A stretch of DNA of 64,000 bases, taken from contig JBAZZV010000002.1 of the NCBI GenBank assembly GCA_041658645.1, positions 35,828 to 99,827 on the forward strand, in the 5' to 3' direction. The stretch comes from Candidatus Margulisiibacteriota bacterium (GTDB lineage Bacteria; Margulisbacteria; WOR-1; O2-12-FULL-45-9; XYB2-FULL-48-7). The position numbers and the translations under genes were made by a program. The notes under the pieces are model-generated. The model saw only the letters and a program-made list of their open reading frames with translations, was not told where the DNA came from and made no database searches. Positions 1-64,000 of this stretch are shown here, piece by piece; positions within the stretch are counted from its first letter, which is position 1, and every line of letters begins with the position of its first letter.

Positions 1-3000
1 GAGCTCCGCCAGGATTATATCAGGCTGTATACCCAGCTGTACGAATATGAATCGGCGCGGATGTTTGCCACCGTCCCGGGAGTGGCGTCAAGAAGCCGTG
101 AGATCAGAGCCGATATCATCAAGCGGCTTGACCGTCTGGTCGCCGCCTACCCGGCGCAGAGCTCCGACGTTCAAGACCTCAAAACCGAATTGACCAAGAT
201 CGATCAGCGGGAAACCGCCCGGCTTCCCCACGAAACCGAACGACTGAATATCCTGTATGAATCGGCTCATCGTTTCGGCTCGGACAAGGATAAAAACCTC
301 CAGTTGCCGGACACCGCTCTCCTGGTACGCTATCACTACGAAAAAGCCAACCATCTTTTAACCAGAGTATTAGAAGATAGTCCCCTCCGTCCGCTGATGA
401 TCGCACTCGTCAACGATATAACCACCCGTACTGATACGCCGCTCGGCCAGATTCTGGAGCAATTCGGCCGGCTCGTCCATGACCTGAAAGAAAATGACCT
501 CAACGCTCTCGGCGAATATTTCTTTATGAGGAACCACTACTCTTCGCTGGGTTACGCCGAGACCGAGATCGAGTCGAAGACTGCGGCGCTCAAAGGCCGG
601 GCCCAGGTCGCGATCAAAAAGATCGAAGATATCTGCAAACGACCGAAAGACCGGTCATTGCAAAACAAACTGACGAATTCGCTCCAGAATTTTGTCAGCC
701 ATTTCTATAATCTTCAAAGATCGTATAACATCTATGCCGCCAACAACAACAAATCAACCATCAACTTTACCGCGGCGAATGACCTTATGCAGAAGATCAA
801 TCAAGCTCTGCCGCCTACCAACAAAGACAGCAAAGAGGTTTTCAGTATTCTGGCCGAATTGCCAGAAGATTATGAGCTTGCCAAGGTTGAACTAAGCAAA
901 AAAGCGGCGAAAGAAAACACCAAAGCGATCGAAGCCGACCCAAGTAATCTTTCCGGCGTCAATGCCAGTCAGTTTGATCGGCGCGCCCAGGAAGTGATGT
1001 TAACTCCCAGAATGCTCGGTTTTCTCGCCGACCAGGTTGGGAGCAGCATCGGCCAAAAGTTTACCGCGGCCGACCTGAAAATTAAATACCCCGAACAAGA
1101 CAAAAAGACCCCGTTTGAGGCGAGCGGGGTTTATCTGGTCAGCCATGACCCGGCGACCAACGACCCAATCTTTACCAGAGTCAACGTTGAGCCACCTGCC
1201 CTTGAAGAGCGGAATTTTTCGGGCACCGCGATCAGGCGCGACCTGCCCGACCTGGTTGACCATGACGGCGCCGCGCTTTTCAATATCGCGACCGCCGGCC
1301 GTTCGCATGCCGCTGGTACATTATCGCTGACCAGTTCGCAAGATCGCTGCGCGGTGGACGGCGTAACCGATGAAACGATCACCGGTTTGCTTGATTTTGC
1401 CAGCCAGGGAGATGCCTATGAGCTCCAGGGCGGGCTCGAATTTACCAGTTATGAACAGCCCGTTCTAACCAGCGTCGCTAAATATCAGGGAGATAACGGC
1501 CTGACCGCGCCGGAACAAGCGCTCCTGATCCGGTTGACAGAACCCGAAGCGCGTTTCAAGCCCGAGGAAGCGGCCAGACTTCGTCAATTAGCGGCCAGAA
1601 TAACTTCTATTGCTCCCACTAACCTGACCGTGCCGGAAGACAAGGCGGCCTTTGCCAGCCTGGCGGGAACAATTCAGAGGCGGGTAACCAATTATCTGGA
1701 ACGCAAACCCGGCCTGACCGGACCGGAACAGGCAACCCTGACGCAAATGCGGGAATATATCAAACAGCATAAGTTCGTCATTCAGGGCCGGACATTTGAA
1801 CACGGGCCGACCGACGAAATACTGGCCCTGATACCGGCAGGCGAACGGGCCGACTTTACCGCCTGCTGGCAAAAAACCATGACCATCTTCAAGCGCCTGA
1901 TGTTCCAACTGCAAAAGATGTCGGTCCAGTCGATGCCGGAGAACGACGTCCCGGATGTCGATTCCGCCTGGTACGCGTATCTCTGGCAGTTGGGCAAATC
2001 GTTCGGTTACGGCACGGCCGACGGTTTCCATGAACTGACCTCGCCGCAAAAGATCCAGAATATGCAGCAAACCGGTTTGCCGCCGGCCATGACCATGGGC
2101 GTTAAGATGCAAATGTATCAGGATCGCTATAGCCGGTGGACCGCTAACGCCGCTTTTTACAGCCGGTTGGAAATATTAAGCGATCCCAACGTCAAAGAAA
2201 CACCCGCCTTTACCTCGCCAGAAATGGATCAGCTGCGGGCCTATTTCAAGGTGACCGATGATCAGCAACTGACCAGCGTCTTTGCCGAAATAAAAGCGAC
2301 CGCAAAAATCGCCAATGATTTCGCCGCTTCTCTGGCCAACCTGCAGGAGCAGAAAAACCGGCTTACCGCGCTGCTTGAAGGCCGGCCAATCAACCGCCAG
2401 GATTTGGACGCGATCAAGCCGGGACTGTTCGACACCTTAAAAGCCGCCGGCTATCTCAACGCCGACGGCAAAGTCCAGTCAAAGTTTGTTGACTCGATCA
2501 ATGTCAATCTGGCGCTGACCGACACCGAGAAAAAACAAACGGTCTCTCTCTTGACCCAATACCAGGGGTTAGAAACCCGCTTGCATAATATTCAGGCAAG
2601 ACTGAAAGATCTTAAGCCAGCGGACGATGCCTCCGATGATAATCTCGCCGCGCTGAAGGGAGTTGGTGATGCCGGGGAAAAAGATTACAAAGAAGTCGCT
2701 CGAAAATTAACAGCTCTCACGCAGATCAGAGATAAAATCAGCGAGCTGGTCCGGCTCTCTGAAAGCTATGCCAAAGATCCGATACAGGTTGTCGCCAGGG
2801 TCGACCGGATCAAACAGCAGATCGCCGACCTGGCCGGCAGTGATAACCTGCGCAAACTCAACGCCAATAACACCTTTGAAAACGACCTGCTAAGCGGCTT
2901 AAGGACCGGCTTAAGCGTCGCGGAAACCCAGGCCGAAAAGCTAACCGGGGCCAGGACCAAATACATGTTCTATCTTGAGTTAAAACAAAAAACGCAAATC

Positions 3001-6000
3001 AGCGTCTCGACCGAAGGAACTTTTTTCTCCGGCGACCGTTTTGACATCAATGATTATGAAGCTCTGCAGGGCAGCGGGTTCAGCCGCCTGCTCGACGATC
3101 GTAGTTTTATCGGCGAGATCACCGCCAGTCTGTTCTCACAGCAGGATTCAAAAATCTTCGGCTACCACGGCCGCGACACTTTTAAAACGCCGCGCCAGCT
3201 TTTGAACGCTTTCTTTTTCGGCACGGTTGACCGAACCATGGTCAGCCCCGCCGGCTGGAACGCGTTAGTCAAATTAGGGCTCATCGATGAACAGGGAATT
3301 CTTGTTTCCCGCTTTAACGTCGAGCGGCAATATTTTACTCTAAATGAAGTGTCAGAAGCGGACGCCGGCCAAGCCTACTCGGCAATGGCCGCCGCCTCCC
3401 ATCAGGGCCAGGAGGGATTCCGGTTAGCCACGACTAACACCGAATTCGGAGAAACAAACGAGAGAACCTTGGCCAAACTGGCGATCACCAAAGTTTTTGA
3501 AAGGATCCCCCAGCCCGGCCAGGCCAATTTCCTGATGCCGTTACTGCTCTATTCGTTCGGCAAACATCATAATTTACACGGGGTCGCGAGCTTGCCCCGT
3601 GAATTAACGACCGCTTTGGGCGGCGTTACCGGGCTGGGTGATCATGCCTATGGACCGGAAACAACTGCCGAACAGATTGAGCTATTAAATAGCACTGCCG
3701 GCCAGGTCTATTATAATTTTGTTTCTTCACTGGCCATGGAATCAAGCCAGATGTCGCCCTACGCTCACCTGGCCGACCAGTTACATTTTTACATGATCTA
3801 TAACAGTCCGAACAGCAGTAATTATCTGCGCAGCCTGGTCCAGCCCGGCGGCGATATTAGAACACAGCTCCGCCTGATCAACCGGAGCCAGGTTGCTGAC
3901 TTCGGTCAGGAAGTCCAAACGATGATCGATACCATCAGGCGCAATCCCTTATTACTTAAGGATTTAAACTTGTTAATGGGCGGCCAATCGGGCCAGATCA
4001 AAAGCGCCTTGATGCGCCGGGTCATTAAAGACGCCAATCTCGATCATGCTTTAATGGGCACAGTGGATCCCGCCGGCGTCACTGCCATTTTCGACAACGA
4101 TAACAGCTGGAAACATTTCTTTGAAAATCCCGATAGCCCCAACCACGGCCGGATCAAATTCAAACTCGATTTCCTCCAGCTGATCCAAATCGCCCAGCTT
4201 GATGAAACCAAGAGAGCACAACTTAGAACACTGTTCGGTAAGTCGTTTGTTTTGCCCCCGCGTGATTATAAAGAACAAATCGACCGTTTGTGGCCCGCTG
4301 GCCGGACGGAACCATTTAGTAATTTCACCGATCCGACCAACGCGCCGGCGGAGCTCGTTGCCCTGTCCCAGGTATTTGAAGACTTGACCAAGCTTTCTCC
4401 CACGGTCAATCGCTCCCGGAACACCGATGACCCGAAACGCCGGGCGCTCTCTTCTCTTAGCCTTTCAGAACGTTTGATCGAATGGGGCGCGCTGAAGGAA
4501 ACCGGCGGTAAAACCCCAAAAAATATGTGTGTGCTGGAAAATGTGGAATATAACCCGAATGGCGGCACGATCAACCGGCCGACTGTCAACTTCGCTTCAC
4601 GCTACTATCGGGACACCAAGACTTGGCTCGGCGAAACCTACGGACCGCAATTTGTCCAGGACGTCTATCAAACCTTTACCGACAAAGAAGCGGCTATCAG
4701 GGTCCTGACCCAGTTCCGCAACCATCTGCTGACGCAAGCCGTTAATTATGGTTGGAAAATGCCGCGCAGTATTGCCACCGGATTAAGCGCTATTATTGGC
4801 GGTTTGATTGAGGCGTATAAAACCGACAGCCCGACCGAGAGGGCCCAAATCCTGGCCAAAGTTTTCGAGCAAGCCGGTTCCACCGGCGCTTCATTTTCCG
4901 GCTACGAAGTTTTCAGCGAAATCTTCTGGGGCAGTTTAAAGGACCACGCGGAACAGGGCAATATCGGGGCGCTGGCCGCGGAAGCGATCTTGATCCCCGT
5001 TATGTTCAGCGCTACCGGATTTACCTCAAAAACCATTTTAGCCTGGGGCAAGAACCAAAAGGTCCGGCTCTGGGATAGAGCGATCAAAAATCGAATGACC
5101 CCGCTGGAAAGGGGCTACGCGATGAGGAATTTGTCGCATATCCTTGAAGGGACCGGCGTAAAAATCCTGACCGCGCTGCCCAGATATGGCCTCGTTGAAC
5201 CTGTTCGCCGCGGTATCAGAGCAGCTAAAGCAGGTGGTACCGGTCCCATCGACCCCCGCCGTCCTCTCCAAATCGAGATCGGCCGGTCAATTGAGATCGG
5301 TGTCGGTAATGATTCCGGCGCCCACGTTACTTCGACCGCCTGGAACCGGGCTAATTATTATGGACGAGGTGTCTGGTGGGGCAATGACGCTGTTACCGGC
5401 GGGATCAGCCACGGTTATCACGCTGCCGGCGACCTGGTTACCTCACTGCCGGGATTTCTCGGTCGATCGGCCCTCACCGCTGTCACAAAACTGGACGATA
5501 AAGCGAAGGTGAAAGATCTATCCGCCGCTGGTGAAATGATCGACCGGCTGCGGAACATCCGCTCCAATCCTGACGGCTTCACACCGATCAACATCACCAG
5601 AGAACGGCCGGAATTCGCTAAAGAAAGAAGCCTGCTGGAACAGAAAATTAAAGCGGGCCAGCCTTTGACCGGCCAGGAACAAGCCCGTCTTCAGCAACTC
5701 ACCAGCGCGGTGAAAAAAGGGAAAGTCTACGTGAAGAACTCCGACCTGTGGCGCTGGATCGAAAACAGCAAGGTTGACGGACTGGCCAACCTGCGCGGTA
5801 AATTCCCGGCTGGCAGCCGCCAGGAATGGAACACCGAAATAGGGCAAATGCGCAAATTCGTTGAACAAAACCGCGCGGCAATCGACGTTCCGGTCGACAA
5901 CGGGAACGTGACCAACGGGGTTAAACTGCTGACCGATCTGGCGCAAAATCCTGACGCTTTAACCCGCGAATATTCCTTCCCGGTCGAAGAGGCCGAAGGC

Positions 6001-8514
6001 AAAATAGTTATCAGAAAATTAAGAGGCGATCAGGTGGCCAGACTGGTGGCAACCGCCGGACAGAACAAGCCAACCCCTTTTGTCGAAGAATTCGGCCTGA
6101 CCGAGCCGGCGGCCGCCCAGATCGTCGGGCAAATCCAAGGTGAATTTCAAGCGGTTGGCCAACCGGCAAGAATGGTCAAACTGGCCGAATCAGCCAACCG
6201 GATGACTTTTCAAAATCCGATCGAAGCGGAATTCCGAAAGATGGGTCTCAGCCACGCCAAGATCAATGATGGGGCCTTCTTAGATGTCGCGCCCGAAGAT
6301 ATTGAAGCGTTCAAAGAAGCGGCTAGAAAAGCTAAAGACAACGGCCTGACCAGCATCGAGATCGAAAGCGGAGTCAGGTTCGGCGGAGAAGGCAGGCCTG
6401 CTCTTCTCGAGCTCATTAAAACACTTAATAACAACCCGCTCAAAAAGATCAATGTTGCCCAGAAACGCAATGGCTACTTTCTTAATGAAACAACTCCTCT
6501 CTCACAACCCAGCGTTGTCGACGCTGCGGAAATCGCTGACCAAGTCAAAGCCGCGCGCCGCGACCTGGAATTGGCCAGGGATAAAGCTTTAGCCAGAATT
6601 GATGCCCAGAATATCACGGCTGACCGCAAAGCGCAGATGAAAACCGAAGCCCTGCACACCTGGGAACGGGAAATGTTCGGTCTGGAAAAGGCGATAGTTG
6701 AAAAACGGGCGCTTGAAGCGGAAATTAAAACAGAGCAAGCCGCCGCCCGCCAGCTTTATGGTGAGATCACAACTTTACGAAAACAATTAAAAACTGTTGA
6801 TAAAAATCCCGCCGAAACCGCCCGTCTCAAGTCGCTGATCGGAGCTAAGACTGCCCAGCTCGAAGGGATCAGACAGCCGCTGGGCATTAAGGTCCGCGCT
6901 TTCACGCGTGCTCACGGCCCCATGATCGCCCTGATCCTCGGCCTTGACATCGCCATGAACTGGCATGAGATTAAAACCGGCGGGGCCGGCCAGGCAGCCG
7001 CCACCGGCGCCGCCGCGCTCGGCGGTTATCTTGCTTTCGCGGCCGGTGAAGAAGCTTTTGTTAATCTCTTTAAGGTCGGCAAAGGAGCGGCCGGACCGTT
7101 GACCGGCGCCGCACTCGGGGTGACCGTTGCCACCCTGCGGCACAAAGAAACTTTGATGGGTGGTGATCGGTCCGCTAAAGCGGCCGCGCTGGCCGACATC
7201 GTTAAAGAAGGAGTCGCCGGTTATCTGGCGGTCAAAGCTGGCGCATTGGCCGCCGCTCCGCTGGCCGAAAACCCGCTTTTAGCCGGAGCCGTGGGACTTG
7301 GGGTTGGCGCCCTGGTTTACGGCGGTATCGAATGGGGTGGCGAAGCGCTCGGCTATAAGCAATGGATCGACAGGACGGTCACCAAAGGCCATCTGGTCGA
7401 TTCGTTCAAAGAAAAAGACAAATTCGGCATCTCTCTCAAAGTCAATAATAATAGCGCCAATCTCCCCTATTTCAACGAACAGAACGAAACCGTGACAGTT
7501 GATGGGCAAGCCGTTAAGATCTCGAAAGCCCAGCAATTCCTGGGGGTCATACAGGCGGCGGTTAATTTCAATAAAATGCGCCCGGCCGAGCGCGCAGAAT
7601 TCATCAGGCAAAACGGCGAATTCGGCCGCCTGCTGGGCCGTTACATGAGGACGATCAACCAGATCAACCAGCTTGAAGTCAACGGGTACGCCGACCTGAC
7701 CGACGAAACGCTCGACCGGGCCAACTCGGCCATTGAACAATATCGCGAGGAACACGGCCTGCGGGATTCTGACGACGGCAATATCAAACACCGTTTTGAT
7801 ATTAAAGTTAACCGGCGTTTCACGCCGGTCAACGACCCGATCACCGGCCAAACGGTTGGACAGCAAGTGCTCTATGACATTGAAGTTACCGGCGCCAGGG
7901 TCAGCCGCGGTTTTGGCCAGGCCGGGATCGATCAACTTTATGAAACAAAAACTTATTCCGGCAACGGGGTTGAAGGAAATCTTGACCGGCTTCTGCAGTC
8001 CTCTATCATCCTGCAAACAGCCGATCCCGAAGCTCCTAATCAATACAATATCGGTCTGAATGAGTTAGCCGCGCATAATATTGCCCTGCCCTTAACCCAG
8101 CTCGATCGCTTCCCGGTCGCCCGGCAGGAATTGGCTTCCCGCCTTAGCCACCTCGGTTATCGAGTAACTGACGACCAGGATCAAATGACGGCCGGCAGTT
8201 TAATGGCGGCCTATCTTGAATTTACAAATGATCAGGGCAATCCGACAACTCCAACAACTATCGCGCTCCCCGGCGGCGCCCAGCCGGTTGGTCCGGAGCC
8301 GGTTTTCATTAACCTTTCCGGCTACCAGCTTGACCCGGCTCTGATCAATGCCGCCCGAAGCCAAGTGAAGCCGCAGGCGCTGTCGCTTAAAACCAATCCG
8401 TTTGTGACTGCCGATAGACGGTCGGTCGCCAGTCCCAAACTTGAGCCAACCGTTTTGCGTAATTTGTTGGGTGAAGATCTCCCGATAACTGCGGATTTGA
8501 ACGTAGCTGGATGA
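1..8514 (+). CDS. Giant uncharacterised protein, 5'-partial. The reading frame is open from nt 1, so the protein exceeds 2,837 aa. It has a Gly/Ala-rich hydrophobic block of several predicted TM helices at about nt 6900-7330. No domain was recognised by eye.
   Basis: An uninterrupted ORF in frame 1 runs from the window edge to the stop at 8512-8514. The first ATG at 61 is internal. Codon usage is consistent with neighbouring genes. The hydrophobic segment reads GGAGQAAATGAAALGGYLAFAAG...AGAVGLGVGALVYGGIEWGG. Confidence 0.8.
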   Translation, partial: ELRQDYIRLYTQLYEYESARMFATVPGVASRSREIRADIIKRLDRLVAAYPAQSSDVQDLKTELTKIDQRETARLPHETERLNILYESAHRFGSDKDKNLQLPDTALLVRYHYEKANHLLTRVLEDSPLRPLMIALVNDITTRTDTPLGQILEQFGRLVHDLKENDLNALGEYFFMRNHYSSLGYAETEIESKTAALKGRAQVAIKKIEDICKRPKDRSLQNKLTNSLQNFVSHFYNLQRSYNIYAANNNKSTINFTAANDLMQKINQALPPTNKDSKEVFSILAELPEDYELAKVELSKKAAKENTKAIEADPSNLSGVNASQFDRRAQEVMLTPRMLGFLADQVGSSIGQKFTAADLKIKYPEQDKKTPFEASGVYLVSHDPATNDPIFTRVNVEPPALEERNFSGTAIRRDLPDLVDHDGAALFNIATAGRSHAAGTLSLTSSQDRCAVDGVTDETITGLLDFASQGDAYELQGGLEFTSYEQPVLTSVAKYQGDNGLTAPEQALLIRLTEPEARFKPEEAARLRQLAARITSIAPTNLTVPEDKAAFASLAGTIQRRVTNYLERKPGLTGPEQATLTQMREYIKQHKFVIQGRTFEHGPTDEILALIPAGERADFTACWQKTMTIFKRLMFQLQKMSVQSMPENDVPDVDSAWYAYLWQLGKSFGYGTADGFHELTSPQKIQNMQQTGLPPAMTMGVKMQMYQDRYSRWTANAAFYSRLEILSDPNVKETPAFTSPEMDQLRAYFKVTDDQQLTSVFAEIKATAKIANDFAASLANLQEQKNRLTALLEGRPINRQDLDAIKPGLFDTLKAAGYLNADGKVQSKFVDSINVNLALTDTEKKQTVSLLTQYQGLETRLHNIQARLKDLKPADDASDDNLAALKGVGDAGEKDYKEVARKLTALTQIRDKISELVRLSESYAKDPIQVVARVDRIKQQIADLAGSDNLRKLNANNTFENDLLSGLRTGLSVAETQAEKLTGARTKYMFYLELKQKTQISVSTEGTFFSGDRFDINDYEALQGSGFSRLLDDRSFIGEITASLFSQQDSKIFGYHGRDTFKTPRQLLNAFFFGTVDRTMVSPAGWNALVKLGLIDEQGILVSRFNVERQYFTLNEVSEADAGQAYSAMAAASHQGQEGFRLATTNTEFGETNERTLAKLAITKVFERIPQPGQANFLMPLLLYSFGKHHNLHGVASLPRELTTALGGVTGLGDHAYGPETTAEQIELLNSTAGQVYYNFVSSLAMESSQMSPYAHLADQLHFYMIYNSPNSSNYLRSLVQPGGDIRTQLRLINRSQVADFGQEVQTMIDTIRRNPLLLKDLNLLMGGQSGQIKSALMRRVIKDANLDHALMGTVDPAGVTAIFDNDNSWKHFFENPDSPNHGRIKFKLDFLQLIQIAQLDETKRAQLRTLFGKSFVLPPRDYKEQIDRLWPAGRTEPFSNFTDPTNAPAELVALSQVFEDLTKLSPTVNRSRNTDDPKRRALSSLSLSERLIEWGALKETGGKTPKNMCVLENVEYNPNGGTINRPTVNFASRYYRDTKTWLGETYGPQFVQDVYQTFTDKEAAIRVLTQFRNHLLTQAVNYGWKMPRSIATGLSAIIGGLIEAYKTDSPTERAQILAKVFEQAGSTGASFSGYEVFSEIFWGSLKDHAEQGNIGALAAEAILIPVMFSATGFTSKTILAWGKNQKVRLWDRAIKNRMTPLERGYAMRNLSHILEGTGVKILTALPRYGLVEPVRRGIRAAKAGGTGPIDPRRPLQIEIGRSIEIGVGNDSGAHVTSTAWNRANYYGRGVWWGNDAVTGGISHGYHAAGDLVTSLPGFLGRSALTAVTKLDDKAKVKDLSAAGEMIDRLRNIRSNPDGFTPINITRERPEFAKERSLLEQKIKAGQPLTGQEQARLQQLTSAVKKGKVYVKNSDLWRWIENSKVDGLANLRGKFPAGSRQEWNTEIGQMRKFVEQNRAAIDVPVDNGNVTNGVKLLTDLAQNPDALTREYSFPVEEAEGKIVIRKLRGDQVARLVATAGQNKPTPFVEEFGLTEPAAAQIVGQIQGEFQAVGQPARMVKLAESANRMTFQNPIEAEFRKMGLSHAKINDGAFLDVAPEDIEAFKEAARKAKDNGLTSIEIESGVRFGGEGRPALLELIKTLNNNPLKKINVAQKRNGYFLNETTPLSQPSVVDAAEIADQVKAARRDLELARDKALARIDAQNITADRKAQMKTEALHTWEREMFGLEKAIVEKRALEAEIKTEQAAARQLYGEITTLRKQLKTVDKNPAETARLKSLIGAKTAQLEGIRQPLGIKVRAFTRAHGPMIALILGLDIAMNWHEIKTGGAGQAAATGAAALGGYLAFAAGEEAFVNLFKVGKGAAGPLTGAALGVTVATLRHKETLMGGDRSAKAAALADIVKEGVAGYLAVKAGALAAAPLAENPLLAGAVGLGVGALVYGGIEWGGEALGYKQWIDRTVTKGHLVDSFKEKDKFGISLKVNNNSANLPYFNEQNETVTVDGQAVKISKAQQFLGVIQAAVNFNKMRPAERAEFIRQNGEFGRLLGRYMRTINQINQLEVNGYADLTDETLDRANSAIEQYREEHGLRDSDDGNIKHRFDIKVNRRFTPVNDPITGQTVGQQVLYDIEVTGARVSRGFGQAGIDQLYETKTYSGNGVEGNLDRLLQSSIILQTADPEAPNQYNIGLNELAAHNIALPLTQLDRFPVARQELASRLSHLGYRVTDDQDQMTAGSLMAAYLEFTNDQGNPTTPTTIALPGGAQPVGPEPVFINLSGYQLDPALINAARSQVKPQALSLKTNPFVTADRRSVASPKLEPTVLRNLLGEDLPITADLNVAG

Positions 8515-8661
8515 TAAGGGGATATTAATGGGCGGGTACAGCGGAAAACAGGCCCGTTGTGGCCCGCCCTTTAATGATCGCCTTCGCTTTATTCTCTTCT
8601 ATTTGACTCGATAGGCCCTCATACCTCGCCAGCCCTTTTTAAAAGTATGTTATAATATTTT

Positions 8662-9561
8662 ATGGCTAAAAAGAAAACTAATTTTATTAACGGGTTTGAG
8701 ATCGAACTAACCAACCATTGCAACGCTAATTGTGTCTTTTGTCCCAGAAAAGCCTTGACCAGATCGAAAGGTTTTATGAGTTGGGATGTTTTCAAGAAAA
8801 TCATCGAAAGGATCCCCGAGTTTGGCGCGGAATTTATTATCTTTTCTGGTTTTGGCGAACCGCTCATGCATCCTGACTGCCTTGACTACATTAAATATTT
8901 GCATGATAACCAGCCGAAAGTCAGAATTGAATTGATAACTAATGGGACTTTTTTGACCCCGGAAAGAACGGATAAGCTCAAAAATATTACGATTGATGAA
9001 TTAACCATCAGTTTTTCCTGCGAAAGCAAAGCCGCATATGAGAAAACCATGAGAAATATTCCTTCGGACCAGATTATCAATAATTTATCTTATCTGTCTA
9101 AAAATGGCGGAGACCTGCTTAATAAAACAATGATCAGGCCCGTGCTAACCAAAATATTTGATTATCCTCAATGGACAGCAATGCAAAACATTCTGGCTCA
9201 CCTGGGTTTTAGGCCGAAAAACTTCGATAAAGCGGTACTTTGTATTAACCGAGGCGGTTATTTGCCGCCCGGCGAAGTATGGGATGAACAATTTCTCAAA
9301 GAAAAGGGAGTGGAATTCTATCCGCCGGAAAATATCTCCTGTTTGATGTGGGCTAATACATTGCAGCTCGCCTGGAATGGGGATGTTCTGCTTTGTTGTT
9401 GCGATATTAACAAAAACACCGACATTGGGAATATCACGACATCAAAGATAGATGATCTTCTGGCAAAGATATTATACTATCGTCATTATAAGTATAAACC
9501 GGAAATCTGCTATCGATGCAATGCCCCTTTTGTTTTCAACGGATTTAAAAAATACGATTAA
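8662..9561 (+). CDS. Radical SAM enzyme with a C-terminal SPASM/twitch-like Cys cluster (299 aa).
   Basis: CNANCVFC is a CX3CX2C radical-SAM motif near the N-terminus. A Cys-rich C-terminus (CLMW...LLCCCDINKN...CYRCNAP) is typical of SPASM-domain maturases. A TATAAT box lies just upstream of the ATG. Confidence 0.8.
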   Translation: MAKKKTNFINGFEIELTNHCNANCVFCPRKALTRSKGFMSWDVFKKIIERIPEFGAEFIIFSGFGEPLMHPDCLDYIKYLHDNQPKVRIELITNGTFLTPERTDKLKNITIDELTISFSCESKAAYEKTMRNIPSDQIINNLSYLSKNGGDLLNKTMIRPVLTKIFDYPQWTAMQNILAHLGFRPKNFDKAVLCINRGGYLPPGEVWDEQFLKEKGVEFYPPENISCLMWANTLQLAWNGDVLLCCCDINKNTDIGNITTSKIDDLLAKILYYRHYKYKPEICYRCNAPFVFNGFKKYD

Positions 9562-9600
9562 GTGGCGGACTCCGCGCTAAAGCCGATAGGGATTATACTT

Positions 9601-10587
9601 TCAACTCGCCTTCCTATAAACAACACCAAAATCCTGGGCGCAACGGATATCCCTGAATTTCTCAAATATTGTGGCAAAAATACCGAGTTTTATGTCCGCG
9701 ATAAATGCCACATATCGATTTTTCATCAGCATTTTTACCATCAAAGCCAGAAATTTAACTACTGGATATTTTTTTTGATAGCCTTCCCCGTAAAATCTCA
9801 AGAAATCATAAAGCGGCACAAACAGATCATAGATCAATTCAACTTTTTCCTCTTTTAGGCCGAGCGCGCGGAAACGATTGAGCGTTTCAGCGGCTCTTTC
9901 CAGCCCAAAATGACCGCTTATCTCGATTACGAAATATTTATGAAAAAGGTCCTTGTCCCTCTTGGCAAAATTGTAGAATAAATTATTCGCATCGGCCTCA
10001 ATGACATGGGCCATAATCCCGCCTGGCTTAAGCACCCGACACATCTCTTTTAATAGCTGGTCTTTTTCAGCGGCCGGAATATGGCCGATCATGTCAGTGC
10101 TGACGACAAAGTCAAAAATATTGTCCTGAAACGGCAAATTAAGAACATCCGCCTGGGCGACCAGCGGGTATATTTTCCTCGAATCCTTGAGGGCGCTCAT
10201 GGCGATGTCAACGCCGATCACCGGCCCGATCTGGCGATAAAAGCTTCTTCCCGCGCCGCAGCCAACATCTAAAACAAAGCCCTTTTTGCCGTTTAACGCC
10301 TTTTTCAGGAACTTTTCGCGGCGCAAGCTCAAGCCAAGTCTTTCCGAAAGATAATACATTATTTTATCGATGAAAGGCGCGCGAGCCGATAGTTCGAGAT
10401 GCATTTTGTAGGTCCATTCTTCGTAGAACTGGCTGGGCGGGTTTGGCGCAAAAATCGGGATGTCTTCGTGGATATTGAAAACGTGACTGTTCTTGCAAAC
10501 TAGTTGGTTCTGCCCGGCCAGTGAAATCTCGGCTTTACAAACCGGACAGATAAACAGATTGGTCAATGAATCAAATTTGTTGGCCAT
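9601..10587 (-). CDS. Class I SAM-dependent methyltransferase with an N-terminal zinc-ribbon (RlmA-like architecture), 328 aa.
   Basis: N-terminal CPVC...18 aa...CKNSH zinc-ribbon. VLDVGCGAGR is SAM-binding motif I. DxxxD/acidic motif II and LKPGG are also present. Confidence 0.75.
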   Translation of the reverse strand: MANKFDSLTNLFICPVCKAEISLAGQNQLVCKNSHVFNIHEDIPIFAPNPPSQFYEEWTYKMHLELSARAPFIDKIMYYLSERLGLSLRREKFLKKALNGKKGFVLDVGCGAGRSFYRQIGPVIGVDIAMSALKDSRKIYPLVAQADVLNLPFQDNIFDFVVSTDMIGHIPAAEKDQLLKEMCRVLKPGGIMAHVIEADANNLFYNFAKRDKDLFHKYFVIEISGHFGLERAAETLNRFRALGLKEEKVELIYDLFVPLYDFLRFYGEGYQKKYPVVKFLALMVKMLMKNRYVAFIADIKLGIFATIFEKFRDIRCAQDFGVVYRKAS

Positions 10588-10653
10588 TGGACGGCATTAT
10601 AACTCTTTTTGCGCTTCTCAGGCAAATGATGATTAATGAGGCAGTAGTTGAAT

Positions 10654-13600
10654 CTAGACCCCGGCTTCCACCAGGTCATCGACTTCTAAGAATCCATTGG
10701 CGGGGCGTGCTTCTTTCTTCTTTTCGTCACGGCCGCGGCCGCTGTCACCGAAGACGCGCGCCGCGATCGGGTTTTCCGGCCTTACGGCCGGCACCTGGCG
10801 GTTGGTTGACGGGGCCTCGGCTTTTTTCTCTTTGGTTTCACGTTTGACGGCGGGAACGTTTGTCTCGGCCGCCTGCACTTCGACTTTGGCCAGGACCACC
10901 GGAGCCGGCTGTTTGATAATTGGAGCCGGGGCTGGCGCTATTATCGGTTGAGCATCTTTCACTACCGTATCAACATTTCTGCCGACCTGGGAATGAGGCG
11001 TTCGGTCAGCGATAGCTGCGTTGGTGGTTTTGAGAACATGCGCCTGGACCGGCGCTTCCTCACGCGCCCTATCGATCAACAGCCGGTACTCATTGATCTC
11101 TTTAAGCTCGGCTTTGGCCGAGCGGTTTTCGAGCTCGCTCACCAGGGTGCCGATCTGCCGCGACAGCTCTTTCCTCTCCGCCTTGATCGCTTCCTGCCTG
11201 GCTCGCAGAACGGCGATCTGTTGATTGATATCTTTGATCTCTTCGACACAGGTAGCCCCGCCCTTCGCTTTCTGAAGGCCATTGATTTTCGCCGTTAACT
11301 CGCTTTCTTCTTTGTTCAATTTTTCTCTTTCATGCAGCTTAACGATAACGGCATCCTTGATCTGAGATGAAGTTAATTTCTTGATGTCATGAACGCCGTT
11401 CAGATCGATCGCCGCGGTCCTGACAAAATTATCGCCCTTAGCCTGTACCGTCCGTTCCAGTTTAGCGATTTGTTGTAATAACGGCTGGGTCGCTCTTTCC
11501 GGCGCCTGCTGCCCCGGCGGCTGAATCGGAGCGGCACTGGGATTATTATTCACAGCCGGTGAAGGCACATATTTATCAACCGGCGGTTTCTGCTCCGTAT
11601 CAGTGAGCTGTGCGGTCCGCGGCGGCTCATTGGCGCTTTTCGCCCGCTTAACAGCGAAATCTTTTATGATCAGCTTTTCACCCGGCTTTTTCTTCTTATC
11701 AAATTCTTTGGCGATCAAGCCTGATATTTTTTCATAAGCTTTTATCTCATTCTTGAGCTGTGAGTTTCTTGTTCCTAAGTCAGCGCTCCTGCTTTCCAAA
11801 TTCACTTGGTTCGTTTTGATCTCTTGTTTAACCTCATCAGGCAGGCCGACAATTTTTAAGCTTTTCGCATTATCCGCCAGTTGCAATTTGATTTGTCCCA
11901 GCTCAACATTGTTTTCGTTGATCTCGGCACTGCGCGGCGTCCAGTCTTCCCGGCGCAGTTTGTCATAAGCCGCCTGAAGCTGTGTAGTATTCATATCCTT
12001 GATTGGTATACCGCCAGCCGATTTGACGACTGATTGCTCCATCTGCTTTTCTGCTAAAGAAAGCGTAGCTGATTCTTGTATCTTCTCGGTCTCATTAATA
12101 TTGGTAGACTTAGCCGCAATTGATTTTTCTATTTCGTTGGCACGGTCAAGATCGCCTTTGCTGTTTTTTGTCGCCGGCTTGTTAGCCGCCGCCTCATTTA
12201 ATAAAGATGCCGCCTGCGGGAGATTGCCGTTCATAGCCGCCGCCACAACCGCACTGGCGGCTGCCTGCGCCTGTTTCAACATTTCCGGATCAATTTGCGT
12301 TTGGTCTAACGGTATTCTATCGATCGTCGGCATGATAGTATCCGCCACTGCGGTCGGCGGCTGTACTGATGGCGCCGGCTGATTGGCGTTGCTCTCGACT
12401 GGCAGTGGCGGAGGTGTGCTTTTTGCCATATCTCTCCCCCAACCAAGCGCATTGACACTGTCATTGATCAGGCCGATAACGAATTTGTTGAAGTCGGCCG
12501 CTATCTTGCGCGCCGCTTCCAACTCGTCCATGCTCAATTCATTTTCGGCCGTAACTTGCTGAAAGCTCGCCTTCTCATTCTCTATTTTGTTGAGCGAGTT
12601 TACGGTACTATTATTCGTGTTTTCATCGTATTTTACCGGCTGGACCTGTTTGGCGTTATCGCCTTTATTGCTGTTGGCCGCGTCGTAGGCCTTTTCAATT
12701 ATGAACGACAGCATATTGTTGGAAACAAGGACTTTGGTCAGGATCGCGGCAATATCTCCGTAACCGATCTTGCCGTCCCAGTTCTCACCGAAGATATTGG
12801 CGACTTTCGCGTCTTTGATCACTTCGATCGGCTTGGCGTTAGAACTGCCGCCCGCCTTTTCCACCAGCTTATCAACCTTTTCTTTGATAAAGTTATAAAC
12901 AGGTTTCATAAGTTTGCCGTCACTATATTGATTCAGCGCCATGAATGTGCTCAAGGCCGAAGTCCCGATCGTGACATACATTTTTTTCGTCAGGTCGTTC
13001 AGCTCGTTCATCCGGTGGGCCAGCTCCTTCACCCGCTGGAAGAGGAGTTTTAAAGTATTGAGAGAGGCGTCGCGCTTATCGTACATCGCCTGGCTAAGCG
13101 GGTCCTGGGCCAGTGAAGTATTGCCAAGCTTGGCAAAGATCCGGTTCTGCGCCTGTTTGACGATGGCCAGAGCCAGATAAATGTTATAGAGATTGCTGAT
13201 CTTGGTCTGCATGGCGTAATAAACTCCGGCATTAGGCGCCACGTAGCCGCCGCCGACCCCCTGAAGCATCCCCCGGTTCATCTGCTGGAGGGCGTCGCGC
13301 TCGCTAGCGGTGATCTGGCTGTCAAACTGGTTAGAGGTGTTCTTGTAAACATTGTCGAGCATCAGCTCAAGATCGCGCTGGCTATCGAGACCGCCAAGCC
13401 CCTGGTGTTGATCATAGATCGCAAAGGCGAGATTGGTACCGATATGTCCGAGTTTTGTCCCCAGCTGGGCTAAGCTGAAAGCACTGTGGAGGGCGGTTCC
13501 GGCTTTGGTCGCCGCGCCGCCGCCCGCGCTGGCCGCTTCCAAGGCGCCGAAAGCCACATCCACCCAGCCGCGCTCGATCGCTTTATCCTGCTCCCGCTTC

Positions 13601-16600
13601 CGGTTATGGACCTGGATCCGGTCGGAAATATAATCTTGTTTGTCGTTAAGAGTGCGGACTTTGACCCGGTGCTGTTCGCTGAACGAGTTGTGCAAGATCT
13701 GCATGTTCGGGTCGTTCAGCCCGACGCCGCTGAAGTTGGCCAGCTGGTTCTGATACTCGGCCAGCATCGCTTCGTAAACCATCAGGAGCGCCATCTCGAC
13801 AAATCTTAGTTTGGTCAAGTTATCCCGGGCGGCCGCTAGCGAAGCGACATCGGTGCCCCATTTGCCGTCACCCGCGCTGACGTGGTTGTTTTCGTTCAGC
13901 CCATCAATGATCTCCTGTCTTTCGCGGTCGATCTTATCAAATACAGTTTTGCCGGTCGTCTTATTAGGATAGAAAGTGTCTTCACCGGGCAGTCTCTTGT
14001 CGTCAACCGGGTGGCCTTGCTCATACGCCAAACTGCCGACCCCGGCGCCCAGGGTCGCCATTCCGCCGGCGAAACCGATAATGACCAACGGCGTGGCCGC
14101 GCCCCAGGTCGCGATAATAGCTATAGCGGCGATCGCCAGACCGATCGTGGTTCCCCAGGCCTTATAAGCCATTGATTCCAATTCCCGATTCCAGGCATTC
14201 AGGCGGTTATGCTCCCTCACTTTATTCTCTATCCCGGACAGTTTGAGCTCAAACCCGAGTTCCTGGGAACGGAAGGTTTCTTCCGCCGCTTCAACGTGGG
14301 AGCTGTCGATCGTCATCAGCGGTTTTTCCAGCCACATGGAGAGGATGTACTTTACCGTCCTGATCTGGGAGAGACCGACCATGGCGATCGCCCGCATCAG
14401 GTTATGGAGACCTTCGAGCCGGGCCCGAATGTCGGCCACCCCTTTTTCATTCAGGTGCTGGAAGCCGTCGTCTTTATTGATGATGATACCGTCATTCAAG
14501 CCGCTGGCGACCAATTCCCAGCCGAGCTCTTCCGCCTTCTGCATGGCCATGCTCGCCTGTATGTTCGGGTCGCCGCCGGAGACCATGTACTGGGCATTGC
14601 CAACGTGATCTTGGCCCATTTGCCGCAAGATCGCGTAAACGTTATCCATATTCACCTGGGTCGGGGCATAAGTCCGGGAAAGCTTGGAATCAAGCATACA
14701 GCCGGTAAAGTAATCGTTGAGCGCGGTAAAGGGATAAGCGAGGAGAAAGCCGCCGCTAATAGTGCCGGCATAAACCGAAGTCAGCATCGCCTCCGCTTTC
14801 TGCGCTTCCACGAACGCGTCAACCATAGTATTGTGCGAGCTGACCATCCCCACCATGGAATTGATCATGATCGAGAAAAGTTCAAGCTCGAATTTTTGGA
14901 GATCGGCCAGCATCTGGTCAAAAAGCTTGAAGTAACCTTCCCCGACCTTGACCCCGGTCATTATATAAAGAATATCGTTTTTCGCCTGTTCGATCGCTTC
15001 TTTGACAATGTAATAAGCCCGCTCAATGTTATTGAGGCCGACCAGGCGCATCCGGGCCGCCAGGATCTTGTCGCGGTCGATGTCCCACTTCGGCGGCGGG
15101 TCGCCCCCCCCGCCTCCGTTAAGGCCGAAGGCGCCGCCGATACTGGCGGCTTCAGGCGAAAGGGCGATCGCGACGATATTGTCGCCGTTAACGCCGTTGG
15201 CGCCCGCGTAGGCGAGCGCTGAATTAGGAGCAAAGATCGAACCCAGGATATAGGCACCCGCCCCGGTTCCACCCTCCCCGTCTGACTCGATGTCGGTCTG
15301 CACCATATTTCCGCTGTTGATGCCGCCCCAGCCGGTTGACGTATCGCCGAACCAAAGCTTCTTCTTGCCATCAGCCACCGGACTGCCCGCGTTCTCTTCT
15401 TCTTGAATATGCTTGATTATTTTGAGGATGGCTTCTTCCAGGATCCGTTCTCTTGCCGCGTCAAAATCCGCCTTCTCCCTTTCGATGTTCGCCTGGCGTT
15501 CTTTTAAATTCGCGTCATATTCCCGCTTGCTGATCTCACCGCCGCTAAAGACATCGCCCAAACCATCGAAGGCAAATTCTTTGAAGACGGTCTTGAAGCC
15601 GAACCATTCGCCGCTCAGCTCATTGAAGCCCGCTTTCATCTGGTCCCAGTCACCGGTAAACATCCCTTCAAAAAAGTCGCCCGCCCCTTCAACGAAGTTC
15701 TCAACCGAATTAGTAAAAGAATCCCACCAACCCGATTCTTCTTCCGCCCTTCTCTTGGCTTCCGCCACTTTGGCCCTATAAACAGCGTTATTAAAGTCTT
15801 CGATCTTTTCCCTCAATTGCATTTCGATCAACTGGACCTTCTGCAAAGCGGTCTGCCGCATTGACGTCACCAATTCGGCCAGCGACAGGTCGGAATCCCG
15901 GCTCGTAAGATCATTATCGTAAAGCATCTGGTACATCGCGCGCCAAACGTTCCGTTTGCCTTCGGCGACCGTCGCCAAAGCGGTCATGATGTTCCAGAGC
16001 TTCATCAGTTCCTCATAGTCCTTTTGCAGGTCCGGCGACTCGCCGGCATAACTGCTGTTATAGGTCGGATCATTGATGTTCCCGTCAACATAGCCGCCGT
16101 GGTCGATCTTGTCTTGTATCTCTTTCTGTTTGGCTTCGATCATCGCGTCAACCGAATAGGCGGCGTCAACCGTCGGATCGCCGGAACCGGTGCCGCCGGG
16201 CGTGGCCGGAATATGATCATCTTCAGTCCCGTCACCCGGAGGCGGTGGTGGTGGCGGCGGCTCGTCCGGCGTCGGCGGCGGCGCATCCGGAGCCGGCGCG
16301 GTTAAAGTTGAGAATATCTGGTTGCATTTGGCGGTGAGGTTGTCGATATAAAAGTTGGTATATAAACTGGTCGTGGTCATATTCGACGGGGCGAACAGCC
16401 GGTCGACTTCCGCCAATATATAATTACCTTTGTCTTTTTTGGCTTCGATCACCGTCGACTGAATTGCCGATGCCTGCTGTTTGAAAGAGTTGTTGATCGA
16501 GGCATTGATCCCGAACGATTCCTGCGGCTTGAAGGAAATATCGTCGACCAGCAAAAACTCGGAAACCGCGTTCGGATTGATATCCTCGCGGATCTCCTCT

Positions 16601-16647
16601 GAATGGATTTTTGGCTGATTGTTTATCTGGGTAATATTGCTTTGCAT
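10654..16647 (-). CDS. Giant uncharacterised membrane-anchored protein 2, about 1,997 aa from ATG 16647. The ORF is open to a TTG at 16749. The N-terminal region is followed by two TM helices at about nt 14030-14170, then a long coiled-coil and proline-rich C-terminal region (PPPPPPPP; PAPAPIIKQPAPVV).
   Basis: Long ORF. The upstream TTG start at 16749 has no RBS (CCTCC precedes it). ATG 16647 (MQSNITQ) is preceded by the sigma-28-like promoter motif at 16654-16686. TM segment: GTTIGLAIAAIAIIATWGAATPLVIIGFAGGMATLGAGVG. Confidence 0.75.
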   Translation of the reverse strand: MQSNITQINNQPKIHSEEIREDINPNAVSEFLLVDDISFKPQESFGINASINNSFKQQASAIQSTVIEAKKDKGNYILAEVDRLFAPSNMTTTSLYTNFYIDNLTAKCNQIFSTLTAPAPDAPPPTPDEPPPPPPPPGDGTEDDHIPATPGGTGSGDPTVDAAYSVDAMIEAKQKEIQDKIDHGGYVDGNINDPTYNSSYAGESPDLQKDYEELMKLWNIMTALATVAEGKRNVWRAMYQMLYDNDLTSRDSDLSLAELVTSMRQTALQKVQLIEMQLREKIEDFNNAVYRAKVAEAKRRAEEESGWWDSFTNSVENFVEGAGDFFEGMFTGDWDQMKAGFNELSGEWFGFKTVFKEFAFDGLGDVFSGGEISKREYDANLKERQANIEREKADFDAARERILEEAILKIIKHIQEEENAGSPVADGKKKLWFGDTSTGWGGINSGNMVQTDIESDGEGGTGAGAYILGSIFAPNSALAYAGANGVNGDNIVAIALSPEAASIGGAFGLNGGGGGDPPPKWDIDRDKILAARMRLVGLNNIERAYYIVKEAIEQAKNDILYIMTGVKVGEGYFKLFDQMLADLQKFELELFSIMINSMVGMVSSHNTMVDAFVEAQKAEAMLTSVYAGTISGGFLLAYPFTALNDYFTGCMLDSKLSRTYAPTQVNMDNVYAILRQMGQDHVGNAQYMVSGGDPNIQASMAMQKAEELGWELVASGLNDGIIINKDDGFQHLNEKGVADIRARLEGLHNLMRAIAMVGLSQIRTVKYILSMWLEKPLMTIDSSHVEAAEETFRSQELGFELKLSGIENKVREHNRLNAWNRELESMAYKAWGTTIGLAIAAIAIIATWGAATPLVIIGFAGGMATLGAGVGSLAYEQGHPVDDKRLPGEDTFYPNKTTGKTVFDKIDRERQEIIDGLNENNHVSAGDGKWGTDVASLAAARDNLTKLRFVEMALLMVYEAMLAEYQNQLANFSGVGLNDPNMQILHNSFSEQHRVKVRTLNDKQDYISDRIQVHNRKREQDKAIERGWVDVAFGALEAASAGGGAATKAGTALHSAFSLAQLGTKLGHIGTNLAFAIYDQHQGLGGLDSQRDLELMLDNVYKNTSNQFDSQITASERDALQQMNRGMLQGVGGGYVAPNAGVYYAMQTKISNLYNIYLALAIVKQAQNRIFAKLGNTSLAQDPLSQAMYDKRDASLNTLKLLFQRVKELAHRMNELNDLTKKMYVTIGTSALSTFMALNQYSDGKLMKPVYNFIKEKVDKLVEKAGGSSNAKPIEVIKDAKVANIFGENWDGKIGYGDIAAILTKVLVSNNMLSFIIEKAYDAANSNKGDNAKQVQPVKYDENTNNSTVNSLNKIENEKASFQQVTAENELSMDELEAARKIAADFNKFVIGLINDSVNALGWGRDMAKSTPPPLPVESNANQPAPSVQPPTAVADTIMPTIDRIPLDQTQIDPEMLKQAQAAASAVVAAAMNGNLPQAASLLNEAAANKPATKNSKGDLDRANEIEKSIAAKSTNINETEKIQESATLSLAEKQMEQSVVKSAGGIPIKDMNTTQLQAAYDKLRREDWTPRSAEINENNVELGQIKLQLADNAKSLKIVGLPDEVKQEIKTNQVNLESRSADLGTRNSQLKNEIKAYEKISGLIAKEFDKKKKPGEKLIIKDFAVKRAKSANEPPRTAQLTDTEQKPPVDKYVPSPAVNNNPSAAPIQPPGQQAPERATQPLLQQIAKLERTVQAKGDNFVRTAAIDLNGVHDIKKLTSSQIKDAVIVKLHEREKLNKEESELTAKINGLQKAKGGATCVEEIKDINQQIAVLRARQEAIKAERKELSRQIGTLVSELENRSAKAELKEINEYRLLIDRAREEAPVQAHVLKTTNAAIADRTPHSQVGRNVDTVVKDAQPIIAPAPAPIIKQPAPVVLAKVEVQAAETNVPAVKRETKEKKAEAPSTNRQVPAVRPENPIAARVFGDSGRGRDEKKKEARPANGFLEVDDLVEAGV

Positions 16648-16653
16648 CTCTAT

Positions 16654-16686
16654 ATATCTATCGTGGTTTGGGGTCAAAAACTTGCA
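16654..16686 (-). promoter_or_regulatory. Sigma-28-like promoter motif: TGCAAGTTTTT-N12-CGATAGATAT, immediately upstream of the ATG (16647) of giant gene 2.
   Basis: Same bipartite motif. It argues for the 16647 start rather than TTG 16749. Confidence 0.5.
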
Positions 16687-16815
16687 TGGAGGGAGGCCTA
16701 TTTTTAGTGGGTATGAAGCCAAAAATATGATATTTTCGAATGCTATCAACCAGGGAGGATGGACGTCAGCTAATTAAGGCCTGTATTAATAAACCACGGA
16801 GGCTAGATTTTTACG

Positions 16816-18627
16816 TCAGCGGTTTAAGCCTAGTTCTCTGGCTCGCTTAAAACACCTTTCAGCTTCGTCTGCTTTTCCTTGCTTTTTAAATACATTCCCC
16901 TTACCATTCCAGGCATCGGCTTCATTAGGATTAATCTCTATGGCTTTATTATAAGCCATAATTGCTTCATCTAATTTCCCCTGGCCGGCAAAAACATCTC
17001 CTTTATGAAACCAGGCACGAGCAAGATTAGGATCAATGTCCAATGCTTTATTAAGAGCTTCAAGTGCTTCAGTTAATTTCCCTTGCTTTTTAAGCACAGC
17101 TCCTTTGTTGCCCCAGGCATTAGCATAATTAGGATTAATTTGTAATGCTCTATTGCAGGAGTCAAGTGCTTCAGACATTTTCCCTTGCTTATAAAGTGCA
17201 ACTCCTTTATTGCTCCAGGCATTAGCATTGTTGGGATTAATTTGCAATGCTTTATTGTAAGCTTCAAGCGCCTCATTTAATTTCCCTTGGTCAGCAAGCA
17301 CAGCACCTTTATTATTCCAGGCACTATCATTATTAGGATTAATTTGCAATGCTTTATTGTAAGCTTCAAGTGCTTCAGACATTTTTCCTTGTTTATAAAG
17401 CACAACTCCTTTACTATTCCAAACAACATCAAGATTAGGATTAATTATTAGGGCTTTATCGTAAGCCATAAGTGCTTCAGTTAATTTACCTTGATTTTCA
17501 AGCACAACTCCCTTATTGCTCCAAATAACCGCATCGTGAGGATTAATTTCCAAAGCCCTGTTGTAAGCCTCAAGCGCTTCAGTTAATTTCCCCTGTCTGG
17601 CAAGTACAGTTCCTTTACCTTGCCAAGCGATCGCATAATTAGGATTAATTTCTAAAGCTTTGTTGTAAGCTCCTAGTGCTTCATTTAAGTTCCCTTGATT
17701 ACGAAGCGCAGCTCCTTTATTGTTCCAGGCGACAGCATAATTTGGATTAATTTGCAGTGCTTTATTATAAGCTTCAAGTGCCTCATTTAATTTCCCTTGG
17801 CCATAAAGCACCTCTCCTTTACCGACCCAAGCAACAGCATAATTGGAATTAATCTCTAGAGCATTATCGTAGGCCGCAAGCGCCCCATCCAATCCCCCTT
17901 GTTTGTAAAGTACATCTCCAATATTCTTCCAGATGACAGGATCACCAGGATTGATTCCCCATGCCCGCTTATAAGCTTCAAGCGCTTTATCTAATTTTCC
18001 TTGTTTTTCAAACACCATTCCTTTACCGTTCCAGGCATTATCATTTTGGGGCCTAATTTGCAATTCCCTATTGTAGGCATCAAGCGCTTCATCTAATCTC
18101 CCTAAAGCATAAAGCACATCTCCCTTCCTTTGCCAGGGAGTAGGACTATCGGGAGAATTAAATTCCGGCCAAGGGGTAACAAAAAAAGGGTAAAGTTCCA
18201 ATGCTGTATTGTAAGCCGCAAGTGCTTCATCTAATCTCCCTAAAGCATGAAGCACATTTCCTTTATGCTCCCAAGCCATTGCATGATTGTCATTCCAGTT
18301 AGGATTATTTTTTAAGGCGTAAATTTTCAGCGCTCTATTATAAGCTTCAAGTGCTTCATCTAATTTCTCTTGTTTCTTAAGTACAACACCTATATTGCTC
18401 CAGATGTCAGGATCATCAGGATTGATCTTTAATGCCTGCTTATAAGCTTCAAGCGCCTCATTAAATTTCCCCTGCTGTGAAAGTGCATTACCTCTATTGT
18501 TCCAGGCATTAATACTGGGAGAGCACCCACTCCCAAGACTTAAAACTCCCAAAGAAAAAACTGCGGCTCGTGCGGCTGTGCGCACCTGTTTTGGCAACAT
18601 TCTTACTCCTAATATTCCTCGTATCAT
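16816..18627 (-). CDS. TPR-repeat lipoprotein (603 aa, about 15 consecutive 34-aa TPR units). It has a signal peptide with a lipobox.
   Basis: N-terminus: MIRGILGVRMLPKQVRTAARAAVFSLGVLSLGSGC (lipobox LGSGC). Repeated W-x-x-KG-x-x-L-x-x-QGK-x-x-EA-x-x-AYNKAL-x-INPN units. A GGAGG RBS lies 9 nt upstream. Confidence 0.85.
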   Translation of the reverse strand: MIRGILGVRMLPKQVRTAARAAVFSLGVLSLGSGCSPSINAWNNRGNALSQQGKFNEALEAYKQALKINPDDPDIWSNIGVVLKKQEKLDEALEAYNRALKIYALKNNPNWNDNHAMAWEHKGNVLHALGRLDEALAAYNTALELYPFFVTPWPEFNSPDSPTPWQRKGDVLYALGRLDEALDAYNRELQIRPQNDNAWNGKGMVFEKQGKLDKALEAYKRAWGINPGDPVIWKNIGDVLYKQGGLDGALAAYDNALEINSNYAVAWVGKGEVLYGQGKLNEALEAYNKALQINPNYAVAWNNKGAALRNQGNLNEALGAYNKALEINPNYAIAWQGKGTVLARQGKLTEALEAYNRALEINPHDAVIWSNKGVVLENQGKLTEALMAYDKALIINPNLDVVWNSKGVVLYKQGKMSEALEAYNKALQINPNNDSAWNNKGAVLADQGKLNEALEAYNKALQINPNNANAWSNKGVALYKQGKMSEALDSCNRALQINPNYANAWGNKGAVLKKQGKLTEALEALNKALDIDPNLARAWFHKGDVFAGQGKLDEAIMAYNKAIEINPNEADAWNGKGNVFKKQGKADEAERCFKRARELGLNR

Positions 18628-18644
18628 TTTATTTACCTCCCATT

Positions 18645-18676
18645 TTTTTATCGGTTACTGTCAGTTTCCTCGCACC
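18645..18676 (-). promoter_or_regulatory. Weaker variant of the same motif upstream of the TPR lipoprotein gene: TGCGAG...N...CCGATAAAAA.
   Basis: The -10 part (CCGATAAA) is good. The -35-like part is diverged. Confidence 0.35.
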
Positions 18677-18683
18677 TTTCATC

Positions 18684-18725
18684 GGTTTGGAAACCGTCCG
18701 CCTCAGGCGGACAGGTTTCCAAACC
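18684..18725. promoter_or_regulatory. 19-20-bp inverted repeat stem-loop (ggtttggaaaccgtccgcc-tca-ggcggacaggtttccaaacc) in the 338-bp non-coding gap between the gene block and the TPR gene.
   Basis: Read directly. There is one bulge and no U-tract, so it is not a canonical terminator. It abuts the TPR gene promoter. Confidence 0.5.
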
Positions 18726-18965
18726 CCTATTCAACTTTCTCTCACAAGTGATTATCATTGGCTTCTGTGGTAAATTTCACGTGATTTTTTTAAATGCGGG
18801 CAAATGGGGTTTGATTGGAAGAAAGCGGTAACGCTTATTCAAAAACTGGATCAGACCGTTTTTACCCTCCCGCTTGCTAACTCACCCCCAACTGTGGCTA
18901 TCAGGAAATCAGAGGATCAGCAAAAAGGATTTCAGGGTAACAGAAATCACACCTATTTTAACTAT

Positions 18966-19286
18966 CTATTTTTTTTCATCAACGTTCTGGCCCAAGCTGC
19001 CTGTGGGAGGGACAAAAGGCTTCCCCGTAGTTCCTGGAGCTGCTCCCTTTGCCGGAGGTTGATCTGTCCCCGGAGTCCCGCTTGGCTGTTTTGGAGGATT
19101 GGCCTCTAACGCCGGCAACGGCCCTTCCCCCGGTTTAGGAGCAAAATGACTGCCAATTGCCCCAGCTAACTGTCCCATGCCGGTGCGAATATCTTGTTGT
19201 GCGCCCGTAATATTCTGTCCCCTTGATTGCCCTGCCTGGGCTCTAAAATTCTTTCCGCCGGTATCACCTAAAGTCGTATAAAGCAT
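18966..19286 (-). CDS. Small Gly/Pro-rich hypothetical protein (106 aa).
   Basis: ORF with an AAGGAGATG RBS. It is part of the co-directional tightly spaced block. Composition is low-complexity, so confidence is moderate. Confidence 0.5.
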   Translation of the reverse strand: MLYTTLGDTGGKNFRAQAGQSRGQNITGAQQDIRTGMGQLAGAIGSHFAPKPGEGPLPALEANPPKQPSGTPGTDQPPAKGAAPGTTGKPFVPPTGSLGQNVDEKK

Positions 19287-19311
19287 TTAAAACATCTCCT
19301 TATCTTTAGCA

Positions 19312-19554
19312 TTACCCTTTGGGATTGGAAGGGGTGTATCTGTCTGGTTGGTCAGCCGGTTTTTCATCCGACTGTGTCGGTAGCATCCTGCCTTTCTCTT
19401 TCCCGCTAGCCTTGTTCCCAACATAACCGGCCAGCCGCTGGGCGGCTGGATCATCAAAAAACGCCGTAGTAAGTTGTTTACCAGGACCGGCCGCGGCCGG
19501 TGTCCACGAGCCGCCGATATAAGTATCTGTATTAATTCCTGCCGCGTATCCCAT
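19312..19554 (-). CDS. Small hypothetical protein (80 aa).
   Basis: ORF whose start overlaps the stop of the upstream gene by 1 nt (translational coupling). No recognisable domain. Confidence 0.45.
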   Translation of the reverse strand: MGYAAGINTDTYIGGSWTPAAAGPGKQLTTAFFDDPAAQRLAGYVGNKASGKEKGRMLPTQSDEKPADQPDRYTPSNPKG

Positions 19555-20543
19555 TACTTATTTGCCTCCTGCGGTACCTCTTGTTTAGGTGACTGGGTAA
19601 CGGTGTTGACTACCGGGGGCTGTTGTACCCCATCCGGAGCCGCCATTCCACCATTATTAATCGAGTGCGGCCAGAATCCACCCCTCATCACATAGCCATA
19701 ATCAAAAGTTCCGTATTGTTTTAACAGACTAAGTTGATTGTTATATCTCTCTAATGCATCTTTGCCTCTTTTTCCGGGTTTTCCTAATTCCTGAAGCATT
19801 TCATTGATCACTTCGGTTTTATCTTTGTCTTTACCCGGCTGGATTTTTGCGATCATCCTTGGAATCACAAAGATCGACATCAGCATTGCCCACTTTTGGT
19901 CCTTGGTTAGATTTTTATCCTCCTGAATTTCCTGCATCTTAGCGCTAATTTTATGATCATAATGATTACTGGACTCATTGCCATATTCTGTTTTGATCCA
20001 AATGCAAGCCTGCTCAAGGGTACCAAAAACTGATTTTCCAGCTTCAATTTGGTCAGCTGAACTGACATAGATAAATCCATGAGTATTATGAACATATTGA
20101 TTAAAAGCGTCGCTAAAGTTATCCACTCTGTTGGAGTAGCCGCTGTCCCGCTGGTGATTAAAAGCTATTTGAGTGTTATGCATCCGATTTATTGCTCTGT
20201 CAAGGTCCGTAACAAGACATTCCGCCGGGCCATCTTTCCTGCCAAGGACTACGGCTTGAAAATTATCTTCACTATCAAATTCGAAACCACGTAAACCATT
20301 CTTTTCCATAACTTTGTTCCAATATTTCATGGTAATTATGCCGCCAGGCGCATTTCTTAAGTCCCGATTGACCTGACCTGCTTTTTCCCGACTACAACCA
20401 AGCAAAGCGGCCATTTTTCGATCAGGATCATATATTGATCGTGTTGATTGGTCAGTACCAATCGGAGCAGTAATCTTCTCATTATTTTTAACCGGTACCG
20501 TTGTACCGTTAGCAGCTGACGCTGATGCTGGATTTACTGGCAT
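19554..20543 (-). CDS. Hypothetical protein (329 aa), member of the sigma-28-motif gene block.
   Basis: ORF overlapping the upstream gene by 35 nt. No signal peptide and no known motif. Confidence 0.6.
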   Translation of the reverse strand: MPVNPASASAANGTTVPVKNNEKITAPIGTDQSTRSIYDPDRKMAALLGCSREKAGQVNRDLRNAPGGIITMKYWNKVMEKNGLRGFEFDSEDNFQAVVLGRKDGPAECLVTDLDRAINRMHNTQIAFNHQRDSGYSNRVDNFSDAFNQYVHNTHGFIYVSSADQIEAGKSVFGTLEQACIWIKTEYGNESSNHYDHKISAKMQEIQEDKNLTKDQKWAMLMSIFVIPRMIAKIQPGKDKDKTEVINEMLQELGKPGKRGKDALERYNNQLSLLKQYGTFDYGYVMRGGFWPHSINNGGMAAPDGVQQPPVVNTVTQSPKQEVPQEANK

Positions 20544-21387
20544 TTCTTGTCCCTCCCCTAAAATTCATCGTCATGATCCCTGCGAGATCATGTTTAACAG
20601 CGCCCTCAACCTTATCCAGCCGAGCGGAGATCGAATCGAGATTTTGCGCCTGGCTGTTTAACTGGGAACCGGCGTCGTCGGAAGTAGAGCTGTCGCCGCC
20701 ACCGGCCGGTGCCAGGCTCTTCACCGTTGCTAACATCTGCCCCATCTCGACCGCCTTCCCCTCTACCTGCCCGATCTTCCTGTCCAGCTCACTGGTATCG
20801 AGTCCAAGACGTTCGGCGCCGGCTTTGATCGCTTTTAAGTCGCCAACGATCTGGCCGGTTTTCGCGATCGCTTGTTTCAGCCGGGCGCGCAGTTCGTTCT
20901 GTTTTTGCTCCACCCGGTGCTGAAGATATTTTTCATCCAACCGTTTCTCTTCTTTCTTGTGCTCAACCTCTTCTTTCCCGGCTTTGGTTGACGGCTTGCC
21001 CATCACCGCGTCGTTGATCCGGCGTTGGGCGGCTAAAATATCGTTTAACAGCTGTTCGGTCAAGGTCGACAGATCGCCCCGCGGAGCAAACTCACCGCTT
21101 AAAGCCGAGCTACCCTCACTCTCGTCGGTTTGCGTGGACTGGACCGCTGCCATATAGTTGCCGACCAGCTGGTCAAAGTCATCCTGGTCCATCTTGCCCT
21201 GCGCGTATTTGAGCAGGTCTTCTTCATTCATTTTATTGGGGTCTTTGGTCTCACCGACATAACTGGAAAGGAGGTCCCCTTTGCCCATCTTCAACAGCGC
21301 CTGCCCGGTCCGGCCCAAAAGCCGGAAGTTCGGGTTACTAAGATTCAGCTTAACGCTGACGTCTAATTGGACTGATACATCACCCAT
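20509..21387 (-). CDS. Hypothetical coiled-coil protein (292 aa).
   Basis: ORF preceded by a GGAGAA RBS and the sigma-28-like motif at 21405-21437. The central region is rich in charged heptads (EEVEHKKEEKRLDEKYLQHRVEQKQNELRARLKQ). Confidence 0.65.
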   Translation of the reverse strand: MGDVSVQLDVSVKLNLSNPNFRLLGRTGQALLKMGKGDLLSSYVGETKDPNKMNEEDLLKYAQGKMDQDDFDQLVGNYMAAVQSTQTDESEGSSALSGEFAPRGDLSTLTEQLLNDILAAQRRINDAVMGKPSTKAGKEEVEHKKEEKRLDEKYLQHRVEQKQNELRARLKQAIAKTGQIVGDLKAIKAGAERLGLDTSELDRKIGQVEGKAVEMGQMLATVKSLAPAGGGDSSTSDDAGSQLNSQAQNLDSISARLDKVEGAVKHDLAGIMTMNFRGGTRNASKSSISVSC

Positions 21388-21404
21388 TGGTTGTTCTCCT
21401 ACCC

Positions 21405-21437
21405 ATATTATCGGAACTAACGGCTAAAAACTTGCAT
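21405..21437 (-). promoter_or_regulatory. Sigma-28-like promoter motif: TGCAAGTTTTT-N11-CCGATAATAT.
   Basis: Upstream of the 292-aa coiled-coil gene (start 21387). Confidence 0.55.
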
Positions 21438-23047
21438 TAATTTATCAGTTTCGTCTCACCCAGGATCCTCTGCATCAGCTTCTTGAGCAGGCCTTCTTTT
21501 TTGTCCAGGGCCGGATTCTTCCCATTGGTTTTCGCCTGTTTGACCTCAACTAGTTCCTTCCTGGCCAGGGAGAAGACCCGGGCGTTGGCTTGGTCGCGCA
21601 GGCGGACAAAATCGGCATCGGAAACCGGCAGGTCCAACCGTTTCAGGTTCTTCAGGAGTCCCTTGAGCCTAGTTTCCACCATCTGGTGGGCGGGGCCGGA
21701 AAGGTCATACAGAGTCGCTCTCTCCAACAGGGCTTCATTAAGCATCTCCACCGTCCGCTGTTTGGCCAGCTCCTGGGCTTCGCCTTTAATTTGCTCGTCC
21801 AGCTGGTCGGTAAAGATACCGAGGCGGAAGATGCCGTTTTTCAGCTTCCTGACCTTGAGCTCGGTCGAGATGGTTGTCAGCAGGTCGCCCTTGATCGCTC
21901 TCTGCATGTAGACCGCTCTCAAGCGATTGACCAGCAGTTCTTTCTCGTCTTTTTCGGTATACTCATAGGGGTTCTTCGGCGGCTGGCGCGACATGTCGCC
22001 CGCGTTGGTATTGACGTTATTGCCGGCCAGGCCGCCGGGCGGATCGAAATAGGTCAAGCCCAGATCGTTCTTTTCTTGCTTCCAGACCCGGTTTGTCCAG
22101 CCGGCAACATCCGCCCCCAGGTTTTCGGCCTTAACCGCGATCTTGGCGAGGGTGGAGAGGTCTTTTTTCCCTTCTTTCATGGTGACGCTGATCAGCTCTT
22201 TTTCCAGCTCCTGCATGAGAAAGTCCTTGATCTCCGCTTTGGCTTCTTTGCCGGCAAAGTCCGACGTCCCCTGGACGCCGTCGTGATAGCCGCCGAAATC
22301 CCAATTGCCTAATTTATCATTTTTAAAGACCTTGCTGGTATAAGCCCAAATCCCGATCTTAGCCGAAGCTTCCTCGACATTTCCTTCGGCCAAAGCGACC
22401 GCCACATACCGTTCCTTGATCCCGTCGGTGATCTGTTTTCTGATCTCATTCTTGATCTTAAGCTTGAGCGCAATGAGCTCTTTCTCCGGCACACCCTTTT
22501 CCAGTATTTTGTCCTTTAAGGTCTTTAATTTGGCGGCCAGGCCGGGATCGTTGCTGACCAAACTTTCTAGTAAAAGTGACGAATATTGCTGGACCAACCC
22601 TTTTAACTCACTGCCCGTGGAATAAGTTTTGACCCCCTGATTGCCGCTGTTCTCTCCTTCCTGCCGGCCTTTCTTTCCTTTATATTTTTCCACGCCGGTG
22701 ATCGCGTCTTCCAGCGCGCTTCTCGAGAGGGCGACCGTGTCCTCCCCTGTTTCGTCCTTGCCCAACATTCTGTCATATTCCTTATCCAGCTTGTTCAACA
22801 CCCCTTTGGTGGAAACGCCGGCTGACAGGCCGATGCTGGGCAATTTACCGAGGGTGTCAAGGATCATATCCATCTTGCCCTTTTTGTCGATCCCGCCGCC
22901 GCTCATGACCTTTTCCAAAATCTCTTTGGCCGTCCGCTTTGTTGCGGTCGTCTTGTCAAGGTTGTGCTTGGGAACTACCGCTTGGTTAAGGATCGCTCCT
23001 TCGTTCAGGGCGACGTTGATCTGCTGATTGTTGACCGTTTGGACCAT
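21437..23047 (-). CDS. Hypothetical protein (536 aa), Lys/Glu-rich, partly coiled-coil.
   Basis: Long ORF. Its start overlaps the stop of the 68-aa upstream gene by 1 nt. Confidence 0.65.
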   Translation of the reverse strand: MVQTVNNQQINVALNEGAILNQAVVPKHNLDKTTATKRTAKEILEKVMSGGGIDKKGKMDMILDTLGKLPSIGLSAGVSTKGVLNKLDKEYDRMLGKDETGEDTVALSRSALEDAITGVEKYKGKKGRQEGENSGNQGVKTYSTGSELKGLVQQYSSLLLESLVSNDPGLAAKLKTLKDKILEKGVPEKELIALKLKIKNEIRKQITDGIKERYVAVALAEGNVEEASAKIGIWAYTSKVFKNDKLGNWDFGGYHDGVQGTSDFAGKEAKAEIKDFLMQELEKELISVTMKEGKKDLSTLAKIAVKAENLGADVAGWTNRVWKQEKNDLGLTYFDPPGGLAGNNVNTNAGDMSRQPPKNPYEYTEKDEKELLVNRLRAVYMQRAIKGDLLTTISTELKVRKLKNGIFRLGIFTDQLDEQIKGEAQELAKQRTVEMLNEALLERATLYDLSGPAHQMVETRLKGLLKNLKRLDLPVSDADFVRLRDQANARVFSLARKELVEVKQAKTNGKNPALDKKEGLLKKLMQRILGETKLIN

Positions 23048-23253
23048 TAAATGCCCCCTCTAAGGCCGGATAAGATCATTTCCCGGCTTCTCTTTTCCTT
23101 CAGCAGTGACACCTTTTTCCCGGTCGTTTTAATAAAGGTGTCGACTTTCTGGATATAGCCGTCCAGTATCTTGATCTTTTTATCCAGGTCGGCGACCTTG
23201 ATCGTTTCTTCTTCCTGGAGTAATTCCGGTTTAATTTCGGCCATATAATTCAC
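23047..23253 (-). CDS. Small hypothetical protein (68 aa) ending in GGI.
   Basis: Short ORF translationally coupled on both sides. Weak on its own. Confidence 0.4.
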   Translation of the reverse strand: MNYMAEIKPELLQEEETIKVADLDKKIKILDGYIQKVDTFIKTTGKKVSLLKEKRSREMILSGLRGGI

Positions 23254-23947
23254 ACAATTCCTTCAGGCCCTTTAGATTGCCGACTTGTTCCGCCAGGTTC
23301 TCCCTGATGATTTGCGCCTGCTCCAGCCGGAGTTCGTGAAGATTGAGTTGGGAGACCGGCTTGCCCAGCCGCTGGGCCTGCAGGGAAAGTTGTTTTTCGA
23401 TCTCGGCCATGATCCGGCGCTCTTTTTTGTTCTTGCCGCCGGAAATGGTCAGCAGGACATAATTCCTGGCGTTTTCCTTAAACAGCAGTTTGTTCTGTTT
23501 TTCGAGATCTTCCAGCGCCTGCCGCCGCAAAGCTTCCAGCTCACCCGGCGAAACCCCGGCCAGCGAGAGGAGAAAACGCAAGGCACCCGCTTTGAAAGAG
23601 TAATATTTCGAGACGAGCAGGTTGGGCGATCCCTGCGCCTGCTGGAGCGCTTTGGTAAAAGCGTCTTTCCAGGTTTCCAGGCTGGCCGCGCCAAAGGCCG
23701 GCGCTTTGACGGCTGCCTGCGTATAAACGACCGCCGAGGCGTAGGAATGGGTGAGCCGCGGCAAACCGGTAAACTCTGAACTGCCCGCCTCTTCCGATCC
23801 GGCGACCTGCGCCAGGTATTTTGACCAGTCGGGAGCGGCTTCCGTCTTGGGGGGCGCTTTTTCCGCCGGCTGTTGGTTGGCTTGCGGTTTGCTCTTCAAA
23901 GCGAACAGCGCCGCTTTATTATAAGCGTTCAGATTGCATTCAGTCAT
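23231..23947 (-). CDS. Hypothetical protein (238 aa).
   Basis: ORF overlapping the GT2 gene stop by 8 nt. No known motif. Confidence 0.6.
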   Translation of the reverse strand: MTECNLNAYNKAALFALKSKPQANQQPAEKAPPKTEAAPDWSKYLAQVAGSEEAGSSEFTGLPRLTHSYASAVVYTQAAVKAPAFGAASLETWKDAFTKALQQAQGSPNLLVSKYYSFKAGALRFLLSLAGVSPGELEALRRQALEDLEKQNKLLFKENARNYVLLTISGGKNKKERRIMAEIEKQLSLQAQRLGKPVSQLNLHELRLEQAQIIRENLAEQVGNLKGLKELCELYGRN

Positions 23948-25031
23948 TTTTTTTCTCCAGGATATTTATCACCGACAGGACTTTTTGATCCGGCTGGGCC
24001 TTATAAGCCTGCCGGAAATTATCCAGAGCCTGCTCTTTATTGCCCAATTTCAGCCAGGCCATTCCCAGCAGGTAATAGGGATAATAATCATAAAGCCGGA
24101 CATTAAGGGGAGCGCAGTTGCCCCCTTTAAGCGGGAAATTGGCTATCGGCTTGAGAATTTCTACCGCCTCCAGCGGCTGATCAGCAGCCAGCAGCAGAGT
24201 TGCTTTTACCACTCTCGGCTCCGGATCAAAAGGATCACGCAGACAAGCGTCAGCGGCCACCTTCATGGCCTGGCCTGTTTGCTGGAGAAGGATAAAACAG
24301 CGCGCTAACTGACAGCGCGCTTTCGTCATGATCTCACCCTCCGGTAAAAACTGAATCGCTTGCTGATAGGTTTCAGCCGCCGGTTGAAATAAGTTTTTCC
24401 TGAAATAGGTATTGGCCAGCAGATAGGCGAATTGCGGATCGTCCGGTTTTTTGGCCAGCGCTTGCTCAAACATGGTCACGCTTCTTTCCAGTTTTTGCGC
24501 TTTTTTCTTCTCGTCCAGGGCGGCAAGGCCGCCCCAGTGATAAATATTAAAATCGATCTCTTTACGGGTGGCTTGTTCAGCAGTGTTCAGCTCTTCATTC
24601 ACCGGCCGGACAAAATGGAAACCCCTGCCGTTTCTGAATATTTTATCCCGTTTGTAAAAGACATCGCTTTTAGTTTCGCCTTTTTGGCATTCCCAGATCC
24701 GGCCGAAGATCAGGTCGGCTGGACCGTCCCGGAGAAACTCCCTTAGTTTTTGGAATTCCCGCGGGGTAACGTACTCATCGGCATCGAGCCAGAGGATATA
24801 TTGGCCGGCGGCGTGTTTTAAGCTCTCGTTGCGGGCGGCGGAAAAGTCATTGGTCCAGGGGAATTCGTAAAGCCCGGCCCCGGCCTCCCGGATGATCTCT
24901 TTGGTCCGATCGGTCGAGCCGGTATCAACAACGATAACCTCATCAGCCCCGGCCATGACCGAAGGCAAGGTTTTGAGGAGATTCTCCTCTTCGTTTTTGA
25001 CTATCATGCAGACAGAAAGTAGCTTTGCCAT
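23940..25031 (-). CDS. Family-2 glycosyltransferase with a C-terminal TPR domain (363 aa).
   Basis: N-terminus LSVCMIVKNEEENLLKTLPSV...VIVVDTGSTDRT...WLDADE is a GT-A/GT2 fold with a DxD motif. C-terminal TPR-like helices. The sigma-28-like motif lies at 25039-25070. Confidence 0.8.
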   Translation of the reverse strand: MAKLLSVCMIVKNEEENLLKTLPSVMAGADEVIVVDTGSTDRTKEIIREAGAGLYEFPWTNDFSAARNESLKHAAGQYILWLDADEYVTPREFQKLREFLRDGPADLIFGRIWECQKGETKSDVFYKRDKIFRNGRGFHFVRPVNEELNTAEQATRKEIDFNIYHWGGLAALDEKKKAQKLERSVTMFEQALAKKPDDPQFAYLLANTYFRKNLFQPAAETYQQAIQFLPEGEIMTKARCQLARCFILLQQTGQAMKVAADACLRDPFDPEPRVVKATLLLAADQPLEAVEILKPIANFPLKGGNCAPLNVRLYDYYPYYLLGMAWLKLGNKEQALDNFRQAYKAQPDQKVLSVINILEKKND

Positions 25032-25038
25032 ACCTACT

Positions 25039-25070
25039 AATATATCGGGTTAAATGGACAATAACTTGCA
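25039..25070 (-). promoter_or_regulatory. Sigma-28-like promoter motif: TGCAAGTTATT-N11-CCGATATATT.
   Basis: Upstream of the GT2-TPR gene (start 25031). Confidence 0.55.
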
Positions 25071-25106
25071 TAAAAAGGGGGGGAACAAGGGAAACAAAGG
25101 CCTGGG

Positions 25107-25292
25107 TTACTCGTCTCCTTTATTCCTCTTGCTGGCTGACTTGGCGGCTGTTTCCACATGCTGTTTGAAGAAATTGGCCATCATTGATTGCTGAAACTTA
25201 GCCAAGGCGGCCTTAGGGTCAAGGTTCTTGCCCCAATCGCCATTATTCAACTTATCGATATTCGCGTTAAGCGGTCCTTCGACTGCGGCCAT
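25107..25292 (-). CDS. Small hypothetical protein (61 aa).
   Basis: Short ORF with a strong RBS (GAGAGGTGAG) and its own sigma-28-like motif at 25311-25343. Confidence 0.5.
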   Translation of the reverse strand: MAAVEGPLNANIDKLNNGDWGKNLDPKAALAKFQQSMMANFFKQHVETAAKSASKRNKGDE

Positions 25293-25310
25293 TTAACTCA
25301 CCTCTCTAAC

Positions 25311-25343
25311 TTTAATATCGTAACCAGAAAGAAAATACTTGCG
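25311..25343 (-). promoter_or_regulatory. Sigma-28-like promoter motif: CGCAAGTATTTT-N11-CGATATTAA.
   Basis: Upstream of the 61-aa gene (start 25292). Confidence 0.5.
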
Positions 25344-25346
25344 TGA

Positions 25347-27425
25347 TCACTTTTTATTTTTCTGCCTTAGCGTTTTGAGATTGTCCGACCGGGCGGCGGC
25401 CGTTTTTTCAACCGCGACCTTCTGCTGTTTGGCCTTTTCGGACGCGGCCTTGGCTTCGCCCGTTTTAGCTCTTGCTCTGGCCGCGCTTTTCGCTTCGGCA
25501 ACAGCCGTTTCCCATTTATCATCCCGAACTTTTTCCTTTTCCTTTTTATAATCTTCGGTTTTTCGCTCATGTCCGTTCCGATTAAATTTATTTATTTGAC
25601 TTATCTGTATCGTATAATCAAGATAAGCCATGGCTTTGTTAAGCAAATTACTGTAAGCCCGGAAATTGTAGGAATTATTATAAAGATTAACCGTGCCCAG
25701 GTCCTCGTTATTCTGCCACAAGTGGGCGGTCGAGTTTCGGCTCAGATTGAAATAGTTCAGACCGACAAACAGACCGCGGGCGCTCCCCCTGACATTCGCC
25801 ACCTGAACATTATACCAAAGCAGATCACTGCCGCCTTCAATAACCGGCAAATCGGTCCAGCTGCCCCCCCCGTCCCAACCTTCGACATTCAACATCCAGT
25901 TCTGCAGATCAGCACCGGGTGAACCCAGCCAAGCTCTATCCTGAAAGTTATAGCCTTCAGAAGAGATAGGATACATGGAAATACCTTCTGATTCGCCTAC
26001 TTTTTTAGGATAATAAACGTTATTCTCTTCCAGGTGGCCGTAAAACTCCGCTTTTAGACTGGTTACCACATGTTTTTTATAGTCATCGTCACTTTTAAAT
26101 CCATTCAAATATCCAGATAGACCACTAACGGCATCTTTAACCGATATATTTCCCTGCTTTAAATCGTCTATAATTTTAGTAATATTGGCCGTTTTGATCT
26201 TGAGGCCGCCCAGCGCATTTAAGACCTGCTCCACGCTGGTCGCGCTGGCCAGGGCATTTTTGGTGCCGGCAAAACTTCCGTTAAATACCCAGCTATTATC
26301 AAACTGGGCAAAAACACTGTCAATCCAGGCTTTATACTTAGTAAATGGAGCTTGCGGATCGCCCCAACCGCCGCCTTTGAAGGGATCAAAGTCGCCATTC
26401 CATCCTCTCCCGGCCGAAAGCGCGCCGATCCATTGCCCGGCGGTATCCCACAGTTCATAGTATTCAGTGAAAAGAAATTGATTAAGCTGGCCCGATTCCT
26501 GCCCCCGCCAGTCGGTCGGCTTATTATCCGACCAGGAAGCTATTTTTTTCATTTTATCAGCGTCAGTCAGCTCGTCAAGGGCACCGTAGGAGAGGGCATT
26601 CTGCGTTACACCATACCCAAAATCATAGCTCTTAGCTTGCGGCCGGTGACTGCCAAAAAGGTCAGTCATGGCGTAAGCGATCCGTCTTTTTGATTCGATC
26701 AGCCCGAGTATCCAGGCGATCCCCTGCTCCGGTCCTGGATTATTACTATTTTGTTTAAAGTTTTCATATACAAATTCATAATAGTTGCGGTTGACATTCA
26801 AACCGGCTTTTTTTTCCTTAAAAAGGGTTGAATAGTCCGGCACATAGCCAAGCTCCGCTCCGGCCGTCCCGGAACCGGTGCGTTTATAGACATAGCTCAT
26901 ATCGTCAAATTCATACGCGTCGATCGCTTCATCTATACTTCCGAGACTGCCATCGGTATACTGGACCTGATTAAATTCATCGTATATCTTGGGGGATTTG
27001 GCATTGCCCACATAATTAAAGTGCTGGAAATCCGAGGCGCCAAAATAATAATCAAGACCGGGAGTTTGTTTTTCTTTATTTATTGTTTTCTCCCCCCAAA
27101 ATTCCAAAGGAACACCGGGCTCTAACTGATCGTTTATCCCGTTGCCATTCGAGTCAGACATAGAAAAACGCAGCTTCATGTGATGCGTGGCGCCGGGTTC
27201 ATCAAGCGTCCCGGCAAGATCCTCACCGCTGATCTTGGAAATTATTCTCTGCGGGGGTAAAAACTTCATCATTTCCTGGAGAAAGTTTACGCGGGAAAAA
27301 AGCCAGCGGCGGCCGCGCACGGTCGTCTCGTTGCCCCAGACCCCTTCTTCGCCAAACGTCCCGTCAACGGGAACGTTGGGGATATAAGGAGCCGGCGCGG
27401 GGGTCATTACATCAAAATCGGTCAT
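25347..27425 (-). CDS. Large hypothetical protein (692 aa) with a Lys/Ala/Glu-rich basic C-terminal tail.
   Basis: Long ORF with an AAAGGCAGG RBS. No signal peptide and no recognisable catalytic motif. The C-terminal about 90 aa are highly charged (KEKEKVRDDKWETAVAEAKSAARARAKTGEAKAASEKAKQQK). Confidence 0.7.
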   Translation of the reverse strand: MTDFDVMTPAPAPYIPNVPVDGTFGEEGVWGNETTVRGRRWLFSRVNFLQEMMKFLPPQRIISKISGEDLAGTLDEPGATHHMKLRFSMSDSNGNGINDQLEPGVPLEFWGEKTINKEKQTPGLDYYFGASDFQHFNYVGNAKSPKIYDEFNQVQYTDGSLGSIDEAIDAYEFDDMSYVYKRTGSGTAGAELGYVPDYSTLFKEKKAGLNVNRNYYEFVYENFKQNSNNPGPEQGIAWILGLIESKRRIAYAMTDLFGSHRPQAKSYDFGYGVTQNALSYGALDELTDADKMKKIASWSDNKPTDWRGQESGQLNQFLFTEYYELWDTAGQWIGALSAGRGWNGDFDPFKGGGWGDPQAPFTKYKAWIDSVFAQFDNSWVFNGSFAGTKNALASATSVEQVLNALGGLKIKTANITKIIDDLKQGNISVKDAVSGLSGYLNGFKSDDDYKKHVVTSLKAEFYGHLEENNVYYPKKVGESEGISMYPISSEGYNFQDRAWLGSPGADLQNWMLNVEGWDGGGSWTDLPVIEGGSDLLWYNVQVANVRGSARGLFVGLNYFNLSRNSTAHLWQNNEDLGTVNLYNNSYNFRAYSNLLNKAMAYLDYTIQISQINKFNRNGHERKTEDYKKEKEKVRDDKWETAVAEAKSAARARAKTGEAKAASEKAKQQKVAVEKTAAARSDNLKTLRQKNKK

Positions 27426-27447
27426 TTTTCAACCTGCCTTTTCTGCT

Positions 27448-27801
27448 TTAACCGCCGGCCATCATTTTGGCGGCCGTTTCGTCATAACTTAGCCGCTTCT
27501 GGAACAAACCCATGGTCATATTGTACTGGTTTTCCAATTGGGAGGTCGCGTAGTTGATCGCCATCAGGCCGCCGGAAGAGGTCTTGTCAACTTCGCCCAG
27601 GCCAAAGACGCTTAAGTCGACAATTTTAATTTCAGAATTTGACGTCTCCAGCGTGATCTTATTCAGTTTTTTGAAAATGATCCGCAGGAACTCTTTGGTA
27701 TCAGCGGCAGAGACCTGGCCGCCCGAGCGCACGCTGTTCTGGGCGGCAAAAACCGACCCGGCTGATTGATTGTTGACCGATTTATCCATTTTTCCCTCCA
27801 T
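27448..27801 (-). CDS. Small protein, paralog B of a pair (117 aa; the start is possibly at 27789). It ends in ...KMMAGG.
   Basis: It shares the core K-[ST]-[AS]-GGL-[FM]-A-[VI]-x-x-x-x-S-x-x-E-[RN]-Q with the upstream 98-aa gene. A GGAGGG RBS is present. The hairpin at 27829-27850 lies immediately upstream. Confidence 0.6.
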   Translation of the reverse strand: MEGKMDKSVNNQSAGSVFAAQNSVRSGGQVSAADTKEFLRIIFKKLNKITLETSNSEIKIVDLSVFGLGEVDKTSSGGLMAINYATSQLENQYNMTMGLFQKRLSYDETAAKMMAGG

Positions 27802-27828
27802 TTAATCCCGACGAACGAAATTAAAGAG

Positions 27829-27850
27829 AGGGGGGAGAATTCTCCCCCCT
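27829..27850 (-). terminator. Intrinsic terminator/attenuator hairpin (9-bp GC stem, AATT loop) followed on the coding strand by CTCTTTAATTT, located between the two paralogous small-protein genes.
   Basis: aggggggag-aatt-ctcccccct with a T-rich 3' flank on the minus strand. Confidence 0.65.
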
Positions 27851-27859
27851 ATAAACCTT

Positions 27860-28156
27860 TTAACCACCCTGGGTTCTCTTATAATCGACGGCCGCTCCCT
27901 TTGTAAGCTCAATTCCCTTTTTCGGAGCCGCGGCTGAAATTGTTTGGGCTCTTTCGTTAAGACTAACTTCCTGGGTAACCGCGAACAATCCACCGGCGGA
28001 TTTCACGTCAACGTCATCCAGCTTCATTTGCGTCAGATGAACCTCACCCCCGTCAACCGATGATTTAGCAATCTGCACGGTGAGCTCGTTTAATTGATTC
28101 CCAAGCTCGGTTAACGCCGTATAAGATTTCTGCAATCCTTCAAGTTCTGTTGCCAT
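27860..28156 (-). CDS. Small protein, paralog A of the pair (98 aa). It ends in ...KRTQGG and is the candidate major structural subunit.
   Basis: AGGAGGTGAAAAGGT RBS. It is followed by an 8-9 bp GC hairpin plus a T-rich tract, which is attenuator-like. It is paralogous to the downstream 117-aa protein. Confidence 0.65.
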   Translation of the reverse strand: MATELEGLQKSYTALTELGNQLNELTVQIAKSSVDGGEVHLTQMKLDDVDVKSAGGLFAVTQEVSLNERAQTISAAAPKKGIELTKGAAVDYKRTQGG

Positions 28157-28189
28157 ACCTTTTCACCTCCTTTTTGCCATACTGTCGAA

Positions 28190-28405
28190 TCAAACCAGCT
28201 GGTTGATCGAACTGCCTGAACCAGCCGGCGGAATTGCCTCTTTGGAAACCGGGCCCGCATCCGTAACTTCCGCGATCTTGAGATCGAGACCGCTCTCTTC
28301 AAATCTCGCCTTAACGAGGCCCTTTAGATCGGAGAGGAGATCAGTAATTTGCCCTGAATTCGCCTGACTATTAAGATTTAAATTACCGATCGTTGAATTG
28401 CCCAT
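28190..28405 (-). CDS. Small hypothetical protein (71 aa).
   Basis: GGGAGCGG RBS. The sigma-28-like motif lies at 28420-28452 directly upstream. Confidence 0.5.
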   Translation of the reverse strand: MGNSTIGNLNLNSQANSGQITDLLSDLKGLVKARFEESGLDLKIAEVTDAGPVSKEAIPPAGSGSSINQLV

Positions 28406-28419
28406 TGTCCGCTCCCACT

Positions 28420-28452
28420 ATACTTATCGTACTCCGAAAGACAAAACTTGCA
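28420..28452 (-). promoter_or_regulatory. Sigma-28-like promoter motif: TGCAAGTTTT-N13-CGATAAGTAT.
   Basis: Upstream of the 71-aa gene and the paralog A gene. Confidence 0.55.
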
Positions 28453-28734
28453 TTAATCTTCTTTCAGCTTTTTCTCGACTTGAGAGATCTTTTTCAGTAT
28501 CTCGTCGAGGCCTTCATCTTGCGCGGCCAAGCCGGTAAAAAAATCAGCGAACAGTTTTTTGTCGGACATGGCGCCGGCAAAGGTCTCCGTCCCGCGGGTC
28601 ACCTGGTCGGCCCGGAAATTCTCGATCAGATTGCGCACAAAAGAGAGGGAAGCCGGTTGATTGCTGGGGGCGTTATCCAGCGTCTTAGGGCTCATTTGCC
28701 TGAACATAGAAGCTGAAATGCCGTCTAATAACAT
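28453..28734 (-). CDS. Small hypothetical protein (93 aa).
   Basis: ORF 12 nt downstream of the OMP gene with a GGAAAGGA RBS. Confidence 0.5.
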   Translation of the reverse strand: MLLDGISASMFRQMSPKTLDNAPSNQPASLSFVRNLIENFRADQVTRGTETFAGAMSDKKLFADFFTGLAAQDEGLDEILKKISQVEKKLKED

Positions 28735-28746
28735 GTTATCCTTTCC

Positions 28747-29694
28747 TTATTCCGGTAAAACCGAGGCCGTTTTCGGCTCGTTTTGGGCGATCGCTTTCCC
28801 AACAACTGTTGGGTTGGATTCGGTTTTTGGCGTGATGGAAACCGACCAGTAATGGACCGGCTCGGCTTTGTCAAGATAAGCGTAATCGACGCCAAACCCG
28901 CCGAGATTGATCCCCAGCCCGGCGGTCGAGCAATCGAGGCCGCGGCCGGCGCGGATCGCCAGCCCCCGGACCGGCTGCCATTCACAGCCAAGCTCTGTCC
29001 CCTCTACCACCCAGGTCACGCTGTTGCCGAAGATCTTGCCGGAAGCGCCAAGCAAGACCGCGCTTTTCCGCTCTTCGACGGTGGTCAGGTTGGGGATGTC
29101 TTTTAAGCCATCCCCGCTGAAGAAGTTCTGCAACGAGAGGCCGAGCGAGAGGTCGCTGTTCGGCTTGAAAACGGTCGCCAGGTCGAGGTCGATGTTCGAG
29201 CCGCCATCCTGGGACAACCCTTTGGCAGTCCCGAGCTTGCGGCTGGAAAACTTGACGTTGGCGCCAACAGAAAGAACACCCATATTGTCGGAGACCTTGA
29301 TCTCTTTATTTAACTCCCTGGCCAGGCTGACGTACAAGGTCTGGGTGGAATATCTGGTCAGGGCCTCGCCATCCCAGCCGATCAGGCTGGCCGCGCTGAT
29401 GATCGGGTCGGTCGAGCCGACATAGCCGATACCGATAGCGCCGAGCGGAGTGTTCTCGACCCCGCCGATCAGCGTATATTCGCGACCCTCCGATAAGCGG
29501 GTAGAAACGAGGACCGCCTCGCTCTGGACCTGGTAGATGCCGGCCGGGTTAATGAAGATGGCATTGGCATCGTCCGCCAGGCCGGCGAAAGCGCCCCCCA
29601 TCCCCATCGGACGGGCTCCCAGATTTTCCTGGGCAAGAGCGGGCACGGCTAACATTATGATGATGGCCAGCAGGGCAAAAGTTTGTTTGCTCAT
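28747..29694 (-). CDS. Outer-membrane beta-barrel protein, PorV/PorQ/FadL-like (315 aa), with a signal peptide.
   Basis: Signal peptide MSKQTFALLAIIIMLAVPALAQ. The N-terminal motif ARPMGMGGAFAGLADDANAIFINPAG is characteristic of the PorV/FadL-like barrel family. Amphipathic beta-strands alternate to the C-terminus. Confidence 0.7.
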   Translation of the reverse strand: MSKQTFALLAIIIMLAVPALAQENLGARPMGMGGAFAGLADDANAIFINPAGIYQVQSEAVLVSTRLSEGREYTLIGGVENTPLGAIGIGYVGSTDPIISAASLIGWDGEALTRYSTQTLYVSLARELNKEIKVSDNMGVLSVGANVKFSSRKLGTAKGLSQDGGSNIDLDLATVFKPNSDLSLGLSLQNFFSGDGLKDIPNLTTVEERKSAVLLGASGKIFGNSVTWVVEGTELGCEWQPVRGLAIRAGRGLDCSTAGLGINLGGFGVDYAYLDKAEPVHYWSVSITPKTESNPTVVGKAIAQNEPKTASVLPE

Positions 29695-29703
29695 TCCACT
29701 TGT

Positions 29704-29733
29704 TTAATCGGGGCGAAGAGGGGAAAACTTGCG
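29704..29733 (-). promoter_or_regulatory. Sigma-28 (FliA/SigD)-like promoter motif upstream of the OMP gene: CGCAAGTTTT-N12-CCCGATTAA.
   Basis: One of seven instances of a bipartite motif with fixed spacing. It lies 10-35 nt upstream of the ATG. Confidence 0.5.
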
Positions 29734-29742
29734 CGGGTTCTG

Positions 29743-30834
29743 CTAATATATCGTGTCAGGCTTTAAGCGGGACATTTTCGGGACATCCGAATCGGGCCGG
29801 ATAACACAGCGGTTGGCGATGACCCCGCCGCTCCCGACCTTCGCCCCGCGGCCAATATGGCAAAAACTGCCGATAACGGAACCGTCAACCTGGGCGCCGG
29901 CGGAGACGACCACATCGGCCCAGAGGACCGAACCGGTAATGACCGCGCCGTCACCGATCACGCATTTGTCGCCAATAACCGCGTCCTTGACATAGACATC
30001 CTTCCCGACCTGACAGCGGTCGCCGATAATGACCGCCCCCTCGAACCTGGCTGACGGCTCGATCTTTTCCCGCTCCCCGACCCAGGAAGAGCTGGAGAGT
30101 TTTTTCCCCGGTATCCTGATCTGGAGCGCCCCTTTCAAGGCGTCGTAATTGGATTGAATATATTTCTCCAGCCCGCCGACGTCGTTCCAGTATTCCAGCA
30201 TCTTATAACCGTAAATGGCCGCTTGGTCGGCCACCAGGCGCGGGAAGAGCTCTCGGCCGAAGTCGTGAAAACCGTCCGGAATAAGCGGCAATATCTCCGG
30301 CTCAAAAACGTAAATGCCGGTATTGGCCAGGTCGCTTAAGGCGTCCGCCGGTTTTGGCTTTTCCTGAAAGCCGATTATCCTGCCGCTCTCATCCTGGATC
30401 ACGACCCCAAACTCGCTGACGTCACTCACCTGGCTTAAAGCGATCGTGGCCAGCGCCTGCTTCTTTTTATGGTGCTCAACCAGCTTGGTCAGGTTGATAC
30501 TGGTCAGGGCATCAGAGGAAAGGACAACAAATGTCTCATCGATCCGGGCGATGCGGGCCATCTTTTTCACCCCGCCCGCGGTGCCGAGAAGCTCTTCTTC
30601 GAAAGAATAGTTCAGATTGACCCCGAAAGCGTCGCCGTCGCCGAAGTAGTTCTCGATCTGCTCCGGGTGATAGTGGATATTGGCCGTGATCTGGTCAAAC
30701 CCGTGTTTCTTGAGGAGCTCGATATTATGCCGCATCGTCGGCAGGTTGACGATCGGGGCCATCGGCTTGGGGATCGCGAGCGTCAGCGGCTCCAGGCGGG
30801 TGCCGTAGCCGGCGGCCATGATGAGCGCTTTCAT
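29743..30834 (-). CDS. Sugar-1-phosphate nucleotidyltransferase with a C-terminal left-handed beta-helix (mannose-1-P guanylyltransferase / GCD1-like).
   Basis: MKALIMAAGYGTRLEPLT is the NTP-transferase G-x-G-T-R motif. C-terminal hexapeptide repeats (VIGDKCVIGDGAVITGSVLWADVVV). Confidence 0.8.
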   Translation of the reverse strand: MKALIMAAGYGTRLEPLTLAIPKPMAPIVNLPTMRHNIELLKKHGFDQITANIHYHPEQIENYFGDGDAFGVNLNYSFEEELLGTAGGVKKMARIARIDETFVVLSSDALTSINLTKLVEHHKKKQALATIALSQVSDVSEFGVVIQDESGRIIGFQEKPKPADALSDLANTGIYVFEPEILPLIPDGFHDFGRELFPRLVADQAAIYGYKMLEYWNDVGGLEKYIQSNYDALKGALQIRIPGKKLSSSSWVGEREKIEPSARFEGAVIIGDRCQVGKDVYVKDAVIGDKCVIGDGAVITGSVLWADVVVSAGAQVDGSVIGSFCHIGRGAKVGSGGVIANRCVIRPDSDVPKMSRLKPDTIY

Positions 30835-31325
30835 CCGCGGTCGATCTTCCTGATCCGGCGTAGATGCCGGGCCTCGCCGGAAAACTGGGTCTTTAACCAG
30901 AGGGCTACTATTTTCAGCGCTTTGGCCGGCTGAACAGCGTGCCCGCCAAGACAGAGGACATTAGCATCACCATGTTCGCGGCTCTGCTTAGCGGTGTACT
31001 CACTGTAGGCATTGACCGCCCGGACCCCCCGGACCCGGTTGGCAGTGATCGTCACCCCTACTCCGGAACCACAAACCAGAATGCCGCGGGTGAACTTCTT
31101 TTTGGCGACCGCCCGGGCGACCGGATAGGCATAATCCGGGTAATCGCACGACTCGTCGGAGTACGTCCCAAAATCCTTGAAGACGATCTTCTTACCGGCT
31201 AAATATCGTTTAATCGCCTCTTTCAGTTTAAAGCCACCGTGGTCGGAACCGATTGCTATCTTCATAAACTTACCCCCAAAATGTAGGGACAGGGCTTGTC
31301 CCTGTCCGAATTTTCGGACAACCAC
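30831..31325 (-). CDS. rpiB: Ribose-5-phosphate isomerase B (RpiB/LacAB family).
   Basis: MKIAIGSDHGGFKLKE ... GILVCGSGVGVTITANR are the RpiB signatures. Confidence 0.85.
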   Translation of the reverse strand: MVVRKFGQGQALSLHFGGKFMKIAIGSDHGGFKLKEAIKRYLAGKKIVFKDFGTYSDESCDYPDYAYPVARAVAKKKFTRGILVCGSGVGVTITANRVRGVRAVNAYSEYTAKQSREHGDANVLCLGGHAVQPAKALKIVALWLKTQFSGEARHLRRIRKIDRG

Positions 31326-31336
31326 AAGGGTTGTCC

Positions 31337-32035
31337 CTACAATAATCCTTTCATTTCAGCAACAGCTTGCTTCAGCCCAACCACCACCGAGCGGGCGATG
31401 ATCGAAAAACCGATATTGAGCTCTTCGATCCCGGGAATGGCGGCAATCGGTTTGACGTTGTTATAATCGAGACCGTGACCGGCGTTGATCCGGAGCCCGA
31501 TCAGCCTCGCCTGCTGGGTCGCCACGCCGATCCGCTCTAAGTCCCGAGGCGATCCGATCCGGGCGTATTTCCCGGTATGCAGTTCGATAAAATCAGCCAT
31601 CAAGACCGCCGCCTCTTCCACCTGCTTCTTATCCGGCTCAATGAACAAGCTAACTAATATTCCAGCAGCTTGCAATTTTTGAATAATCTTCCTTATTTTG
31701 AAGTTTGAAGTTTGAGGTTTGAGGTTGAGTCCCCCCTCCGTAGTCAATTCCCGCCGTTTCTCTGGCACCAAGGTCACCATCTCCGGCTTGAGCTTGAGGG
31801 CGATCTTCTGCATCTCCGGCGTCGCCGCCATTTCGAGGTCGAGCCGGGTCGGCAATTCCCTTAAGCGGAAAACATCTTTGTCTTTGATGTGGCGGCGGTC
31901 TTCGCGCAGATGGCAGACTATCCCGTCAGCGCCGCCGGCGATCGCTTCAGCCGCCAGGGCGACCGGATCGGGAGTTGTTTCCTGTCGCGCCTCCCGCAAG
32001 GTGGCAATGTGGTCGATGTTTACGCCGAGTTTCAT
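31337..32035 (-). CDS. pdxJ: Pyridoxine 5'-phosphate synthase.
   Basis: MKLGVNIDHIATLREAR...GADGIVCHLREDRRHI...AGHGL are canonical PdxJ motifs. Confidence 0.9.
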   Translation of the reverse strand: MKLGVNIDHIATLREARQETTPDPVALAAEAIAGGADGIVCHLREDRRHIKDKDVFRLRELPTRLDLEMAATPEMQKIALKLKPEMVTLVPEKRRELTTEGGLNLKPQTSNFKIRKIIQKLQAAGILVSLFIEPDKKQVEEAAVLMADFIELHTGKYARIGSPRDLERIGVATQQARLIGLRINAGHGLDYNNVKPIAAIPGIEELNIGFSIIARSVVVGLKQAVAEMKGLL

Positions 32036-32508
32036 AATTGTTTGTGGATCAGGCAGACGGCGTACGCCTTCATTCCTTTCTTCGTCCCGGTAAAGCCGAG
32101 CTTTTCTTCCGTCTTCCCTTTGATATTGACCAGGTCGGGGGTAATGTCGAGGGCGGCGGCGATGACCCCTTTCATCGCTTCGATATAAGGGGCAAATTTC
32201 GGCTCTTCCGCCACGACCGTGGCGTCAATATTATTGATGAAAAAACCGCGGGCCCGGACCAGCTCGCGGACGAACTCCAGCAGTTTAACGCTCGGAATAT
32301 TCTTGTAATTCTTGTCGCCGGGAGGAAAATGCCGGCCGATATCTCCCTCGCCGAGCGCCCCGATCAACGCGTCGATGACCGCGTGGAGGAGAACATCGCC
32401 ATCGGACCAGCCGAGCAGGCCAAAGCCGTGCGGGATCTCTACCCCGCCAACGACCAGCGGGCGACCCTTGACCAACTTATGAACATCGTAACCAATACCT
32501 ATTTTCAT
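32032..32508 (-). CDS. ispF: 2-C-methyl-D-erythritol 2,4-cyclodiphosphate synthase.
   Basis: MKIGIGYDVHKL...GHSDGDVLLHA are IspF motifs. The ORF extends further upstream, but the conserved start MKIG at 32508 gives the canonical 159 aa. Confidence 0.85.
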   Translation of the reverse strand: MKIGIGYDVHKLVKGRPLVVGGVEIPHGFGLLGWSDGDVLLHAVIDALIGALGEGDIGRHFPPGDKNYKNIPSVKLLEFVRELVRARGFFINNIDATVVAEEPKFAPYIEAMKGVIAAALDITPDLVNIKGKTEEKLGFTGTKKGMKAYAVCLIHKQL

Positions 32509-32528
32509 GGCCTTATTATACCGTAAAT

Positions 32529-33152
32529 CTAATATCCCTTCAAAAAGTAGAGGACCGCGGAGACATATTCCCAAACGACAAAAGAAAGGTCCTCGTGCCT
32601 GGTCCACCAGCGTTGGGAATTGAATTGCCGGTCCGGGGCCGGCCAGACAAGGACCGAGATCCCCTCCGGCCGATAAAGTTTGCGGAAGACTCTGGCCGCC
32701 CGCCCGGAATGATAGCTCGACGTGACCAGGATGACCCTGCGGGCACCGCTCCCCTTGACCAGCGGCAGGGAATATTTAGCGTCTTCGATGGTCGAGCGTG
32801 ACTCCCCCTGGGTGATGATCGCCGCCGCCGGCACGCCGAGAGCGATCGCCTGCTTCTTCATCCAGTCGGCATAGGTCAGCTGCCAGGCGAGCGGTCCGCC
32901 CGACATTAATATCAGTGGCGCGTAACCAGACTTATACAGCTTGACCCCCTCAGCCACTCGCTCCCCATTAGCGTCACCAGCCAGGACCAATATCAGGTCG
33001 GCTTTGGCCAAAGTGTCGCGGACGACCAAACGGTCAGCCATGTACTGTAGAAAATACGGGTGGACCAGGGCGAGCGCCAGGAAGGAAAAGAGGATTAACA
33101 GGAAACCTGCGACTAAACGTCGCGGTTTCCTGTTTTCGTGACTATTTTTCAT
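32529..33152 (-). CDS. YdcF/ElyC (DUF218) family envelope protein.
   Basis: N-terminal TM helix. LVLAGDANGERV...ILMSGG matches the DUF218 pattern. Confidence 0.7.
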   Translation of the reverse strand: MKNSHENRKPRRLVAGFLLILFSFLALALVHPYFLQYMADRLVVRDTLAKADLILVLAGDANGERVAEGVKLYKSGYAPLILMSGGPLAWQLTYADWMKKQAIALGVPAAAIITQGESRSTIEDAKYSLPLVKGSGARRVILVTSSYHSGRAARVFRKLYRPEGISVLVWPAPDRQFNSQRWWTRHEDLSFVVWEYVSAVLYFLKGY

Positions 33153-34288
33153 CGCGGCAGGCGGAAGAGCGAACGGAGGATGAACTTAGGGTTTTTGGCC
33201 ATCCCCATCAGTAGAGTGCCGATCGTCGGGTAGGTACGGGGATTGGAAGCGAGGCTCCAGATGACCGAAGAGTGGTTCTCGAAATCGCCGATCTGCTCGA
33301 TCAGCCGGGCATTGTCCCGGACATATTCAAATAGTTTTTTCAGGATATCGTCACCCATATTTTCCAGGATATAACGGAGGAGAAGGCAAACCTTGATCTC
33401 CTGTTCGAACTCTTCGCTCCAGCGGGCGGTATATTGCGCCAGGTTACCTTCGCGGATCGAGTCGACCAGCAGTTCGGCCGACTTCATCCCGTAATAAATC
33501 CCGCCCGAGGTGATCGGCTTGACCTGGCAGGCGGCATCGCCGACCAGCGCCGCGTTCCCCCGGACCAGCTCACAGTTACCGATCGGGATCGCCCCGGCAT
33601 TTTTTTCGATGATCTCCCCGGTCAGGCCGTTCTTCTCCATGTAATTGTTAAGTTCCTGGTAAGGATTGTTGCAGATCGTCCCGAGGCGGACGACCCCATC
33701 CCCTTCCGGGATCAGCCAGGTAAAGAGGGAAAAAGGTTTGATATAACTGACCGTGACCTGGTCTGTCCGCTCTGCTTCCATCTTGACCCGGTACTGGTAG
33801 CCGCGGTAGAGCTTCATGTCGGAAGTAAAACCGAGCGCCCGGCGCACCCGGGAGTTCGGGCCGTCGGCGCCGATCACCAGGTCGGCAAAATACTCGCCGT
33901 TGTTGGTTTTCAGGAGGTAGCCGTCCCTGATCTGGTGAATATCCTGAAGCTCGGTGCTAAACTCGATCTCGAGCTTCTGGCTCATTTCCTTATCAAAAGA
34001 GGCGCGATCGACGATCAGGGCGACCCCCGGCCGGCGGAGCTCAAAGCTGATCTCGTTAAAAGAGACTTTCGCCCCGTCAATTGTGTTGACGACCGACTTG
34101 CGGGAAACGGGGAGGCGCATCTCTTCGAAGATCCCCTTGCCGACGATCCCGGCGCAGGAGACCGGTTTGCCGACTTCAGGGTGCTCTTCGAGAATGACCG
34201 GGTTGTAACCGTAATGTTTGAGCAGTTGCGCGGTGTAGCAACCGACCGGCCCCGCTCCGACCACGATGATCTTGAGGTTCTTTTTCAT
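33149..34288 (-). CDS. FAD-dependent geranylgeranyl reductase family oxidoreductase.
   Basis: IIVVGAGPVGCYTAQLL Rossmann GxGxxG. Length and conserved GD/ALVGDAA-type motif are typical of the GGR/ChlP family. Confidence 0.75.
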   Translation of the reverse strand: MKKNLKIIVVGAGPVGCYTAQLLKHYGYNPVILEEHPEVGKPVSCAGIVGKGIFEEMRLPVSRKSVVNTIDGAKVSFNEISFELRRPGVALIVDRASFDKEMSQKLEIEFSTELQDIHQIRDGYLLKTNNGEYFADLVIGADGPNSRVRRALGFTSDMKLYRGYQYRVKMEAERTDQVTVSYIKPFSLFTWLIPEGDGVVRLGTICNNPYQELNNYMEKNGLTGEIIEKNAGAIPIGNCELVRGNAALVGDAACQVKPITSGGIYYGMKSAELLVDSIREGNLAQYTARWSEEFEQEIKVCLLLRYILENMGDDILKKLFEYVRDNARLIEQIGDFENHSSVIWSLASNPRTYPTIGTLLMGMAKNPKFILRSLFRLPR

Positions 34289-34348
34289 CTCCGGAATAAA
34301 TATTATAGCCTATTTGCGGCCGTGAGTAAACCCTGCTAAAATAAACCC

Positions 34349-36769
34349 GTGCGCCGCCTACTTTCACTATTGTCCTGTGCTCTGCTCATTAGCGGCTCCA
34401 GCTGGGCCTCGACCGGGATAATTTTTGACCAGGCCGGAAATTGCCTCCGGTTCACCGCGACGACCGAGGTTACCCTGGCCAAGTCACTAGATGGCGGCCA
34501 AACTTTTGGCCCGGCCCGGACCCTCTACCAACTCTCGCCAGAAGCCGGTGCCGCCAGCCTGAACCTGGGCCAGGACGGAGCCACGATCCTGACCTATCTC
34601 ACCAGCGGTGACGCTTATTGTGCCGTGGCCCAAAATAATAGCGCCTGGTTCGCGCCGCCGGTCAAGATCTCGGTCGAAGCGGTCAGCGCGGCAACCATCA
34701 CTACCGACCAATTCGGACGGGTCCACGGCTTAATCGTCACCCGGAACCACGGGAAGCGACTGCTCTACGCCAACCTCCCCCAGCTGGCTTCCCTGGAGGC
34801 AAGCTTCGAAGCAAAAGTGGTGACGGAAACAGGTGACGATATCATCAACCCGCTCCTGACCCTTTCCCCCTGGGGAATAGCCGTCGCCTGGCAGACCCAT
34901 TATCTGGAGCGGCAGGAAACATTCCTGAAGATCTCGCTCGATGGCGGCCAAACTTTTGGCCGGACGAAAACGGTCGCTTTCGGCGGTGACCTGGCCGGGC
35001 TGGCCTTCCGCGGGGACAAATGGCTGTTGGTCAGCAACGGGCCAACACCGCTCTTTACTCCGCTCCCCGAACCACCGGTCAAGGCGGCCTTACCGCTCAT
35101 TCTTTCCCCAACCAAAGACCAGGCGCTCAATACTCTGACCCCGGAGGTCGTTTTCGCGACGCACAGCCTCGACCCGGTCATCTGCCGGCTCGACCTTTCG
35201 GCCGACCGTTCTTTTCCCAAGAACAACACTTATAACTTTGAATTCATCACCCAGCCGACACCGGAAGCGGTTTACCGCCTCCCGGTCGATCTGATCGACA
35301 GCCCCTATTTCATCCGACTGGCGCTTTTTGACGGCTATACGACCGGCGCCTATTCTTCGCTGGAAAGTTTCCGCATTGACCGGTTGCCCCCCCGGATCAC
35401 CCTCCTCGCCCCGACCGCCGAAAGCAGCGACAGTTTTGAAATAACCGTCAGCGGCCAGATCGACGGAACGGCCCGCTTGACCTTGAACGGCCAGATCATC
35501 ACCACCGAAGCGGATGGCTCTTTCAAGACAGGGTTGACTCTCTCTCCAGGCAACAATCCACTCCTCCTGGTGGCGACCGACGAAGCACTTAACAGCAGCC
35601 AGTTGGCCAGGACCATCACCTTCTCCTCCGACCGCCCCCAGCTTAGCTTGCTGAAACCGAAAGCCGGTGACTGGTTCAAGCCCGGTTCCGCCTGCCTGAT
35701 CGAACTTACGGTCAAAGACCTGCAGGGAGATATTGAAGATGAAAGCGAAGCGGAGCTCCGCTTTAACGGACAACTGCTGGAAGACAAACTAACTTATGAC
35801 CAACAGGCGGGTAAACTCTCCGGCTTTATTACGCTCCCCCAGGAGCTGCTCGACGGCCAGAACCGGGCCAGCGTTAGCTTGCGCGACGCCGCCGGCAATA
35901 CTGGCGAAAAAGAATGGCTGGTCAACCTCGACCATCTCCCGCCGGTCCTGACCCTCGTCTCCGGCGAGGCCGCTTATAGCCGGTCGCCCTGGATCATCAC
36001 CCTCCCCCTGACTGATGAGGGAGCGGGGATAGATCCGCTGGGGACGATCGTCAGGTTGGCCGGAATTTCACTGGAGGTCAGCCCAAGCGGAGAAGTCTAT
36101 GCCAAAACCTTCTTGCTCGACGGCAGTTATGAAGTGGAAGTCATGCCGCGCGATCGGATCGGCAACAACGGTCCGGCCCAGAAATATCCCCTGATCGTTG
36201 ATACCCGCTCGCCCAGCCTGCGGATCGAAAGCAGTGAAGCCGTGGACGGCCAACCGTACATTTTACTGAAAGGGGAAGCGGAGGACGATCACCTCGGCCT
36301 GATCAGCATTTACAATAATGACCGGCTGGTCGATTCTTTCCAGCCGGACGACCGCCATTTTGTCCGCCAGACGCCGCTGGAGGGAGGGAACAATAGTTTC
36401 CGGATCGAAGCGGCCGACCGGGCCGGAAATACGACGGTCAGCAGTTTCACCATTCTCACCTCGGTCCAGGCGGCCGCGCTGGTCAATCGTGCCGGCTACG
36501 CCCCTAATCCGTTCTCACCCCGGTCAGACGGCGAGCTCGCTTTCACCTACAACCTCTCCGCCCCGGCCGAGTTGAAGTTTTACCTTTTTGACCTAAGCGG
36601 AGCGCTCGTCTGGAAAAAGGAGTTGTCTAACGCGACGGCCGGCGTTGTCCGCTGGAACGGGCGGGACCATTTTGGGGGAGTGGCACCGAACGGGGTCTAT
36701 ATATATTTACTGCAAGTATCGGCCAACGGGAGCACGGAGATAAAACGGGGCAAGGTGATAGTTCTCTAG
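34349..36769 (+). CDS. Secreted cell-surface protein (806 aa) with N-terminal BNR/Asp-box repeats, Ig-like repeats and a C-terminal FlgD-Ig/T9SS-type sorting domain.
   Basis: Signal peptide MRRLLSLLSCALLISGSSWAS. Two Asp-boxes (SLDGGQTFG). C-terminus YAPNPFSP...FYLFDLSGALVWKK...GVVRWNGRD..GVYIYLLQV matches the FlgD Ig-like / Por secretion tail pattern. Confidence 0.75.
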   Translation: MRRLLSLLSCALLISGSSWASTGIIFDQAGNCLRFTATTEVTLAKSLDGGQTFGPARTLYQLSPEAGAASLNLGQDGATILTYLTSGDAYCAVAQNNSAWFAPPVKISVEAVSAATITTDQFGRVHGLIVTRNHGKRLLYANLPQLASLEASFEAKVVTETGDDIINPLLTLSPWGIAVAWQTHYLERQETFLKISLDGGQTFGRTKTVAFGGDLAGLAFRGDKWLLVSNGPTPLFTPLPEPPVKAALPLILSPTKDQALNTLTPEVVFATHSLDPVICRLDLSADRSFPKNNTYNFEFITQPTPEAVYRLPVDLIDSPYFIRLALFDGYTTGAYSSLESFRIDRLPPRITLLAPTAESSDSFEITVSGQIDGTARLTLNGQIITTEADGSFKTGLTLSPGNNPLLLVATDEALNSSQLARTITFSSDRPQLSLLKPKAGDWFKPGSACLIELTVKDLQGDIEDESEAELRFNGQLLEDKLTYDQQAGKLSGFITLPQELLDGQNRASVSLRDAAGNTGEKEWLVNLDHLPPVLTLVSGEAAYSRSPWIITLPLTDEGAGIDPLGTIVRLAGISLEVSPSGEVYAKTFLLDGSYEVEVMPRDRIGNNGPAQKYPLIVDTRSPSLRIESSEAVDGQPYILLKGEAEDDHLGLISIYNNDRLVDSFQPDDRHFVRQTPLEGGNNSFRIEAADRAGNTTVSSFTILTSVQAAALVNRAGYAPNPFSPRSDGELAFTYNLSAPAELKFYLFDLSGALVWKKELSNATAGVVRWNGRDHFGGVAPNGVYIYLLQVSANGSTEIKRGKVIVL

Positions 36770-38130
36770 TAAGCGCCGCTGCCGGTCAAGACGACCGGGA
36801 CCGTCCGCAGCAGTATTTTGATGTCCAGCCAGAGCGACCAATTTTCGATGTAATAAATATCCAGCCGGACCATGTCGTCGAACGGCAGGAGCGACCGTCC
36901 GGAGACTTGCCAGGGGCCGGTTATCCCGGGGCGGACCCGCAGCCGCTTCAACTGCCAGGCATTATACTTGGCGACCTCGCGCGGCAGCGGCGGGCGCGGA
37001 CCGACCAGGCTCATGTGCCCGAAAAAAACGTTCAGTAATTGCGGCAACTCGTCGATGCTGTAGCGGCGCATAAAACGGCCGAGCGGCGTGATCCGCGGAT
37101 CATCTTTTATCTTAAAGAGGTGCCCCTCCGTTTCAGAGAGCCCGGCCAGTTCCGGCAATCGCTCTTCGGCATCCTTGGCCATCGAACGGAACTTGAACAT
37201 CGGAAAATTCTGGCCGTCCAGACCAACCCGCGGTTGGGAAAAAAAGACCGGACCGGGCGAGGTCAGTTTGACCAGCACGGCAAAGGCCAGCAAGACCGGG
37301 GAGATCAGCAGGAGGCCCAGCGAGGAGGCGGCGAGATCGACCCCCCGTTTCAACAGCGCGTTGAAGCCCTTTAACCGTATCTCGGAAACGGTCAGGAGCG
37401 GGACGCCCGCCAGTTCATCGACGTCAACCCGGCTGGCGATCAGCTCGAGCAGGCCAGGGACGATCTTGAACTCGACCCCCAGGCGCTCACAGTCGGTGAT
37501 GATATCGAGGATCTTCTCGGCAGGAAGCTGCGAGCTGGCGATCAGGACCTCTTCCACCTTCAACTCGCCGATCATTTGTTTTATCTGGCTGTTCAGTCCC
37601 GGTCTGGCCGGATCGTCATCGACAAAACCGGCCAACCGGTAACCGAGACCAGGGTCTTGTTCCATCTTACGGGCCAGCAATTGTCCCATCTCCCCAGCCC
37701 CGACGATCAAAGTATTTCTCAAGCCGACCCCTTTCAGCCGCATCGCCCTGGCCAGGGCAAAGCCGATCAGCCGGGTGCCGGTAAAGAGGACCAGCGCTAT
37801 CCACCAGGCGTTGAAAACGACCAGGCGGGAGACCCAGAATTCACGGTTCAGGAAGAGGAGACCAAGCAGGAGGAGGCTGGCCAGGGTGACCCCGCCAAAA
37901 ATATTGGCGACCTCGTCAACTAACGCCGTGAATTTTTTATTATCGTAGAAGCCGGTCAACTTGAAGATCGCCAGCCAGATCAAGGTAATGAACAGGAGAA
38001 CGTTAAAATATTTTTCAATGACCGGCAGTGAGGCCGGGGTGACAAAAAGGAGTACCTTGAAACGCAAATAATAACCGAGCAGGAAAGAGAGCACGATCAG
38101 GACCGCGTCGCCCAGCGCTTTGAAGATCAT
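36766..38130 (-). CDS. Polyprenyl-phosphate hexose-1-phosphate transferase (WbaP/CpsE family initiating sugar transferase).
   Basis: Four N-terminal TM helices, an NAD-binding-like LIVGAGEMG, and the C-terminal bacterial sugar transferase signature PRPPLP...RVRPGITGPWQVSGRS. Confidence 0.85.
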   Translation of the reverse strand: MIFKALGDAVLIVLSFLLGYYLRFKVLLFVTPASLPVIEKYFNVLLFITLIWLAIFKLTGFYDNKKFTALVDEVANIFGGVTLASLLLLGLLFLNREFWVSRLVVFNAWWIALVLFTGTRLIGFALARAMRLKGVGLRNTLIVGAGEMGQLLARKMEQDPGLGYRLAGFVDDDPARPGLNSQIKQMIGELKVEEVLIASSQLPAEKILDIITDCERLGVEFKIVPGLLELIASRVDVDELAGVPLLTVSEIRLKGFNALLKRGVDLAASSLGLLLISPVLLAFAVLVKLTSPGPVFFSQPRVGLDGQNFPMFKFRSMAKDAEERLPELAGLSETEGHLFKIKDDPRITPLGRFMRRYSIDELPQLLNVFFGHMSLVGPRPPLPREVAKYNAWQLKRLRVRPGITGPWQVSGRSLLPFDDMVRLDIYYIENWSLWLDIKILLRTVPVVLTGSGAY

Positions 38131-40328
38131 TTGACCCGTTCCAGGGCCTTGAAGACTTCAATATTGTCCGGAAAGCGGCGGTTCATCTCGCCAAAGATCC
38201 GCCGGGCATTATCCAGCCGCCCGAGGCGCCGGTTCAGCTCCTCCACTTTCATGATCGGCCCGGGGAGCGTCGGGTTGACGCTGAAAGCTTTCTCGTACTG
38301 GACCAGGGCTGCGGCTGGTTTCCCCTGCCGCTCCAGCAAGAAACCTCTTGTCTCATAAGCCTCGGCATAGTAGGGATCGATCTTCAGGGCGATCTCGTTG
38401 TTCTGCCAGGCTCGCTGGAAATAAACCGGGCCATTCCGTTCACCCAGCGCCAGACAAAGCCGGGCCAGCATATAAAAATTATCGGCGTTATAGGGATCGA
38501 TCTTGGTCCCGTATTCTAAGTACCTGGCAGCTTCAATGGTATTGCCCATATTTAGATTGGCGATCCCGAGATGAGAAACGGTCGTCCCCTCGAACGGTTG
38601 GATGGCCAGGGCTTTTTTCAATTCCTCCGCCGCCTGCGGCAAGGCTCTCATGTCGAGCATGGTCTTGCCCGCTTTAAAGTAAATGTCCGAGCGGAAAGAG
38701 AAAAAAGAGCAATAGACCAGCCCAACGCCGGCCAGGGCGACCAGGGAAACCCAGAGCCAGGGGATCTCGTCGACATTCAGTTTCTGCCGGGGTTCCGGGC
38801 TCGCCTCTTCACGGCCAACGACCATCACCACCCCCATCATCATCCAGAAAAGCGAAGTGATCGCGACCACGCCAAAACTGAACTGGTTCTGAATGAGATA
38901 AGCCAGGCTTCCCGCCATTAAGCCGGCCAACATCAACCGCTGGTTGTCGCTCGCCCCCCGGAGCTTGCTCCAACCGGTCCGAAAGACCAGGGCGATGATC
39001 CAGAAGTACAGGGCAAAACTGATCAGCCCCTTGGTCACCGGGACGTCGCAAGTCTCGTTATGGCAACGGTCCTGCTTGACATGGAAGGTCTCCTTGAAAC
39101 GGAAGAGGTCGGTCTCATAACGCGGAAAGACCATCTTAAGGACCTCGGGCCCGACGCCAAAAAGCGGGTTATCGGCCATAATGCCAAAAGCGCTTTTCCA
39201 GGTCTCGCCGCGCGAACCGGCCGCCCCTTTCAGTTCCAGCTGGCTGGAACTTACCCCCGAGGCGGAGATCTCTTCCTTGGCCGAGATCTCCCCGGCGAAA
39301 CGTTCAATGGGGGAATACTCCGTCCGGAGCATGGTAAAAGCCGTGATAGACACGATCACCACTCCCAGCAGCGCTAGCTCACGCCAATTCTTGAAGAGCC
39401 AGTGCCGGCCGGCCGCCAGGGCAAAAAGGACCGCCCCGGTCCCGAACCCCATATAGCCGCCGCGACTCTGGGTAAAATTAAGACAAATGAACATCGCCGC
39501 CAGGCAGATCACCCAAAGCACATCCTGGACCAGCGGATGGAGCTTATCGTAATTGAAGGCAAAAAGGACCGCCCCGGCCGTGACCAGCCCCCAGCCCAGG
39601 TACCAGACCAGGACATCCTGGGCGTCGAGGGTGTAGAGCATGACGATAAAAGTGACCTGGGAAAAGAAGAAATAACCGAGCGGCGCCAGCTGGCCGGTCC
39701 AGTCGATCTTTTTCGGGAATTGTTTCTCTTCCAGCAATAAGACCAGGCCGAGGAAGAAAGCCATCAGGACGTAGGCCGCCAGGAAGTTCGGCTGGCCGAT
39801 CGTGCCGATGACCCGCTGCCAGGTGATCACCCCACCCCACATGTACGGGTCGATCTCCTGGCGCTGGATCACGCCATAAACCGACATCAGGGTGGCGGAA
39901 GAAACTACCGCGGTGAACAGCCGCTTGATCTGGGCCGAATTATGGACGAAATTCGTTACCAGCAAAAAGAGCAGGCCGAAAATATACCAGGTGGTCAAAC
40001 CTTCGAAGCGCCCGTAAAAACCGGTCAAACTGATGTAGACCTGGACCGAGGTCAGGGCGGCGACCGTGGTCGTCAAGAGATAAGCAGCTATCGGCCAATC
40101 CAGGACGGTCCGGAAAAAACGATGTTCCCGGCGGACCAGCAGTTTGATCGCCCAGGCAGACATGGTCACGACCACAAAGACCCGGAGCCAGGCGATCTTG
40201 GCCCCGGAAAAAACGATGCCGAGCCGCCGGTCAAAAATGGTTGGGACCAGGAAGACGATCACCAGCAGGCAGACCTCGATCAGCGCGTCGAACGAGAAGA
40301 ACTTATTATCGGCCGAACTTTTCTTCAT
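38127..40328 (-). CDS. O-antigen ligase-like (Wzy_C) polytopic membrane protein fused to C-terminal TPR repeats (733 aa).
   Basis: Ten or more TM helices with the Wzy_C motif FTQSRGGYMGFGTGAVL. C-terminal about 200 aa of TPR repeats. Confidence 0.75.
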   Translation of the reverse strand: MKKSSADNKFFSFDALIEVCLLVIVFLVPTIFDRRLGIVFSGAKIAWLRVFVVVTMSAWAIKLLVRREHRFFRTVLDWPIAAYLLTTTVAALTSVQVYISLTGFYGRFEGLTTWYIFGLLFLLVTNFVHNSAQIKRLFTAVVSSATLMSVYGVIQRQEIDPYMWGGVITWQRVIGTIGQPNFLAAYVLMAFFLGLVLLLEEKQFPKKIDWTGQLAPLGYFFFSQVTFIVMLYTLDAQDVLVWYLGWGLVTAGAVLFAFNYDKLHPLVQDVLWVICLAAMFICLNFTQSRGGYMGFGTGAVLFALAAGRHWLFKNWRELALLGVVIVSITAFTMLRTEYSPIERFAGEISAKEEISASGVSSSQLELKGAAGSRGETWKSAFGIMADNPLFGVGPEVLKMVFPRYETDLFRFKETFHVKQDRCHNETCDVPVTKGLISFALYFWIIALVFRTGWSKLRGASDNQRLMLAGLMAGSLAYLIQNQFSFGVVAITSLFWMMMGVVMVVGREEASPEPRQKLNVDEIPWLWVSLVALAGVGLVYCSFFSFRSDIYFKAGKTMLDMRALPQAAEELKKALAIQPFEGTTVSHLGIANLNMGNTIEAARYLEYGTKIDPYNADNFYMLARLCLALGERNGPVYFQRAWQNNEIALKIDPYYAEAYETRGFLLERQGKPAAALVQYEKAFSVNPTLPGPIMKVEELNRRLGRLDNARRIFGEMNRRFPDNIEVFKALERVK

Positions 40329-41403
40329 ATTTCTCCTTAACGAAAGCTGCCAGCTGGCGGCTGAAATGCCGTTTATCGAACTTCAGGGCGTGCGCCCGGA
40401 CCCGCGACTTGTCGAACAACTTGAACTTAAACCTCTGCAGGGTCGAAACCAGCGCGGCCGGCGTCGGCTCGTCAAAGAAGAGCCCGGTCTCATCCTCGAT
40501 GACCGTTTCCAGCGCCCCGCCGGCCCGGTAAGCGATGACCGGCCGGCCACAAGACATCGCCTCGACCGGCGTGATCCCAAAATCCTCTTCGCCGGGAAAG
40601 ATCAGGGCCCGGCACTCCGCCATAAGTTTAGCGACTTCAAAATCCGACAACCTGCCCAGGAACTCGGTATTGCGCCCCGCCAGCCGCTGCAGACGCCCCT
40701 TATCGGGACCGTCACCGACTATTTTCAAGGGAAGGTCGAGCTCTTTGCAGGCCGCGACGGCGAGCTCGACCCTTTTATAGGCGTTCAACCGCGAGACCAG
40801 CAGGAAGTGGTCCCGCTCGATCCCCGCCGGCTGGAAGAAATCAGTTTCCACCGGCGGGTAAATTATAGCAGATTCACGACCGTAAATCTGCTTGATCCGG
40901 TCCGCCACCACCCGGGAAATGGCGATAAAATGATCGACCGAGGCGGAATTGCGCCGGTCCCATTGTTTGATCGGCTCCAGGAAAAACGGGAGAAGCTGCT
41001 TGATAAAGCCGGGGAACGGTTCGTTCCGGACATAATCATCATAGCGCCAGCCAAAACGCATCGGGGTGTAACAATAACAGACATGCAGCTGGCCCGGCTG
41101 CTTTCTCACCCCCTTGGCAAAGGCTGAACTCGAAGAGAGGATGACCTCATAGGCCGCCAGGTCGATCCCCTCAAAGGCCAGCGGATAGATCATAAAGTAG
41201 AGTTTGAACAGTTGATGGACAAAAGGGAGCCGCTGCATAAAAGTGGTCCTGATATCCATCCGCCGGAAAGGTTCCGGCAGACGGTCCGGGGCATAGATCG
41301 AAGTGTAGAGCGGCGCGTCCGGGTAAAGCTCGTGCAGGACGGCCACCACGCGTTCCGCTCCCCCGAACTGGCTTAAAAAATCATGGACCAACGCCAACTT
41401 CAT
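40306..41403 (-). CDS. Family-4 (GT-B) glycosyltransferase.
   Basis: LLVSRLNAYKRVELAVAAC...FPGEEDFGITPVEAMSCGRPVIA is the GT4 EX7E-type motif. Confidence 0.8.
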   Translation of the reverse strand: MKLALVHDFLSQFGGAERVVAVLHELYPDAPLYTSIYAPDRLPEPFRRMDIRTTFMQRLPFVHQLFKLYFMIYPLAFEGIDLAAYEVILSSSSAFAKGVRKQPGQLHVCYCYTPMRFGWRYDDYVRNEPFPGFIKQLLPFFLEPIKQWDRRNSASVDHFIAISRVVADRIKQIYGRESAIIYPPVETDFFQPAGIERDHFLLVSRLNAYKRVELAVAACKELDLPLKIVGDGPDKGRLQRLAGRNTEFLGRLSDFEVAKLMAECRALIFPGEEDFGITPVEAMSCGRPVIAYRAGGALETVIEDETGLFFDEPTPAALVSTLQRFKFKLFDKSRVRAHALKFDKRHFSRQLAAFVKEKYEEKFGR

Positions 41404-42383
41404 TTTGGATAGTTCTTTAGCCTCGCCAGGTCAGCCGTCACCATCATCTTGACCAGTTCGGCAAACCTGACCTTCGGCTGCCAGCCGAACTTCTGTTGGG
41501 CTTTGGCGTAGTCGCCGCAGAGCAGATTGACCTCGGCCGGGCGGAAGAACTTGTCGTCCACCAGGAGATATTTGGCCGGGTCGAGGTCCAAAGTGCGGCA
41601 GGCCAGCTCGGCGAATTCCCGGACCGAGTGGGTCTCCCCCGTGGCGATCACGTAATCGTCCGGTTTGTCCTGCTGCAGCATCTGCCACATCGCCTCGACA
41701 TAATCACCGGCAAACCCCCAATCGCGCTTCGCCTCCAGGTTACCCAGGCGCAGCTCCCGGTCCAGGCCTAGTTTTATTTTAGCCACTCCGTTACTGATCT
41801 TCCTGGTCACGAACTCAAAGCCGCGGCGCGGCGACTCATGATTGAATAAAATGCCGCTGGCGGCGAATAAGTTGTACGCCTCCCGATAGTTCCTGGTCAG
41901 GTCGAAACCGGCCACTTTGGAAATGCCATAGGGCGATCTGGGGTGGAAGTGGGTCTGTTCATTCTGGGGTGATTCATTGACCAGGCCGAACATCTCCGAC
42001 GAGCCGGCAAAATAGAAGCGGCAAGCCGGGCAGCGCTCCTTCAAGGCGGAGAGGACATAATGCGTTCCATTTAGGTTAATGTTGATAGTGGAGAACTCAT
42101 CTTCAAAAGAATAACTGACAAAGCTCTGCGCCGCCAGATGATAACACTCGTCCGGCATTATTTTTTCAACTGTCTTAAAAATGCTGGCGTAGTTCTCGAG
42201 GGAAGCCGAGTGCAGCTGCAACCGGTCATAGATGTGCCGCAAGCGCCACATGCGGTGCTCAATGTCCTCAAAAGCGACCCGGCGGACAATACCATGGACC
42301 TCATATCCTTTGGCCAGTAATAATTCCGAGAGATATGAGCCATCCTGACCGGTGATACCGGTGATCAACGCTTTCTTTTTCAT
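41400..42383 (-). CDS. gmd: GDP-mannose 4,6-dehydratase.
   Basis: KKALITGITGQDGSYLSELLLAKGYEVHGIVRR...YGISKV; short-chain dehydratase. Very close to Gmd consensus. Confidence 0.9.
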   Translation of the reverse strand: MKKKALITGITGQDGSYLSELLLAKGYEVHGIVRRVAFEDIEHRMWRLRHIYDRLQLHSASLENYASIFKTVEKIMPDECYHLAAQSFVSYSFEDEFSTININLNGTHYVLSALKERCPACRFYFAGSSEMFGLVNESPQNEQTHFHPRSPYGISKVAGFDLTRNYREAYNLFAASGILFNHESPRRGFEFVTRKISNGVAKIKLGLDRELRLGNLEAKRDWGFAGDYVEAMWQMLQQDKPDDYVIATGETHSVREFAELACRTLDLDPAKYLLVDDKFFRPAEVNLLCGDYAKAQQKFGWQPKVRFAELVKMMVTADLARLKNYPK

Positions 42384-43486
42384 CTCTTTGCTCCCCCCCT
42401 GTCTAAATGATAACCTTTCTCCAGCATGAGATCAAAACTCCGCCGCGCCTGGTCGCAGAGCCTCCGGCAGTGGAGTTCGAGCTCCAGTCTCCGGTCGAGC
42501 GGCCGCAGCAGGAGTTCGGCCAGACGGTCGGGGAATTCCGCCCCGGCGCTGACCTCAACGCACGGTTGCTCAACCAACCGGGCGAAGGAGCTGACTTTCG
42601 GATCATACGACAAAGCGAGACAATTAACCTTGGCTAGCGTGGCAAAGATCACGGCGTGCAGCCGCATCGCCACGACCAGGTCAAAATGCGGGAACATGGC
42701 GAGCATCTCTTCCGGCCGGCAGAGGCGGTAAATGACGTGATAGGGAACGGTCAGGCGGTCGATAACCTTGCGGGCCATCCCCATATCCTCGGGACACTGG
42801 AAAAGCAGAAAAACCGGCTGGCGGCGCGGTGATCTGTTCAGTTCCGCCGCGATCTCTTGGGCCAGCCTGTTTTCCAGCTCTGATTGGCCTTTCAACCCGC
42901 GCAGGGCGAGCCCGACCAGTGGCACGCCGGCCGGCACCCCTTCCAGTGCCAGGACCTTCCGGCCTTCGACCAGCGGCGGCACAGTGTCGAGCAGGGTCGG
43001 ATCGGCAGTCACGACGATCTCCGGGCGGCCCACCCCCAGCCGTTCCAACTCCTGGCGCGACTCGTCATCGCGCAAGGTGATCAGGTCAACCCGGTTCAGG
43101 ACCACTCTGGCCAGGAGACGGTTGAGCCGTCCGCGCAGCGGGCCAAAACCCTGGGCCAGGATAACGACCCGGCGGCCCAGCCGCTTGGCTAACCAAACCA
43201 GGCCAAGATAATAAAGGAAACTGCGCCGGCTGGTCGCGTCCTGAAAAAGGGTCCCCCCCCCGCTGACAAAAATATCCGCCTGGCGAAGCTCCCGGATGAT
43301 CCGGAACAAAGAGTAACGCGGTATCGCCCTGACCCGGTTCAACTCGGCCGTCAGTTGGGGCGCGGCGGAGAGGACACAGATCTCGGCGTCAGGGACGCGG
43401 CTGGTCAATTCATTAAGGATCGCCTGGAGGACCGCTTCGTCGCCGACATTGCCAAAACCATAATAGCCGGATAGAACTATTCTCAC
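42380..43486 (-). CDS. csaB: Polysaccharide pyruvyl transferase CsaB-like.
   Basis: MRIVLSGYYGFGNVGDEAVLQAIL is the diagnostic CsaB N-terminus. The length of 368 aa fits. Confidence 0.8.
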   Translation of the reverse strand: MRIVLSGYYGFGNVGDEAVLQAILNELTSRVPDAEICVLSAAPQLTAELNRVRAIPRYSLFRIIRELRQADIFVSGGGTLFQDATSRRSFLYYLGLVWLAKRLGRRVVILAQGFGPLRGRLNRLLARVVLNRVDLITLRDDESRQELERLGVGRPEIVVTADPTLLDTVPPLVEGRKVLALEGVPAGVPLVGLALRGLKGQSELENRLAQEIAAELNRSPRRQPVFLLFQCPEDMGMARKVIDRLTVPYHVIYRLCRPEEMLAMFPHFDLVVAMRLHAVIFATLAKVNCLALSYDPKVSSFARLVEQPCVEVSAGAEFPDRLAELLLRPLDRRLELELHCRRLCDQARRSFDLMLEKGYHLDRGGAKR

Positions 43487-45390
43487 GAATGCTCACCCGA
43501 GTCAGCCACAAAACGGCTGGCGATGAACCAGGCCACCCAGCCGACGATCAGGCCAAGGACCAAACCGTTAAAGGTCCGGACAAGGGAGATCATGAGCGGC
43601 GTATGGATATGGGAGAAAGTATTGAAGACCGAGATCGGCGCGATCACCCCGACCGCCGCCAACAGCCAGAGCCATTGCGGCTTGCCGCGAAGAACAAAAA
43701 AGGCGGCCAGCATCAGGGCGGGATAACCGATCAGGAATTCTTTGGTCCGGGGACGGACGAAAAGGAGGATTTCCAATAAGTTCCGGAAGCTTTTTTCGAC
43801 CGCCGGGACCGGCAGGCTGAAGTTCCCCGAACGGGCGACCAGCACGGCCAGCGCCCCCAGACCGACCACCCCCAAACCGACGGCTAGTAAACTGACCTTG
43901 GTCCGGAGCAATTCGGTCAGGCGTTGCCGAATATCCCCCTCACCTGTCTTCAGAATAAAATAGGCCAAGACGACCGCGACCGGCAAGATCAATGCCGCCT
44001 TGACCGCCGGGAAGACCTCGACCCCGCTCATAAAACGGAAGTCGGCCAGCAGGCCGACCATCAGAAAAATGCCGACAGCCGTTTCCGCCAGGACATTCAG
44101 GATCGAAAAAGCGCCCTGCAGGAAACCGGGGCCGAACTTCTTGATCGGCCGGCCGAAGGTGGCGATCACCGCGTAAGACGGGAAGATCGTCGCCGCCGCG
44201 AAGGCCAGCCCTTTTTGTAGGAGTAGACCATACCCGGAGGTCACTCCGAGAAATATTCCTTCGATCAGGAGCAGGCAAAGAAGATAAAGCAACCAGATCG
44301 GCAAAGTGACAAAAAGGTCGAGGAGAAAAACCGCCCCGATCACCACGCCGCCACCAAGGACCAGGATCTCCCACTGGTTCAGGCTAAGCCGGTCCGTCCG
44401 CCCCACCGGGCCAAGCTGAAAGCCGGCTGCTTCCAGGCGCGTCTTTAATTCGCCGAAGTACTTCAAGTTGTAAGCGACCGGATAAGCCTCGATCTGCGGC
44501 GGGAGAAAAGGACGGAGATAGATCAAGCGGACGCCGCGTTCCCGGGCGGCCCGGACAAAACGGTCAAGCGCCTCTTCCTTGTCCAGCTTGATCAGCTCAT
44601 CTTTGGGAACGCTATGGACGCGCACCGCCTCTTCCCCCATCAGTTTCTTTAACTGGCTGTCGCCATCCTGCTTGACGATCTCAATGTAGCCGTATTTAAG
44701 CTTGAATTTTTTCAGCGCTTCAGCCAGCGCCGGGATGGCGTCCGGAGAGCCGAGTATCTCCTCACCGTCAAAAATGACCAGGCCGTAAGCTTTAAGCGCT
44801 TCGATCTTCCCTTCGATGTTGCCAAGATGGTAACGCGGATCGTTCCAGACCCGCGGCACGATGAGGAAACCCTTCCCCTCCAGGTACTTGCGCTGTGACT
44901 CGGAGATCCCCAGGCCAAGCACCCGCAGTTCTTCTTCCAGTTCGTCAACCTCGAGGATTTCTTTACCGAGGAACTTGAGCGGCCGCTCACCGAGCGCCAG
45001 CTTCAGCTGATTGTAGACCCGCTTCCGCACCTGGCTGTCCGGGGCATAGATGTAGACACGGTCGGGCTTAACCTTCCCCTGGAGCGACTTGAAACGGATG
45101 ATCCCCGTCCCTTTGGCGTAATAAAGTTCACCGGCGGCATTGGCATCGGGCAAGGTCTGTTCAAAAAGCCCGATATCGGTAATGCCGAGCTTTTTGATCT
45201 CCAGCAGGACGCTGTCGAGCGACTTCTTCTCATAGGCGGCCATTCGCTTGATATCGTTCAGGTCCATCACCAGTTCGACTGACTTCCCGCCCCGTTCCGC
45301 GAGGAAACGGCTAACCCCGAGGAAAGCGCCCAAAAGGACCGCGGCACTTAGCAACAGAACAAGAAAACCCCGGCCAATCTTATCGATCAT
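43483..45390 (-). CDS. Large polytopic membrane protein (635 aa), of the kind commonly found next to csaB (DUF5693-like).
   Basis: N-terminal TM helix, a soluble middle domain, then about 8 C-terminal TM helices. Translationally coupled to csaB and prfB. Confidence 0.6.
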   Translation of the reverse strand: MIDKIGRGFLVLLLSAAVLLGAFLGVSRFLAERGGKSVELVMDLNDIKRMAAYEKKSLDSVLLEIKKLGITDIGLFEQTLPDANAAGELYYAKGTGIIRFKSLQGKVKPDRVYIYAPDSQVRKRVYNQLKLALGERPLKFLGKEILEVDELEEELRVLGLGISESQRKYLEGKGFLIVPRVWNDPRYHLGNIEGKIEALKAYGLVIFDGEEILGSPDAIPALAEALKKFKLKYGYIEIVKQDGDSQLKKLMGEEAVRVHSVPKDELIKLDKEEALDRFVRAARERGVRLIYLRPFLPPQIEAYPVAYNLKYFGELKTRLEAAGFQLGPVGRTDRLSLNQWEILVLGGGVVIGAVFLLDLFVTLPIWLLYLLCLLLIEGIFLGVTSGYGLLLQKGLAFAAATIFPSYAVIATFGRPIKKFGPGFLQGAFSILNVLAETAVGIFLMVGLLADFRFMSGVEVFPAVKAALILPVAVVLAYFILKTGEGDIRQRLTELLRTKVSLLAVGLGVVGLGALAVLVARSGNFSLPVPAVEKSFRNLLEILLFVRPRTKEFLIGYPALMLAAFFVLRGKPQWLWLLAAVGVIAPISVFNTFSHIHTPLMISLVRTFNGLVLGLIVGWVAWFIASRFVADSGEHS

Positions 45391-46477
45391 CCCTTTTCAC
45401 TCCTCTCAATGAAGCTTCGATAAAAGCGTCCAGATCGCCGTCGATTACCCGTTGGACATCGCCCACTTCCACGCCGGTCCGGTGGTCCTTGACCATGGTA
45501 TAAGGCTGAAAAACATAAGAACGGATCTGGTTCCCCCACTCGATCTTTTTCTTTTCGCCCCGCAGTTCGTCGATCTTCTCTTTCTGCTGGGCCAGCATCA
45601 TTTCGTATAGTTTGGCCTTCAGGAGGCGGAGGGCGATGTCGCGGTTAACAAGTTGAGAGCGGTCAGATTGGCTCTGGGTAACAAGCCCGGTCGGCAGATG
45701 GGTGATCCGGATGGCTGAACTGACTTTGTTAACATTTTGTCCCCCCGGACCGGACGCCCGGTAGGTATCCACCCGCAAATCGTTTGGATTGATCTCGACT
45801 TTAAGGTCGTCTTCGATCTCCGGTATGACCTCGACCGAAGTAAAAGAAGTATGTCTTTTCCCTTCCGAGGAAAAAGGAGATATCCTGACCAGGCGATGGA
45901 CACCTGATTCCGCTTTCAAGTAACCATAGGCGTAAGGGCCGGTCACGACCAGGGTGACGTTCTTGAGTCCCGCTCCGTCGCCGTAGGAGATATCGGGCAT
46001 TTCCACGCCGTAGCCTTTGGTCTCGCACCAACGGGTATACATCCGCAGGAGAATTTGCGCCCAGTCCTGCGCGTCATCCCCGCCCGCCCCGGCATTGATC
46101 GCTAAAATAGCGTTATTGCTGTCGTACTGGCCAGAGAGCAAAGTCGCCAGCTCGAGCTCTGCGGCTTTCTTTTCCAGAGCATGTAATTCGGCAGCCAGAT
46201 CATTAAGATCAGCTTCCCCAGCCAGCGAAACCAGCGTCTTGAGGTCATCTAACCCGGCGCGCAGGGTAGCGAAACTGTTCAGCTCTTTCTCAATAGCTTT
46301 CTTTTCTTGGAGCAAACCTTTGGCCCGGGCCTGGTTCTCCCAGAGCTTCGGATCGGCGGTAGCCGCCTCGATCTCGGCCAATCGTTTTTGTTTCGCTTCG
46401 ATCGCCACTGTTTTTTCAATCTCCCGGCTCTTCTCGGCCAGACGGCCCAGCTTATCTTTTAATTCTTCAGGCAGCAT
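45380..46477 (-). CDS. prfB: Peptide chain release factor 2. It is encoded in a single frame, without the programmed +1 frameshift.
   Basis: SPF tripeptide ([20 protein letters not shown]) and GGQ ([12 protein letters not shown]). 365 aa in one ORF. The start overlaps the secA 3' end by 19 nt. Confidence 0.9.
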
Positions 46478-48960
46478 TTCTTATATTTCTTGCCGGAGCC
46501 GCAGGGACACGGGTCGTTCCGGCCGACCTTCTCGGCAACCCGGGTCGGCGCGCGTCCCCCCTCTTTCGGCGGAGCTCCGTAGCTGACGTTCCGGCGCTTC
46601 GGCGCCGCTTCTTCTTGCCCGCTGATCTGGACTTTTAAGATCATGCCGATGACCTGCTCGCGCACGCCGCGCATCATCTCCCCGAACATGCCGTACCCTT
46701 CCATCTTGTATTCGATCAGCGGGTCCTTGCCACCCCAGCCGCGCAAACCTATCCCCTCGCGCAACACATCCATATTGTGCAATTGCTCGATCCAGGCGGC
46801 ATCGATCACCCGCAAGAGGACCAGCCGCTCCACCTGGCGCATGTTGTCCGGCCCGATAGCCGTTTCCCGGTCGGCGTAAGCCTGCTGGAGCATAGCCAGC
46901 AAAGCGTCTTTGATCTCCTCCCGTTTCCCCCGCTCTTTGAGCTTGTCGAGGCCGATCACCGGAATAACCTCGTTGACCGCCTTGAAGAGCCCGTCCCAAT
47001 CCCATTCTTCCGGACTGATCTTTTCCGGCAGGAAATCGTTTTGCCATTCGCCGGCCGTCTGGCCCATCATTTCCAGCACCTTCGCCCGCAACTCTTTCCC
47101 TTCCAGGATGCGGCGGCGGAGGGCGTAGATCGTCTCGCGCTGTTTGTTCATGACGTCGTCAAACTCGAGGACCTGCTTGCGAATGCCGAAATGGTATTGC
47201 TCAACCTTCTTCTGGGCGTTCTCGATCGCCCGGGAGATCAAGCCATGTTCGATCGGCACATCTTCTTCGATCCCGAGCCGCTCCATCATCCCGGAAACCC
47301 GGTTGGAGCCGAAAAGTTTCATCAATTCATCCTCGAGCGAAACGTAGAAGCGGGTCGACCCGGCGTCACCCTGCCGGCCGGCCCGGCCGCGCAATTGGTT
47401 GTCGATCCGCCGGCTTTCGTGCCGCTCGGTGCCAATGACGTGCAAGCCGCCCAGCGCCGGTACCCCTTCGCCCAGAACGATATCGGTCCCGCGGCCCGCC
47501 ATGTTGGTCGAGATGGTGACCGCCCCCGGCTGGCCCGCCCGGGAGATGATCTCCGCCTCGCGTTCGTGGTGCTTAGCATTAAGGACGTGGTGCGGCACAC
47601 CCCGCCGCTGCAGCATTTCGGCGACCAGTTCGGAATTCTCGATCGAGATCGTCCCAACCAGGACCGGCCGCCCTTTTTTGTGCCACTCGGCGATCTCGCC
47701 TACCACCGCGCGGAATTTGGCCCGCTTGTTCTTATAGACCAGGTCGGAATGGTCGGTCCGGACCATCGGATGGTGGGTCGGGACCTCCAGCACTTCCAGT
47801 TTGTAGATCTTCCAAAACTCCCCTTCTTCGGTCTTGGCGGTACCGGTCATGCCGGACAGTTTCTTGAAGAGCCGGAAATAGTTCTGGAAAGTGATCGTGG
47901 CCAGGGTCTGCGACTCCTGCTGGACCTCGACCCCTTCCTTGGCCTCGATCGCCTGGTGGAGTCCGTCGGAATAACGCCGACCGACCATCAGGCGGCCGGT
48001 GAATTCGTCGACAATGATAACCTCGCCGTCCTTGACGACATAATCGATGTTCTTCTGGAAGAGATGCCAGGCGCGCAGCGAGGAGAGGATCTGGTGGGCC
48101 AGCTCGATATGCCCGATGTCGAAGAGGTAATCGAGGTTAAGCATTTTCTCGACCTTGCGCGTGCCATGTTCGGTCAGCACGGCATTCTTGGTCTTTTCGT
48201 CGGTCGTGAAATCGGTGCTCCGGTGCAGTTTTTTGACCACGTCGTTGGCCTTGAGATAATTGGTCACGCTGTCTTCAACCATGCCGGAGATGATCAGCGG
48301 GGTGCGGGCCTCATCGATCAGGATGCTGTCAACCTCGTCAACGATGGCGTAATGGAGGTCGCGCTGGACACAGTCCGAAAGCGAGAGGGCCATGTTATCG
48401 CGCAGATGGTCGAAACCAAACTCGTTGTTGGTGCCGTAGGTGACATCACAGGCATAGGCCAGCTTGCGCTCCGGCGGCTCCATGTCGTGCTGGACACAAC
48501 CGACGGTCAAGCCGAGCGCCCTGTAGATCGGCCCCATCCATTCCATGTCGCGATGGGCCAGGTAATCGTTGACCGTGACGACGTGCGTCCCCTTCCCCTC
48601 CAGGGCGTTGAGATAAATGGGGAGAGTGGCGACCAGGGTTTTTCCTTCACCGGTCTTCATTTCGGCGATCTTCCCCTGGTGGAGGACGATCCCGCCGATC
48701 AGCTGGACATCGAAGTGGCGCAGGCCGGTGGTCCGGCAGGAAGCTTCGCGCACCGCGGCAAAAGCGGCGGGGAGGAGGTCATCGAATGTTTTTCCAGCGG
48801 CTAGCTCCCGGCGGAACTCCGCGGTCTTGGCACGCAGTTCTTCGTCGGACAGTTTTTTCAGTTCGGGTTCGAAAGAGTTGATCTGGTCGACCAGCGGCTG
48901 GAGCGAACTTAATTTTCGCTCAGCGCCAGCGTTAAATAACTTGGTGAGCCATGGCAGCAT
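46459..48960 (-). CDS. secA: Preprotein translocase ATPase SecA.
   Basis: Walker A GEGKT, DEAD-like [19 protein letters not shown], and C-terminal zinc finger [13 protein letters not shown]. Confidence 0.95.
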
Positions 48961-48966
48961 GCGAGG

Positions 48967-49356
48967 TCACAGCTCTGACTCGGGGGCCGGGGTACCGAAA
49001 CCGGGGATCTTCAGCCGGGCCAGGAACTTAAAACGGGCCCCCCGGCGGCGTTTCTCATCGAGGTGTTTTTCCTTATGTTTCTCAACTTGTCGTTTGGCTT
49101 CCTGCAAGGCCAGGTCGAAAGCGGCGTAGATGTCCTTGGCCCCTTCGCTCGCCTGGATATTTTTGTTCCCGGCCAGCCAGATGCGGAGCTCCGCTACCTG
49201 GCTCCGGTTAAGGTCACTAATTTTGCGCGCCTCCAGGATGACCTCAACTTTCTGGATATTCTTGAAGAACTCCTCAAGTTTCGCGGCTTTTCCCTGGACA
49301 TAATCCCTGATCGCCGGGGTAAGATCGAAATTGCGGCCGGATATCGTTATCTGCAT
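48967..49356 (-). CDS. hpf: Ribosome hibernation promoting factor (HPF/RaiA family).
   Basis: MQITISGRNFDLTPAIRDYV...KLEEFF matches the sigma-54 modulation protein / S30EA fold. Confidence 0.85.
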   Translation of the reverse strand: MQITISGRNFDLTPAIRDYVQGKAAKLEEFFKNIQKVEVILEARKISDLNRSQVAELRIWLAGNKNIQASEGAKDIYAAFDLALQEAKRQVEKHKEKHLDEKRRRGARFKFLARLKIPGFGTPAPESEL

Positions 49357-49385
49357 GTTGTTTTCCTCCCGTGCTTATTGTAACA

Positions 49386-50015
49386 CTATTCCACGGCTCG
49401 CGACAAGGCCAGGACTTCGACCCGTTTGGCCCCCGCCGCCAGGAGGATACGGGCGCATTCGGCAACCGTGGCACCGGTGGTAAAGATATCGTCCAGGAGA
49501 AGGACCCTGCGGCCATTTAGCGCCGGCGGATCAACGGCCTGGAACGCCCCTCTGACGTTAACCGACCTCGCTTCCCGGGGAAGGTTGAACTGGGCGTGCG
49601 TGTTGCGGACCCGCGCCAACGCGTTCTTGACCGGTAGTTCATAATAGCGGCCAATAACCTTGGCCAGCAGTTCGACCTGGTTAAAACCGCGTTCCCGCTC
49701 CCGTTTCTGATGCAACGGGACCGGGACGAGCCAATCGATCTCTTTGAGCTGCAGCGACTCCACCTGCGCCAGATATTTGACCAGGACCACCCCCAGCGCC
49801 TCGGCCAGTTTTTTCCGCCGCTGGAATTTGAGCCGATGGAGCGCGTCCCGCACCACTCCGCCGTAGACCGTGGCGGAATGGATGCCAAGCTGCGGCTTCA
49901 TGAACTTGATCTGGGTAAAACAGGCGGCGCAAAGCGGCTCCGGGCCGCTCTGGCGGCAAACCTCACAGCGCGGAGGGAAGATCAGGTCTAATAAATTTCC
50001 GAATAAATTGCTCAT
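49386..50015 (-). CDS. comF: ComF/GntX family phosphoribosyltransferase-domain protein.
   Basis: N-terminal CxxC...CxxC zinc finger and C-terminal PRTase motif VLLLDDIFTTGATV. Confidence 0.8.
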   Translation of the reverse strand: MSNLFGNLLDLIFPPRCEVCRQSGPEPLCAACFTQIKFMKPQLGIHSATVYGGVVRDALHRLKFQRRKKLAEALGVVLVKYLAQVESLQLKEIDWLVPVPLHQKRERERGFNQVELLAKVIGRYYELPVKNALARVRNTHAQFNLPREARSVNVRGAFQAVDPPALNGRRVLLLDDIFTTGATVAECARILLAAGAKRVEVLALSRAVE

Positions 50016-50048
50016 TAATTAGTCATTAGTCATTCGTCATTAGTCATT
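50016..50048. repeat. Heptanucleotide tandem repeat (TAGTCAT)x4 in the divergent comF/regulator intergenic region.
   Basis: ttagtcattagtcattcgtcattagtcatt read directly from the sequence. Confidence 0.8.
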
Positions 50049-50057
50049 GAATACAAT

Positions 50058-50073
50058 TATACCATATGGTATA
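50058..50073. promoter_or_regulatory. Perfect 16-bp palindrome TATACCATATGGTATA, a candidate operator in the divergent promoter region of comF and the AlbA_2/HTH regulator.
   Basis: Read directly. It is located 12 nt upstream of the regulator ATG and is followed by a TATTAT box. Confidence 0.5.
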
Positions 50074-50084
50074 TTATCCCTAAC

Positions 50085-50708
50085 ATGACCTGGGATGACA
50101 TACTCGAGCTGCTCGAACAGGGTGAAGGCCAGTCGGTCGAATTCGAGAAGAACATTCCCGCCGAGGACGACATCGCCCGGGAAATGGTCGGTTTCTCCAA
50201 CGCCGACGGCGGCCGGCTTGTCTACGGCATCGACGACAAGAACAAGCACCTGATCGGCATCGAAACGGACGGCCGGCTGGAAGAGACCCTCAAGAACATC
50301 GGCCGGAACCATGTCTCCCCCGCCATCACCCCCACGGTCGAGATCATCGAGAAGTCCGACAAGAAGATCCTGGTCATCAACGTCCCCGAAGGGCTTGACA
50401 AACCGTACCGCACGGACGAGATCTGTTATGTCCGCGACGGTAACCTCTCCCGCCCCGCCAAGGAGAACGAGGAGAAGGAAATGACCAACCCCTGGTCGGG
50501 CAAGGGGCTGAACAAGCGCCAGATCCGGGCGCTGCAGCTGATCGGCGAGCACGGGACGATCACCAACCGGGAATATCGCGAGGCTTTTAACGTTTCCCAC
50601 AAAACGGCCCACTTGGAGATGACCCTGCTGGAAGACAAGCGGCTGGTCAAGTCCGAAGGGGCCGGCCGCTCCACCCGCTATATCATTGTCGCGCCGCGCG
50701 AAGAATAG
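50085..50708 (+). CDS. AlbA_2/Schlafen-like DNA-binding domain protein with a C-terminal wHTH (putative transcriptional regulator; such proteins are often annotated as RecG-related).
   Basis: N-terminal ...EGQSVEFEKN...VGFSNADGGRLVYGIDD matches the AlbA_2 pattern. C-terminal LNKRQIRALQLIGEHGTITNREYREAFNVSHKTAHLEM is an HTH. Confidence 0.7.
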   Translation: MTWDDILELLEQGEGQSVEFEKNIPAEDDIAREMVGFSNADGGRLVYGIDDKNKHLIGIETDGRLEETLKNIGRNHVSPAITPTVEIIEKSDKKILVINVPEGLDKPYRTDEICYVRDGNLSRPAKENEEKEMTNPWSGKGLNKRQIRALQLIGEHGTITNREYREAFNVSHKTAHLEMTLLEDKRLVKSEGAGRSTRYIIVAPREE

Positions 50709-50722
50709 AAAGGAAGAAAAAA

Positions 50723-51460
50723 ATGAGGAAGCCCATTATTGCCGGGAACTGGAAGATGTACAAGACCGCGACCGAATCAGTCGACTTCATTAACGCCCTC
50801 AAGCCCCACCTGAAAGAGAGCTACGATTGCACCGTGCTGATCTGCGCCCCCTACACTAACCTGAAAGATTGCAGCGTCGCCGCCAACGGGAGCACTGTTT
50901 TTATCGGGGCCGAGAACCTCTACTGGGAGGATGAAGGGGCGTTCACCGGCGAGATCTCCGCGCCAATGCTCAAAGCAGTCGGTTGCACTTACGTCATCAT
51001 CGGCCACTCCGAGCGCCGGCAGTTTTTCGGCGAGACCGACGAGACGGTCAACAAGAAACTTAAAGCGGCCATCAAACATAATCTTAACGCGATCGTTTGC
51101 GTTGGAGAAACGCTAGAGCAGAGAGAAAAAGGAGAAACATTCAAGGTCATTGAAAATCAGATCAAAAATAGCCTGCATTCATTAGACATTAGTCATTGGT
51201 CATTAGTCATTATTGCCTACGAGCCGGTCTGGGCAATTGGTACCGGTAAAACAGCTACTCCGGAGCAAGCCCAGGAAGTTCACGCTTATATTCGAAAATT
51301 ATTACCGAAAGACGTTGCTGCGGACATCCGCATCCTCTACGGCGGGTCGGTCAAGCCGGATAACGTCAAAGAATTGATGGCCAAACCGGATATCGACGGG
51401 GGATTGGTGGGCGGAGCGAGCTTAAAGGTTGATAGTTTTATAAAGCTGATCAAGTATTAG
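50723..51460 (+). CDS. tpiA: Triosephosphate isomerase.
   Basis: IAGNWKM, IIGHSERR, AYEPVWAIGTG and GGASLK motifs. An internal (TAGTCAT)n heptamer tract encodes HSLDISHWSLVI. Confidence 0.9.
   Translation: MRKPIIAGNWKMYKTATESVDFINALKPHLKESYDCTVLICAPYTNLKDCSVAANGSTVFIGAENLYWEDEGAFTGEISAPMLKAVGCTYVIIGHSERRQFFGETDETVNKKLKAAIKHNLNAIVCVGETLEQREKGETFKVIENQIKNSLHSLDISHWSLVIIAYEPVWAIGTGKTATPEQAQEVHAYIRKLLPKDVAADIRILYGGSVKPDNVKELMAKPDIDGGLVGGASLKVDSFIKLIKY
51176..51212. repeat. Second (TAGTCAT)n heptamer array (4-5 units) located inside the tpiA coding sequence.
   Basis: cattcattagacattagtcattggtcattagtcatt read directly. It belongs to the same unit family as the array at 50016-50048. Confidence 0.8.
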
Positions 51461-51462
51461 TC

Positions 51463-51900
51463 TTAATTTTTTCGCCCGCAAACCGCCACGGTTGAGATAT
51501 ACTTTTCTCCAGTCGGATCAAAATAATTTTGCCTGCCGCAGTCAAACAATCTAATGTTCAGCAATGAACCATTAGCCATAATCCCAACGATGACGCCATT
51601 TTCTTTATCGATCTTAACATTTAAAGCCTGGGGATCAACACATCTTAGCTTGTAATCCGTATAGGCGTTATTTTTAGCGATATTTTCAGCAATATAATCT
51701 CCCATCATAGAATCCATCTCAATTTCCCCTTCCCCCCGCCCGACACACCCATGCTTTTTCCCGGCAGCCACTATCATGGTATTCGTTTTTTCAATAAACC
51801 TTTGCCAGCCGGATTTACCTGGCAAACAGCCTGTAGAGAGCCCTAAAGCCAGGACCGGAACCATTCGAATCATATTTCTTGCAATTCTTTCTAAATTCAT
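51463..51900 (-). CDS. Small lipoprotein (145 aa).
   Basis: Signal peptide with lipobox LSTGC. Confidence 0.55.
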   Translation of the reverse strand: MNLERIARNMIRMVPVLALGLSTGCLPGKSGWQRFIEKTNTMIVAAGKKHGCVGRGEGEIEMDSMMGDYIAENIAKNNAYTDYKLRCVDPQALNVKIDKENGVIVGIMANGSLLNIRLFDCGRQNYFDPTGEKYISTVAVCGRKN

Positions 51901-52478
51901 TATTCTTCCGCTTTTATATAATTTAAAACCGCATCAGCAATACTGTTCTGCGGTTCTTCACAAGTAGATTGCCAGATGTTAATCTGAGGTCTCATCCCGT
52001 TAGGTATAATCGCCCCTGCTTCTACTCTTTGTCCAATTTGTCCTTGAGGATCGAATTTTATAACTTCCGTTTCTGAATACATCGACGGGGCCGGCGGAGG
52101 GACCGCTTCTCTTTCAGCAACATCAGGGATATCAAGTCTAAACTCATCGACAACTCTTGCGGGCTTAAGTTTATCGGCATTGTCTAACAAAACTAATATA
52201 TTATATCCTCTTTGCGCCAAGTCCCGAGATCTTTGATCATTTTCACACGACATAGGCGAAATTATCATCCCTTCTATTGCTGCCCTTTCTTCACGGGAAA
52301 AGGATTGTCGATGGTTATCCATATAATTAACCAGTCGGCGGAGTTTATTTAATCCCAGCTTGCCCGCTCCTGCCTCCGCTTCATAAGATGCTAAATTTGG
52401 CCGGATAGACAGCGCGCTCTTAAGACCTGACCAGGAAACACGATAAGGAACATGATTACAGATCCGATTAAATATCAC
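51900..52478 (-). CDS. Hypothetical protein (192 aa).
   Basis: ORF translationally coupled to the downstream lipoprotein gene. No motif recognised. Confidence 0.5.
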   Translation of the reverse strand: MIFNRICNHVPYRVSWSGLKSALSIRPNLASYEAEAGAGKLGLNKLRRLVNYMDNHRQSFSREERAAIEGMIISPMSCENDQRSRDLAQRGYNILVLLDNADKLKPARVVDEFRLDIPDVAEREAVPPPAPSMYSETEVIKFDPQGQIGQRVEAGAIIPNGMRPQINIWQSTCEEPQNSIADAVLNYIKAEE

Positions 52479-52525
52479 TGTATTATTCGCTCCAAAACAT
52501 TATGATCGATCGCGGCCACAACCTC

Positions 52526-54007
52526 TTATTTATCCCCTCCGGCGCAGTAAACGAAATTGAAATAGCTCTGATAATATTTCGACCCCGACTGTATCGACTG
52601 GCTGCCATAAGCCAGAGCATAGCCATCGGCGGTCGAAGCGATCTGGGGAGGATCGTAATAAAAATTCCCATCCGTCTGCGCAACCGTCTGCGGAGAGCCG
52701 ATCAAGGTCAGATCTTGGGAAACGCGCGTAAATAAAACCGATCTCAAGCCGCTGTTGTCCTGCGGCCCGCTGGCGGCAACCCAAACCAGCCCAAATTCCT
52801 GCCGCTCCGGGCTCCAGACGATCGAAGGATCGAGGTTGCCCGCCGCCGAATCGGTAATGGTAACGTCTTTGGTTATCTGGCCGTTGCCCGATAAACCGGT
52901 TAAGTGCAGTTCGCTGTGGTCCCAGGCAATTTTCTTCGACCAGACGATCGCCGATTTATCGCCGGCTGACGCGATCGCCGGCATCGTCCCTATCCCGTAG
53001 TGGGGCGGCAGCAAAGGATGAATATTCAAACCGCTCGCGATAAGGATTTTGGGTTCGATCGGCACTCCCTCTTTGGTGATCATTTTTGCGTAAATCCCCG
53101 TATTTGCCGAAATCGGCAACGCATAATCGGTCCAGGTGATCGCAAAGCCCGCGGTCGTAGCCGCGATCGATGTCCCGGTCCGATTGTATGAATACTCCTC
53201 ATTGTTGGTTATGTTGATCTTTTCTCCCAGCGGCTTCCCTGACTTCGCTAACCGCAAAAAGTATATTTCAGGCGTACTAAGCCCGCCGTCCGGCCCAAAC
53301 TCTCTATCGTTCCACAATAAACCGTAACAGCCGCAGGCCTCCGACCAGGCGAGCGAAGGGTTATTGTCGCCAAACTGGAGCGTAAAAAGCTTCTGGCCTT
53401 GATCGAGTTTCTCGCCGGTTTGAGAAACGGAGAAGAAAGAGAGGTCCATCCCCTCGTTTCCCCAGACAACCCCGAATTTCTCGCCGTCCCAGGCCAGTGA
53501 GCTCGCCACAAACGTATTCATACTGAATGAACCCTGAAATTCCGTTTCCTTGTTTGTTTCTCCCAAGACCGTAAAAGGCCTGAAGCGGTTGCTGAAAACA
53601 TTATTTCTCATGTCGATCCAAGTCGCCGCGTAGGCTTGGCCATTTGAGGCCAGGGCCGGCATTAACTGCCTGGCCAGAGGATCGGCGGGATCGGCCGCCA
53701 GCGGAACTTCACCGGGGCCACAGACATGCGGCTTTGTATCAGGCTGAACATCGGGCATTATATCGGGTTGAACATCGGGCAGATTAATATCAAAGGGAGC
53801 ATCGGGAATATGGATATCCGGAGTAACATCGGGCTTATTAACATCCGGGATGACGGCATCCGGAACATGGTTATCCGGAACATGAATATCCGGCAGGCCG
53901 GCGTCTTCAGGCAATTGAACTATATTTTCATTATTGCCGATCACTTTCCCGCCGCAGTTAAGCAGTCCGGCCGCAACCAATCCCGCCCCTACGATCGTTC
54001 TTAGCAT
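52526..54007 (-). CDS. Secreted lipoprotein with N-terminal Pro/Asp-rich PD(x)3 repeats and a C-terminal beta-rich domain. The probable start is MLRTIVGAGLVAAGLLNCGG.
   Basis: Lipobox LLNCGG. Repeats IHVPDNHVPDAVIPDVNKPDVTPDIHIPD are encoded by imperfect 12-nt DNA tandem repeats at about 53720-53900. Confidence 0.65.
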   Translation of the reverse strand: MLRTIVGAGLVAAGLLNCGGKVIGNNENIVQLPEDAGLPDIHVPDNHVPDAVIPDVNKPDVTPDIHIPDAPFDINLPDVQPDIMPDVQPDTKPHVCGPGEVPLAADPADPLARQLMPALASNGQAYAATWIDMRNNVFSNRFRPFTVLGETNKETEFQGSFSMNTFVASSLAWDGEKFGVVWGNEGMDLSFFSVSQTGEKLDQGQKLFTLQFGDNNPSLAWSEACGCYGLLWNDREFGPDGGLSTPEIYFLRLAKSGKPLGEKINITNNEEYSYNRTGTSIAATTAGFAITWTDYALPISANTGIYAKMITKEGVPIEPKILIASGLNIHPLLPPHYGIGTMPAIASAGDKSAIVWSKKIAWDHSELHLTGLSGNGQITKDVTITDSAAGNLDPSIVWSPERQEFGLVWVAASGPQDNSGLRSVLFTRVSQDLTLIGSPQTVAQTDGNFYYDPPQIASTADGYALAYGSQSIQSGSKYYQSYFNFVYCAGGDK

Positions 54008-54266
54008 GCTTTTATTGGGCGCTGAAAAAGACCCCCTAACCTCCCTAACAACAGATCTGGTTAAAAGAGGCGCCATTTGCCGAACTGCTCCTAATAAACT
54101 CATTTTTTACTCCCCGGGACTGACTTATATGATCGAGGTCCAATTCAGTCCGGATATATATCCATGTGATCACAATAAAATTTCACCTTATTTAATATTA
54201 ATTTTTATGATAGAATAAAAGTTGGTCGGACCGGCTGATCTTATTAAATGGTAAAAGGAGAAAAAA

Positions 54267-55247
54267 ATGGCAAAGAAATTATACGAAGAATTGGGACTCG
54301 TCAATACCAGGGAAATGTTTAAAAAGGCGATGGCCGGGAAATACGCGGTGCCGGCCTACAACTTTAATAATATGGAGCAGCTGCAGGCGATCATCGGCGG
54401 CTGTGCCGAAAGCAATTCGCCGGTCATCATCCAGGTCTCGAGCGGCGCCCGGAAATACGCCAACCAGACCCTCCTCCGCTACATGGCCCAGGGAGCAATT
54501 GAGATGTGCCGGAAAGACCTGAAGAGCAATATTCCAGTCTGTCTCCACCTTGACCACGGCGATACTTTTGAACTCTGCAAATCGTGCATCGACTTCGGTT
54601 TCTCTTCGGTCATGATCGACGGCTCCAGCCACACTTACGAGGACAACATCAAGCTGACCAAGCAGGTCGTGGAATATGCCCGCCAGTTCGACGTCACGGT
54701 CGAAGGCGAGCTCGGTGTCCTGGCCGGCATCGAAGATGAGGTCAAAGCGGAAAAGCACACCTATACCGACCCGGCCCAGGTCGAGGATTTTGTCAAACGG
54801 ACCGGCGTTGATTCCCTGGCCATCTCGATCGGCACCTCGCATGGCGCCTACAAGTTCAAGGTCAAGCCGGGGGAATCGGTCCCCCCGCTCCGCTTCGATA
54901 TTTTAGCCGAAGTGGAAAAGAGATTGCCCGGCTTCCCTATTGTTCTGCACGGCGCCTCTTCCGTCGTCCAGGAATATGTCCAGATGATCAATAAGTTCGG
55001 CGGCAAGATGGATAACGCGGTCGGCATCCCCGAAGAACAGCTCCGCCGGGCGGCCCAATCGGCAGTCTGTAAGATCAACATCGACAGCGACGGCCGCCTC
55101 GTTATGACCGCGGTCATCCGCAAGGTCTTCGCCGAACAGCCGGGTGAATTCGATCCCAGAAAATATTTGGGACCGGCCAGAGAAGAACTAAAGAAATTGA
55201 TCGTGGCTAAGAACACGAACGTTCTCGGATCGGCGGGAAAGGGATAA
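54267..55247 (+). CDS. fba: Class II fructose-1,6-bisphosphate aldolase.
   Basis: YAVPAYNFNNMEQ..., LHLDHG, SIGTSHGAYKF and GASS are class II FBA zinc/catalytic motifs. Confidence 0.9.
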   Translation: MAKKLYEELGLVNTREMFKKAMAGKYAVPAYNFNNMEQLQAIIGGCAESNSPVIIQVSSGARKYANQTLLRYMAQGAIEMCRKDLKSNIPVCLHLDHGDTFELCKSCIDFGFSSVMIDGSSHTYEDNIKLTKQVVEYARQFDVTVEGELGVLAGIEDEVKAEKHTYTDPAQVEDFVKRTGVDSLAISIGTSHGAYKFKVKPGESVPPLRFDILAEVEKRLPGFPIVLHGASSVVQEYVQMINKFGGKMDNAVGIPEEQLRRAAQSAVCKINIDSDGRLVMTAVIRKVFAEQPGEFDPRKYLGPAREELKKLIVAKNTNVLGSAGKG

Positions 55248-55352
55248 CTCACCCCCCATCCCCCTCTCTTCCTAAGAGAGGGGGTGAAAACGCTCTTGAA
55301 AACTGAAGCCACCCCTTCTCTTAAAAAGAGAAGGGGGTCAGGGGGATGAGTT
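55248..55352. repeat. About 105-bp palindromic intergenic repeat element, copy A. It contains two GC hairpins (cccctctctt-NNNN-aagagagggg and ccttctctt-NNNN-aagagaagg) and also has inverted ends.
   Basis: About 95% identical to 56578-56683. It lies between the fba stop and the pfp RBS. Confidence 0.85.
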
Positions 55353-55368
55353 AAGAAGGAGCTAACAG

Positions 55369-56577
55369 ATGAAAGTTAAATTTCAAGGCAAAGAGATCAA
55401 TATCAAACGGATCGGCATCCTGACCGGCGGCGGCGATTGCGCCGGGCATAACGCGGTCATCGTCGGCCTCTTGCGCCGGATCAACCAGGCGAACCTCACC
55501 CTGCCGAAAGACGAGCAAATGGAGCTGGTCGGTTTACTTGAGGGGTGGAAGTCATTGACCCGCGATCCGGGGACCGAGCTCGACAAGATCGTTAAACCCT
55601 TGAGCCTGATTGATATCGAGGAATCTTTCACAGTAGCCGGCACTATTCTCAAGTCCTCCCGCACCAACCTCTTCTCCAAAGCCAATCTGGAAGCGAAAGC
55701 CCCGGAGAAAGCAATGGAGGCCTTGAAAAATCTGAAGATCGATTGCCTTTGTGTGCTGGGTGGTGACGATACGCTCGGCGCGGCCGGGAAACTGGGCCAG
55801 CAGTTCGTTTTCCCGATGTTCGGCGCCCCCAAGACTATGGACAACGACGTCTACGGGACCGAAATGACCTACGGCTTTGAATCGGCCGTCGAAGAATCGG
55901 TCCACTTTATCGAGAATATCCGGACGACCGCCGAATCCCATAATCGCTGTTTTATCGTTGAACTTCTCGGCCGCCATGCCGGCTGGGTCGCCATGTGGGC
56001 CGGGATCGCCGGCGGCGCCGAGGTCACCCTCCTCCCCGAAGAGGTCCTCGATATGGATAAAGTGATCAAGCAGGTGGAAAAGTCGATCGCCAAAAAGCAG
56101 CACTGCATTGTCGTTGTTTCTGAAGGGGCCCGTTTATTTGACACCCACTATCCTGACGAGATCAATAAGAAACACCAGAAGATGCTGGAAACGGTGATGG
56201 CCGATCCGAAATACGCCCTGGTCAAAGCGCGCCACGAGATGCCGAAGAAAAAAGACTCGTTCGGCAACGAACAGCTCGGCGGGATCGGCGAATATATTTT
56301 CGCTATCCTGGAAAAGCACACCAAGGGGTTTGAATACCGCTATCAGAACTGCGGCCACGCCATCCGCGGCGGGGTCGCCCATGTGATGGACCGGATCCTC
56401 GGTCTCCGCTATGGCGACGCGATCTTCAGTTTCATGAAAGAGGGAGTTTTTGGGGTCTATCCTGGCCTGGAGAACGACGTGATCATGTCGCGCAACCTGT
56501 TAGACGTTAAAGGCGGGCGCTTCGTCCCGCAAGACCATCAGCTCTACTCGATGCGCAACGCGGCCGACTACTATTAA
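55369..56577 (+). CDS. pfp: Pyrophosphate-dependent phosphofructokinase (PPi-PFK).
   Basis: GILTGGGDCAGHNAVI. GGDDT and PKTMDND (Asp104/Lys124 equivalents) are diagnostic of PPi rather than ATP dependence. Confidence 0.85.
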   Translation: MKVKFQGKEINIKRIGILTGGGDCAGHNAVIVGLLRRINQANLTLPKDEQMELVGLLEGWKSLTRDPGTELDKIVKPLSLIDIEESFTVAGTILKSSRTNLFSKANLEAKAPEKAMEALKNLKIDCLCVLGGDDTLGAAGKLGQQFVFPMFGAPKTMDNDVYGTEMTYGFESAVEESVHFIENIRTTAESHNRCFIVELLGRHAGWVAMWAGIAGGAEVTLLPEEVLDMDKVIKQVEKSIAKKQHCIVVVSEGARLFDTHYPDEINKKHQKMLETVMADPKYALVKARHEMPKKKDSFGNEQLGGIGEYIFAILEKHTKGFEYRYQNCGHAIRGGVAHVMDRILGLRYGDAIFSFMKEGVFGVYPGLENDVIMSRNLLDVKGGRFVPQDHQLYSMRNAADYY

Positions 56578-56683
56578 CTCACCCCCCATCCCCCTCTCTT
56601 AAAAAGAGAGGGGGTGAAAACGCTCTTGGAAACTGAAGCCTCCCCCTTCTCTTTCTAAGAGAAGGGGGTCAGGGGGATGAGTT
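56578..56683. repeat. About 105-bp palindromic intergenic repeat element, copy B, positioned as a bidirectional terminator between the convergent pfp and pfkA genes.
   Basis: Near-identical to copy A in direct orientation. The two hairpin loops (cta/aaaa) are swapped relative to copy A. Confidence 0.85.
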
Positions 56684-56693
56684 AGAGAGTGAG

Positions 56694-57668
56694 TTACGTG
56701 GCCAACATATTCGCCAGCTTGTAGGCGGCGAGATCGATCTTCTTCTTGCGGCGGATGATCTCTTCGGTCGGTGTTTCGATGATCTTGTCCGACTGGATCC
56801 CGACCATCAGCGCTCCTTTACCCTCGATCAGCAACTGCACGGCCCGCGCCCCTAATTTACAGGCGACTTCGCGCGACAGCGCCGTCGGCGACCCGCCCCG
56901 CTGGATATGGCCGAGGATAGAGACCCGGACGTCCAGGGTAGTCTTCTTCTTCAAAGCCGCGGCTACATCGTGCGCTTTGGCCGCCCCTTCCGCCACCACC
57001 ACGATAAAACTGGATTTACCGCGCTGTTGGCCGTAGCGGAGCTTTTGGCCGATAGCGTCCAGGTTAAAGGCCACTTCAGGGATGATGATCGCTTCGGCCC
57101 CGGCCGTCAGACCGACGTCAAGAGCGATGAAACCGTTATACCGCCCCATCACTTCGATGACAAAGACCCGCTCATGAGAAGTGGCCGTATCACGGATCTT
57201 GTCGATCGCTTCGACCGCCGTATTGACCGCGGTGTCAAAGCCGATGCTGTAGTCGGTGCCGTAAATGTCGTTATCGATCGAGGCCGGGATATTGATCGTC
57301 GGCAGATCGTATTCCTTGTAAAGTTCGTGCGCGGCGCGCAACGAGCCGTCGCCGCCGATCACGACCAGCCCTTCAATATTATAAGCGCGGAGGTTGTCGA
57401 ACGCCTTCTTGCGCATCGCTTTCTGGGCGAACTCGGGACAGCGGTGGGTATGAAGGATCGTCCCTCCCCGGTTGATGATCCCGCCGACCGTGCTAAGTTC
57501 CATGTTAATGATCTTGCCGTCGATCATCCCCTGCCAGCCCCGTTCAATGCCGTAGATCTTCAAGCCGTTATAGATCGCCGTCCGCACTACCGCCCGAATG
57601 GCGGTATTCATCCCCGGCGCATCGCCACCTGGCGTCAGAACTCCGATAGTTTTAATTTTCTTACTCAT
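56694..57668 (-). CDS. pfkA: ATP-dependent 6-phosphofructokinase.
   Basis: GVLTPGGDAPGMNTAIR, GGDGS and PASIDNDIYGTD (Gly104/Gly124 type). Confidence 0.9.
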   Translation of the reverse strand: MSKKIKTIGVLTPGGDAPGMNTAIRAVVRTAIYNGLKIYGIERGWQGMIDGKIINMELSTVGGIINRGGTILHTHRCPEFAQKAMRKKAFDNLRAYNIEGLVVIGGDGSLRAAHELYKEYDLPTINIPASIDNDIYGTDYSIGFDTAVNTAVEAIDKIRDTATSHERVFVIEVMGRYNGFIALDVGLTAGAEAIIIPEVAFNLDAIGQKLRYGQQRGKSSFIVVVAEGAAKAHDVAAALKKKTTLDVRVSILGHIQRGGSPTALSREVACKLGARAVQLLIEGKGALMVGIQSDKIIETPTEEIIRRKKKIDLAAYKLANMLAT

Positions 57669-57744
57669 GTTTCCCCTCCCGCTTCGGAATTATATCGCAT
57701 TGGACGATTAAATCAATCCCACACTTTATGTTGTATAATAAACT

Positions 57745-58311
57745 ATGTACCAATACGTCGTCTTCAACAAACCGTACGGGGTCCTCTGCCAGTTCAGCGA
57801 TGAGCTTGGCCGGCCCACCCTTAAAGATTATATCCCACTGGCCGCGGTCTATCCGGTCGGCCGACTGGATATAGACAGCGAAGGCTTGCTCCTGTTGACC
57901 GATGACGGGGGGTTGAACCAACGCCTGGCCAACCCCAAACATAAACAGGAAAAGGTCTACTGGGCCCAGGTCGAAGGTCTCCCCACTCCGGAGCAACTGG
58001 CCAAACTAGCGCAAGGGGTAATAATAAAAGGGAGAAAAATCCTCCCCGCCCGGGCCAAACTATTAGACCAGGAACCGACCCTTTGGCCAAGACCAACACC
58101 GATCCGTTTCCGGAAGAATAAACCGACTAGCTGGCTGGAATTAACGATCACCGAGGGAAAGAACCATCAGGTCAAAAGGATGACCGCGGCGGTCGGCCTC
58201 CCCTGCCTCCGCCTGGTCCGGATCGCCATCGGGCCGCTCCAGCTCGGCACCCTACAGCCGGGGGAGTATAAATTGGTCGACCGATATGATAAAATTTTAA
58301 AACAGGAGTGA
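57745..58311 (+). CDS. Pseudouridine synthase, RsuA/RluE family (no S4 domain).
   Basis: YVVFNKPYGVL...VYPVGRLDIDSEGLLLLTDDG contains the catalytic Asp motif. Confidence 0.8.
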   Translation: MYQYVVFNKPYGVLCQFSDELGRPTLKDYIPLAAVYPVGRLDIDSEGLLLLTDDGGLNQRLANPKHKQEKVYWAQVEGLPTPEQLAKLAQGVIIKGRKILPARAKLLDQEPTLWPRPTPIRFRKNKPTSWLELTITEGKNHQVKRMTAAVGLPCLRLVRIAIGPLQLGTLQPGEYKLVDRYDKILKQE

Positions 58312-59858
58312 TGATCATGGCAAAAAAGATCAAGATATTCGACACAACTCTTCGGGACGGCGAACAATCGCCCGGCGCCTCGCTCAACCCTGAAGAAAAA
58401 ATGGAGATCGCCCGCCAGTTGGCCAAACTCAACGTCGACGTAATTGAAGCCGGCTTTGCCATCTCGTCCCCCGGCGATTTCGACTCGGTCCAGGCGATCG
58501 CCCAGCAGATCAAGGGCCCCTATATCTGCAGTCTGGCCCGCGCGAAAAAAGAAGACATCGACCGTGCCTGGGAGGCGGTCAAACACTCTGCTAAACCGAT
58601 GATCCACGTTTTTCTCGCCACCTCGCCGATCCATATGGAGAAAAAACTGCGCATGACGCCGGAGAAGGTCTACGAAACGGCGGTCAAGATGGTGAAACAT
58701 GCAAAGTCGCTCTGCCCCAATGTCGAATTCACTTGCGAGGATGCCGGCCGCTCGGACCACGAATTCCTTTATAAAGTGATCACTGGCGTGATCGAAGCCG
58801 GGGCCACCATCATCAACGTGCCGGACACGGTCGGTTACACAACCCCCTGGGAGTACGGCCAACTGGTCGAGAATATCATAAAGAACGTGCCGCTGATTAA
58901 AGAAAAGAACGTCACGATCTCCGTCCATTGCCACAACGACCTTGGCCTGGCCACCGCCAATTCGCTGGCGGCGATCAAAGCCGGAGCCACCCAGGTCGAA
59001 TGCACGCTCAACGGCCTCGGTGAACGCGCCGGGAACGCCGCGCTCGAAGAGGTCGTCATGGCGCTCAAGACCCGCCAGGACTATTTTGACGCCGAAGTAG
59101 CGATCAATACGAAAGAGATCTATAAGACCAGCCGGATGGTCAGCAACCTGACCGGCATCCTGGTCCAGCCCAATAAGGCGGTGGTCGGGGCCAACGCTTT
59201 CGCCCACGAAGCCGGGATCCACCAGGCCGGCGTACTGATCGATCCCAATACCTACGAGATCATGCGGCCGGAAGATATTGGCCTGACCGAGAACAAGCTC
59301 GTCCTCGGCAAGCATTCCGGCCGGCACGCTTTCGCCGACCGGCTGAAAGATATGGGGTACGCTCTAAGCGAAGCCAATCTGGAAAAGGCCTTTAACAAGT
59401 TCAAGGAGATGGCCGACCGGAAAAAAGATATCAGCGACCGCGACCTGGAAACGATCGTTGCCGACGAGGTCTATATCGTGCCGGAGACCTACTCGATCGT
59501 CAGTATCGAGACCAGCTCCGGGACCGACCGCCAGCCCGAAGCGAAAGTAACTTTATCATTCAAAGGGGAAAAGATCTCAACCAAGGAAGGGGGAGTTGGC
59601 CAGGTCGACGCGGTCTATCGCGCCATCGATAAGCTGACCCGGCTCCAGCCGCAACTGGTCGACTATTCCATCCAGGCGATCACCGGAGGGACCGACGCGC
59701 AGGGGGAAGTGATGGTCAGGATCAAGGATGGGGAGACGATCTACGGCGGCCATGGCACAGCGCTCGACGTCATTATCGCCAGCGCCAAGGCTTACCTCGC
59801 GGCAATTAACCGGCTAATCTTTGCCCGGGCGAACAACCTGGCGCGGAATATGGATTAA
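58308..59858 (+). CDS. leuA: 2-isopropylmalate synthase / (R)-citramalate synthase family (LeuA/CimA).
   Basis: IFDTTLRDGEQSPGASL and HCHNDLGLATANSLAA, plus a C-terminal LeuA-dimer regulatory domain. Confidence 0.85.
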   Translation: MMIMAKKIKIFDTTLRDGEQSPGASLNPEEKMEIARQLAKLNVDVIEAGFAISSPGDFDSVQAIAQQIKGPYICSLARAKKEDIDRAWEAVKHSAKPMIHVFLATSPIHMEKKLRMTPEKVYETAVKMVKHAKSLCPNVEFTCEDAGRSDHEFLYKVITGVIEAGATIINVPDTVGYTTPWEYGQLVENIIKNVPLIKEKNVTISVHCHNDLGLATANSLAAIKAGATQVECTLNGLGERAGNAALEEVVMALKTRQDYFDAEVAINTKEIYKTSRMVSNLTGILVQPNKAVVGANAFAHEAGIHQAGVLIDPNTYEIMRPEDIGLTENKLVLGKHSGRHAFADRLKDMGYALSEANLEKAFNKFKEMADRKKDISDRDLETIVADEVYIVPETYSIVSIETSSGTDRQPEAKVTLSFKGEKISTKEGGVGQVDAVYRAIDKLTRLQPQLVDYSIQAITGGTDAQGEVMVRIKDGETIYGGHGTALDVIIASAKAYLAAINRLIFARANNLARNMD

Positions 59859-59861
59859 GAG

Positions 59862-60095
59862 CTACTCTTCGACCGTGATACAGGTCAGGGTACGGGCGAC
59901 ACAACCGGTCGCCTGGATCTTCTTGACGATGAAATCGCCCAGCGACTTGAGATCGGGCGTTTCCACGAAAGCGATCACGTCGTAGGGCCCGGTCACCAGG
60001 TGGACGGTTTTCACCCCGGCTAACCCCTTGATCGTGTTGGTCAACTCGATCGCCTTCCCCGGCAACGCTTCGACTAGAATATAAGCTTTGGTCAT
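59862..60095 (-). CDS. Stand-alone Lrp/AsnC ligand-binding (RAM) domain protein (77 aa).
   Basis: AYILVEALPGKAIELTNTIKGLAGVKTVHLVTGPYDVIAFVETPD matches the AsnC_trans_reg fold. Confidence 0.65.
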   Translation of the reverse strand: MTKAYILVEALPGKAIELTNTIKGLAGVKTVHLVTGPYDVIAFVETPDLKSLGDFIVKKIQATGCVARTLTCITVEE

Positions 60096-60150
60096 TTAAA
60101 AACACCTCCTCTCTTTTCAAAGTATACCATTAGGTGATATAATTTCAACA

Positions 60151-60783
60151 ATGCAAGGCTTTTGGCAAAAAACCGGTTCGTATTTCCTGCGCGGGCTGAT
60201 CGCGCTTCTGCCGCTCCTGGTCACCCTCTGGTTGATCACGATCGTTTTTCAGTTCGCCGACGGGATCCTCGGCTGGCTCTTTGCCGCACTTTTTGGCCAT
60301 CAGATCCCCGGCCTGGGCATCATCACCCTGATCGCCATAATTTTCCTGACCGGTTTCCTGGCCACTCATGTTTTTGGTTCTAAACTGATCAAGGTCGGCG
60401 AGAACCTGCTTTATCGGATCCCGATCGTTAAAGGGGTCTATTCTTCCGCCAAACAGGTCAATGATGTCCTTTTCGTCCACAAGACGACCGATGAATACCG
60501 CAAGGCCTGCATCGTGGAATATCCGCGCAAAGGGGTCTGGTCGGTCGGTTTTGTCACCTCTGATGCCGCCCCGGAGATCGAAACAAAGGCCAAAGAGAAG
60601 ATGATCAATGTCTTTATCGCCAACACCCCCACTCCCGCGACCGGTTTCCTGATCATGGTACCGGCCCGCGAGGTCATCCTGCTCGACATGAAGATCGAGG
60701 ACGCTTTCAAATATGTTATCTCCGGCGGGGTCTTGAAACCGGCCGACCTCTCCCAGGAGCTCCCGATCAAGAAAGAATCTTAA
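60151..60783 (+). CDS. DUF502 family membrane protein.
   Basis: Two N-terminal TM helices and a conserved LYRIPIVKGVYSSAKQV motif. An upstream sigma-70-like promoter TTTCAA-N17-TATAAT lies at about 60100-60135. Confidence 0.75.
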   Translation: MQGFWQKTGSYFLRGLIALLPLLVTLWLITIVFQFADGILGWLFAALFGHQIPGLGIITLIAIIFLTGFLATHVFGSKLIKVGENLLYRIPIVKGVYSSAKQVNDVLFVHKTTDEYRKACIVEYPRKGVWSVGFVTSDAAPEIETKAKEKMINVFIANTPTPATGFLIMVPAREVILLDMKIEDAFKYVISGGVLKPADLSQELPIKKES

Positions 60784-60786
60784 CCG

Positions 60787-63624
60787 CTAAAGACTGAAAG
60801 TAAAATAAGTCGTCTCCTGGCCGCCGTCGTCCAACCCTTTAGCATAACCAAGCTTGAAAAGGAGCGGCACGCCGCCGAACATCGTGTTGGCCTCGAGATG
60901 AAGTTCACCGCCGATCCCTCGCTTGAACTTGAGTTGAGCAAGCGGTTGGAACGAATTACCCCCCAGATCGAAAAAGAGCGCTCCCCAAAGCCGGTCGATA
61001 AAGGTGAACCCATACAGGAAACCTCGCTCCGTATAACCCAGCGGGAAACGATATTCGAGCGACATGGAGGCCCCTTTGTTCCCCTTGTCCAGGCCGTAAG
61101 GATACCCGCGGACCGACAGGTACCGCCAGGTCAGATTTCCTTGCTCTAACCGGTCGCCCTGGCTGTAATAACCGCTTAATCGGCTGGCCAGAACATGATG
61201 AGGGAACAACGTTTTACTATAAGAGCTCAAGGCCCCGCTATAATTGGTAAATTTATAGTCGCTCTGCAGTTCCGGCAGGAATCTTTCAACCTTCAGCGCA
61301 ACATCGATCCCATCTTCCGGGCTGATCGACTTAGCGTAAACCCGGGTATTCAGATAGCGCCAGTAAGCGTATAGGGCGGTCAGGTTGCCGGTATTTGGCC
61401 TTGGAACAAACGCGTCGAGACTGCTTATATTGGTCAGGTTTAGGTTTTCCAGGCCAACAGTCAGTATTTGTTTGTCGTATTCGGAAAAGACCCGATTAGA
61501 AATGAACGAGCAGGCCAGCACCCCTTCCTGGTCCCTCTCCCAATATGTTGTCCCGCCTAAAGAGTAAGCCGTAGAATAATCGGTCAGGACCGCCGTGATC
61601 TGCGGCTGAAATTGGTTATTGACGTAATAAAGGGTATAAGCCGGCCGGCCGATAGTAAAATCGTAGCCAAGCGTGGCGTAATAATAATGCTGCTGCAGCG
61701 GATCAAAACTGCCGATATAGACCGAGGTCTGTGCCCCGTTCTCGTTATAATACGAATCCGGGATCCAGAAGAGCGGCCGCAAGGTTGGCCAGGGATTATA
61801 ATCGTGGGTCGGATATTGGTTTGTGTCTCCCGTTAAATTATCATTCTTTTCCAACCTGGGCCAGGCATCAACCGCGACAGGAACGCTTTTCCACTTGGAC
61901 GGCTCAATATCCAGCAGCGCGATATCGTAGCCCCGTGAGGAATAAGAAACGTAGGCCAGCTTCTTGCCGTCCGGAGAGACGTCCGGCATCAGCGCCCCGC
62001 CCAAAACATTCGTGACCTGATACATTCGGCCGGTCGGCAAATGATAGGCGTAAAGATTAACGATCCCGGTCCGGTCGGATTCAAAGTAGGCGTAATCGCC
62101 GCCGGGCGAGAAGGTTGGGTTAGCCTCGCTGACCGGAGCTTCGGGCGAGCCCTGCCGGCCGGTCAAAATTCTCTCGTCCCCAGTCCGCGGGTCGATCAGC
62201 ACGATCCGCTGTTCGCCCCGCCCGGTCAGTTTCGCCGCGACGATCGTTTGACCATCCGGCGAGAAAACTGGGGAAAAGTAGTTGGAGCTACCCTCATTGG
62301 AACCTGCGAGTAAACCTCGCGGTTCCAATTCTCTTTCAAGCCCCATAAACATCAAGCGCTTAGTTCCTTTATCATTCTTGGCAAAAACAACCTTACTCCC
62401 ATCCGGGGAAACGCCAGGGTCGCTCGCCCGCAAGCCATTAGTAAGTTTGGTCAGACGCCCGGAGGAGAGCTCATAACGGTAGAGGTCTTTGAATATGTAA
62501 AAGTTCCGGTAAGTATCGCCTTTGGACAAATAGAGCGCCAAACCGTCCGGCGAAAAAGAATAATTGTCGTCGTAGAACATTCCTTCCAGCACCTTGGTCG
62601 ACCCTCCGCCCGCTGCGGCGATCCGCCGGAGTTGCGGATAATCGTCGGCATTGCGCTGGAAATGATAAATGTATCGGCCATCTTTGGACCATTTTGGCTT
62701 CAAGTTATTATATCCAGTGGCGGTCAACAAGCGGGGAACGGTCAATTGACCAAGGCTTTTTTTGACCGCCCCGTATCTTAGCCGGGAGTCGGCCAGCCAG
62801 TCCGACCAGAGCTGGCCAAGCGACTTTTGGTAGAGGGCGACAAAGGCCCCGTCGATCCCGGCGGAATAAAGATAATCGCCGTAGATGTGGGCCAGCGCGG
62901 TCAAACGCTCTTCGCGGTATTGACGGGCCAGATACTCCAGAAAATTGACCCCGTAGAGATAGCGGAGCGTCCCCTGCGGCCAGAGGACCGTCTCGACCGC
63001 CGCCTGATCGATCGATTTAACGTTATCTTCCAGCACGTCCATCCGCATCATCATCTCCCAGCGGGGATCGCGGCCGCGGCCGGCATTGGTGTACTGCGTC
63101 TCCATGTAAGTCGCCAGCCCCTCGGTCATGAACCACGGCTCCAAGGCATTGGGAAAGATGTTCCGGCCAAAGATCGCCCGAAGCAGAGTAAAACCACCCT
63201 CCGCCAGGTCGAGATGGACCGCGTGGACGTATTCGTGCAGGAAGAGATAGCGTAAATAGTTGTCGTATTTATAAGGAGCCAAGTTGCCGCTCAAGTCGGT
63301 CAGGTAGAGGGTGATACAAGGGTACGGAAAAACGGTCGTGAAGCCGTTCCCGTAATCGGTAATATCCAAGAGGACAACCTGGGTTTTCATCTCCAGCTTG
63401 GAGCGGAAAACTCCGGTGATCGTCTCGTTGACCTCTTCGGCGACCTCCGCCAGGCGCCGGGCCGTCCCGGCCAGTTCAGGGTAATAATGGATCGAAAAGT
63501 GCGGCGTTTCCAAGGTTTGCCATTTCAGGGACGGGTCAAGCCAGGTGGCGGCTGAAACCTCAAACTTCAAACATCCAACTTCAAAACAAATGACAAATAC
63601 CAATAACCAAGATCTAAACTTCAT
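60787..63624 (-). CDS. Outer-membrane or secreted multidomain protein (945 aa): an N-terminal HExxH metallopeptidase-like region, TolB-type beta-propeller repeats, and a C-terminal beta-barrel-like domain ending in an aromatic residue (FTFSL).
   Basis: Signal peptide MKFRSWLLVFVICFEVGCLKFEVSAA. HEYVHAVHLD (HExxH). Repeated SPDGxxxV/A blades. The C-terminal F-x-F-S-L is an OMP-like signature. Confidence 0.65.
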   Translation of the reverse strand: MKFRSWLLVFVICFEVGCLKFEVSAATWLDPSLKWQTLETPHFSIHYYPELAGTARRLAEVAEEVNETITGVFRSKLEMKTQVVLLDITDYGNGFTTVFPYPCITLYLTDLSGNLAPYKYDNYLRYLFLHEYVHAVHLDLAEGGFTLLRAIFGRNIFPNALEPWFMTEGLATYMETQYTNAGRGRDPRWEMMMRMDVLEDNVKSIDQAAVETVLWPQGTLRYLYGVNFLEYLARQYREERLTALAHIYGDYLYSAGIDGAFVALYQKSLGQLWSDWLADSRLRYGAVKKSLGQLTVPRLLTATGYNNLKPKWSKDGRYIYHFQRNADDYPQLRRIAAAGGGSTKVLEGMFYDDNYSFSPDGLALYLSKGDTYRNFYIFKDLYRYELSSGRLTKLTNGLRASDPGVSPDGSKVVFAKNDKGTKRLMFMGLERELEPRGLLAGSNEGSSNYFSPVFSPDGQTIVAAKLTGRGEQRIVLIDPRTGDERILTGRQGSPEAPVSEANPTFSPGGDYAYFESDRTGIVNLYAYHLPTGRMYQVTNVLGGALMPDVSPDGKKLAYVSYSSRGYDIALLDIEPSKWKSVPVAVDAWPRLEKNDNLTGDTNQYPTHDYNPWPTLRPLFWIPDSYYNENGAQTSVYIGSFDPLQQHYYYATLGYDFTIGRPAYTLYYVNNQFQPQITAVLTDYSTAYSLGGTTYWERDQEGVLACSFISNRVFSEYDKQILTVGLENLNLTNISSLDAFVPRPNTGNLTALYAYWRYLNTRVYAKSISPEDGIDVALKVERFLPELQSDYKFTNYSGALSSYSKTLFPHHVLASRLSGYYSQGDRLEQGNLTWRYLSVRGYPYGLDKGNKGASMSLEYRFPLGYTERGFLYGFTFIDRLWGALFFDLGGNSFQPLAQLKFKRGIGGELHLEANTMFGGVPLLFKLGYAKGLDDGGQETTYFTFSL

Positions 63625-64000
63625 GGAATGTTATCCCAAATACTTCCTGGAAGCCTTTCACTAGCGCGGTCGAGAGCTCCTCAACCGATGGTGTCCGGCC
63701 GAGGAGCTCCTCAAGGCTGATCGCGTTGAGCAAATCGTGGCTCTTTTTCAACAACTCGAAGGCAGAAGACGGTGTTGGGCAAACGAAGATCGAACCTTGC
63801 TGCAACAAAGCTACTTTTCCCCTTTTCTGCGCGCTGCCAACGATCTTTCGCCCGTCAACAACTATCTCATATTCTGCCGGATAAGAGAAACATAAACTCC
63901 TCACCCCTTTCTTTCGACTATCGTCGAAATTCATTCCCCTCTCCATCGGAGATGGAGAGGGGTGCCGAGCGCCAGCGAGGCGGGGTGAGGATTGCGCAAC
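63614..64000 (-). CDS. Lipoate/octanoyl-protein ligase family (BPL_LplA_LipB) gene, 5'-partial. The ORF is open to the window end.
   Basis: GRKIVGSAQKRGKVALLQQGSI matches the K-I-x-G-S-A-Q motif of LplA/LipB. The reading frame continues without a stop to nt 64000. Confidence 0.6.
   Translation of the reverse strand, partial: VAQSSPRLAGARHPSPSPMERGMNFDDSRKKGVRSLCFSYPAEYEIVVDGRKIVGSAQKRGKVALLQQGSIFVCPTPSSAFELLKKSHDLLNAISLEELLGRTPSVEELSTALVKGFQEVFGITFHEV

Follow-up and report, generated by a model that had tools for sequence, protein, structure and literature searches.

Two giant genes behind sigma-28-type promoters in an orphan-rich genomic island of a Margulisbacteria genome

Gene content of the island

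The window, a 64,000-nt stretch of a Candidatus Margulisiibacteriota MAG, carries two convergent giant genes that belong to a regulon of ~36 kb lying between hisF and an NTP-transferase gene. Nearly all genes of the island are orphans, and about a dozen uncharacterised ones have a sigma-28-type promoter in common with the giants.

1..8514, +: giant 1, C-terminal part (2,837 of 3,260 residues)
8662..9561, +: rSAM/SPASM-type protein, 299 aa (Pfam Radical_SAM 7e-22, SPASM 1e-7)
9601..10587, -: class-I SAM methyltransferase, 328 aa, weak zinc ribbon at the N-terminus (Pfam; GC3 0.53)
10654..16647, -: giant 2, 1,997 aa (P0002 without the N-terminal 34 residues)
16816..18627, -: TPR protein, 603 aa, lipobox-like N-terminus (Pfam TPR; GC3 0.30), between p106 and giant 2
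18966..21387, -: operon of p292 (20509-21387), p329 (19554-20543), p80 (19312-19554) and p106 (18966-19286)
21437..25031, -: GT2-TPR glycosyltransferase (23940-25031; Pfam), p238 (23231-23947) and p536 (21437-23047)
25347..28405, -: p71 (28190-28405), p98 (27860-28156), p117 (27448-27801) and p692 (25347-27425), all orphans
28453..29694, -: p315 (28747-29694) and p93 (28453-28734)

The preliminary description had left giant 1 open at the window start with a size above 8.5 kb. The gene is indeed large, and in the window frame 1 runs from nt 1 without interruption until the stop codon 8512-8514, but the gene is not open-ended. Extending the contig upstream, as had been proposed, recovered the N-terminus: the start lies 1,269 nt before the window, the first 423 residues fall outside it, and the gene is complete on the parent contig (L001:71-9853, protein P0001, NCBI locus tag WC632_02525) with 3,260 aa. 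Sequence identity to full-length homologues (P0009 and P0011) is 27-31%.

Giant 2 lies in a minus-strand ORF of ~2,000 aa that ends at 10654 and has a longest form of 2,031 aa. Because the homologue starts there, two of four gene calls agree and a conserved promoter sits between both candidate starts, 11 nt upstream of ATG 16647, this ATG, and not TTG 16749, is almost certainly the start of giant 2. Because the locus of both giants has the same gene structure and assembly in 4-5 independent samples, and because dN/dS is 0.21 for the giant 1 C-terminus (against a relative) and 0.29 for giant 2 (against P0003, over 1,963 codons), both are real, very large genes. Their size and their want of recognisable domains hold as first described: searches of Pfam, NCBIfam, PHROGs and PADLOC gave no match for either, no PDB sequence match was significant, and both lack a signal peptide, domains for adhesion or carbohydrate binding, and a repeat architecture.

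Sigma-28-type promoters

Both giants and most island operons are preceded by a sigma-28/FliA-type promoter, ATGCAAGTTTTT-N12-CGATAAATATAT. The window contains four copies of the pattern AAGTTW-N14-CGATA where 0.06 would be expected, and 0 of 100 shuffles had as many as four. With a PWM trained on non-window sites only, six window sites scored 22.9-41.1 bits, compared with a shuffle maximum of 17.1; all six lie on the coding strand within 16.6-29.7 kb, and there are none in 30-64 kb.

16651..16687, -: giant 2 promoter, sigma-28-type, ATGCAAGTTTTTGACCCCAAACCACGATAGATATATA (PWM 41.1)
21401..21437, -: p292 promoter, sigma-28-type, conserved in locus L008
25035..25071, -: GT2-TPR promoter, sigma-28-type (CGATA element, 11 nt, then ATG)
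25308..25344, -: GT2-TPR, second upstream site of sigma-28 type, in tandem (PWM 29.0)
28417..28453, -: p71 promoter, sigma-28-type
29698..29734, -: p315 variant sigma-28-type site (CGATT; PWM 22.9), at the right-hand island edge

Giant 1 is likewise preceded by the motif, and its upstream partner p1155 is preceded by it twice. The motif recurs in every related locus (L008, L010, L011, L014, L015, L016, L019, L020 and L021), ahead of a giant 1 homologue or of the gene partnering it upstream, and in L008 ahead of the giant 2 and p292 homologues. The site before the L008 giant 2 homologue is near-identical, with one mismatch in 37 nt. The suggestion that the giants are under alternative-sigma control is thus strongly borne out.

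In other bacteria, sigma-28 drives late flagellar and chemotaxis genes. Mapped E. coli FliA promoters such as that of tar, TAAAGTTTCCCCCCTCCTTGCCGATAAC, agree with the island motif apart from a spacer 1 nt shorter than here (PMC4183435), and judging from the promoter, the sigma factor of the island is probably sigma-28/FliA. Flagellins (PMC7018530) and FlgV homologues (PMC11607428) have been reported in Margulisbacteria. On the other side, ~100 kb of the contig contained no flagellar, chemotaxis or fliA gene. Pfam showed no flagellar family in the island proteins either, 10 of which, mostly small, were searched with a permissive cut-off.

The orphans p292, p329, p80 and p106 are all retained in the relative, there too upstream of giant 2 (dN/dS of p292, 0.25). 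In L014, homologues of p536 and GT2-TPR face P0011, the giant 1 homologue, in convergent orientation. The p315 protein carries a signal peptide and resembles an outer-membrane beta-barrel; its homologue in L021 adjoins the giant 1 family member P0014.

Genes inserted between and beside the giants

A modification-type enzyme does follow each giant, as had been pointed out, and the identities given for the two enzymes are backed by Pfam, the zinc ribbon weakly; NCBIfam matches of the rSAM protein are all far below cut-offs. However, the genes of these enzymes look like separate units.

8530..8569, +: terminator-like GC-rich hairpin GGGCGGG...CCCGCCC followed by TTT, just 3' of the giant 1 stop, read from the sequence
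8648-8656: extended -10 TGtTATAAT before the rSAM gene
10596-10625: sigma-70-like site, 10/12 matches, in the 66-nt gap before the methyltransferase gene

The hairpin was not called by the terminator scan, its loop being too long for the scan. No terminator was detected in the 66 nt between giant 2 and the methyltransferase gene, so co-transcription by read-through is conceivable there.

A functional pairing of the giants with these enzymes is not upheld. In L008, the closest relative locus, whose giant 2 homologue is 73-76% identical, a single unrelated Methyltransf_24 gene occupies the space between the convergent giants, and both the rSAM and the TPR gene are absent. The proposed search for co-occurrence found the rSAM gene in 0 of 10 distinct loci with a giant 1 relative, and the only other adjacent Methyltransf_11 gene, in L014, has no detectable similarity to that of the window. 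The regulon promoter is absent before the rSAM, methyltransferase and TPR genes, and their GC3 is 0.30-0.53 (rSAM, 0.44 at a GC of 0.39), compared with 0.61-0.65 for the giants and 0.62-0.79 for housekeeping genes. The three are unrelated accessory genes, recently inserted into variable island slots.

Architecture of the giants and the giant 1 family

4765..5043, +: giant 1, first conserved hydrophobic region, residues ~2012-2104, YGWKMPRSIATGLSAIIGGL ... GNIGALAAEAILIPVMFSATG
6502..8301, +: giant 1, conserved C-terminal module, residues ~2591-3190
6514..6891, +: coiled coil within the module, residues ~2595-2720 (AlphaFold2)
6910..7329, +: Gly/Ala-rich hydrophobic block, residues 2727-2866
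7366..8238, +: alpha/beta domain at the C-terminal end of the module, residues ~2879-3169; conserved motifs PYFN, S-x-AQ, HPLTGE, RFPV and LGY
14026..14169, -: giant 2, two-helix hydrophobic hairpin, WGTTIGLAIAAIAIIATWGAATPLVIIGFAGGMATLGAGVGSLAY, residues 861-908 of the 2,031-aa ORF
16237..16260, -: giant 2, poly-proline tract PPPPPPPP in the N-terminal part, conserved in P0003

The first hydrophobic region of giant 1 contains a Kyte-Doolittle peak (residues 2076-2104) and most invariant columns of the type-A alignment (R2012, I2014, G2017, G2024, F2055, E2059, G2076 and K2100). The C-terminal module of ~600 aa is common to the whole family according to phmmer, alignment A3 and an all-versus-all comparison. 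AlphaFold2 with a 9-sequence alignment gave long helices for its coiled-coil part (pLDDT 65-82) and low confidence for the Gly/Ala-rich block (pLDDT 30-64). This block of about 140 aa had been placed some 400 aa before the C-terminus and ends 394 aa short of it; it is only moderately hydrophobic, and the family-averaged profile resolves it into three amphipathic Gly/Ala-rich helices between two clearly hydrophobic ones (2727-2745 and 2846-2866). The alpha/beta domain had no significant PDB match.

The two TM helices described in giant 2 after about 850 aa correspond to the hairpin (Kyte-Doolittle maximum 2.18), which has a short, uncharged loop and is kept in P0003. As to the Pro-rich tracts assigned to the C-terminal region, PAPAPIIKQPAPVV is C-terminal but PPPPPPPP is N-terminal, before the hairpin. 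For the giant 2 core, AlphaFold2 gave no usable model (pLDDT 32.6).

An exhaustive phmmer search of 1.84 billion proteins, with query 531-1128 (residues ~2591-3190) as the match region, yielded 14 giant 1 family representatives at E<=1e-3 and 11 at E<=1e-30, from Margulisbacteria wherever members are named. Two strongly hydrophobic helices are kept across the family, and the N-terminal regions are swapped, even between close relatives (P0004): Pkinase occurs in P0007 and P0008 and SecA_DEAD in P0015, and two unrelated giant types occur as well. No family protein has a Sec-type N-terminus, with P0014 as a possible exception. Because the Ser/Thr kinase and SecA-DEAD ATPase domains, which occupy the place of the giant N-terminal region, need ATP, that end is expected on the cytoplasmic side, which suggests that the N-terminal bulk of giant 1 is cytoplasmic.

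Proposed role of the giants

Our preferred reading is that the giants are scaffolds of the sigma-28 regulon, tethered in the inner membrane, and not adhesins, although we put this explanation as a whole slightly below an even chance. Neither has a Sec signal peptide, the predicted structure of both is alpha-helical almost throughout, and a tether in the cytoplasmic membrane is the most likely arrangement; the membrane anchoring first proposed is consistent with the conserved hydrophobic helices of both. Because giant 2 would be held by its central two-helix hairpin, its two long arms should both face the cytoplasm. Giant 1 would be tethered by its C-terminal module of coiled coil, hydrophobic Gly/Ala-rich block and alpha/beta domain of ~300 aa, its huge N-terminal region remaining in the cytoplasm. 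Together they may serve as scaffolds or tethers anchored in the membrane and be expressed as part of whatever late programme sigma-28 would drive in this lineage.

Exported interaction proteins would fit the raised dN/dS, the N-terminal swapping between close relatives, the poly-proline tract and the polar N-termini at least as well as housekeeping scaffolds. Set against the scaffold reading, the host-attachment role suggested by analogy with Omnitrophota finds little in its favour, since signal peptide, adhesin or carbohydrate-binding domains and repeats are lacking, the N-terminal domains of relatives are of cytoplasmic type, and the giants are ~ten times shorter than those of Omnitrophota. 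A remote link of the giant 1 family to the Omnitrophota giants is conceivable from one distant relative, P0015, which carries the SecA_DEAD domain reported as a hallmark of those proteins.

Gene structure and conservation of the giant proteins

The preliminary description had read the first gene of the window as open from nucleotide 1, and this is borne out. On the parent contig, found by an exact look-up with the rSAM protein, the real N-terminus lies 1,269 nt upstream of the window, and the gene is still large: giant 1 (P0001, locus tag WC632_02525) has a full length of 3,260 aa (L001:71-9853) and carries the NCBI annotation "hypothetical protein" in a Candidatus Margulisiibacteriota MAG. 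The longest open reading frame of giant 2 begins at a TTG at 16749. The protein almost certainly starts at the ATG at 16647, with a length of 1,997 aa, because the homologue begins there, two of four gene calls choose it and a conserved promoter lies between both candidate starts.

Genes of the island and its surroundings (window coordinates)
1 to the stop codon at 8512-8514, plus strand, frame 1: giant 1
8662-9561, plus strand: rSAM/SPASM protein
9601-10587, minus strand: methyltransferase
16647 to the gene end at 10654, minus strand: giant 2
16816-18627, minus strand: TPR protein
19554-20543, minus strand: orphan p329
23940-25031, minus strand: GT2-TPR glycosyltransferase
29743 onwards: housekeeping genes

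The giants belong to an island of orphan genes, named here by residue count. At its left edge, the orphans p708 and p1155 separate the housekeeping genes PGM, ROK, hisH and hisF from giant 1. To the right of giant 2, the minus strand holds the TPR gene, p106, p80, p329, p292, p536, p238 and GT2-TPR, and further right p692, p117, p98, p71, p93 and p315, the last with a signal peptide and a beta-barrel-like look. Among the right-hand island genes a Pfam domain was found in GT2-TPR only, and Pfam, NCBIfam, PHROGs and PADLOC scans of the other orphans were empty. A prophage or mobile-element origin of the island was considered and rejected: it has no tRNA genes and no PHROGs match, and housekeeping genes stand on both sides.

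The structure of the giant 1 gene is the same in four to five independently assembled contigs (JGI, ENA, Logan), which excludes the assembly chimera that the preliminary description had considered. A second Margulisbacteria MAG (GCA_028717325.1, contig JAQUOB010000030.1; locus L008) contains a giant 2 homologue, 73-76% identical. It also holds the C-terminal 187 residues of a giant 1 homologue (80% identity), and the two genes converge as they do in the window. Comparison with this relative gave dN/dS values of 0.29 for giant 2 (1,963 codons), 0.21 for the giant 1 C-terminus (179 codons) and 0.25 for p292 (292 codons). The genes are thus under purifying selection, at values that are rather high among bacterial genes.

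Neither giant has a sequence match in Pfam, NCBIfam, PHROGs, PADLOC or the PDB, and PDB searches with each giant, with an alignment of the giant 1 C-terminal module (A3) and with a full-length alignment of the type A proteins described below (A4) returned chance-level matches only. A Walker A motif is absent from both. Self-BLAST found no internal repeats in the giants and no paralogy between them; the only internal similarity in giant 1, detected by windowed Smith-Waterman comparison (score 78, null maximum 48), joins residues ~901-1020 and ~2221-2340 (478-597 and 1798-1917 in the window frame) and consists of a short L-T-x-x-E-Q-A-x-L motif (GLTAPEQALL, GLTGPEQATL, PLTGQEQARL). A word-index search with full-length giant 1 returned only giant 1 itself, and one with the module alignment returned no match, its query probably swamped by low-complexity words. 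Giant 2 has one known homologue by the same type of search, and a scan of genome contigs recovered the known relative only. The giant proteins fit nothing known.

A putative sigma-28-type promoter upstream of the island genes

The upstream regions of giant 1 (contig L005) and giant 2 have the string TGCAAGTTTT...CGATA...ATATATAG in common. The pattern AAGTTW-N14-CGATA occurs four times in the 64-kb window, where 0.06 occurrences are expected, and none of 100 shuffles gave four; each of the four sites is on the minus strand and immediately precedes giant 2, p292, GT2-TPR or p71. A weight matrix trained on 13 sites, all from other loci, found six window matches of 22.9-41.1 bits (best of 50 shuffles, 17.1): the four already named, an additional one upstream of GT2-TPR and, upstream of p315, a variant with CGATT. 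All matrix matches lie at 16.6-29.7 kb; the housekeeping half of the window has none. In the sequence beyond the window, the motif stands once before giant 1 and twice before its upstream partner p1155, and it precedes giant homologues or their upstream partners in L008, L010, L011, L014, L015, L016, L019, L020 and L021, where the partner gene frequently has the same tandem pair and the giant one site. The consensus from 22 tabulated sites, of ~30 in all, is ATGCAAGTTTTT-N12-CGATAAATATAT, with the preferred flanks ATGC...TTTT and ...AATATAT.

FliA (sigma-28) promoters have been mapped genome-wide in E. coli (PMC4183435), and the -35-like AAGTTT and -10-like CGATAA/T seen here match them (compare tar, TAAAGTTTCCCCCCTCCTTGCCGATAAC, and ycgR, TTAAGTTTTGTTAACTGTGACCGATAAA). 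Elements like the sigma-28 -35 TAAAGTTT and -10 GCCGATAA stand at a fixed spacing upstream of genes, and, as in the E. coli regulon, the sites are directly upstream, follow the orientation of the gene and serve several operons. Differences remain: at ~30 sites the spacer is 1 nt longer than in E. coli (AAGTTT-N14-CGATA versus N13), the sites have the preferred flanks given above, and no gene driven here is recognisably flagellar or chemotactic. Judged by its sequence, the putative promoter fits the FliA class. Because no flagellar, fliA or other sigma factor gene is present in the ~100 kb read around the window, we infer the sigma factor from the promoter alone; Margulisbacteria are listed among the phyla with flagellins (PMC7018530) and are reported to have FlgV homologues (PMC11607428). 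The alternative-sigma control proposed for the giants in the preliminary description is strongly supported, with a sigma-28-type promoter upstream of both and kept in related loci.

In giant 2 and GT2-TPR the ATG lies 11 nt after CGATA (16647-16687 and 25031-25071, minus strand), which suggests that their mRNAs are leaderless or nearly so. The genes p292 and p71 have 19-21-nt leaders with AGGAG/GGGAG Shine-Dalgarno-like sequences. A further copy of the motif was found inside dnaG (L011:28413-28437), ~900 nt upstream of an rpoD-like sigma-70 gene, and may be a chance match or an internal promoter.

GT2-TPR, with its two tandem promoter sites, belongs to this putative regulon. Its architecture is known from GmaR, the Listeria flagellin O-GlcNAc transferase, and a homologue (35% identity) lies beside the giant 1 homologue in L014. 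A p315 homologue (26% identity, L021:15685-16593) adjoins the giant 1 family member P0014, and p315 may belong to the conserved part of the regulon instead of being its neighbour by chance.

In all, ~36 kb of orphan genes, including the two giants, would form one regulon with a sharply defined, conserved sigma-28-class promoter. With this promoter, further members of the regulon can be located in any Margulisbacteria genome, and metatranscriptomes can be asked when the regulon is active.

The rSAM, methyltransferase and TPR genes

The domains that the preliminary description had assigned to the rSAM and methyltransferase proteins agree with Pfam. Its pairing of the giants with these enzymes is not conserved. 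In L008 the slot between the convergent giants is occupied by a single Methyltransf_24 gene that is unrelated to both window enzymes, there is no rSAM gene, and also missing is the TPR gene that stands between p106 and giant 2 in the window. An rSAM gene is lacking in all 10 distinct loci that contain giant 1 relatives, and the only other methyltransferase neighbour, a Methyltransf_11 protein in L014, has no BLAST similarity to the one in the window. All three small genes are foreign in base composition, with GC3 values of 0.44 (rSAM), 0.53 (methyltransferase) and 0.30 (TPR) versus 0.61-0.65 for the giants and 0.62-0.79 for housekeeping genes.

The regulon promoter is absent before rSAM, methyltransferase and TPR, and other signals are found instead. 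Giant 1 is followed by a GC-rich hairpin and a T run, an extended -10 (TGtTATAAT) stands just upstream of rSAM, and the 66-nt gap after giant 2 contains a sigma-70-like site before the methyltransferase gene that matches at 10 of 12 positions; generic scans for sigma-70 promoters and terminators were not above chance. The three genes are not partners of the giants, and findings of this kind were what the preliminary description had itself named as speaking against the pairing. A reading drawn from the gene order of one genome, a giant plus its modification enzyme, vanishes on the first relative.

The rSAM protein (299 aa) consists of a Radical_SAM core and a short Cys-rich SPASM/twitch-like tail, in which it resembles peptide maturases of RiPPs and metalloenzymes. 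It differs from them in having no conserved substrate partner gene, in its foreign composition and in its absence from all related loci, and its scores stay below the cut-offs of all 25 NCBIfam families listed, the highest being 102 bits where 380 are required. PADLOC matches of rSAM (as pVip), methyltransferase and TPR were rejected as a defence system, as they cover generic domain cores only. The TPR protein (603 aa) has at least 16 TPR repeats and a lipobox-like N-terminus (LGSGC), and its gene looks recently acquired. Between p106 and the TPR gene, at ~18690-18731, lies a 42-nt inverted repeat that is perfect apart from a 4-nt central loop (GGTTTGGAAACCTGTCCGCCTGAGGCGGACGGTTTCCAAACC) and may be the terminator of the p292-p106 operon or an insertion scar.

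Comparison with the giant proteins of Omnitrophota

The enzyme pairing was part of a wider model, in which the giants are surface proteins for host attachment like those of Omnitrophota, giant 1 being modified by rSAM and giant 2 by the methyltransferase. The Omnitrophota giants exceed 30,000 aa, have numerous transmembrane regions, mostly contain SecA-DEAD and carry extracellular attachment or carbohydrate-active domains (West-Roberts et al., bioRxiv 10.1101/2023.11.21.568195). Giants 1 and 2 are like them in being very large and mostly unannotatable, in having membrane segments and in coming from an uncultured lineage. The gene order of the window agrees with the model, the same study lists Margulisbacteria among the phyla rich in very large genes, and P0015, a distant member of the giant 1 family with 4,005 aa, has the SecA_DEAD domain reported there for most Omnitrophota giants.

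Beyond this domain of P0015, none of the defining features is present. At 3,260 and 1,997 aa, the giants are about one-tenth the size of the Omnitrophota proteins and have one or two hydrophobic regions each; Pfam finds SecA_DEAD in neither, and Pfam, NCBIfam and PDB sequence and profile searches find no attachment or carbohydrate-active domain. The export signal and tandem repeats of RTX, Ig-like or cadherin-like adhesins were likewise not found, and the predicted secondary structure is all-helical. On the enzyme side, the three small genes are missing or replaced in the closest relative, the related loci have no rSAM and, in L014, a non-homologous methyltransferase, and the three genes combine a foreign composition with the lack of the regulon promoter, sigma-70-like sites of their own (rSAM, methyltransferase) and terminator-like hairpins towards the neighbouring operon (rSAM, TPR). 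The giants are not members of the Omnitrophota giant class, and the modified-adhesin model, already largely refuted, is highly improbable. In its place stand a conserved alternative-sigma regulon of orphan giants and a family of modular membrane anchors, neither previously noted.

The C-terminal module family of giant 1

When the C-terminal 1,200 residues of giant 1 were searched exhaustively with phmmer against 1.84 billion representatives, 14 proteins reached E<=1e-3, and 11 of these reached E<=1e-30. Their common region, giant 1 residues ~2591-3190, aligns throughout its length with eight other members at 23-37% identity. It begins with a coiled coil and continues with a hydrophobic block, which starts at a conserved HGP and in which two strongly hydrophobic helices surround three amphipathic Gly/Ala-rich helices; the block contains glycine-zipper-like stretches such as GLGVGALVYGG. 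A ~300-aa alpha/beta domain with the conserved motifs PYFN, S-x-AQ, HPLTGE, RFPV and LGY follows. The family with this layout of coiled coil, HGP block and motifs, all of which giant 1 has, is new, very rare and unnamed. Neither it nor the orphan regulon is described in any library searched.

The architectures upstream of the module are mutually unrelated.

N-terminal architectures in the giant 1 family
Type A giants: giant 1; P0009 (3,506 aa); P0011 (3,138 aa, without the module); fragments P0012 and P0016
Type B giants: P0005, P0013, P0014
Ser/Thr kinase (Pkinase, ~1e-28): P0007, P0008
SecA_DEAD ATPase (1.5e-24): P0015
Unclassified: P0010

In one member, P0004, the module is 89% identical to that of giant 1 (window 6502-8301), and the 950 residues upstream of it are without a BLAST match in giant 1 (E<=1e-5) and resemble the type A proteins P0009 and P0012 only weakly, at 23-25% identity. 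These sequences point to recent module shuffling, with recombination at the module boundary. A single membrane module that carries a kinase, a SecA-like ATPase or thousands of helical residues amounts to a natural domain-swap experiment, which constrains the topology and the role of the module.

The members with a named source, giant 1 and P0012, are both from Margulisiibacteriota. A giant 1 relative stands beside OTCase/arginine-biosynthesis genes in at least four loci (L010, L015, L016, L019) and also in L011, and in L010 and L016 it lies between lon and this cluster; the retention of the neighbourhood fits vertical inheritance. In most loci (L011, L014, L015, L016, L020, L021) an orphan of ~1,000 aa precedes the giant 1 relative, and these orphans are related to p1155 in L011 and L014 and weakly so in L020 and L021.

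The constancy of one module with interchangeable partners, including the near-identical copy on an unrelated upstream region, would also suit a membrane-insertion or pore-forming domain whose variable N-terminal regions set specificity or activity, as would the glycine-zipper-like sequences of the block and the rarity and fast evolution of the family. Such a toxin-like role is nevertheless very unlikely, given that related loci have no conserved adjacent immunity-like small gene, that no colicin or toxin family was matched by sequence or fold and that the OTCase/arginine neighbourhood points to vertical inheritance rather than to a mobile toxin cassette. Moreover, the end that varies in polymorphic toxins is the C-terminus, not the N-terminus.

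Another giant was found in L019 (GCA_964568455.1, CAZMPJ010000009.1), where a 5,398-aa protein without a Pfam match (L019:1-1396) lies a few genes from P0010. A 959-aa gene upstream bears the same promoter motif, and other genomes may hold further giants in this regulon.

Membrane topology and candidate functions

The hydrophobic features noted in the preliminary description were confirmed. Giant 1 has its Gly/Ala-rich block at residues 2727-2866, and a second hydrophobic region at ~2012-2104; giant 2 has a bilobed two-helix hairpin of ~44 aa at residues 861-908 of the 2,031-aa open reading frame, ~830 aa from the N-terminus of the 1,997-aa protein. The PPPPPPPP tract of giant 2, earlier placed in its C-terminal region, is in fact N-terminal to this hairpin. 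No signal peptide was found in either giant. Both begin with polar sequences in which N, Q, S, T and I are abundant (MSNSCVINNQSF in giant 1; MQSNITQINNQPK in giant 2, whose N-terminus is MQSNITQINNQ), and the island proteins p536 (MVQTVNNQQINV) and p71 (MGNSTIGNLNLNSQ) begin similarly. An AlphaFold2 model of giant 2 residues 540-1439 from a two-sequence alignment was all-helical and, at a pLDDT of 32.6, otherwise unusable.

Kinase and SecA-type ATPase domains require ATP, and in bacterial receptor kinases the kinase domain is cytoplasmic and N-terminal to the membrane segment. In the giant 1 relatives, such domains sit where giant 1 has its giant N-terminal region, and no family member has a Sec-type N-terminus, with the possible exception of P0014. 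Because of these two observations, the N-terminal ~2,700 residues of giant 1 are probably cytoplasmic. P0007 and P0008 share the architecture of Hanks-type receptor kinases such as PknB, in which a linker joins an N-terminal kinase to a hydrophobic region and a domain other than a kinase forms the C-terminus; the PknB layout is N-in and membrane-spanning with a C-terminal sensor, from which we infer the orientation of the module. The likeness is one of architecture only: the membrane region of the family is a ~140-aa multi-helix Gly/Ala-rich block instead of a single helix, the domain at the C-terminus is neither PASTA nor any other known sensor domain, and giant 1 itself has no kinase domain.

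We tentatively read the giants as a pair of membrane-tethered helical scaffolds in a sigma-28-class programme, a plausible interpretation that builds on the predicted topology. The C-terminal module of giant 1 would tether its cytoplasmic N-terminal part to the inner membrane, and the alpha/beta domain would be in the periplasm if the number of membrane helices is odd and in the cytoplasm if it is even. Both arms of giant 2 would be cytoplasmic, because it has one tight hairpin and no signal peptide, and the common promoter implies that the giants are co-expressed.

The main rival to this scaffold reading starts from the promoter class. The sigma-28 class includes non-flagellar proteins that are secreted through the flagellum in Campylobacter and Yersinia, and the giants, and perhaps other island proteins, might be exported by a flagellar-type gate or another type III gate and insert into the membrane of a partner or host. 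Their hydrophobic helices would then act like injectisome translocators or chlamydial Inc proteins, with the N-terminal regions of the giant 1 family as payloads. The polar N-termini without Sec signal of giants 1 and 2, p536 and p71 would suit such export, and giant 2 shares with translocators and Inc proteins a bilobed hairpin between long helical and coiled-coil flanks; it also has the PPPPPPPP tract. Further points in its favour are the dN/dS values of 0.2-0.3, the shuffling of N-terminal regions among close relatives, the GmaR-like architecture of a glycosyltransferase in the regulon and the symbiotic habit of some Margulisbacteria, among them a Trichoplax symbiont. Against it, neither sequence nor profile comparison links the giants to a translocator or Inc family or to such a PDB entry, and the ~100 kb read contains no export apparatus, chaperone or flagellar gene; proteins of 2,000-3,260 aa also far exceed known type III substrates. 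Kinase and ATPase fusions are equally explained by ordinary N-in membrane proteins, and the resemblance among the N-termini is anecdotal. We consider export unlikely, and the toxin-like module and the modified-adhesin model rank below it.

An extended form of the export idea is more doubtful still. It takes the whole island as a Margulisbacteria-specific, sigma-28-controlled system for cell-cell interaction, in which the giants would pass a flagellar-type gate and be inserted into the partner membrane by the giant 2 hairpin or the giant 1 C-terminal module. The payloads would be the kinase, the SecA-like ATPase or the giant helical arrays, and GT2-TPR would glycosylate exported proteins in the manner of GmaR. 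Margulisbacteria are a sister lineage of Cyanobacteria, some of them symbiotic, and we know of no cultured members.

Further observations in the window

Within the otherwise conserved operon to the right of giant 2, p329 is 37% identical to its positional counterpart in the relative, whereas its neighbours are 66-77% identical; its synonymous sites are saturated and its GC3 is 0.38, and it looks like a hypervariable or replaced allele. Further along the window, an 806-aa protein (34349-36769) has Ig-like domains (Glucodextran_B, Big_13, FlgD_ig) and a weak CHU_C/type IX secretion C-terminal domain, and its gene adjoins a polysaccharide biosynthesis cluster at 36766-45390.

What the first reader, a model, noticed from the sequence alone, without database searches (positions are those of the whole stretch)
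16654..29733. Recurrent sigma-28 (FliA/SigD/WhiG)-type promoter motif tying a 13-kb gene block, a TPR lipoprotein and a giant gene into one regulon
I found seven instances of the same bipartite element (coding-strand consensus TGCAAGTTTT - 11 to 13 nt - CCGATAWWT), each sitting 10-45 nt upstream of a start codon. The start codons are 29694, 28405, 25292, 25031, 21387, 18627 (weaker) and 16647. The -10 half (CCGATAA / CGATAT) and the AAGTTT part of the -35 half match the well-known class-III flagellar sigma-28 consensus TAAAGTTT-N11-GCCGATAA (B. subtilis SigD: TAAA-N15-GCCGATAT). Spacing is conserved to within 1-2 nt. No flagellar, chemotaxis or pilus gene is present in the window, and all driven genes are uncharacterised. 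By analogy with Chlamydia sigma-28 late genes and Streptomyces WhiG, this suggests an alternative-sigma-controlled developmental or surface programme that includes the giant protein.
Basis: partly seen in the sequence, partly recalled or inferred. Interest (0 to 1): 0.85.

Follow-up and report, generated by a model that had tools for sequence, protein, structure and literature searches.

The report
Sigma-28-type promoters driving orphan gene block
Six copies of a two-part promoter signal in an uncultivated Margulisbacteria/Saganbacteria genome are real, are conserved across that phylum, and most likely belong to a shortened flagellar-type (sigma-28) sigma factor that switches on a set of lineage-specific proteins of unknown function, including a giant one.

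Summary
The motif is real. Six sites share one geometry, GCAAGTWWT-N13-CGATW. All lie on the minus strand, 11-23 nt before a start codon, against 0 expected by chance. The seventh site (TPR gene) fails.

The window comes from a Candidatus Margulisiibacteriota (WOR-1/Saganbacteria-like) MAG. Orthologous loci whose 692-aa proteins are 40-66% identical keep both boxes at the same intergenic positions while the spacers diverge. Scans of genome and metagenome collections recovered about 240 sites, heavily enriched in this phylum (extended consensus ATGCAAGTTTT-N13-CGATAATATA).

In related genomes the same element, overlapped by a TTGAC-N17-TAnAnT promoter, heads a flagellar export operon (fliK to flhA). 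In some of these genomes the operon ends with a 197-205-aa sigma factor. That sigma's best matches are FliA/WhiG, and it lacks region 3. The exact pattern also precedes chemoreceptor genes in a Deltaproteobacterium and a Lysinibacillus. Housekeeping genes in the window use TGnTATAAT boxes instead.

So the sigma-28 reading is supported, but as part of a flagellar hierarchy rather than a flagellum-free programme. The driven genes are orphans: a PorV-like barrel, a GT2-TPR enzyme, many small proteins and a giant protein with a hydrophobic hairpin. The sigma gene was not found on the window's own genome. Nothing has been tested experimentally.

The parts
29706..29732 (-). Promoter site 1 (GCAAGTTTT-N13-CGATT), 11 nt before the ATG at 29694
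   Evidence: The orthologous site is kept in L005.
28425..28451 (-). Promoter site 2 (GCAAGTTTT-N13-CGATA), 19 nt before the ATG at 28405
   Evidence: Orthologous sites in L005, L007 and L008.
25316..25342 (-). Promoter site 3 (GCAAGTATT-N13-CGATA), 23 nt before the ATG at 25292
   Evidence: Orthologous sites before the 57-70-aa gene in L005, L007 and L008.
25043..25069 (-). Promoter site 4 (GCAAGTTAT-N13-CGATA), 11 nt before the ATG at 25031
   Evidence: The orthologous site is in L005. In L007 and L008, which lack the GT2-TPR gene, the site precedes the 239-245-aa gene.
21409..21435 (-). Promoter site 5 (GCAAGTTTT-N13-CGATA, best PWM score 32.1), 21 nt before the ATG at 21387
   Evidence: Orthologous sites in L005/L119 and L008.
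16659..16685 (-). Promoter site 6 (GCAAGTTTT-N13-CGATA), 11 nt before the ATG at 16647 of the giant gene
   Evidence: Orthologous site before the giant gene in L119.
28747..29694 (-). 315-aa protein with a signal peptide, a PorV/PorQ-like outer-membrane barrel. The first gene after site 1.
   Evidence: NCBIfam NF033709 PorV_fam E=5e-11, below the curated cut-off. The family recurs after the motif in 6 loci.
28453..28734 (-). 93-aa orphan protein
   Evidence: No Pfam or NCBIfam match. Orthologues in L005, L007 and L008.
28190..28405 (-). 71-aa orphan protein
27860..28156 (-). 98-aa orphan protein, followed by a terminator-like hairpin at 27850-27829
27448..27789 (-). 113-aa orphan protein. It shares a K(T/S)S.GGL(F/M)A motif with the 98-aa protein.
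   Evidence: A homologue follows the motif in WOR-1 locus L074.
25347..27425 (-). 692-aa orphan protein, rich in aromatic residues, with a coiled-coil C-terminus
   Evidence: Only 4 close and about 10 remote relatives among 1.84 billion representatives. No PDB or Pfam match. The AlphaFold model was unusable, pLDDT 38.5.
25107..25292 (-). 61-aa orphan protein with its own promoter
23940..25031 (-). 363-aa family 2 glycosyltransferase with a C-terminal TPR domain
   Evidence: Pfam Glycos_transf_2 E=8e-28 plus TPR matches
23231..23947 (-). 238-aa orphan protein
23047..23244 (-). 65-aa orphan protein
21437..23047 (-). 536-aa orphan coiled-coil protein
   Evidence: The family recurs after the motif in 7 loci, e.g. 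L086. No PDB match.
20509..21387 (-). 292-aa orphan protein, after the strongest site
19554..20543 (-). 329-aa orphan protein
19312..19554 (-). 80-aa orphan protein
18966..19286 (-). 106-aa orphan Pro/Gly-rich protein. The last gene of the unit that starts at site 5.
10654..16647 (-). 1997-aa giant protein. No signal peptide, a proline-rich stretch, coiled coils, and a central hydrophobic hairpin at residues 830-873.
   Evidence: No Pfam match. Sequence features. It is the largest family among motif-driven genes, 12 members.
18644..18676 (-). It has only CCGATAA and I do not accept it as a site.
16816..18627 (-). 603-aa TPR protein, judged not part of the conserved regulon. It is a 40% GC insertion preceded by a strong hairpin at 18727-18684.

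Best explanation
The six elements are promoters read by RNA polymerase carrying a clade-specific alternative sigma factor of the sigma-28 (FliA/SigD/WhiG) family. GCAAGTTTT is the -35 element and CGATAA(TA) is the -10 element, held exactly 13 nt apart.

Transcription would start a few bases after CGATAA. That gives leaderless or very short-leader mRNAs for three units (11 nt to the ATG) and short Shine-Dalgarno leaders for the other three.

In relatives the candidate sigma is a 197-205-aa protein with regions 2 and 4 but no region 3. In some genomes it is encoded at the end of the flagellar type III export operon fliK to flhA. That operon carries an interleaved housekeeping-type promoter and a weaker copy of the motif. 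This arrangement would give a hierarchy like the Bacillus subtilis fla/che-sigD arrangement. The housekeeping promoter makes the export apparatus and the sigma factor. The sigma factor then turns on a 'late' set of genes.

In this lineage the late set is dominated by lineage-specific proteins:
- a PorV-like outer-membrane barrel;
- a GT2-TPR glycosyltransferase;
- many 60-130-aa proteins without signal peptides;
- a giant protein with a hydrophobic hairpin.

Shown: the motif, its conservation, its phylum restriction, its link to flagellar genes, and the existence and family affinity of the sigma factor. Inferred: that this sigma reads the motif, the position of the transcription start, the order of the hierarchy, and any function of the driven genes.
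For: (1) Six identical-geometry sites against 0 expected by chance. All are intergenic and point the same way as the next gene.

(2) Phylogenetic footprint. In L005, L007 and L008 (692-aa protein 66, 47 and 40% identical in the search) both boxes are kept at the same intergenic positions while the spacers differ.

(3) Phylum restriction. Of 120 genome hits to YGCAAGTTTT-N13-CGATAAT, at least 37 are named Margulisiibacteriota, WOR-1 or Saganbacteria. About 14 more are unnamed MAGs that I grouped with them. Extra sites cluster in those stretches. 82% of 238 sites fall in the 11% of DNA not covered by ORFs of 100 aa or more.

(4) Link to flagellar genes. The motif lies 17 nt before fliK-flgG/E-like-fliM-fliN-fliO-fliP-fliQ in L020, and before the same fliK in L029. 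Weaker copies sit at the same place in L132, L133 and L267.

(5) The sigma factor. The 197-205-aa protein follows flhA in L132 and L133.
- Its best NCBIfam match is TIGR02479 FliA_WhiG.
- A profile of 12 members hits FliA (9wsf 2.8e-12, 6pmi 3e-10), WhiG (7lq4) and Aquifex FliA (1rp3). No ECF sigma appears below E=0.01.
- 344 homologues were found. The best 120 listed are 76-94% identical to the query, and those that carry an organism name are Margulis, Sagan or WOR-1.

(6) Same-genome co-occurrence, judged from record names and titles.
- WOR-1 RIFOXYB2_FULL_48_7 has the sigma (P0186) and motif loci L010 and L074.
- Saganbacteria CG08_land_8_20_14_0_20_45_16 has the sigma (P0229), FliP (P0092) and motif locus L042.

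(7) The exact pattern precedes methyl-accepting chemotaxis genes in a Deltaproteobacterium (L073) and a Lysinibacillus (L102).

(8) It closely resembles the E. coli FliA promoters of tar, flgK and flgM, whose FliA binding was mapped by ChIP-seq (PMC4183435).

(9) Housekeeping genes in the window use TGnTATAAT boxes and never the motif.
Against: - The sigma gene was not found on the window's own genome. The flagellar and sigma loci I recovered come from other assemblies. The closest in composition are L133/L134, with tetranucleotide r about 0.9.
- The sigma scores far below the curated FliA_WhiG cut-off (71 against 189.6 bits), lacks region 3, and NCBI names it only 'sigma-70 family'.
- The -35 begins GC rather than TA, and the AAGTTT-to-CGATAA distance is 14 nt against 13 in E. 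coli.
- Near about 240 sites (1.1 Mb) no flagellin, FlgK/L, FliD/S, FlgM, MotAB or Che gene was detected with E. coli queries. The fliK operon and one flagellar cluster in L241 (taxon unknown) were the only flagellar genes found.
- There are no transcript or binding data.
Confidence: 0.72

Rival explanations
1. The motif is the promoter of an extracytoplasmic-function (group 4, ECF) sigma factor that has nothing to do with flagella. Its likeness to sigma-28 sites is superficial.
For: From my own knowledge, ECF promoters also have a -35 ending in AAC followed by a T tract, a 16-17 nt gap and a CG-initiated -10 (B. subtilis SigM/SigW/SigX types). TGCAAGTTTT-N13-CGATA is one base away from such a -35. 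The candidate sigma has the two-domain, ECF-like size and passes the general TIGR02937 'sigma70-ECF' superfamily model, 66 bits against a cut-off of 42.9. The regulon is rich in envelope and surface proteins.
Against: - The -10 is CGATAA, as in FliA sites, not CGT.
- The -35 has G where ECF sites have the conserved C.
- The sigma profile hits only FliA, WhiG, SigF and RpoS in the PDB, with no ECF below E=0.01.
- The motif heads a flagellar operon, and the sigma gene sits inside it.
- The same pattern precedes chemoreceptor genes in other phyla.
- No sigma or anti-sigma pair lies next to any of about 240 sites.
Confidence: 0.08
2. A sigma-28-like factor drives a programme that is functionally independent of motility. 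The flagellar-type export apparatus, or none at all, serves a surface or secretion programme, and the block has nothing to do with a flagellum.
For: No flagellin, hook-associated, cap, stator or chemotaxis gene was found near about 240 motif sites in this clade. The driven proteins are orphans, mostly without signal peptides. The giant family has a central hydrophobic hairpin. In some genomes the sigma gene is not next to flagellar genes (L139, L141).
Against: The only recognisable conserved operon under the motif is flagellar: fliK, a rod/hook protein, the C-ring and the export gate. Published surveys report flagellins and the flagellar protein FlgV in Margulisbacteria (PMC7018530; PMC11607428). 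My sample is centred on strong motif matches and could miss flagellin genes that have weaker sites.
Confidence: 0.15
3. The two boxes are the binding site of a transcription factor (activator or repressor), and the real promoter lies elsewhere.
For: Conserved bipartite DNA elements upstream of co-regulated genes can be operator sites.
Against: - The halves are not palindromic or directly repeated.
- The element has one fixed orientation relative to the gene and a -35/-10-like 13-nt gap.
- It ends only 11-23 nt before the start codon, which leaves no room for a separate promoter downstream.
- No TATAAT-type box accompanies most sites.
Confidence: 0.03
4. The motif is the generic housekeeping promoter of this phylum, or a compositional artefact.
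For: GATAAT inside CGATAAT resembles TATAAT.
Against: Shuffles give 0 expected matches. There is no site among the 34 kb of housekeeping genes in the window, which carry TGnTATAAT boxes. The GCAAGT box does not resemble TTGACA. At the fliK operon a separate TTGAC-N17-TAnAnT promoter is interleaved with the motif, so the two signals are distinct.
Confidence: 0.02

Closest known systems
Class 3 (FliA, sigma-28) promoters of Escherichia coli and Salmonella, consensus TAAAGTTT-N11-GCCGATAA
   Same: The -10 core CGATAA and the AAGTTT part of the -35 are shared. The layout is bipartite and asymmetric. The promoter serves genes expressed after the flagellar export apparatus. Direct comparison with the tar, flgK and flgM promoters is, and ChIP-seq-mapped sites are in PMC4183435.
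   Different: The first two -35 bases are GC, not TA. The AAGTTT-to-CGATAA distance is 14 nt, not 13. An extended A/T-rich tail (CGATAATATA) follows the -10. The driven genes are orphans rather than flagellin, chemotaxis or stator genes.
Bacillus subtilis SigD and the fla/che operon (sigD near the end of a long flagellar operon with both a SigA and a SigD promoter; my own knowledge)
   Same: In L132 and L133 the sigma gene sits at the end of the fliK-to-flhA export operon. That operon has interleaved TTGAC-N17-TAnAnT and sigma-28-type signals. The exact motif precedes a chemoreceptor gene in a Lysinibacillus.
   Different: The sigma is about 50 residues shorter and has no region 3. In other genomes of the clade the sigma gene lies elsewhere. 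No FlgM homologue was recognised.
Non-flagellar sigma-28 regulons: Chlamydia sigma-28 late genes and Streptomyces WhiG
   Same: A FliA/WhiG-family sigma drives genes that are not recognisable flagellar components. WhiG (7lq4) is among the best structural-database matches of the sigma.
   Different: Those organisms have no flagellar genes. This clade has a flagellar type III export operon under the same motif.
Sigma-28-dependent non-flagellar genes co-expressed with flagella, e.g. the Campylobacter jejuni Fed and Cia proteins (my own knowledge, not checked here)
   Same: A flagellar sigma factor also controls proteins unrelated to flagellar structure, some of them exported through the flagellar apparatus.
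   Different: Here the non-flagellar, orphan set is the bulk of what was sampled (about 220 distinct proteins). Export through the apparatus is pure conjecture.
ECF (group 4) sigma promoters such as B. subtilis SigM/SigW/SigX (my own knowledge)
   Same: TG.AA. followed by a T tract at -35, a CG-initiated -10, and a two-domain sigma without region 3.
   Different: G replaces the conserved C of AAC, and the -10 is CGATAA rather than CGT. The sigma's sequence affinity is to FliA/WhiG, not to ECF sigmas.

Membership tests
Sigma-28 (FliA/SigD/WhiG)-dependent promoter class | -10 element with the core CGATAA (GCCGATAA in E. coli) | tested here: met
   CGAT(A/T) is present in all 6 window sites. CGATAA(TA) is the consensus of about 240 clade sites. 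It is identical to the core in the E. coli tar, flgK and flgM promoters.
Sigma-28 (FliA/SigD/WhiG)-dependent promoter class | -35 element TAAAGTTT | tested here: inconclusive
   AAGTTT is shared, but the two 5' bases are invariably GC instead of TA. E. coli flgK has CTCAAGTCC, a natural intermediate.
Sigma-28 (FliA/SigD/WhiG)-dependent promoter class | Spacing of 11 nt between TAAAGTTT and GCCGATAA (13 nt from AAGTTT to CGATAA) | tested here: not met
   The spacing here is an invariant 14 nt from AAGTTT to CGATAA, 1 nt longer, in every site.
Sigma-28 (FliA/SigD/WhiG)-dependent promoter class | The organism encodes a sigma-28-family sigma factor | tested here: inconclusive
   This is met for the clade. 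A 197-205-aa FliA/WhiG-like sigma is found in Margulis, Sagan and WOR-1 genomes, including genomes that also hold motif sites. It was not found on the window's own genome, because only fragments of that genome could be reached.
Sigma-28 (FliA/SigD/WhiG)-dependent promoter class | Drives flagellar or chemotaxis genes | tested here: inconclusive
   The motif heads the fliK-flgG-like-fliMNOPQ operon, and MCP genes in two other phyla. No flagellin, FlgKL, FliDS, FlgM, MotAB or Che gene was seen near about 240 clade sites.
Sigma-28 (FliA/SigD/WhiG)-dependent promoter class | Transcription starts 6-9 nt downstream of the -10 and depends on the sigma factor | not testable with these tools
   No transcriptome or biochemistry was available.
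FliA/WhiG sigma factor family (for the 197-205-aa sigma of relatives) | Regions 2 and 4 most similar to FliA/WhiG among sigma families | tested here: met
   The top NCBIfam models are all FliA, WhiG or sigma-28. The top PDB hits are FliA 9wsf and 6pmi, WhiG 7lq4 and FliA 1rp3. E. coli FliA matches by BLAST/phmmer at 2e-7 to 3e-8, while RpoE shows no significant match.
FliA/WhiG sigma factor family (for the 197-205-aa sigma of relatives) | Scores above the curated family cut-off (TIGR02479, 189.6 bits) | tested here: not met
   71.1 bits. NCBI annotates it only as 'sigma-70 family'.
FliA/WhiG sigma factor family (for the 197-205-aa sigma of relatives) | Three-domain architecture with region 3 | tested here: not met
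   Region 2 aligns to FliA 29-101 and region 4 to FliA 191-248. Only about 32 residues lie between them, against about 90 in FliA.
FliA/WhiG sigma factor family (for the 197-205-aa sigma of relatives) | Encoded with flagellar genes and partnered by an anti-sigma factor FlgM | tested here: inconclusive
   The gene follows flhA in L132, L133 and L134 but lies elsewhere in L139 and L141 and is absent from L267. Small ORFs of about 53-87 aa precede it in every locus seen. The 70-aa and 80/87-aa types recur in more than one genome but give no FlgM match.
ECF sigma promoter class | -35 with conserved AAC and -10 with CGT | tested here: not met
   AAG and CGA are invariant in the sites.
Housekeeping sigma-70 promoter | TTGACA-N17-TATAAT, found before housekeeping genes | tested here: not met
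   The motif is absent from housekeeping genes, which carry TGnTATAAT. At fliK a separate TTGAC-N17-TAnAnT promoter is interleaved with the motif.

The most novel reading that the evidence does not exclude
In Margulisbacteria/Saganbacteria the flagellar-type type III export apparatus and its shortened sigma-28 may run a secretion programme rather than, or in addition to, building a filament. Under this reading the many small proteins without signal peptides are export substrates or chaperones. The giant proteins with a central hydrophobic hairpin are translocon- or effector-like proteins used on neighbouring cells. The PorV-like barrel and the GT2-TPR enzyme serve their passage or modification. 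The absence of flagellin, hook-associated, cap, stator and chemotaxis genes near about 240 promoters is compatible with this reading. Nothing here shows export.
Probability: 0.15. Interest if true: 0.8.

Novelty: new variant of a known kind. Interest (0 to 1): 0.5.

Why it matters
Margulisbacteria and Saganbacteria are uncultivated sister lineages of the Cyanobacteria, and I found no work on their gene regulation. A sharply defined, phylum-wide promoter with a plausible cognate sigma factor gives a sequence-only way to list a whole co-regulated gene set in hundreds of MAGs.

It assigns dozens of orphan and giant genes to one expression programme tied to the flagellar export apparatus. It also points to a natural sigma-28 without region 3 that reads a promoter with a 1-nt longer spacer, which is of interest for how sigma domains set promoter geometry.

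The kind of element is well known, so the surprise lies in the regulon content and the sigma architecture, not in the mechanism.

Tried and rejected
- **Prophage or phage late-promoter idea.** Dropped. The flanks are ordinary chromosomal genes (secA, prfB, tpiA, pdxJ, ispF) and the block is syntenic in four genomes.
- **Block proteins as disguised flagellar late proteins** (FlgK, FliD, flagellin, FliS, FlgM). I found no support. Pfam and NCBIfam, scanned for most block ORFs, gave no flagellar match. Ortholog profiles against PDB sequences for three families gave nothing. phmmer with E. coli flagellar proteins gave nothing. Remote homology below these methods is not excluded.
- **AlphaFold2 of the 692-aa protein** with its 4-sequence alignment failed (mean pLDDT 38.5), so no fold search was run. 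An exhaustive HMMER search found only about 15 relatives, and the eight remote ones I scanned had no significant Pfam domain.
- **Finding the sigma or FliP gene of the window's own genome.** I tried sample identity, NCBI accession neighbourhood and tetranucleotide similarity, without success. L132 shares a sample with the window but has 40% GC and is a different organism. L133/L134, L139 and L267 are relatives, not the same genome.
- **Extending the window to the left** failed because the 2817-aa product is not on record. The right extension showed only housekeeping genes.
- **L117 (Sericytochromatia) and L181.** The sigma-like genes near pattern hits there are not the 197-205-aa FliA-like sigma (L181 is RpoD-like; L117 was not followed up). 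I treated them as chance hits.
- **Literature searches** found no description of flagella, sigma factors or promoters in Margulis/Saganbacteria beyond passing mentions.

Full report
**1. The observation**

On the minus strand the window holds six sites with one fixed geometry, GCAAGTWWT-N13-CGATW. They lie at 29732-29706, 28451-28425, 25342-25316, 25069-25043, 21435-21409 and 16685-16659.

- There is no other match on either strand of the 64 kb. 100 dinucleotide-preserving shuffles gave none.
- Each site ends 11-23 nt before an ATG that opens a real ORF of 315, 71, 61, 363, 292 or 1997 aa.
- Three sites have exactly 11 nt between CGATW and the ATG. If transcription starts a few bases after the -10 box, as it does for sigma-28 elsewhere, these mRNAs are leaderless or nearly so. 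The other three have 19-23 nt with a purine-rich ribosome-binding stretch.

It has no GCAAGT box at the right distance and falls below the PWM threshold. The TPR gene has 40% GC against 51-53% around it. It is preceded by a strong hairpin at 18727-18684 and is missing from the orthologous locus L119, where the giant gene follows the small genes directly. I treat it as a species-specific insertion, not a regulon member.

**2. Whose genome this is**

The right half of the window carries ordinary chromosomal genes: secA, prfB, tpiA, fba, two pfk, leuA-like, pdxJ, ispF and a polysaccharide cluster. The 692-aa block protein is annotated at NCBI as a hypothetical protein of a Candidatus Margulisiibacteriota MAG. 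Its only close relatives are from Margulisbacteria, the WOR-1 bacterium DG_54_3 and one unnamed assembly.

**3. Conservation**

Three orthologous loci were fetched: L005, L007 and L008. Their 692-aa proteins are 66, 47 and 40% identical to the window's in the search. They keep the gene order ~95 / ~70 / ~100 / ~113 / ~680 / ~65 / (GT2-TPR) / ~240 / ~65 / ~535 / ~280 / ~300 aa.

In all three the boxes YGCAAGTTTT and CGATA(A/T) stand at the same intergenic positions, exactly 13 nt apart, while the spacer sequences differ. This is a phylogenetic footprint of a functional bipartite element.

**4. Distribution**

- By my own arithmetic, chance expectation for the whole collection is about 140.
- At least 37 rows are named Margulisiibacteriota, WOR-1, Marinamargulisbacteria or Saganbacteria.
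- About 14 more are unnamed MAGs that I grouped with them by the look of their downstream proteins and further motif sites.
- This phylum had only 37 species representatives in GTDB r95 (PMC8382752).

A PWM built from 21 sites finds further, non-ascertained sites in those stretches. The extended consensus is ATGCAAGTTTT-N13-CGATAATATA. A metagenome scan with the stricter consensus gave another 120 loci.

Over 1.1 Mb, 82% of 238 sites fall in the 11% of DNA not covered by ORFs of 100 aa or more.

In the window the housekeeping genes carry TGnTATAAT boxes, often directly before the ATG, and never the motif. So the element is not a generic promoter or a compositional effect.

**5. The link to flagella and to sigma-28**

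Among 74 genes downstream of the motif, one matched the FliK hook-length domain. In locus L020 the motif lies 17 nt before fliK. It is followed by an FlgG/FlgE-like rod/hook gene and then fliM, fliN, fliO, fliP and fliQ. L029, a named Margulisiibacteriota MAG, has the same fliK N-terminus after the motif.

FliP homologues at 72% identity or more are abundant. Those that carry an organism name are Margulis, Sagan or WOR-1. Three further loci show the same conserved operon: L132 (40% GC), L133/L134 (53-55% GC) and L267. The order is tRNA, promoter, fliK, flgG-like, fliM, fliN, fliO, fliP, fliQ, fliR, flhB, flhA.

In L132 and L133 the operon continues with a 70-87-aa ORF and then a sigma factor of 197-205 aa.

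- Its best family matches are all FliA/WhiG/sigma-28 models, although at 71 bits it is far below the curated cut-off of 189.6.
- A 12-member profile hits FliA, WhiG and Aquifex FliA in the PDB, and no ECF sigma below E=0.01.
- Regions 2 and 4 align to FliA 29-101 and 191-248. Only about 32 residues lie between them, so region 3 is missing.
- 344 homologues were found. The best 120 listed are 76-94% identical to the query.

Judged from record names and titles, two named genomes hold both the sigma factor and motif sites: WOR-1 RIFOXYB2_FULL_48_7 and Saganbacteria CG08_land_8_20_14_0_20_45_16. The second also holds FliP.

Outside the phylum, the exact pattern lies directly before methyl-accepting chemotaxis genes in a Deltaproteobacterium (L073) and a Lysinibacillus (L102). 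These are classical sigma-28/SigD targets.

Side by side with the E. coli tar, flgK and flgM promoters (ChIP-seq-mapped in PMC4183435), the -10 core CGATAA and the AAGTTT of the -35 are the same. The first two -35 bases differ (GC for TA), and the gap is 1 nt longer.

**6. The fliK promoter is double**

In five genomes a TTGAC(A/G/T)-N17-TA(A/T/G)(A/G)(C/A)T signal is interleaved with the motif. Where the housekeeping-type boxes are good, the sigma-28-type boxes are weaker, for example GCAAGCTTT…CGACT in L133.

This resembles the dual SigA/SigD control of the B. subtilis fla/che operon that carries sigD (my own knowledge). It suggests a feed-forward hierarchy: the housekeeping promoter gives the export apparatus and the sigma, and the sigma then gives the late genes.

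**7. What the regulon encodes**

From about 240 sites I collected 223 distinct first downstream proteins.

- Of the 176 complete ORFs, about half are 130 aa or shorter and 16 are 700 aa or longer.
- 122 are singletons at BLAST E<1e-4.
- The largest family (12 members) is that of the window's 1997-aa giant. Next come several families of small proteins, the 536-aa family (7 members) and the PorV-like barrel (6 members).
- Pfam recognises little: TPR, GT2, LysM, Ig-like and beta-propeller domains, and one Rrf2 regulator.
- The small proteins I examined lack signal peptides and begin with polar S/N/Q/G-rich stretches.
- The giant protein has a proline-rich segment, coiled coils and a hydrophobic hairpin at residues 830-873.

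Sequence profiles against PDB chains, an exhaustive HMMER search and an AlphaFold attempt gave no functional lead.

With E. coli queries, no flagellin, FlgK/L, FliD/S, FlgM/N, MotA/B, FliF/G or Che protein was detected near any clade site. The fliK operon and one flagellar cluster in L241 (taxon unknown) were the only flagellar genes found. Published surveys do list flagellins and FlgV in Margulisbacteria, so canonical filament genes may lie elsewhere or carry weaker sites.

**8. Limits**

- I could not reach the rest of the window's own genome. The flagellar and sigma loci come from relatives, the closest in composition being L133/L134 with tetranucleotide r about 0.9.
- That the FliA-like sigma reads the motif is inferred from promoter likeness, co-occurrence and the flagellar operon. 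It has not been shown.
- Transcription starts are inferred.
- Gene starts downstream of the sites in other loci were called mechanically.

**9. Verdict**

The sigma-28-type reading is the best-supported explanation (about 0.7). An ECF-type sigma (about 0.1) and an operator site (below 0.05) are the remaining alternatives for the element itself.

The TPR gene does not belong.

The element is a new variant of a known kind. What is new is the phylum, the region-3-less sigma with a 1-nt longer promoter spacing, and a regulon made almost wholly of orphan and giant proteins.

Noticed in passing
L267:6572-6663, L133:6585-6677, L132:6508-6600, L020:3207-3299, L029 (minus strand, upstream of the cut fliK): The fliK operon promoter is double. 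A TTGAC(A/G/T)-N17-TAnAnT housekeeping-type promoter is interleaved base by base with the GCAAG...CGA(T/C) motif. In four of the five loci it lies directly after a tRNA-like sequence. Where the housekeeping boxes are good, the sigma-28-type boxes are weaker.
   Followed up: partly
L132:15295-15912, L133:15524-16117, L139:10001-10594: The FliA/WhiG-like sigma factor of this clade has only 197-205 residues and no region 3. The best 120 listed homologues are 76-94% identical to the query, across genomes whose GC ranges from 40 to 60%. NCBI labels it only 'sigma-70 family'.
   Followed up: yes
L139:9553-10004, L133:15074-15337, L132:15077-15289, L141:1723-1884: Small ORFs of about 53-87 aa precede the sigma gene in every locus seen. 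The 70-aa and 80/87-aa types recur in more than one genome. They have no family match and are candidates for an anti-sigma factor or another partner.
   Followed up: partly
window 61-8514 (+): A second giant ORF of 2817 aa with no Pfam match. It has Gly/Ala-rich hydrophobic segments around residues 2280-2440 and no BLAST similarity to the 1997-aa giant. Its upstream region is cut by the window edge, so a motif there could not be checked.
   Followed up: partly
window 8662-10587: A radical SAM/SPASM enzyme (299 aa, + strand) and a class I methyltransferase (328 aa, - strand) sit between the two giant genes. This region has 42% GC, lower than its neighbours.
   Followed up: no
window 16816-18727: The 603-aa protein with 16 TPR repeats has 40% GC and is preceded by a 44-nt near-perfect hairpin. 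It is absent from the orthologous locus L119 and looks like a recent insertion between the small-gene unit and the giant gene.
   Followed up: yes
window 57668-57745, 60120-60151, 8630-8662, 34288-34349, 10587-10625: Housekeeping genes have extended -10 boxes (TGnTATAAT) only 4-10 nt before the start codon. Leaderless or near-leaderless mRNAs therefore seem common in this organism, not only in the motif-driven genes.
   Followed up: partly
L139:1-9339 (minus strand): Next to the sigma gene in one relative there is an array of eight similar-sized genes (364-507 aa) with no Pfam match. Only the 507-aa product was read: it is Gly-rich and has a signal peptide. No motif site occurs in that 20 kb.
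   Followed up: no
L073:7332-7361 (-) and L102:879-908 (+): The exact Margulis-type pattern precedes methyl-accepting chemotaxis protein genes in a Deltaproteobacterium MAG and a Lysinibacillus isolate. These are probably genuine sigma-28/SigD promoters in those bacteria.
   Followed up: partly
L241:7508-7538 and 8794-14716: A metagenome contig of unknown taxon has the motif about 1.2 kb upstream of a flagellar cluster (flhB-like, flgF, flgG, flgA, flgH, flgI and a full-length FliA).
   Followed up: no
window 34349-36769 (+) and L007:1-2648: A conserved 806-890-aa protein with Glucodextran_B, Big_13 and FlgD-type Ig domains lies next to the block in several genomes. It has no motif and gave a spurious weak hit to E. 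coli FlgD.
   Followed up: no

Follow-up and report, generated by a model that had tools for sequence, protein, structure and literature searches.

What do the densely packed, uncharacterized genes at positions 18966-29694 of this Margulisiibacteriota genome build, if they build anything together? The window, which is the whole stretch of 64,000 nucleotides that was analyzed, carries them as shown in Table 1. A sequence-only reading had counted 14 genes in this interval, but the open reading frame (ORF) list gives 15. The tight, co-directional packing that it described was seen again, with all 15 ORFs on the minus strand, overlaps of 1, 1, 8, 23, and 35 nt, and gaps of 12-75 nt. Overall, the module has about 16 genes and reaches past the interval to the gene for a 1997-aa membrane protein, whose true start is the ATG at 16647 (MQSNITQINNQ). 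The start of g8 was placed at the ATG at 23244, its probable start, because orthologs point to MAEIKPE. The block genes are real, since orthologs with 25-90% identity retain their order in other genomes. The GC content of the block is 45-55%, slightly under that of the housekeeping flank on its upstream side (56%).

Table 1. Genes, promoter sites, and a stem-loop of the block and its giant partner (positions within the window)
Feature	Position	Strand	Comment
OMP, 315 aa	28747..29694	-	signal peptide; PorV/PorQ-like
g1, 93 aa	28453..28734	-	acidic; conserved, 87% identity to L003
g2, 71 aa	28190..28405	-	Ser/Gly/Asn-rich
g3, 98 aa	27860..28156	-	candidate major subunit
GC-rich stem-loop and T-rich tail	27829..27850	-	directly 3' of g3 stop; terminator or attenuator
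g4, 117 aa	27448..27801	-	g3 paralog
g5, 692 aa	25347..27425	-	aromatic/Asn/Gly-rich
g6, 61 aa	25107..25292	-	basic
GT2-TPR glycosyltransferase, 363 aa	23940..25031	-	GT-A, DAD motif; GmaR-like
g7, 238 aa	23231..23947	-	basic; conserved phylum-wide
g8, 65-68 aa	23047..23253	-	Lys-rich, helical
g9, 536 aa	21437..23047	-	all-alpha
g10, 292 aa	20509..21387	-	predicted coiled-coil/low-complexity; fast-evolving
g11, 329 aa	19554..20543	-	L004 ortholog, 28% identity
g12, 80 aa	19312..19554	-	Gly/Ala/Pro-rich
g13, 106 aa	18966..19286	-	Gly/Pro-rich; probably disordered
Giant protein, 1997 aa	10654..16647	-	no Pfam domain; TM-like segments
P1, GCAAGTTTT-N12-CCGATTA	29698..29735	-	5' of OMP gene; pattern and PWM scans; position also occupied in L003
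P2	28417..28454	-	5' of g2-g3; pattern and PWM scans; conserved in L001, L003, L004, L008
P3	25308..25345	-	5' of g6; pattern and PWM scans
P4	25035..25072	-	5' of glycosyltransferase gene; pattern and PWM scans
P5	21401..21438	-	5' of g10; pattern and PWM scans
P6, TGCAAGTTTTT-N11-ACGATAG	16651..16688	-	5' of giant gene; PWM scan

Searches of Pfam, NCBIfam, PHROGs, and PADLOC matched only the glycosyltransferase (GT2 and TPR) and, weakly, the outer-membrane protein (OMP), in agreement with the description of the block proteins as uncharacterized. Neither Walker A nor HExxH motifs were found in these proteins, as expected from the claim that NTPase and peptidase signatures were lacking. Apart from the OMP, none has a TM-like segment or a signal peptide; the lack of signal peptides had also been stated. 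Similarity to pilin, flagellin, and gas-vesicle families had not been evident by eye, and sequence searches found no homology to flagellar, phage, pilus, gas-vesicle, secretion-ATPase, or defense proteins. By elimination, the block belongs to no known system. Pfam-type searches also returned no export component, whether NTPase, secretin, pilin peptidase, chaperone-usher, or another, in or beside the clusters examined, among the matches listed. Cysteine accounts for 0.22% of residues in the unknown block proteins vs 1.19% in the housekeeping proteins that the window encodes, a five-fold depletion.

The block genes have a promoter signature in common. The sigma-28-like motif, GCAAGTTTT-N12-(A/C)CGATA(A/T), occurs six times in the 64 kb. 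Its exact pattern gave 5 matches compared to 0.07 expected, every one in an intergenic region of the block, and a PWM scan found 6 sites in the window vs 0-1 in shuffles. All six sites are on the coding strand, immediately 5' of block genes or the giant gene. The sigma-28-type promoters noticed earlier are real and well in excess of chance, with a sixth site in front of the giant gene. Judged by their letters, the -10 (CGATAA/T) and -35 (AAGTTT) elements are of the sigma-28/FliA family type, and the motif also resembles ECF-type promoters. Each of the related clusters (L001, L003, L004, L006, L008, and L010) carries the motif in corresponding places, with a P6-equivalent site preceding the giant genes of L006 and L010. 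It recurs in syntenic clusters of at least 10 other Margulisiibacteriota lineages, and 21 metagenomic loci have at least two sites each.

Examination of gene order showed that the genes stay together across Margulisiibacteriota, in both WOR-1 and Saganbacteria lineages. The synteny of g3-g4-g5...g7-g8-g9 with the giant protein is kept between lineages as far apart as 25-39% identity. An NTP-transferase gene adjoins the cluster in the window, L001, L003, L004, and Saganbacteria L006, and rpiB lies upstream of this gene where the contig reaches it. Outside Margulisiibacteriota, the block is without recognizable relatives, as far as sequence comparison can tell, apart from the GT2-TPR protein and the PorV-like OMP. 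We regard the block as one co-regulated functional module that is apparently specific to Margulisiibacteriota.

The OMP had been read as PorV/FadL-like, and a PorV/PorQ match was recovered, but it is weak (NCBIfam PorV_fam, E=5e-11, 42.7 bits, under the cutoff of 90; Pfam Toluene_X, E=0.27). Like PorV and PorQ of type IX secretion, the OMP has the N-terminal GMGGA...INPAG motif, which falls within its PorV_fam alignment (residues 25-191). Unlike in that system, the block proteins lack cargo signal peptides and C-terminal sorting domains, and most orthologous clusters have no OMP. It is accessory, being present in the window, L003, and L094, where it sits behind the same promoter motif, and absent from L001, L004, L006, L008, and L010. 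Two downstream partners had been proposed. The giant membrane protein, with TM-like segments at residues 830-873 and 1299-1317, shares the promoter and a conserved adjacency, and its homologs are the giant proteins beside the clusters of L006, L008, L010, and L060. The TPR lipoprotein (lipobox LGSGC) has no motif and is not conserved.

The two small proteins g3 and g4 had been called paralogs, and both BLASTP (E=5e-5) and hhalign of the two families (probability 91.5%, E=8.6e-7) agree; the C-terminal Gly-Gly attributed to both is not retained in orthologs. The suggested layout of a strongly expressed small subunit, a hairpin, and then a minor paralog was supported. The Shine-Dalgarno sequence of g3 is perfect (AAAGGAGGTGAAAAGGTATG) and near-invariant across 7 lineages, and a hairpin follows the g3 stop in 7/7 lineages, its position kept and its sequence differing. 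In all clusters, g4 lies immediately 5' of g5. The fastest-evolving block protein is g3, with 44% identity to L003 compared to 74% for the housekeeping neighbor. The OMP (64%), g5 (65%), and g4 (68%) also fall below the housekeeping value, whereas g1, g2, and g7-g9 lie above it (83-90%). This is the pattern expected of exposed subunits vs an internal core, although fast evolution, like cysteine depletion, is an indirect sign. Major-subunit operons of the pilA, fliC, and gvpA type (pili, flagella, gas vesicles, S-layers) likewise have their own strong promoter and an optimal ribosome-binding site, a stem-loop limiting read-through into minor-subunit and accessory genes, and quick divergence of the major subunit between close relatives. 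In contrast to those operons, g3 lacks a class III signal peptide, a hydrophobic N-terminal helix, and any GvpA, flagellin, or Flp signature, and neither an assembly ATPase nor a secretin, usher, or peptidase is encoded in the cluster.

Among the larger proteins, g5 has a conserved N-terminal motif (nETTxRGxRW..RVNFLxEMMKF), a conserved core (ESRRR..M.E.FG), and variable inserts. The basic tail reported for this protein is present, and the Lys/Arg-rich C-terminus is conserved. The best-conserved cluster protein is g9, whose identity is 31-39% in lineages of Saganbacteria and Rifle WOR-1; about 170 aa at its C-terminus form a conserved domain. AlphaFold models of g5 (pLDDT 38) and g9 (pLDDT 55) were of low confidence and neither gave a fold assignment; no specific structural match, including to flagellin or FliD, was found for the g9 model.

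Glycosyltransferases were the only recurring recognizable cluster components among the Pfam matches listed. The gene is accessory: the window, L003, L008, and three metagenomic clusters have it, and several orthologous clusters do not. The closest solved relative of the block enzyme in the PDB is GmaR of Listeria monocytogenes (PDB 22ao; PMC9638930), a bifunctional O-GlcNAc transferase that modifies flagellin, followed by SunS. The GT2/GT-A domains align from residue 3 to residue 191 (E=7e-29); identity is strong across roughly the initial 100 residues, and the DAD motif is preserved. In both proteins, a TPR domain, the putative binder of the protein substrate, lies C-terminal to the catalytic domain. 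The block enzyme differs in that it stops after the TPR region, without the linker and anti-repressor domains of GmaR, and no flagellin is nearby. GmaR and SunS glycosylate proteins or peptides in the cytoplasm ahead of Sec-independent export (PMC9638930).

This relationship, together with the promoter, could indicate a late (class III) flagellar module that has diverged to an extreme degree, comprising an anti-sigma factor, chaperones, hook-associated, cap, and filament proteins, and a flagellin glycosyltransferase. The E. coli sigma-28 consensus, TAAAGTTT-N11-GCCGATAA, is close to the block -35 AAGTTT and -10 CGATAA, although the block spacer is one base longer. As in the class III regulon, there are several short units, in which small proteins alternate with ones of 300-700 aa that lack signal peptides and cysteine, and a protein glycosyltransferase is encoded among them. 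Flagellins and FlgV have also been reported in some Margulisbacteria (PMC7018530; PMC11607428). However, Flagellin_N/C, Flg_bb_rod, FliD, FlgM, FlgN, FliS, FliT, hook-associated, and other flagellar families had no match in the block even at E<=1, and phmmer with 26 E. coli flagellar proteins against related loci returned only noise. Among 87 ORFs located behind motif copies in metagenomes, none had a flagellar domain, and flagellar families were absent among the 25 listed of 57 Pfam families matched by the 114 ORFs of the 21 multi-site loci. The axial proteins of flagella rank with the most strongly conserved proteins of bacteria, and we consider this explanation improbable. A prophage or mobile-element module (capsid, tail, tape-measure) is hardly credible. 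Many small ORFans do stand beside a very long, tape-measure-like helical protein with hydrophobic segments, but the PHROG search gave a lone weak match (E=0.0015, to a family of unknown function), relatives of g5 and g9 were absent from 2.9 million viral contigs, and no integrase, terminase, or portal genes were found. The GC content gives no clear sign of foreign insertion, the location beside the NTP-transferase gene recurs in the related clusters named above, and a host-type promoter is common to all units.

An intracellular structural or developmental module, in which a sigma-28-like factor switches on cytoplasmic scaffold, cytoskeletal, or nucleoid-associated proteins that are never exported, is unlikely but keeps some weight because export machinery and NTPases are absent from the clusters examined. 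The lack of signal peptides, the coiled-coil and helical proteins, and the missing flagellar genes near the clusters and behind sampled motif copies fit this idea. The flagellum-less Chlamydiae retain a sigma-28-type factor for non-flagellar late and structural genes, such as histone-like hctB, and the conserved g5 tail is reminiscent of such Lys-rich late proteins. Nevertheless, the block has no sequence similarity to the Chlamydia regulon, and its own regulon includes a glycosyltransferase whose GmaR/SunS type suggests exported substrates, a membrane-embedded giant partner, and, in three lineages, an outer-membrane barrel. The cysteine depletion and a g3 divergence far above housekeeping, unusual for an internal scaffold, also oppose it. 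Margulisiibacteriota are not known to have a developmental cycle. Less likely still is a set of secreted effectors and small chaperones that would not self-assemble and would be delivered by machinery whose genes lie elsewhere (a flagellar-type or injectisome T3SS, a T4SS, or another secretion system). Small genes do precede large ones (g4 before g5, g8 before g9), and Asn/Gln/Ser/Thr-rich N-termini without a hydrophobic core, the basic g5 tail, the near absence of cysteine, and a central hydrophobic hairpin in the giant protein are consistent with effectors. Effector repertoires usually turn over, whereas gene order and content here are stable phylum-wide down to 25-39% identity. The g3 expression signals suit a stoichiometrically dominant building block, about 970 kb of related loci revealed no secretion-system genes, and g6 and g8 are basic and g4 near neutral (pI 7.9), in contrast to the acidic classical T3SS chaperones.

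The reading that we prefer, with a probability of roughly 40%, is a structural assembly that is glycosylated, Sec-independent, and probably exposed at the surface, in which g3 is the major subunit. The earlier proposal of a multi-component structural assembly is thus partly supported. A single alternative sigma factor would read the approximately six promoters. Abundant g3 and its minor paralog g4 would exit from the cytoplasm with no need of Sec signal peptides and become exposed on the cell surface, together with g5 as a large protein with variable, exposed inserts. The conserved g1, g2, and g7-g9 may form the core or act as assembly factors, and the 1997-aa protein may be a membrane-embedded anchor or scaffold. 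Where present, the GmaR-like enzyme would glycosylate at least one subunit in the cytoplasm before assembly, and the PorV-like barrel could be an outer-membrane component in some lineages. Most likely, the product of the block is a protein structure decorated with sugars, of a type that has not been described before.

ORF calling placed 15 successive minus-strand ORFs within the block, which are collected with their neighbors in the table below. The sequence-only reading had counted 14 genes, although its own list totals 15; the rest of its gene description was accurate. The genes are separated by gaps of 12-75 nt or overlap by 1-35 nt. The g8 ORF was listed from a GTG at 23253. Since the ortholog starts correspond to an ATG three codons on, at 23244 (MAEIKPE), g8 is probably 65 aa rather than 68, and its overlap with the upstream gene would shrink from 23 to 14 nt. 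Housekeeping genes (a GlmU-like NTP-transferase, rpiB, pdxJ, and ispF) border the block on its upstream side, and a TPR lipoprotein (lipobox LGSGC) followed by a very long ORF, the giant gene, lies on its downstream side. Extending the contig by a further 10 kb added only housekeeping genes, and no Rfam RNA family was found between 10 and 31 kb of the window.

Features of the block and of its surroundings, with g1-g13 denoting the uncharacterized block genes in order
Feature	Position (strand)	Size	Remarks
Second giant ORF	61-8514 (+)	at least 2817 aa	No Pfam domain; two TM-like segments; only 4 cysteines; may be truncated by the window edge
Radical-SAM/SPASM protein	8662-9561 (+)		Between the two giant genes
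Class I methyltransferase	9601-10587 (-)		Between the two giant genes
Giant gene	10654-16647 (-)	1997 aa	Membrane protein
Promoter site upstream of giant gene	16651-16688		
TPR lipoprotein	16816-18627 (-)	603 aa	16 TPR repeats; between g13 and giant gene
Hairpin	18684-18725		Perfect 12-bp inverted repeat GGTTTGGAAACC...GGTTTCCAAACC, in the 338-nt gap upstream of the TPR lipoprotein
Block	18966-29694 (-)		
g7-g13		238, 68, 536, 292, 329, 80, 106 aa	After GT2-TPR enzyme
Promoter site upstream of g10			
GT2-TPR enzyme		363 aa	Between g6 and g7
Promoter site upstream of glycosyltransferase gene	25035-25072		
g1-g6		93, 71, 98, 117, 692, 61 aa	After OMP
Promoter site upstream of g6			
Promoter site upstream of g2			
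OMP		315 aa	Signal peptide; first of the 15 block ORFs
Promoter site upstream of OMP gene	29698-29735		
806-aa protein	34349-36769 (+)	806 aa	Glucodextran_B, Big_13, and FlgD_ig domains; weak CHU_C
Polysaccharide/O-antigen-type cluster	36766-46477		Bac_transf, Wzy_C-TPR fusion, DUF5693
secA	46459-48960		After the polysaccharide cluster
ORF	52526-54103	525 aa	No Pfam match

Synteny and co-occurrence were checked across related genomes, and the block genes were found to be co-conserved in the same order, as the proposal of a single system had implied. A hypothetical protein from a Candidatus Margulisiibacteriota MAG has exactly the sequence of g5. A search of 5.8 billion clusters gave only three close relatives, each of Margulisbacteria/WOR-1 origin, and gene content and order are unchanged on their contigs. 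Word-indexed homolog searches returned only 4-6 relatives, and when 1.8 billion representatives were searched exhaustively by HMMER with a g5 profile, only 15 proteins reached E<=0.001. Among the HMMER matches looked up, four had a named source, in each case of the WOR-1/Saganbacteria type, and the others were metagenome sequences; a GTDB scan gave one locus only. The g5 relatives have in common an N-terminal motif (nETTxRGxRW..RVNFLxEMMKF), an ESRRR..M.E.FG core, and a Lys/Arg-rich C-terminal tail, and the inserts separating these conserved parts are so variable that lengths range from 500 to 1283 aa. Loci of distant g5 and g9 relatives keep the order of four small proteins, a large one, and proteins of ~250, ~65, and ~530 aa, and each is adjoined by a protein of 1800-3400 aa. 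BLAST confirmed the orthology of g4, g5, g7, g8, g9, the GT2-TPR enzyme, and the giant protein, and residue conservation was clear in the ortholog alignments of every block family. The OMP and GT2-TPR genes are accessory, because they are missing from several clusters. The TPR lipoprotein is not kept in other clusters and does not carry the promoter motif described next.

A repeated motif was found by reading the intergenic regions of the block. The pattern CAAGTWNT-N10-14-CGATWW had five matches in the 64-kb window compared to 0.07 expected, all on the minus strand and in block intergenic regions. Twenty-four sites were used to build a weight matrix (consensus a-T-GCAAGTTTT-N12-(A/C)CGATA(A/T)(A/T)), which identified six sites in the window and 0-1 in shuffles. 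The sixth site, new beyond the five pattern matches, lies upstream of the giant gene, which actually begins with the ATG at 16647. Equivalent positions in every related cluster carry the motif, always co-directionally and including the region upstream of the giant genes. Sigma-28 (FliA/SigD) promoters have the consensus TAAAGTTT-N11-GCCGATAA. The -10 of the block motif (CGATAA/T) is exactly of this type, the -35 (AAGTTT) matches in part, and the spacer has one extra nucleotide. We call the motif sigma-28-type because of these -10 and partial -35 matches; its layout also recalls ECF promoters, such as those of sigma-W, and the factor may instead be of the ECF type. No sigma factor gene was found in any related locus examined (970 kb, with E. 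coli FliA among the phmmer queries). At the OMP, glycosyltransferase, and giant genes, the -10 ends 11-14 nt before the start codon with no intervening Shine-Dalgarno sequence and, thus, these three mRNAs may be leaderless or nearly so.

The motif also occurs outside the cluster. On a Saganbacteria contig (L006, 2563-2764) it precedes a 48-aa ORF between purF and glnA and, therefore, small regulon members are scattered. In four independent contigs (L016, L023, L049, and L102), the motif is directly followed by members of a 64-68-aa protein family (…ITLEGVIYKTSGNILF…LAQS.LLE), and in three loci (L017, L025, and L123) by those of a second small family (…KGPDLKALG.KS..E…). Both are probably further members of the regulon. 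In three metagenome contigs (L064, L078, and L080), genes of the RhuM family (Pfam Virulence_RhuM, E=1e-56) follow the motif. The sequence there is probably unrelated, a conserved stretch upstream of a mobile gene, and fits the pattern by chance.

Flagellins and FlgV have been reported in some Margulisbacteria (PMC7018530; PMC11607428), and we did not find any description of flagella, pili, or surface structures of WOR-1 or Saganbacteria in the literature. A metagenome collection scanned with the motif yielded 120 loci. None of the 87 ORFs directly downstream of motif copies contained a flagellar Pfam domain; the majority had no domain at all, and eight could be recognized as cluster members, among them five g9 proteins, one giant, and one PorV-like OMP. 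Twenty-one loci had at least two co-directional motif sites. Among the 25 commonest of the 57 Pfam families found in their 114 ORFs, there were glycosyltransferases (GT2-TPR three times and Glyco_trans_1_2+DUF3880 twice) and flanking housekeeping genes, and no flagellar families. Searches with 26 E. coli flagellar proteins, including FliA, found nothing in 970 kb of related loci with phmmer and gave noise against the block, as was seen for FliC, FliD, FlgK, FlgL, and FlgE. Flagellin_N/C, Flg_bb_rod, and FliD_N/C had no Pfam or NCBIfam match in the block at E<=1, and no small block protein matched the FlgM, FlgN, FliS, or FliT-type families. Basal body and flagellar export genes were not seen in the 64 kb or the 10-kb extension, both parts of a 253-kb contig, or in the 970 kb of related loci. 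The motif as a promoter of canonical flagellar genes was rejected, since no flagellar family stood behind the sampled copies. Therefore, from the domain scans of motif-downstream ORFs and the phmmer negatives, the regulon is non-flagellar as far as sampled.

The claim that the 98-aa and 117-aa proteins, g3 and g4, are paralogs was borne out by BLASTP (E=5e-5) and hhalign (probability 91.5%, E=8.6e-7). Both consist of a helix, a G.G.vD..sA.GLFAIT segment, and another helix. The C-terminal Gly-Gly also pointed out in them is not conserved in orthologs and, for this reason, a ubiquitin-like role of these residues was ruled out. The Shine-Dalgarno region of g3 is perfect (AAAGGAGGTGAAAAGGTATG) and nearly invariant in nucleotides across seven lineages in which the g3 proteins are only 13-49% identical. 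A GC-rich stem-loop follows the g3 stop codon in all seven, each time with a different sequence. Together, these features would be expected if the g3 product is very abundant and read-through into g4-g5 is limited. Compared to L003, a related locus, identity was 44% for g3, 64% for the OMP, 65% for g5, and 68% for g4, 74% for a housekeeping neighbor, and 83-90% for g1, g2, and g7-g9. Because these values fall below or above that of the housekeeping neighbor, the pattern suggests a fast-evolving ‘outside’ and a conserved ‘core’. Cysteine makes up 6 of 2781 residues (0.22%) in the uncharacterized block proteins compared to 1.19% in the housekeeping proteins of the window, and the giant protein has 3 in 1997.

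The catalytic domain of the GT2-TPR enzyme (Pfam Glycos_transf_2, E=8e-28) is followed by TPR repeats at residues 173-348. Among solved structures, the enzyme is closest to GmaR, which transfers O-GlcNAc to Listeria flagellin (E=7e-29, with the DAD motif preserved), and then to SunS-type peptide S-glycosyltransferases. GmaR has 637 residues and the same order of domains, with the TPR proposed to bind the protein substrate (PMC9638930). Both GmaR and SunS-type enzymes act on proteins in the cytoplasm ahead of Sec-independent export. The block enzyme likewise has a GT2 (GT-A) DxD domain and then TPR, but it stops at residue 363 after the TPR and lacks the C-terminal anti-repressor domain of GmaR. 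The OMP matched NCBIfam PorV_fam at E=5e-11 with 42.7 bits, below the family cutoff of 90. The 806-aa protein, whose weak CHU_C domain is a T9SS C-terminal sorting domain, is a conserved neighbor in WOR-1 DG_54_3 (L001, 1-2648). This neighbor and the PorV-like OMP are together a hint of T9SS-like sorting in Margulisiibacteriota.

Pfam, NCBIfam, PHROGs, and PADLOC recognized only GT2+TPR, the TPR lipoprotein, and the sub-threshold PorV/PorQ match of the OMP. PADLOC anti-phage defense models identified no family in the nine proteins tested, and PDB sequence-profile searches with g5, g9, and g3/g4 found nothing. An AlphaFold2 model of g5 from a four-sequence alignment was unusable (pLDDT 38.5). 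Walker A motifs, HExxH motifs, and TM-like segments were absent from the uncharacterized block proteins. Type IV/tad pilus, gas vesicle, encapsulin, chaperone-usher, and injectisome systems were rejected, as no signature subunit, assembly NTPase, secretin, or usher was detected with Pfam or NCBIfam; pilus, gas-vesicle, encapsulin, usher, and injectisome families were also missing from the 25 commonest of 57 Pfam families in the 21 related clusters (114 ORFs). None of the block’s structural proteins can be placed in a known family or fold. Elsewhere in the window, BLASTP showed no relationship between the second giant ORF and the 1997-aa protein, and there was no promoter motif in the 60 nt of the window that precede this ORF. 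The radical-SAM/SPASM protein and the methyltransferase may act as a pair in modifying peptides or proteins.

These data show that the block and the giant gene are one phylum-restricted, co-regulated, and co-conserved module with a rapidly diverging small subunit, predicted to be highly expressed, and an associated protein glycosyltransferase. Its likeness to known systems lies in the regulatory logic (sigma-28-type promoters and major-subunit attenuation) and in a single enzyme, the GmaR-like glycosyltransferase; by elimination, the module falls outside every known kind of system. The candidate novel surface or assembly system of the sequence-only reading is partly supported: it is a real unit that fits no known system, and its structural and surface nature is what we infer from indirect evidence, namely the g3/g4 paralogy, the expression signals of g3, the pattern of divergence, the scarcity of cysteine, and the GmaR-like enzyme. 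The module would build a glycosylated structural assembly in which exposed parts of g3, g4, and g5 face the environment, the giant membrane protein anchors or organizes the assembly, and the PorV-like barrel is an optional outer-membrane element. Tentatively, with a probability of roughly 0.3, we propose a previously unseen glycosylated appendage or coat made of the ~100-aa g3/g4 with g5, g9, and the giant protein, Sec-independent, without known secretion or pilus machinery, and under a sigma-28-family switch uncoupled from flagella.

No NTPase or known secretion component was found in any cluster examined. This leaves the export route of such an appendage unexplained and, therefore, an intracellular scaffold or developmental module, perhaps with a Chlamydia-like use of sigma-28, stays a serious rival. 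The same absence from the cluster itself would fit a set of effectors for a secretion system encoded elsewhere, which is also a serious rival. The sigma-28-type promoters could instead mark a diverged flagellar late module, but this is unlikely given the negative flagellar domain, phmmer, and motif-downstream tests. A prophage is likewise unlikely, since the PHROGs scan of the block gave a single weak match to a family without assigned function and no g5 or g9 relatives were present in 2.9 million viral contigs. A phage or phage-tail structural module was rejected on the same grounds, with neither similarity to a phage structural family nor presence on viral contigs.

If the appendage or coat is real, bacteria of an uncultured phylum that is sibling to Cyanobacteria would possess surface or structural machinery of a new class, defined by about a dozen protein families for which 5.8 to 15 billion sequences contain no relatives elsewhere. 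Its control would also be a clear case, beyond Chlamydiae and actinomycetes, of a sigma-28-type regulon that lacks flagellar genes. The promoter motif is a simple handle to map the whole regulon in any Margulisiibacteriota genome, and g3 is a probable dominant antigen or marker protein by which these organisms could be followed in proteomics and imaging.
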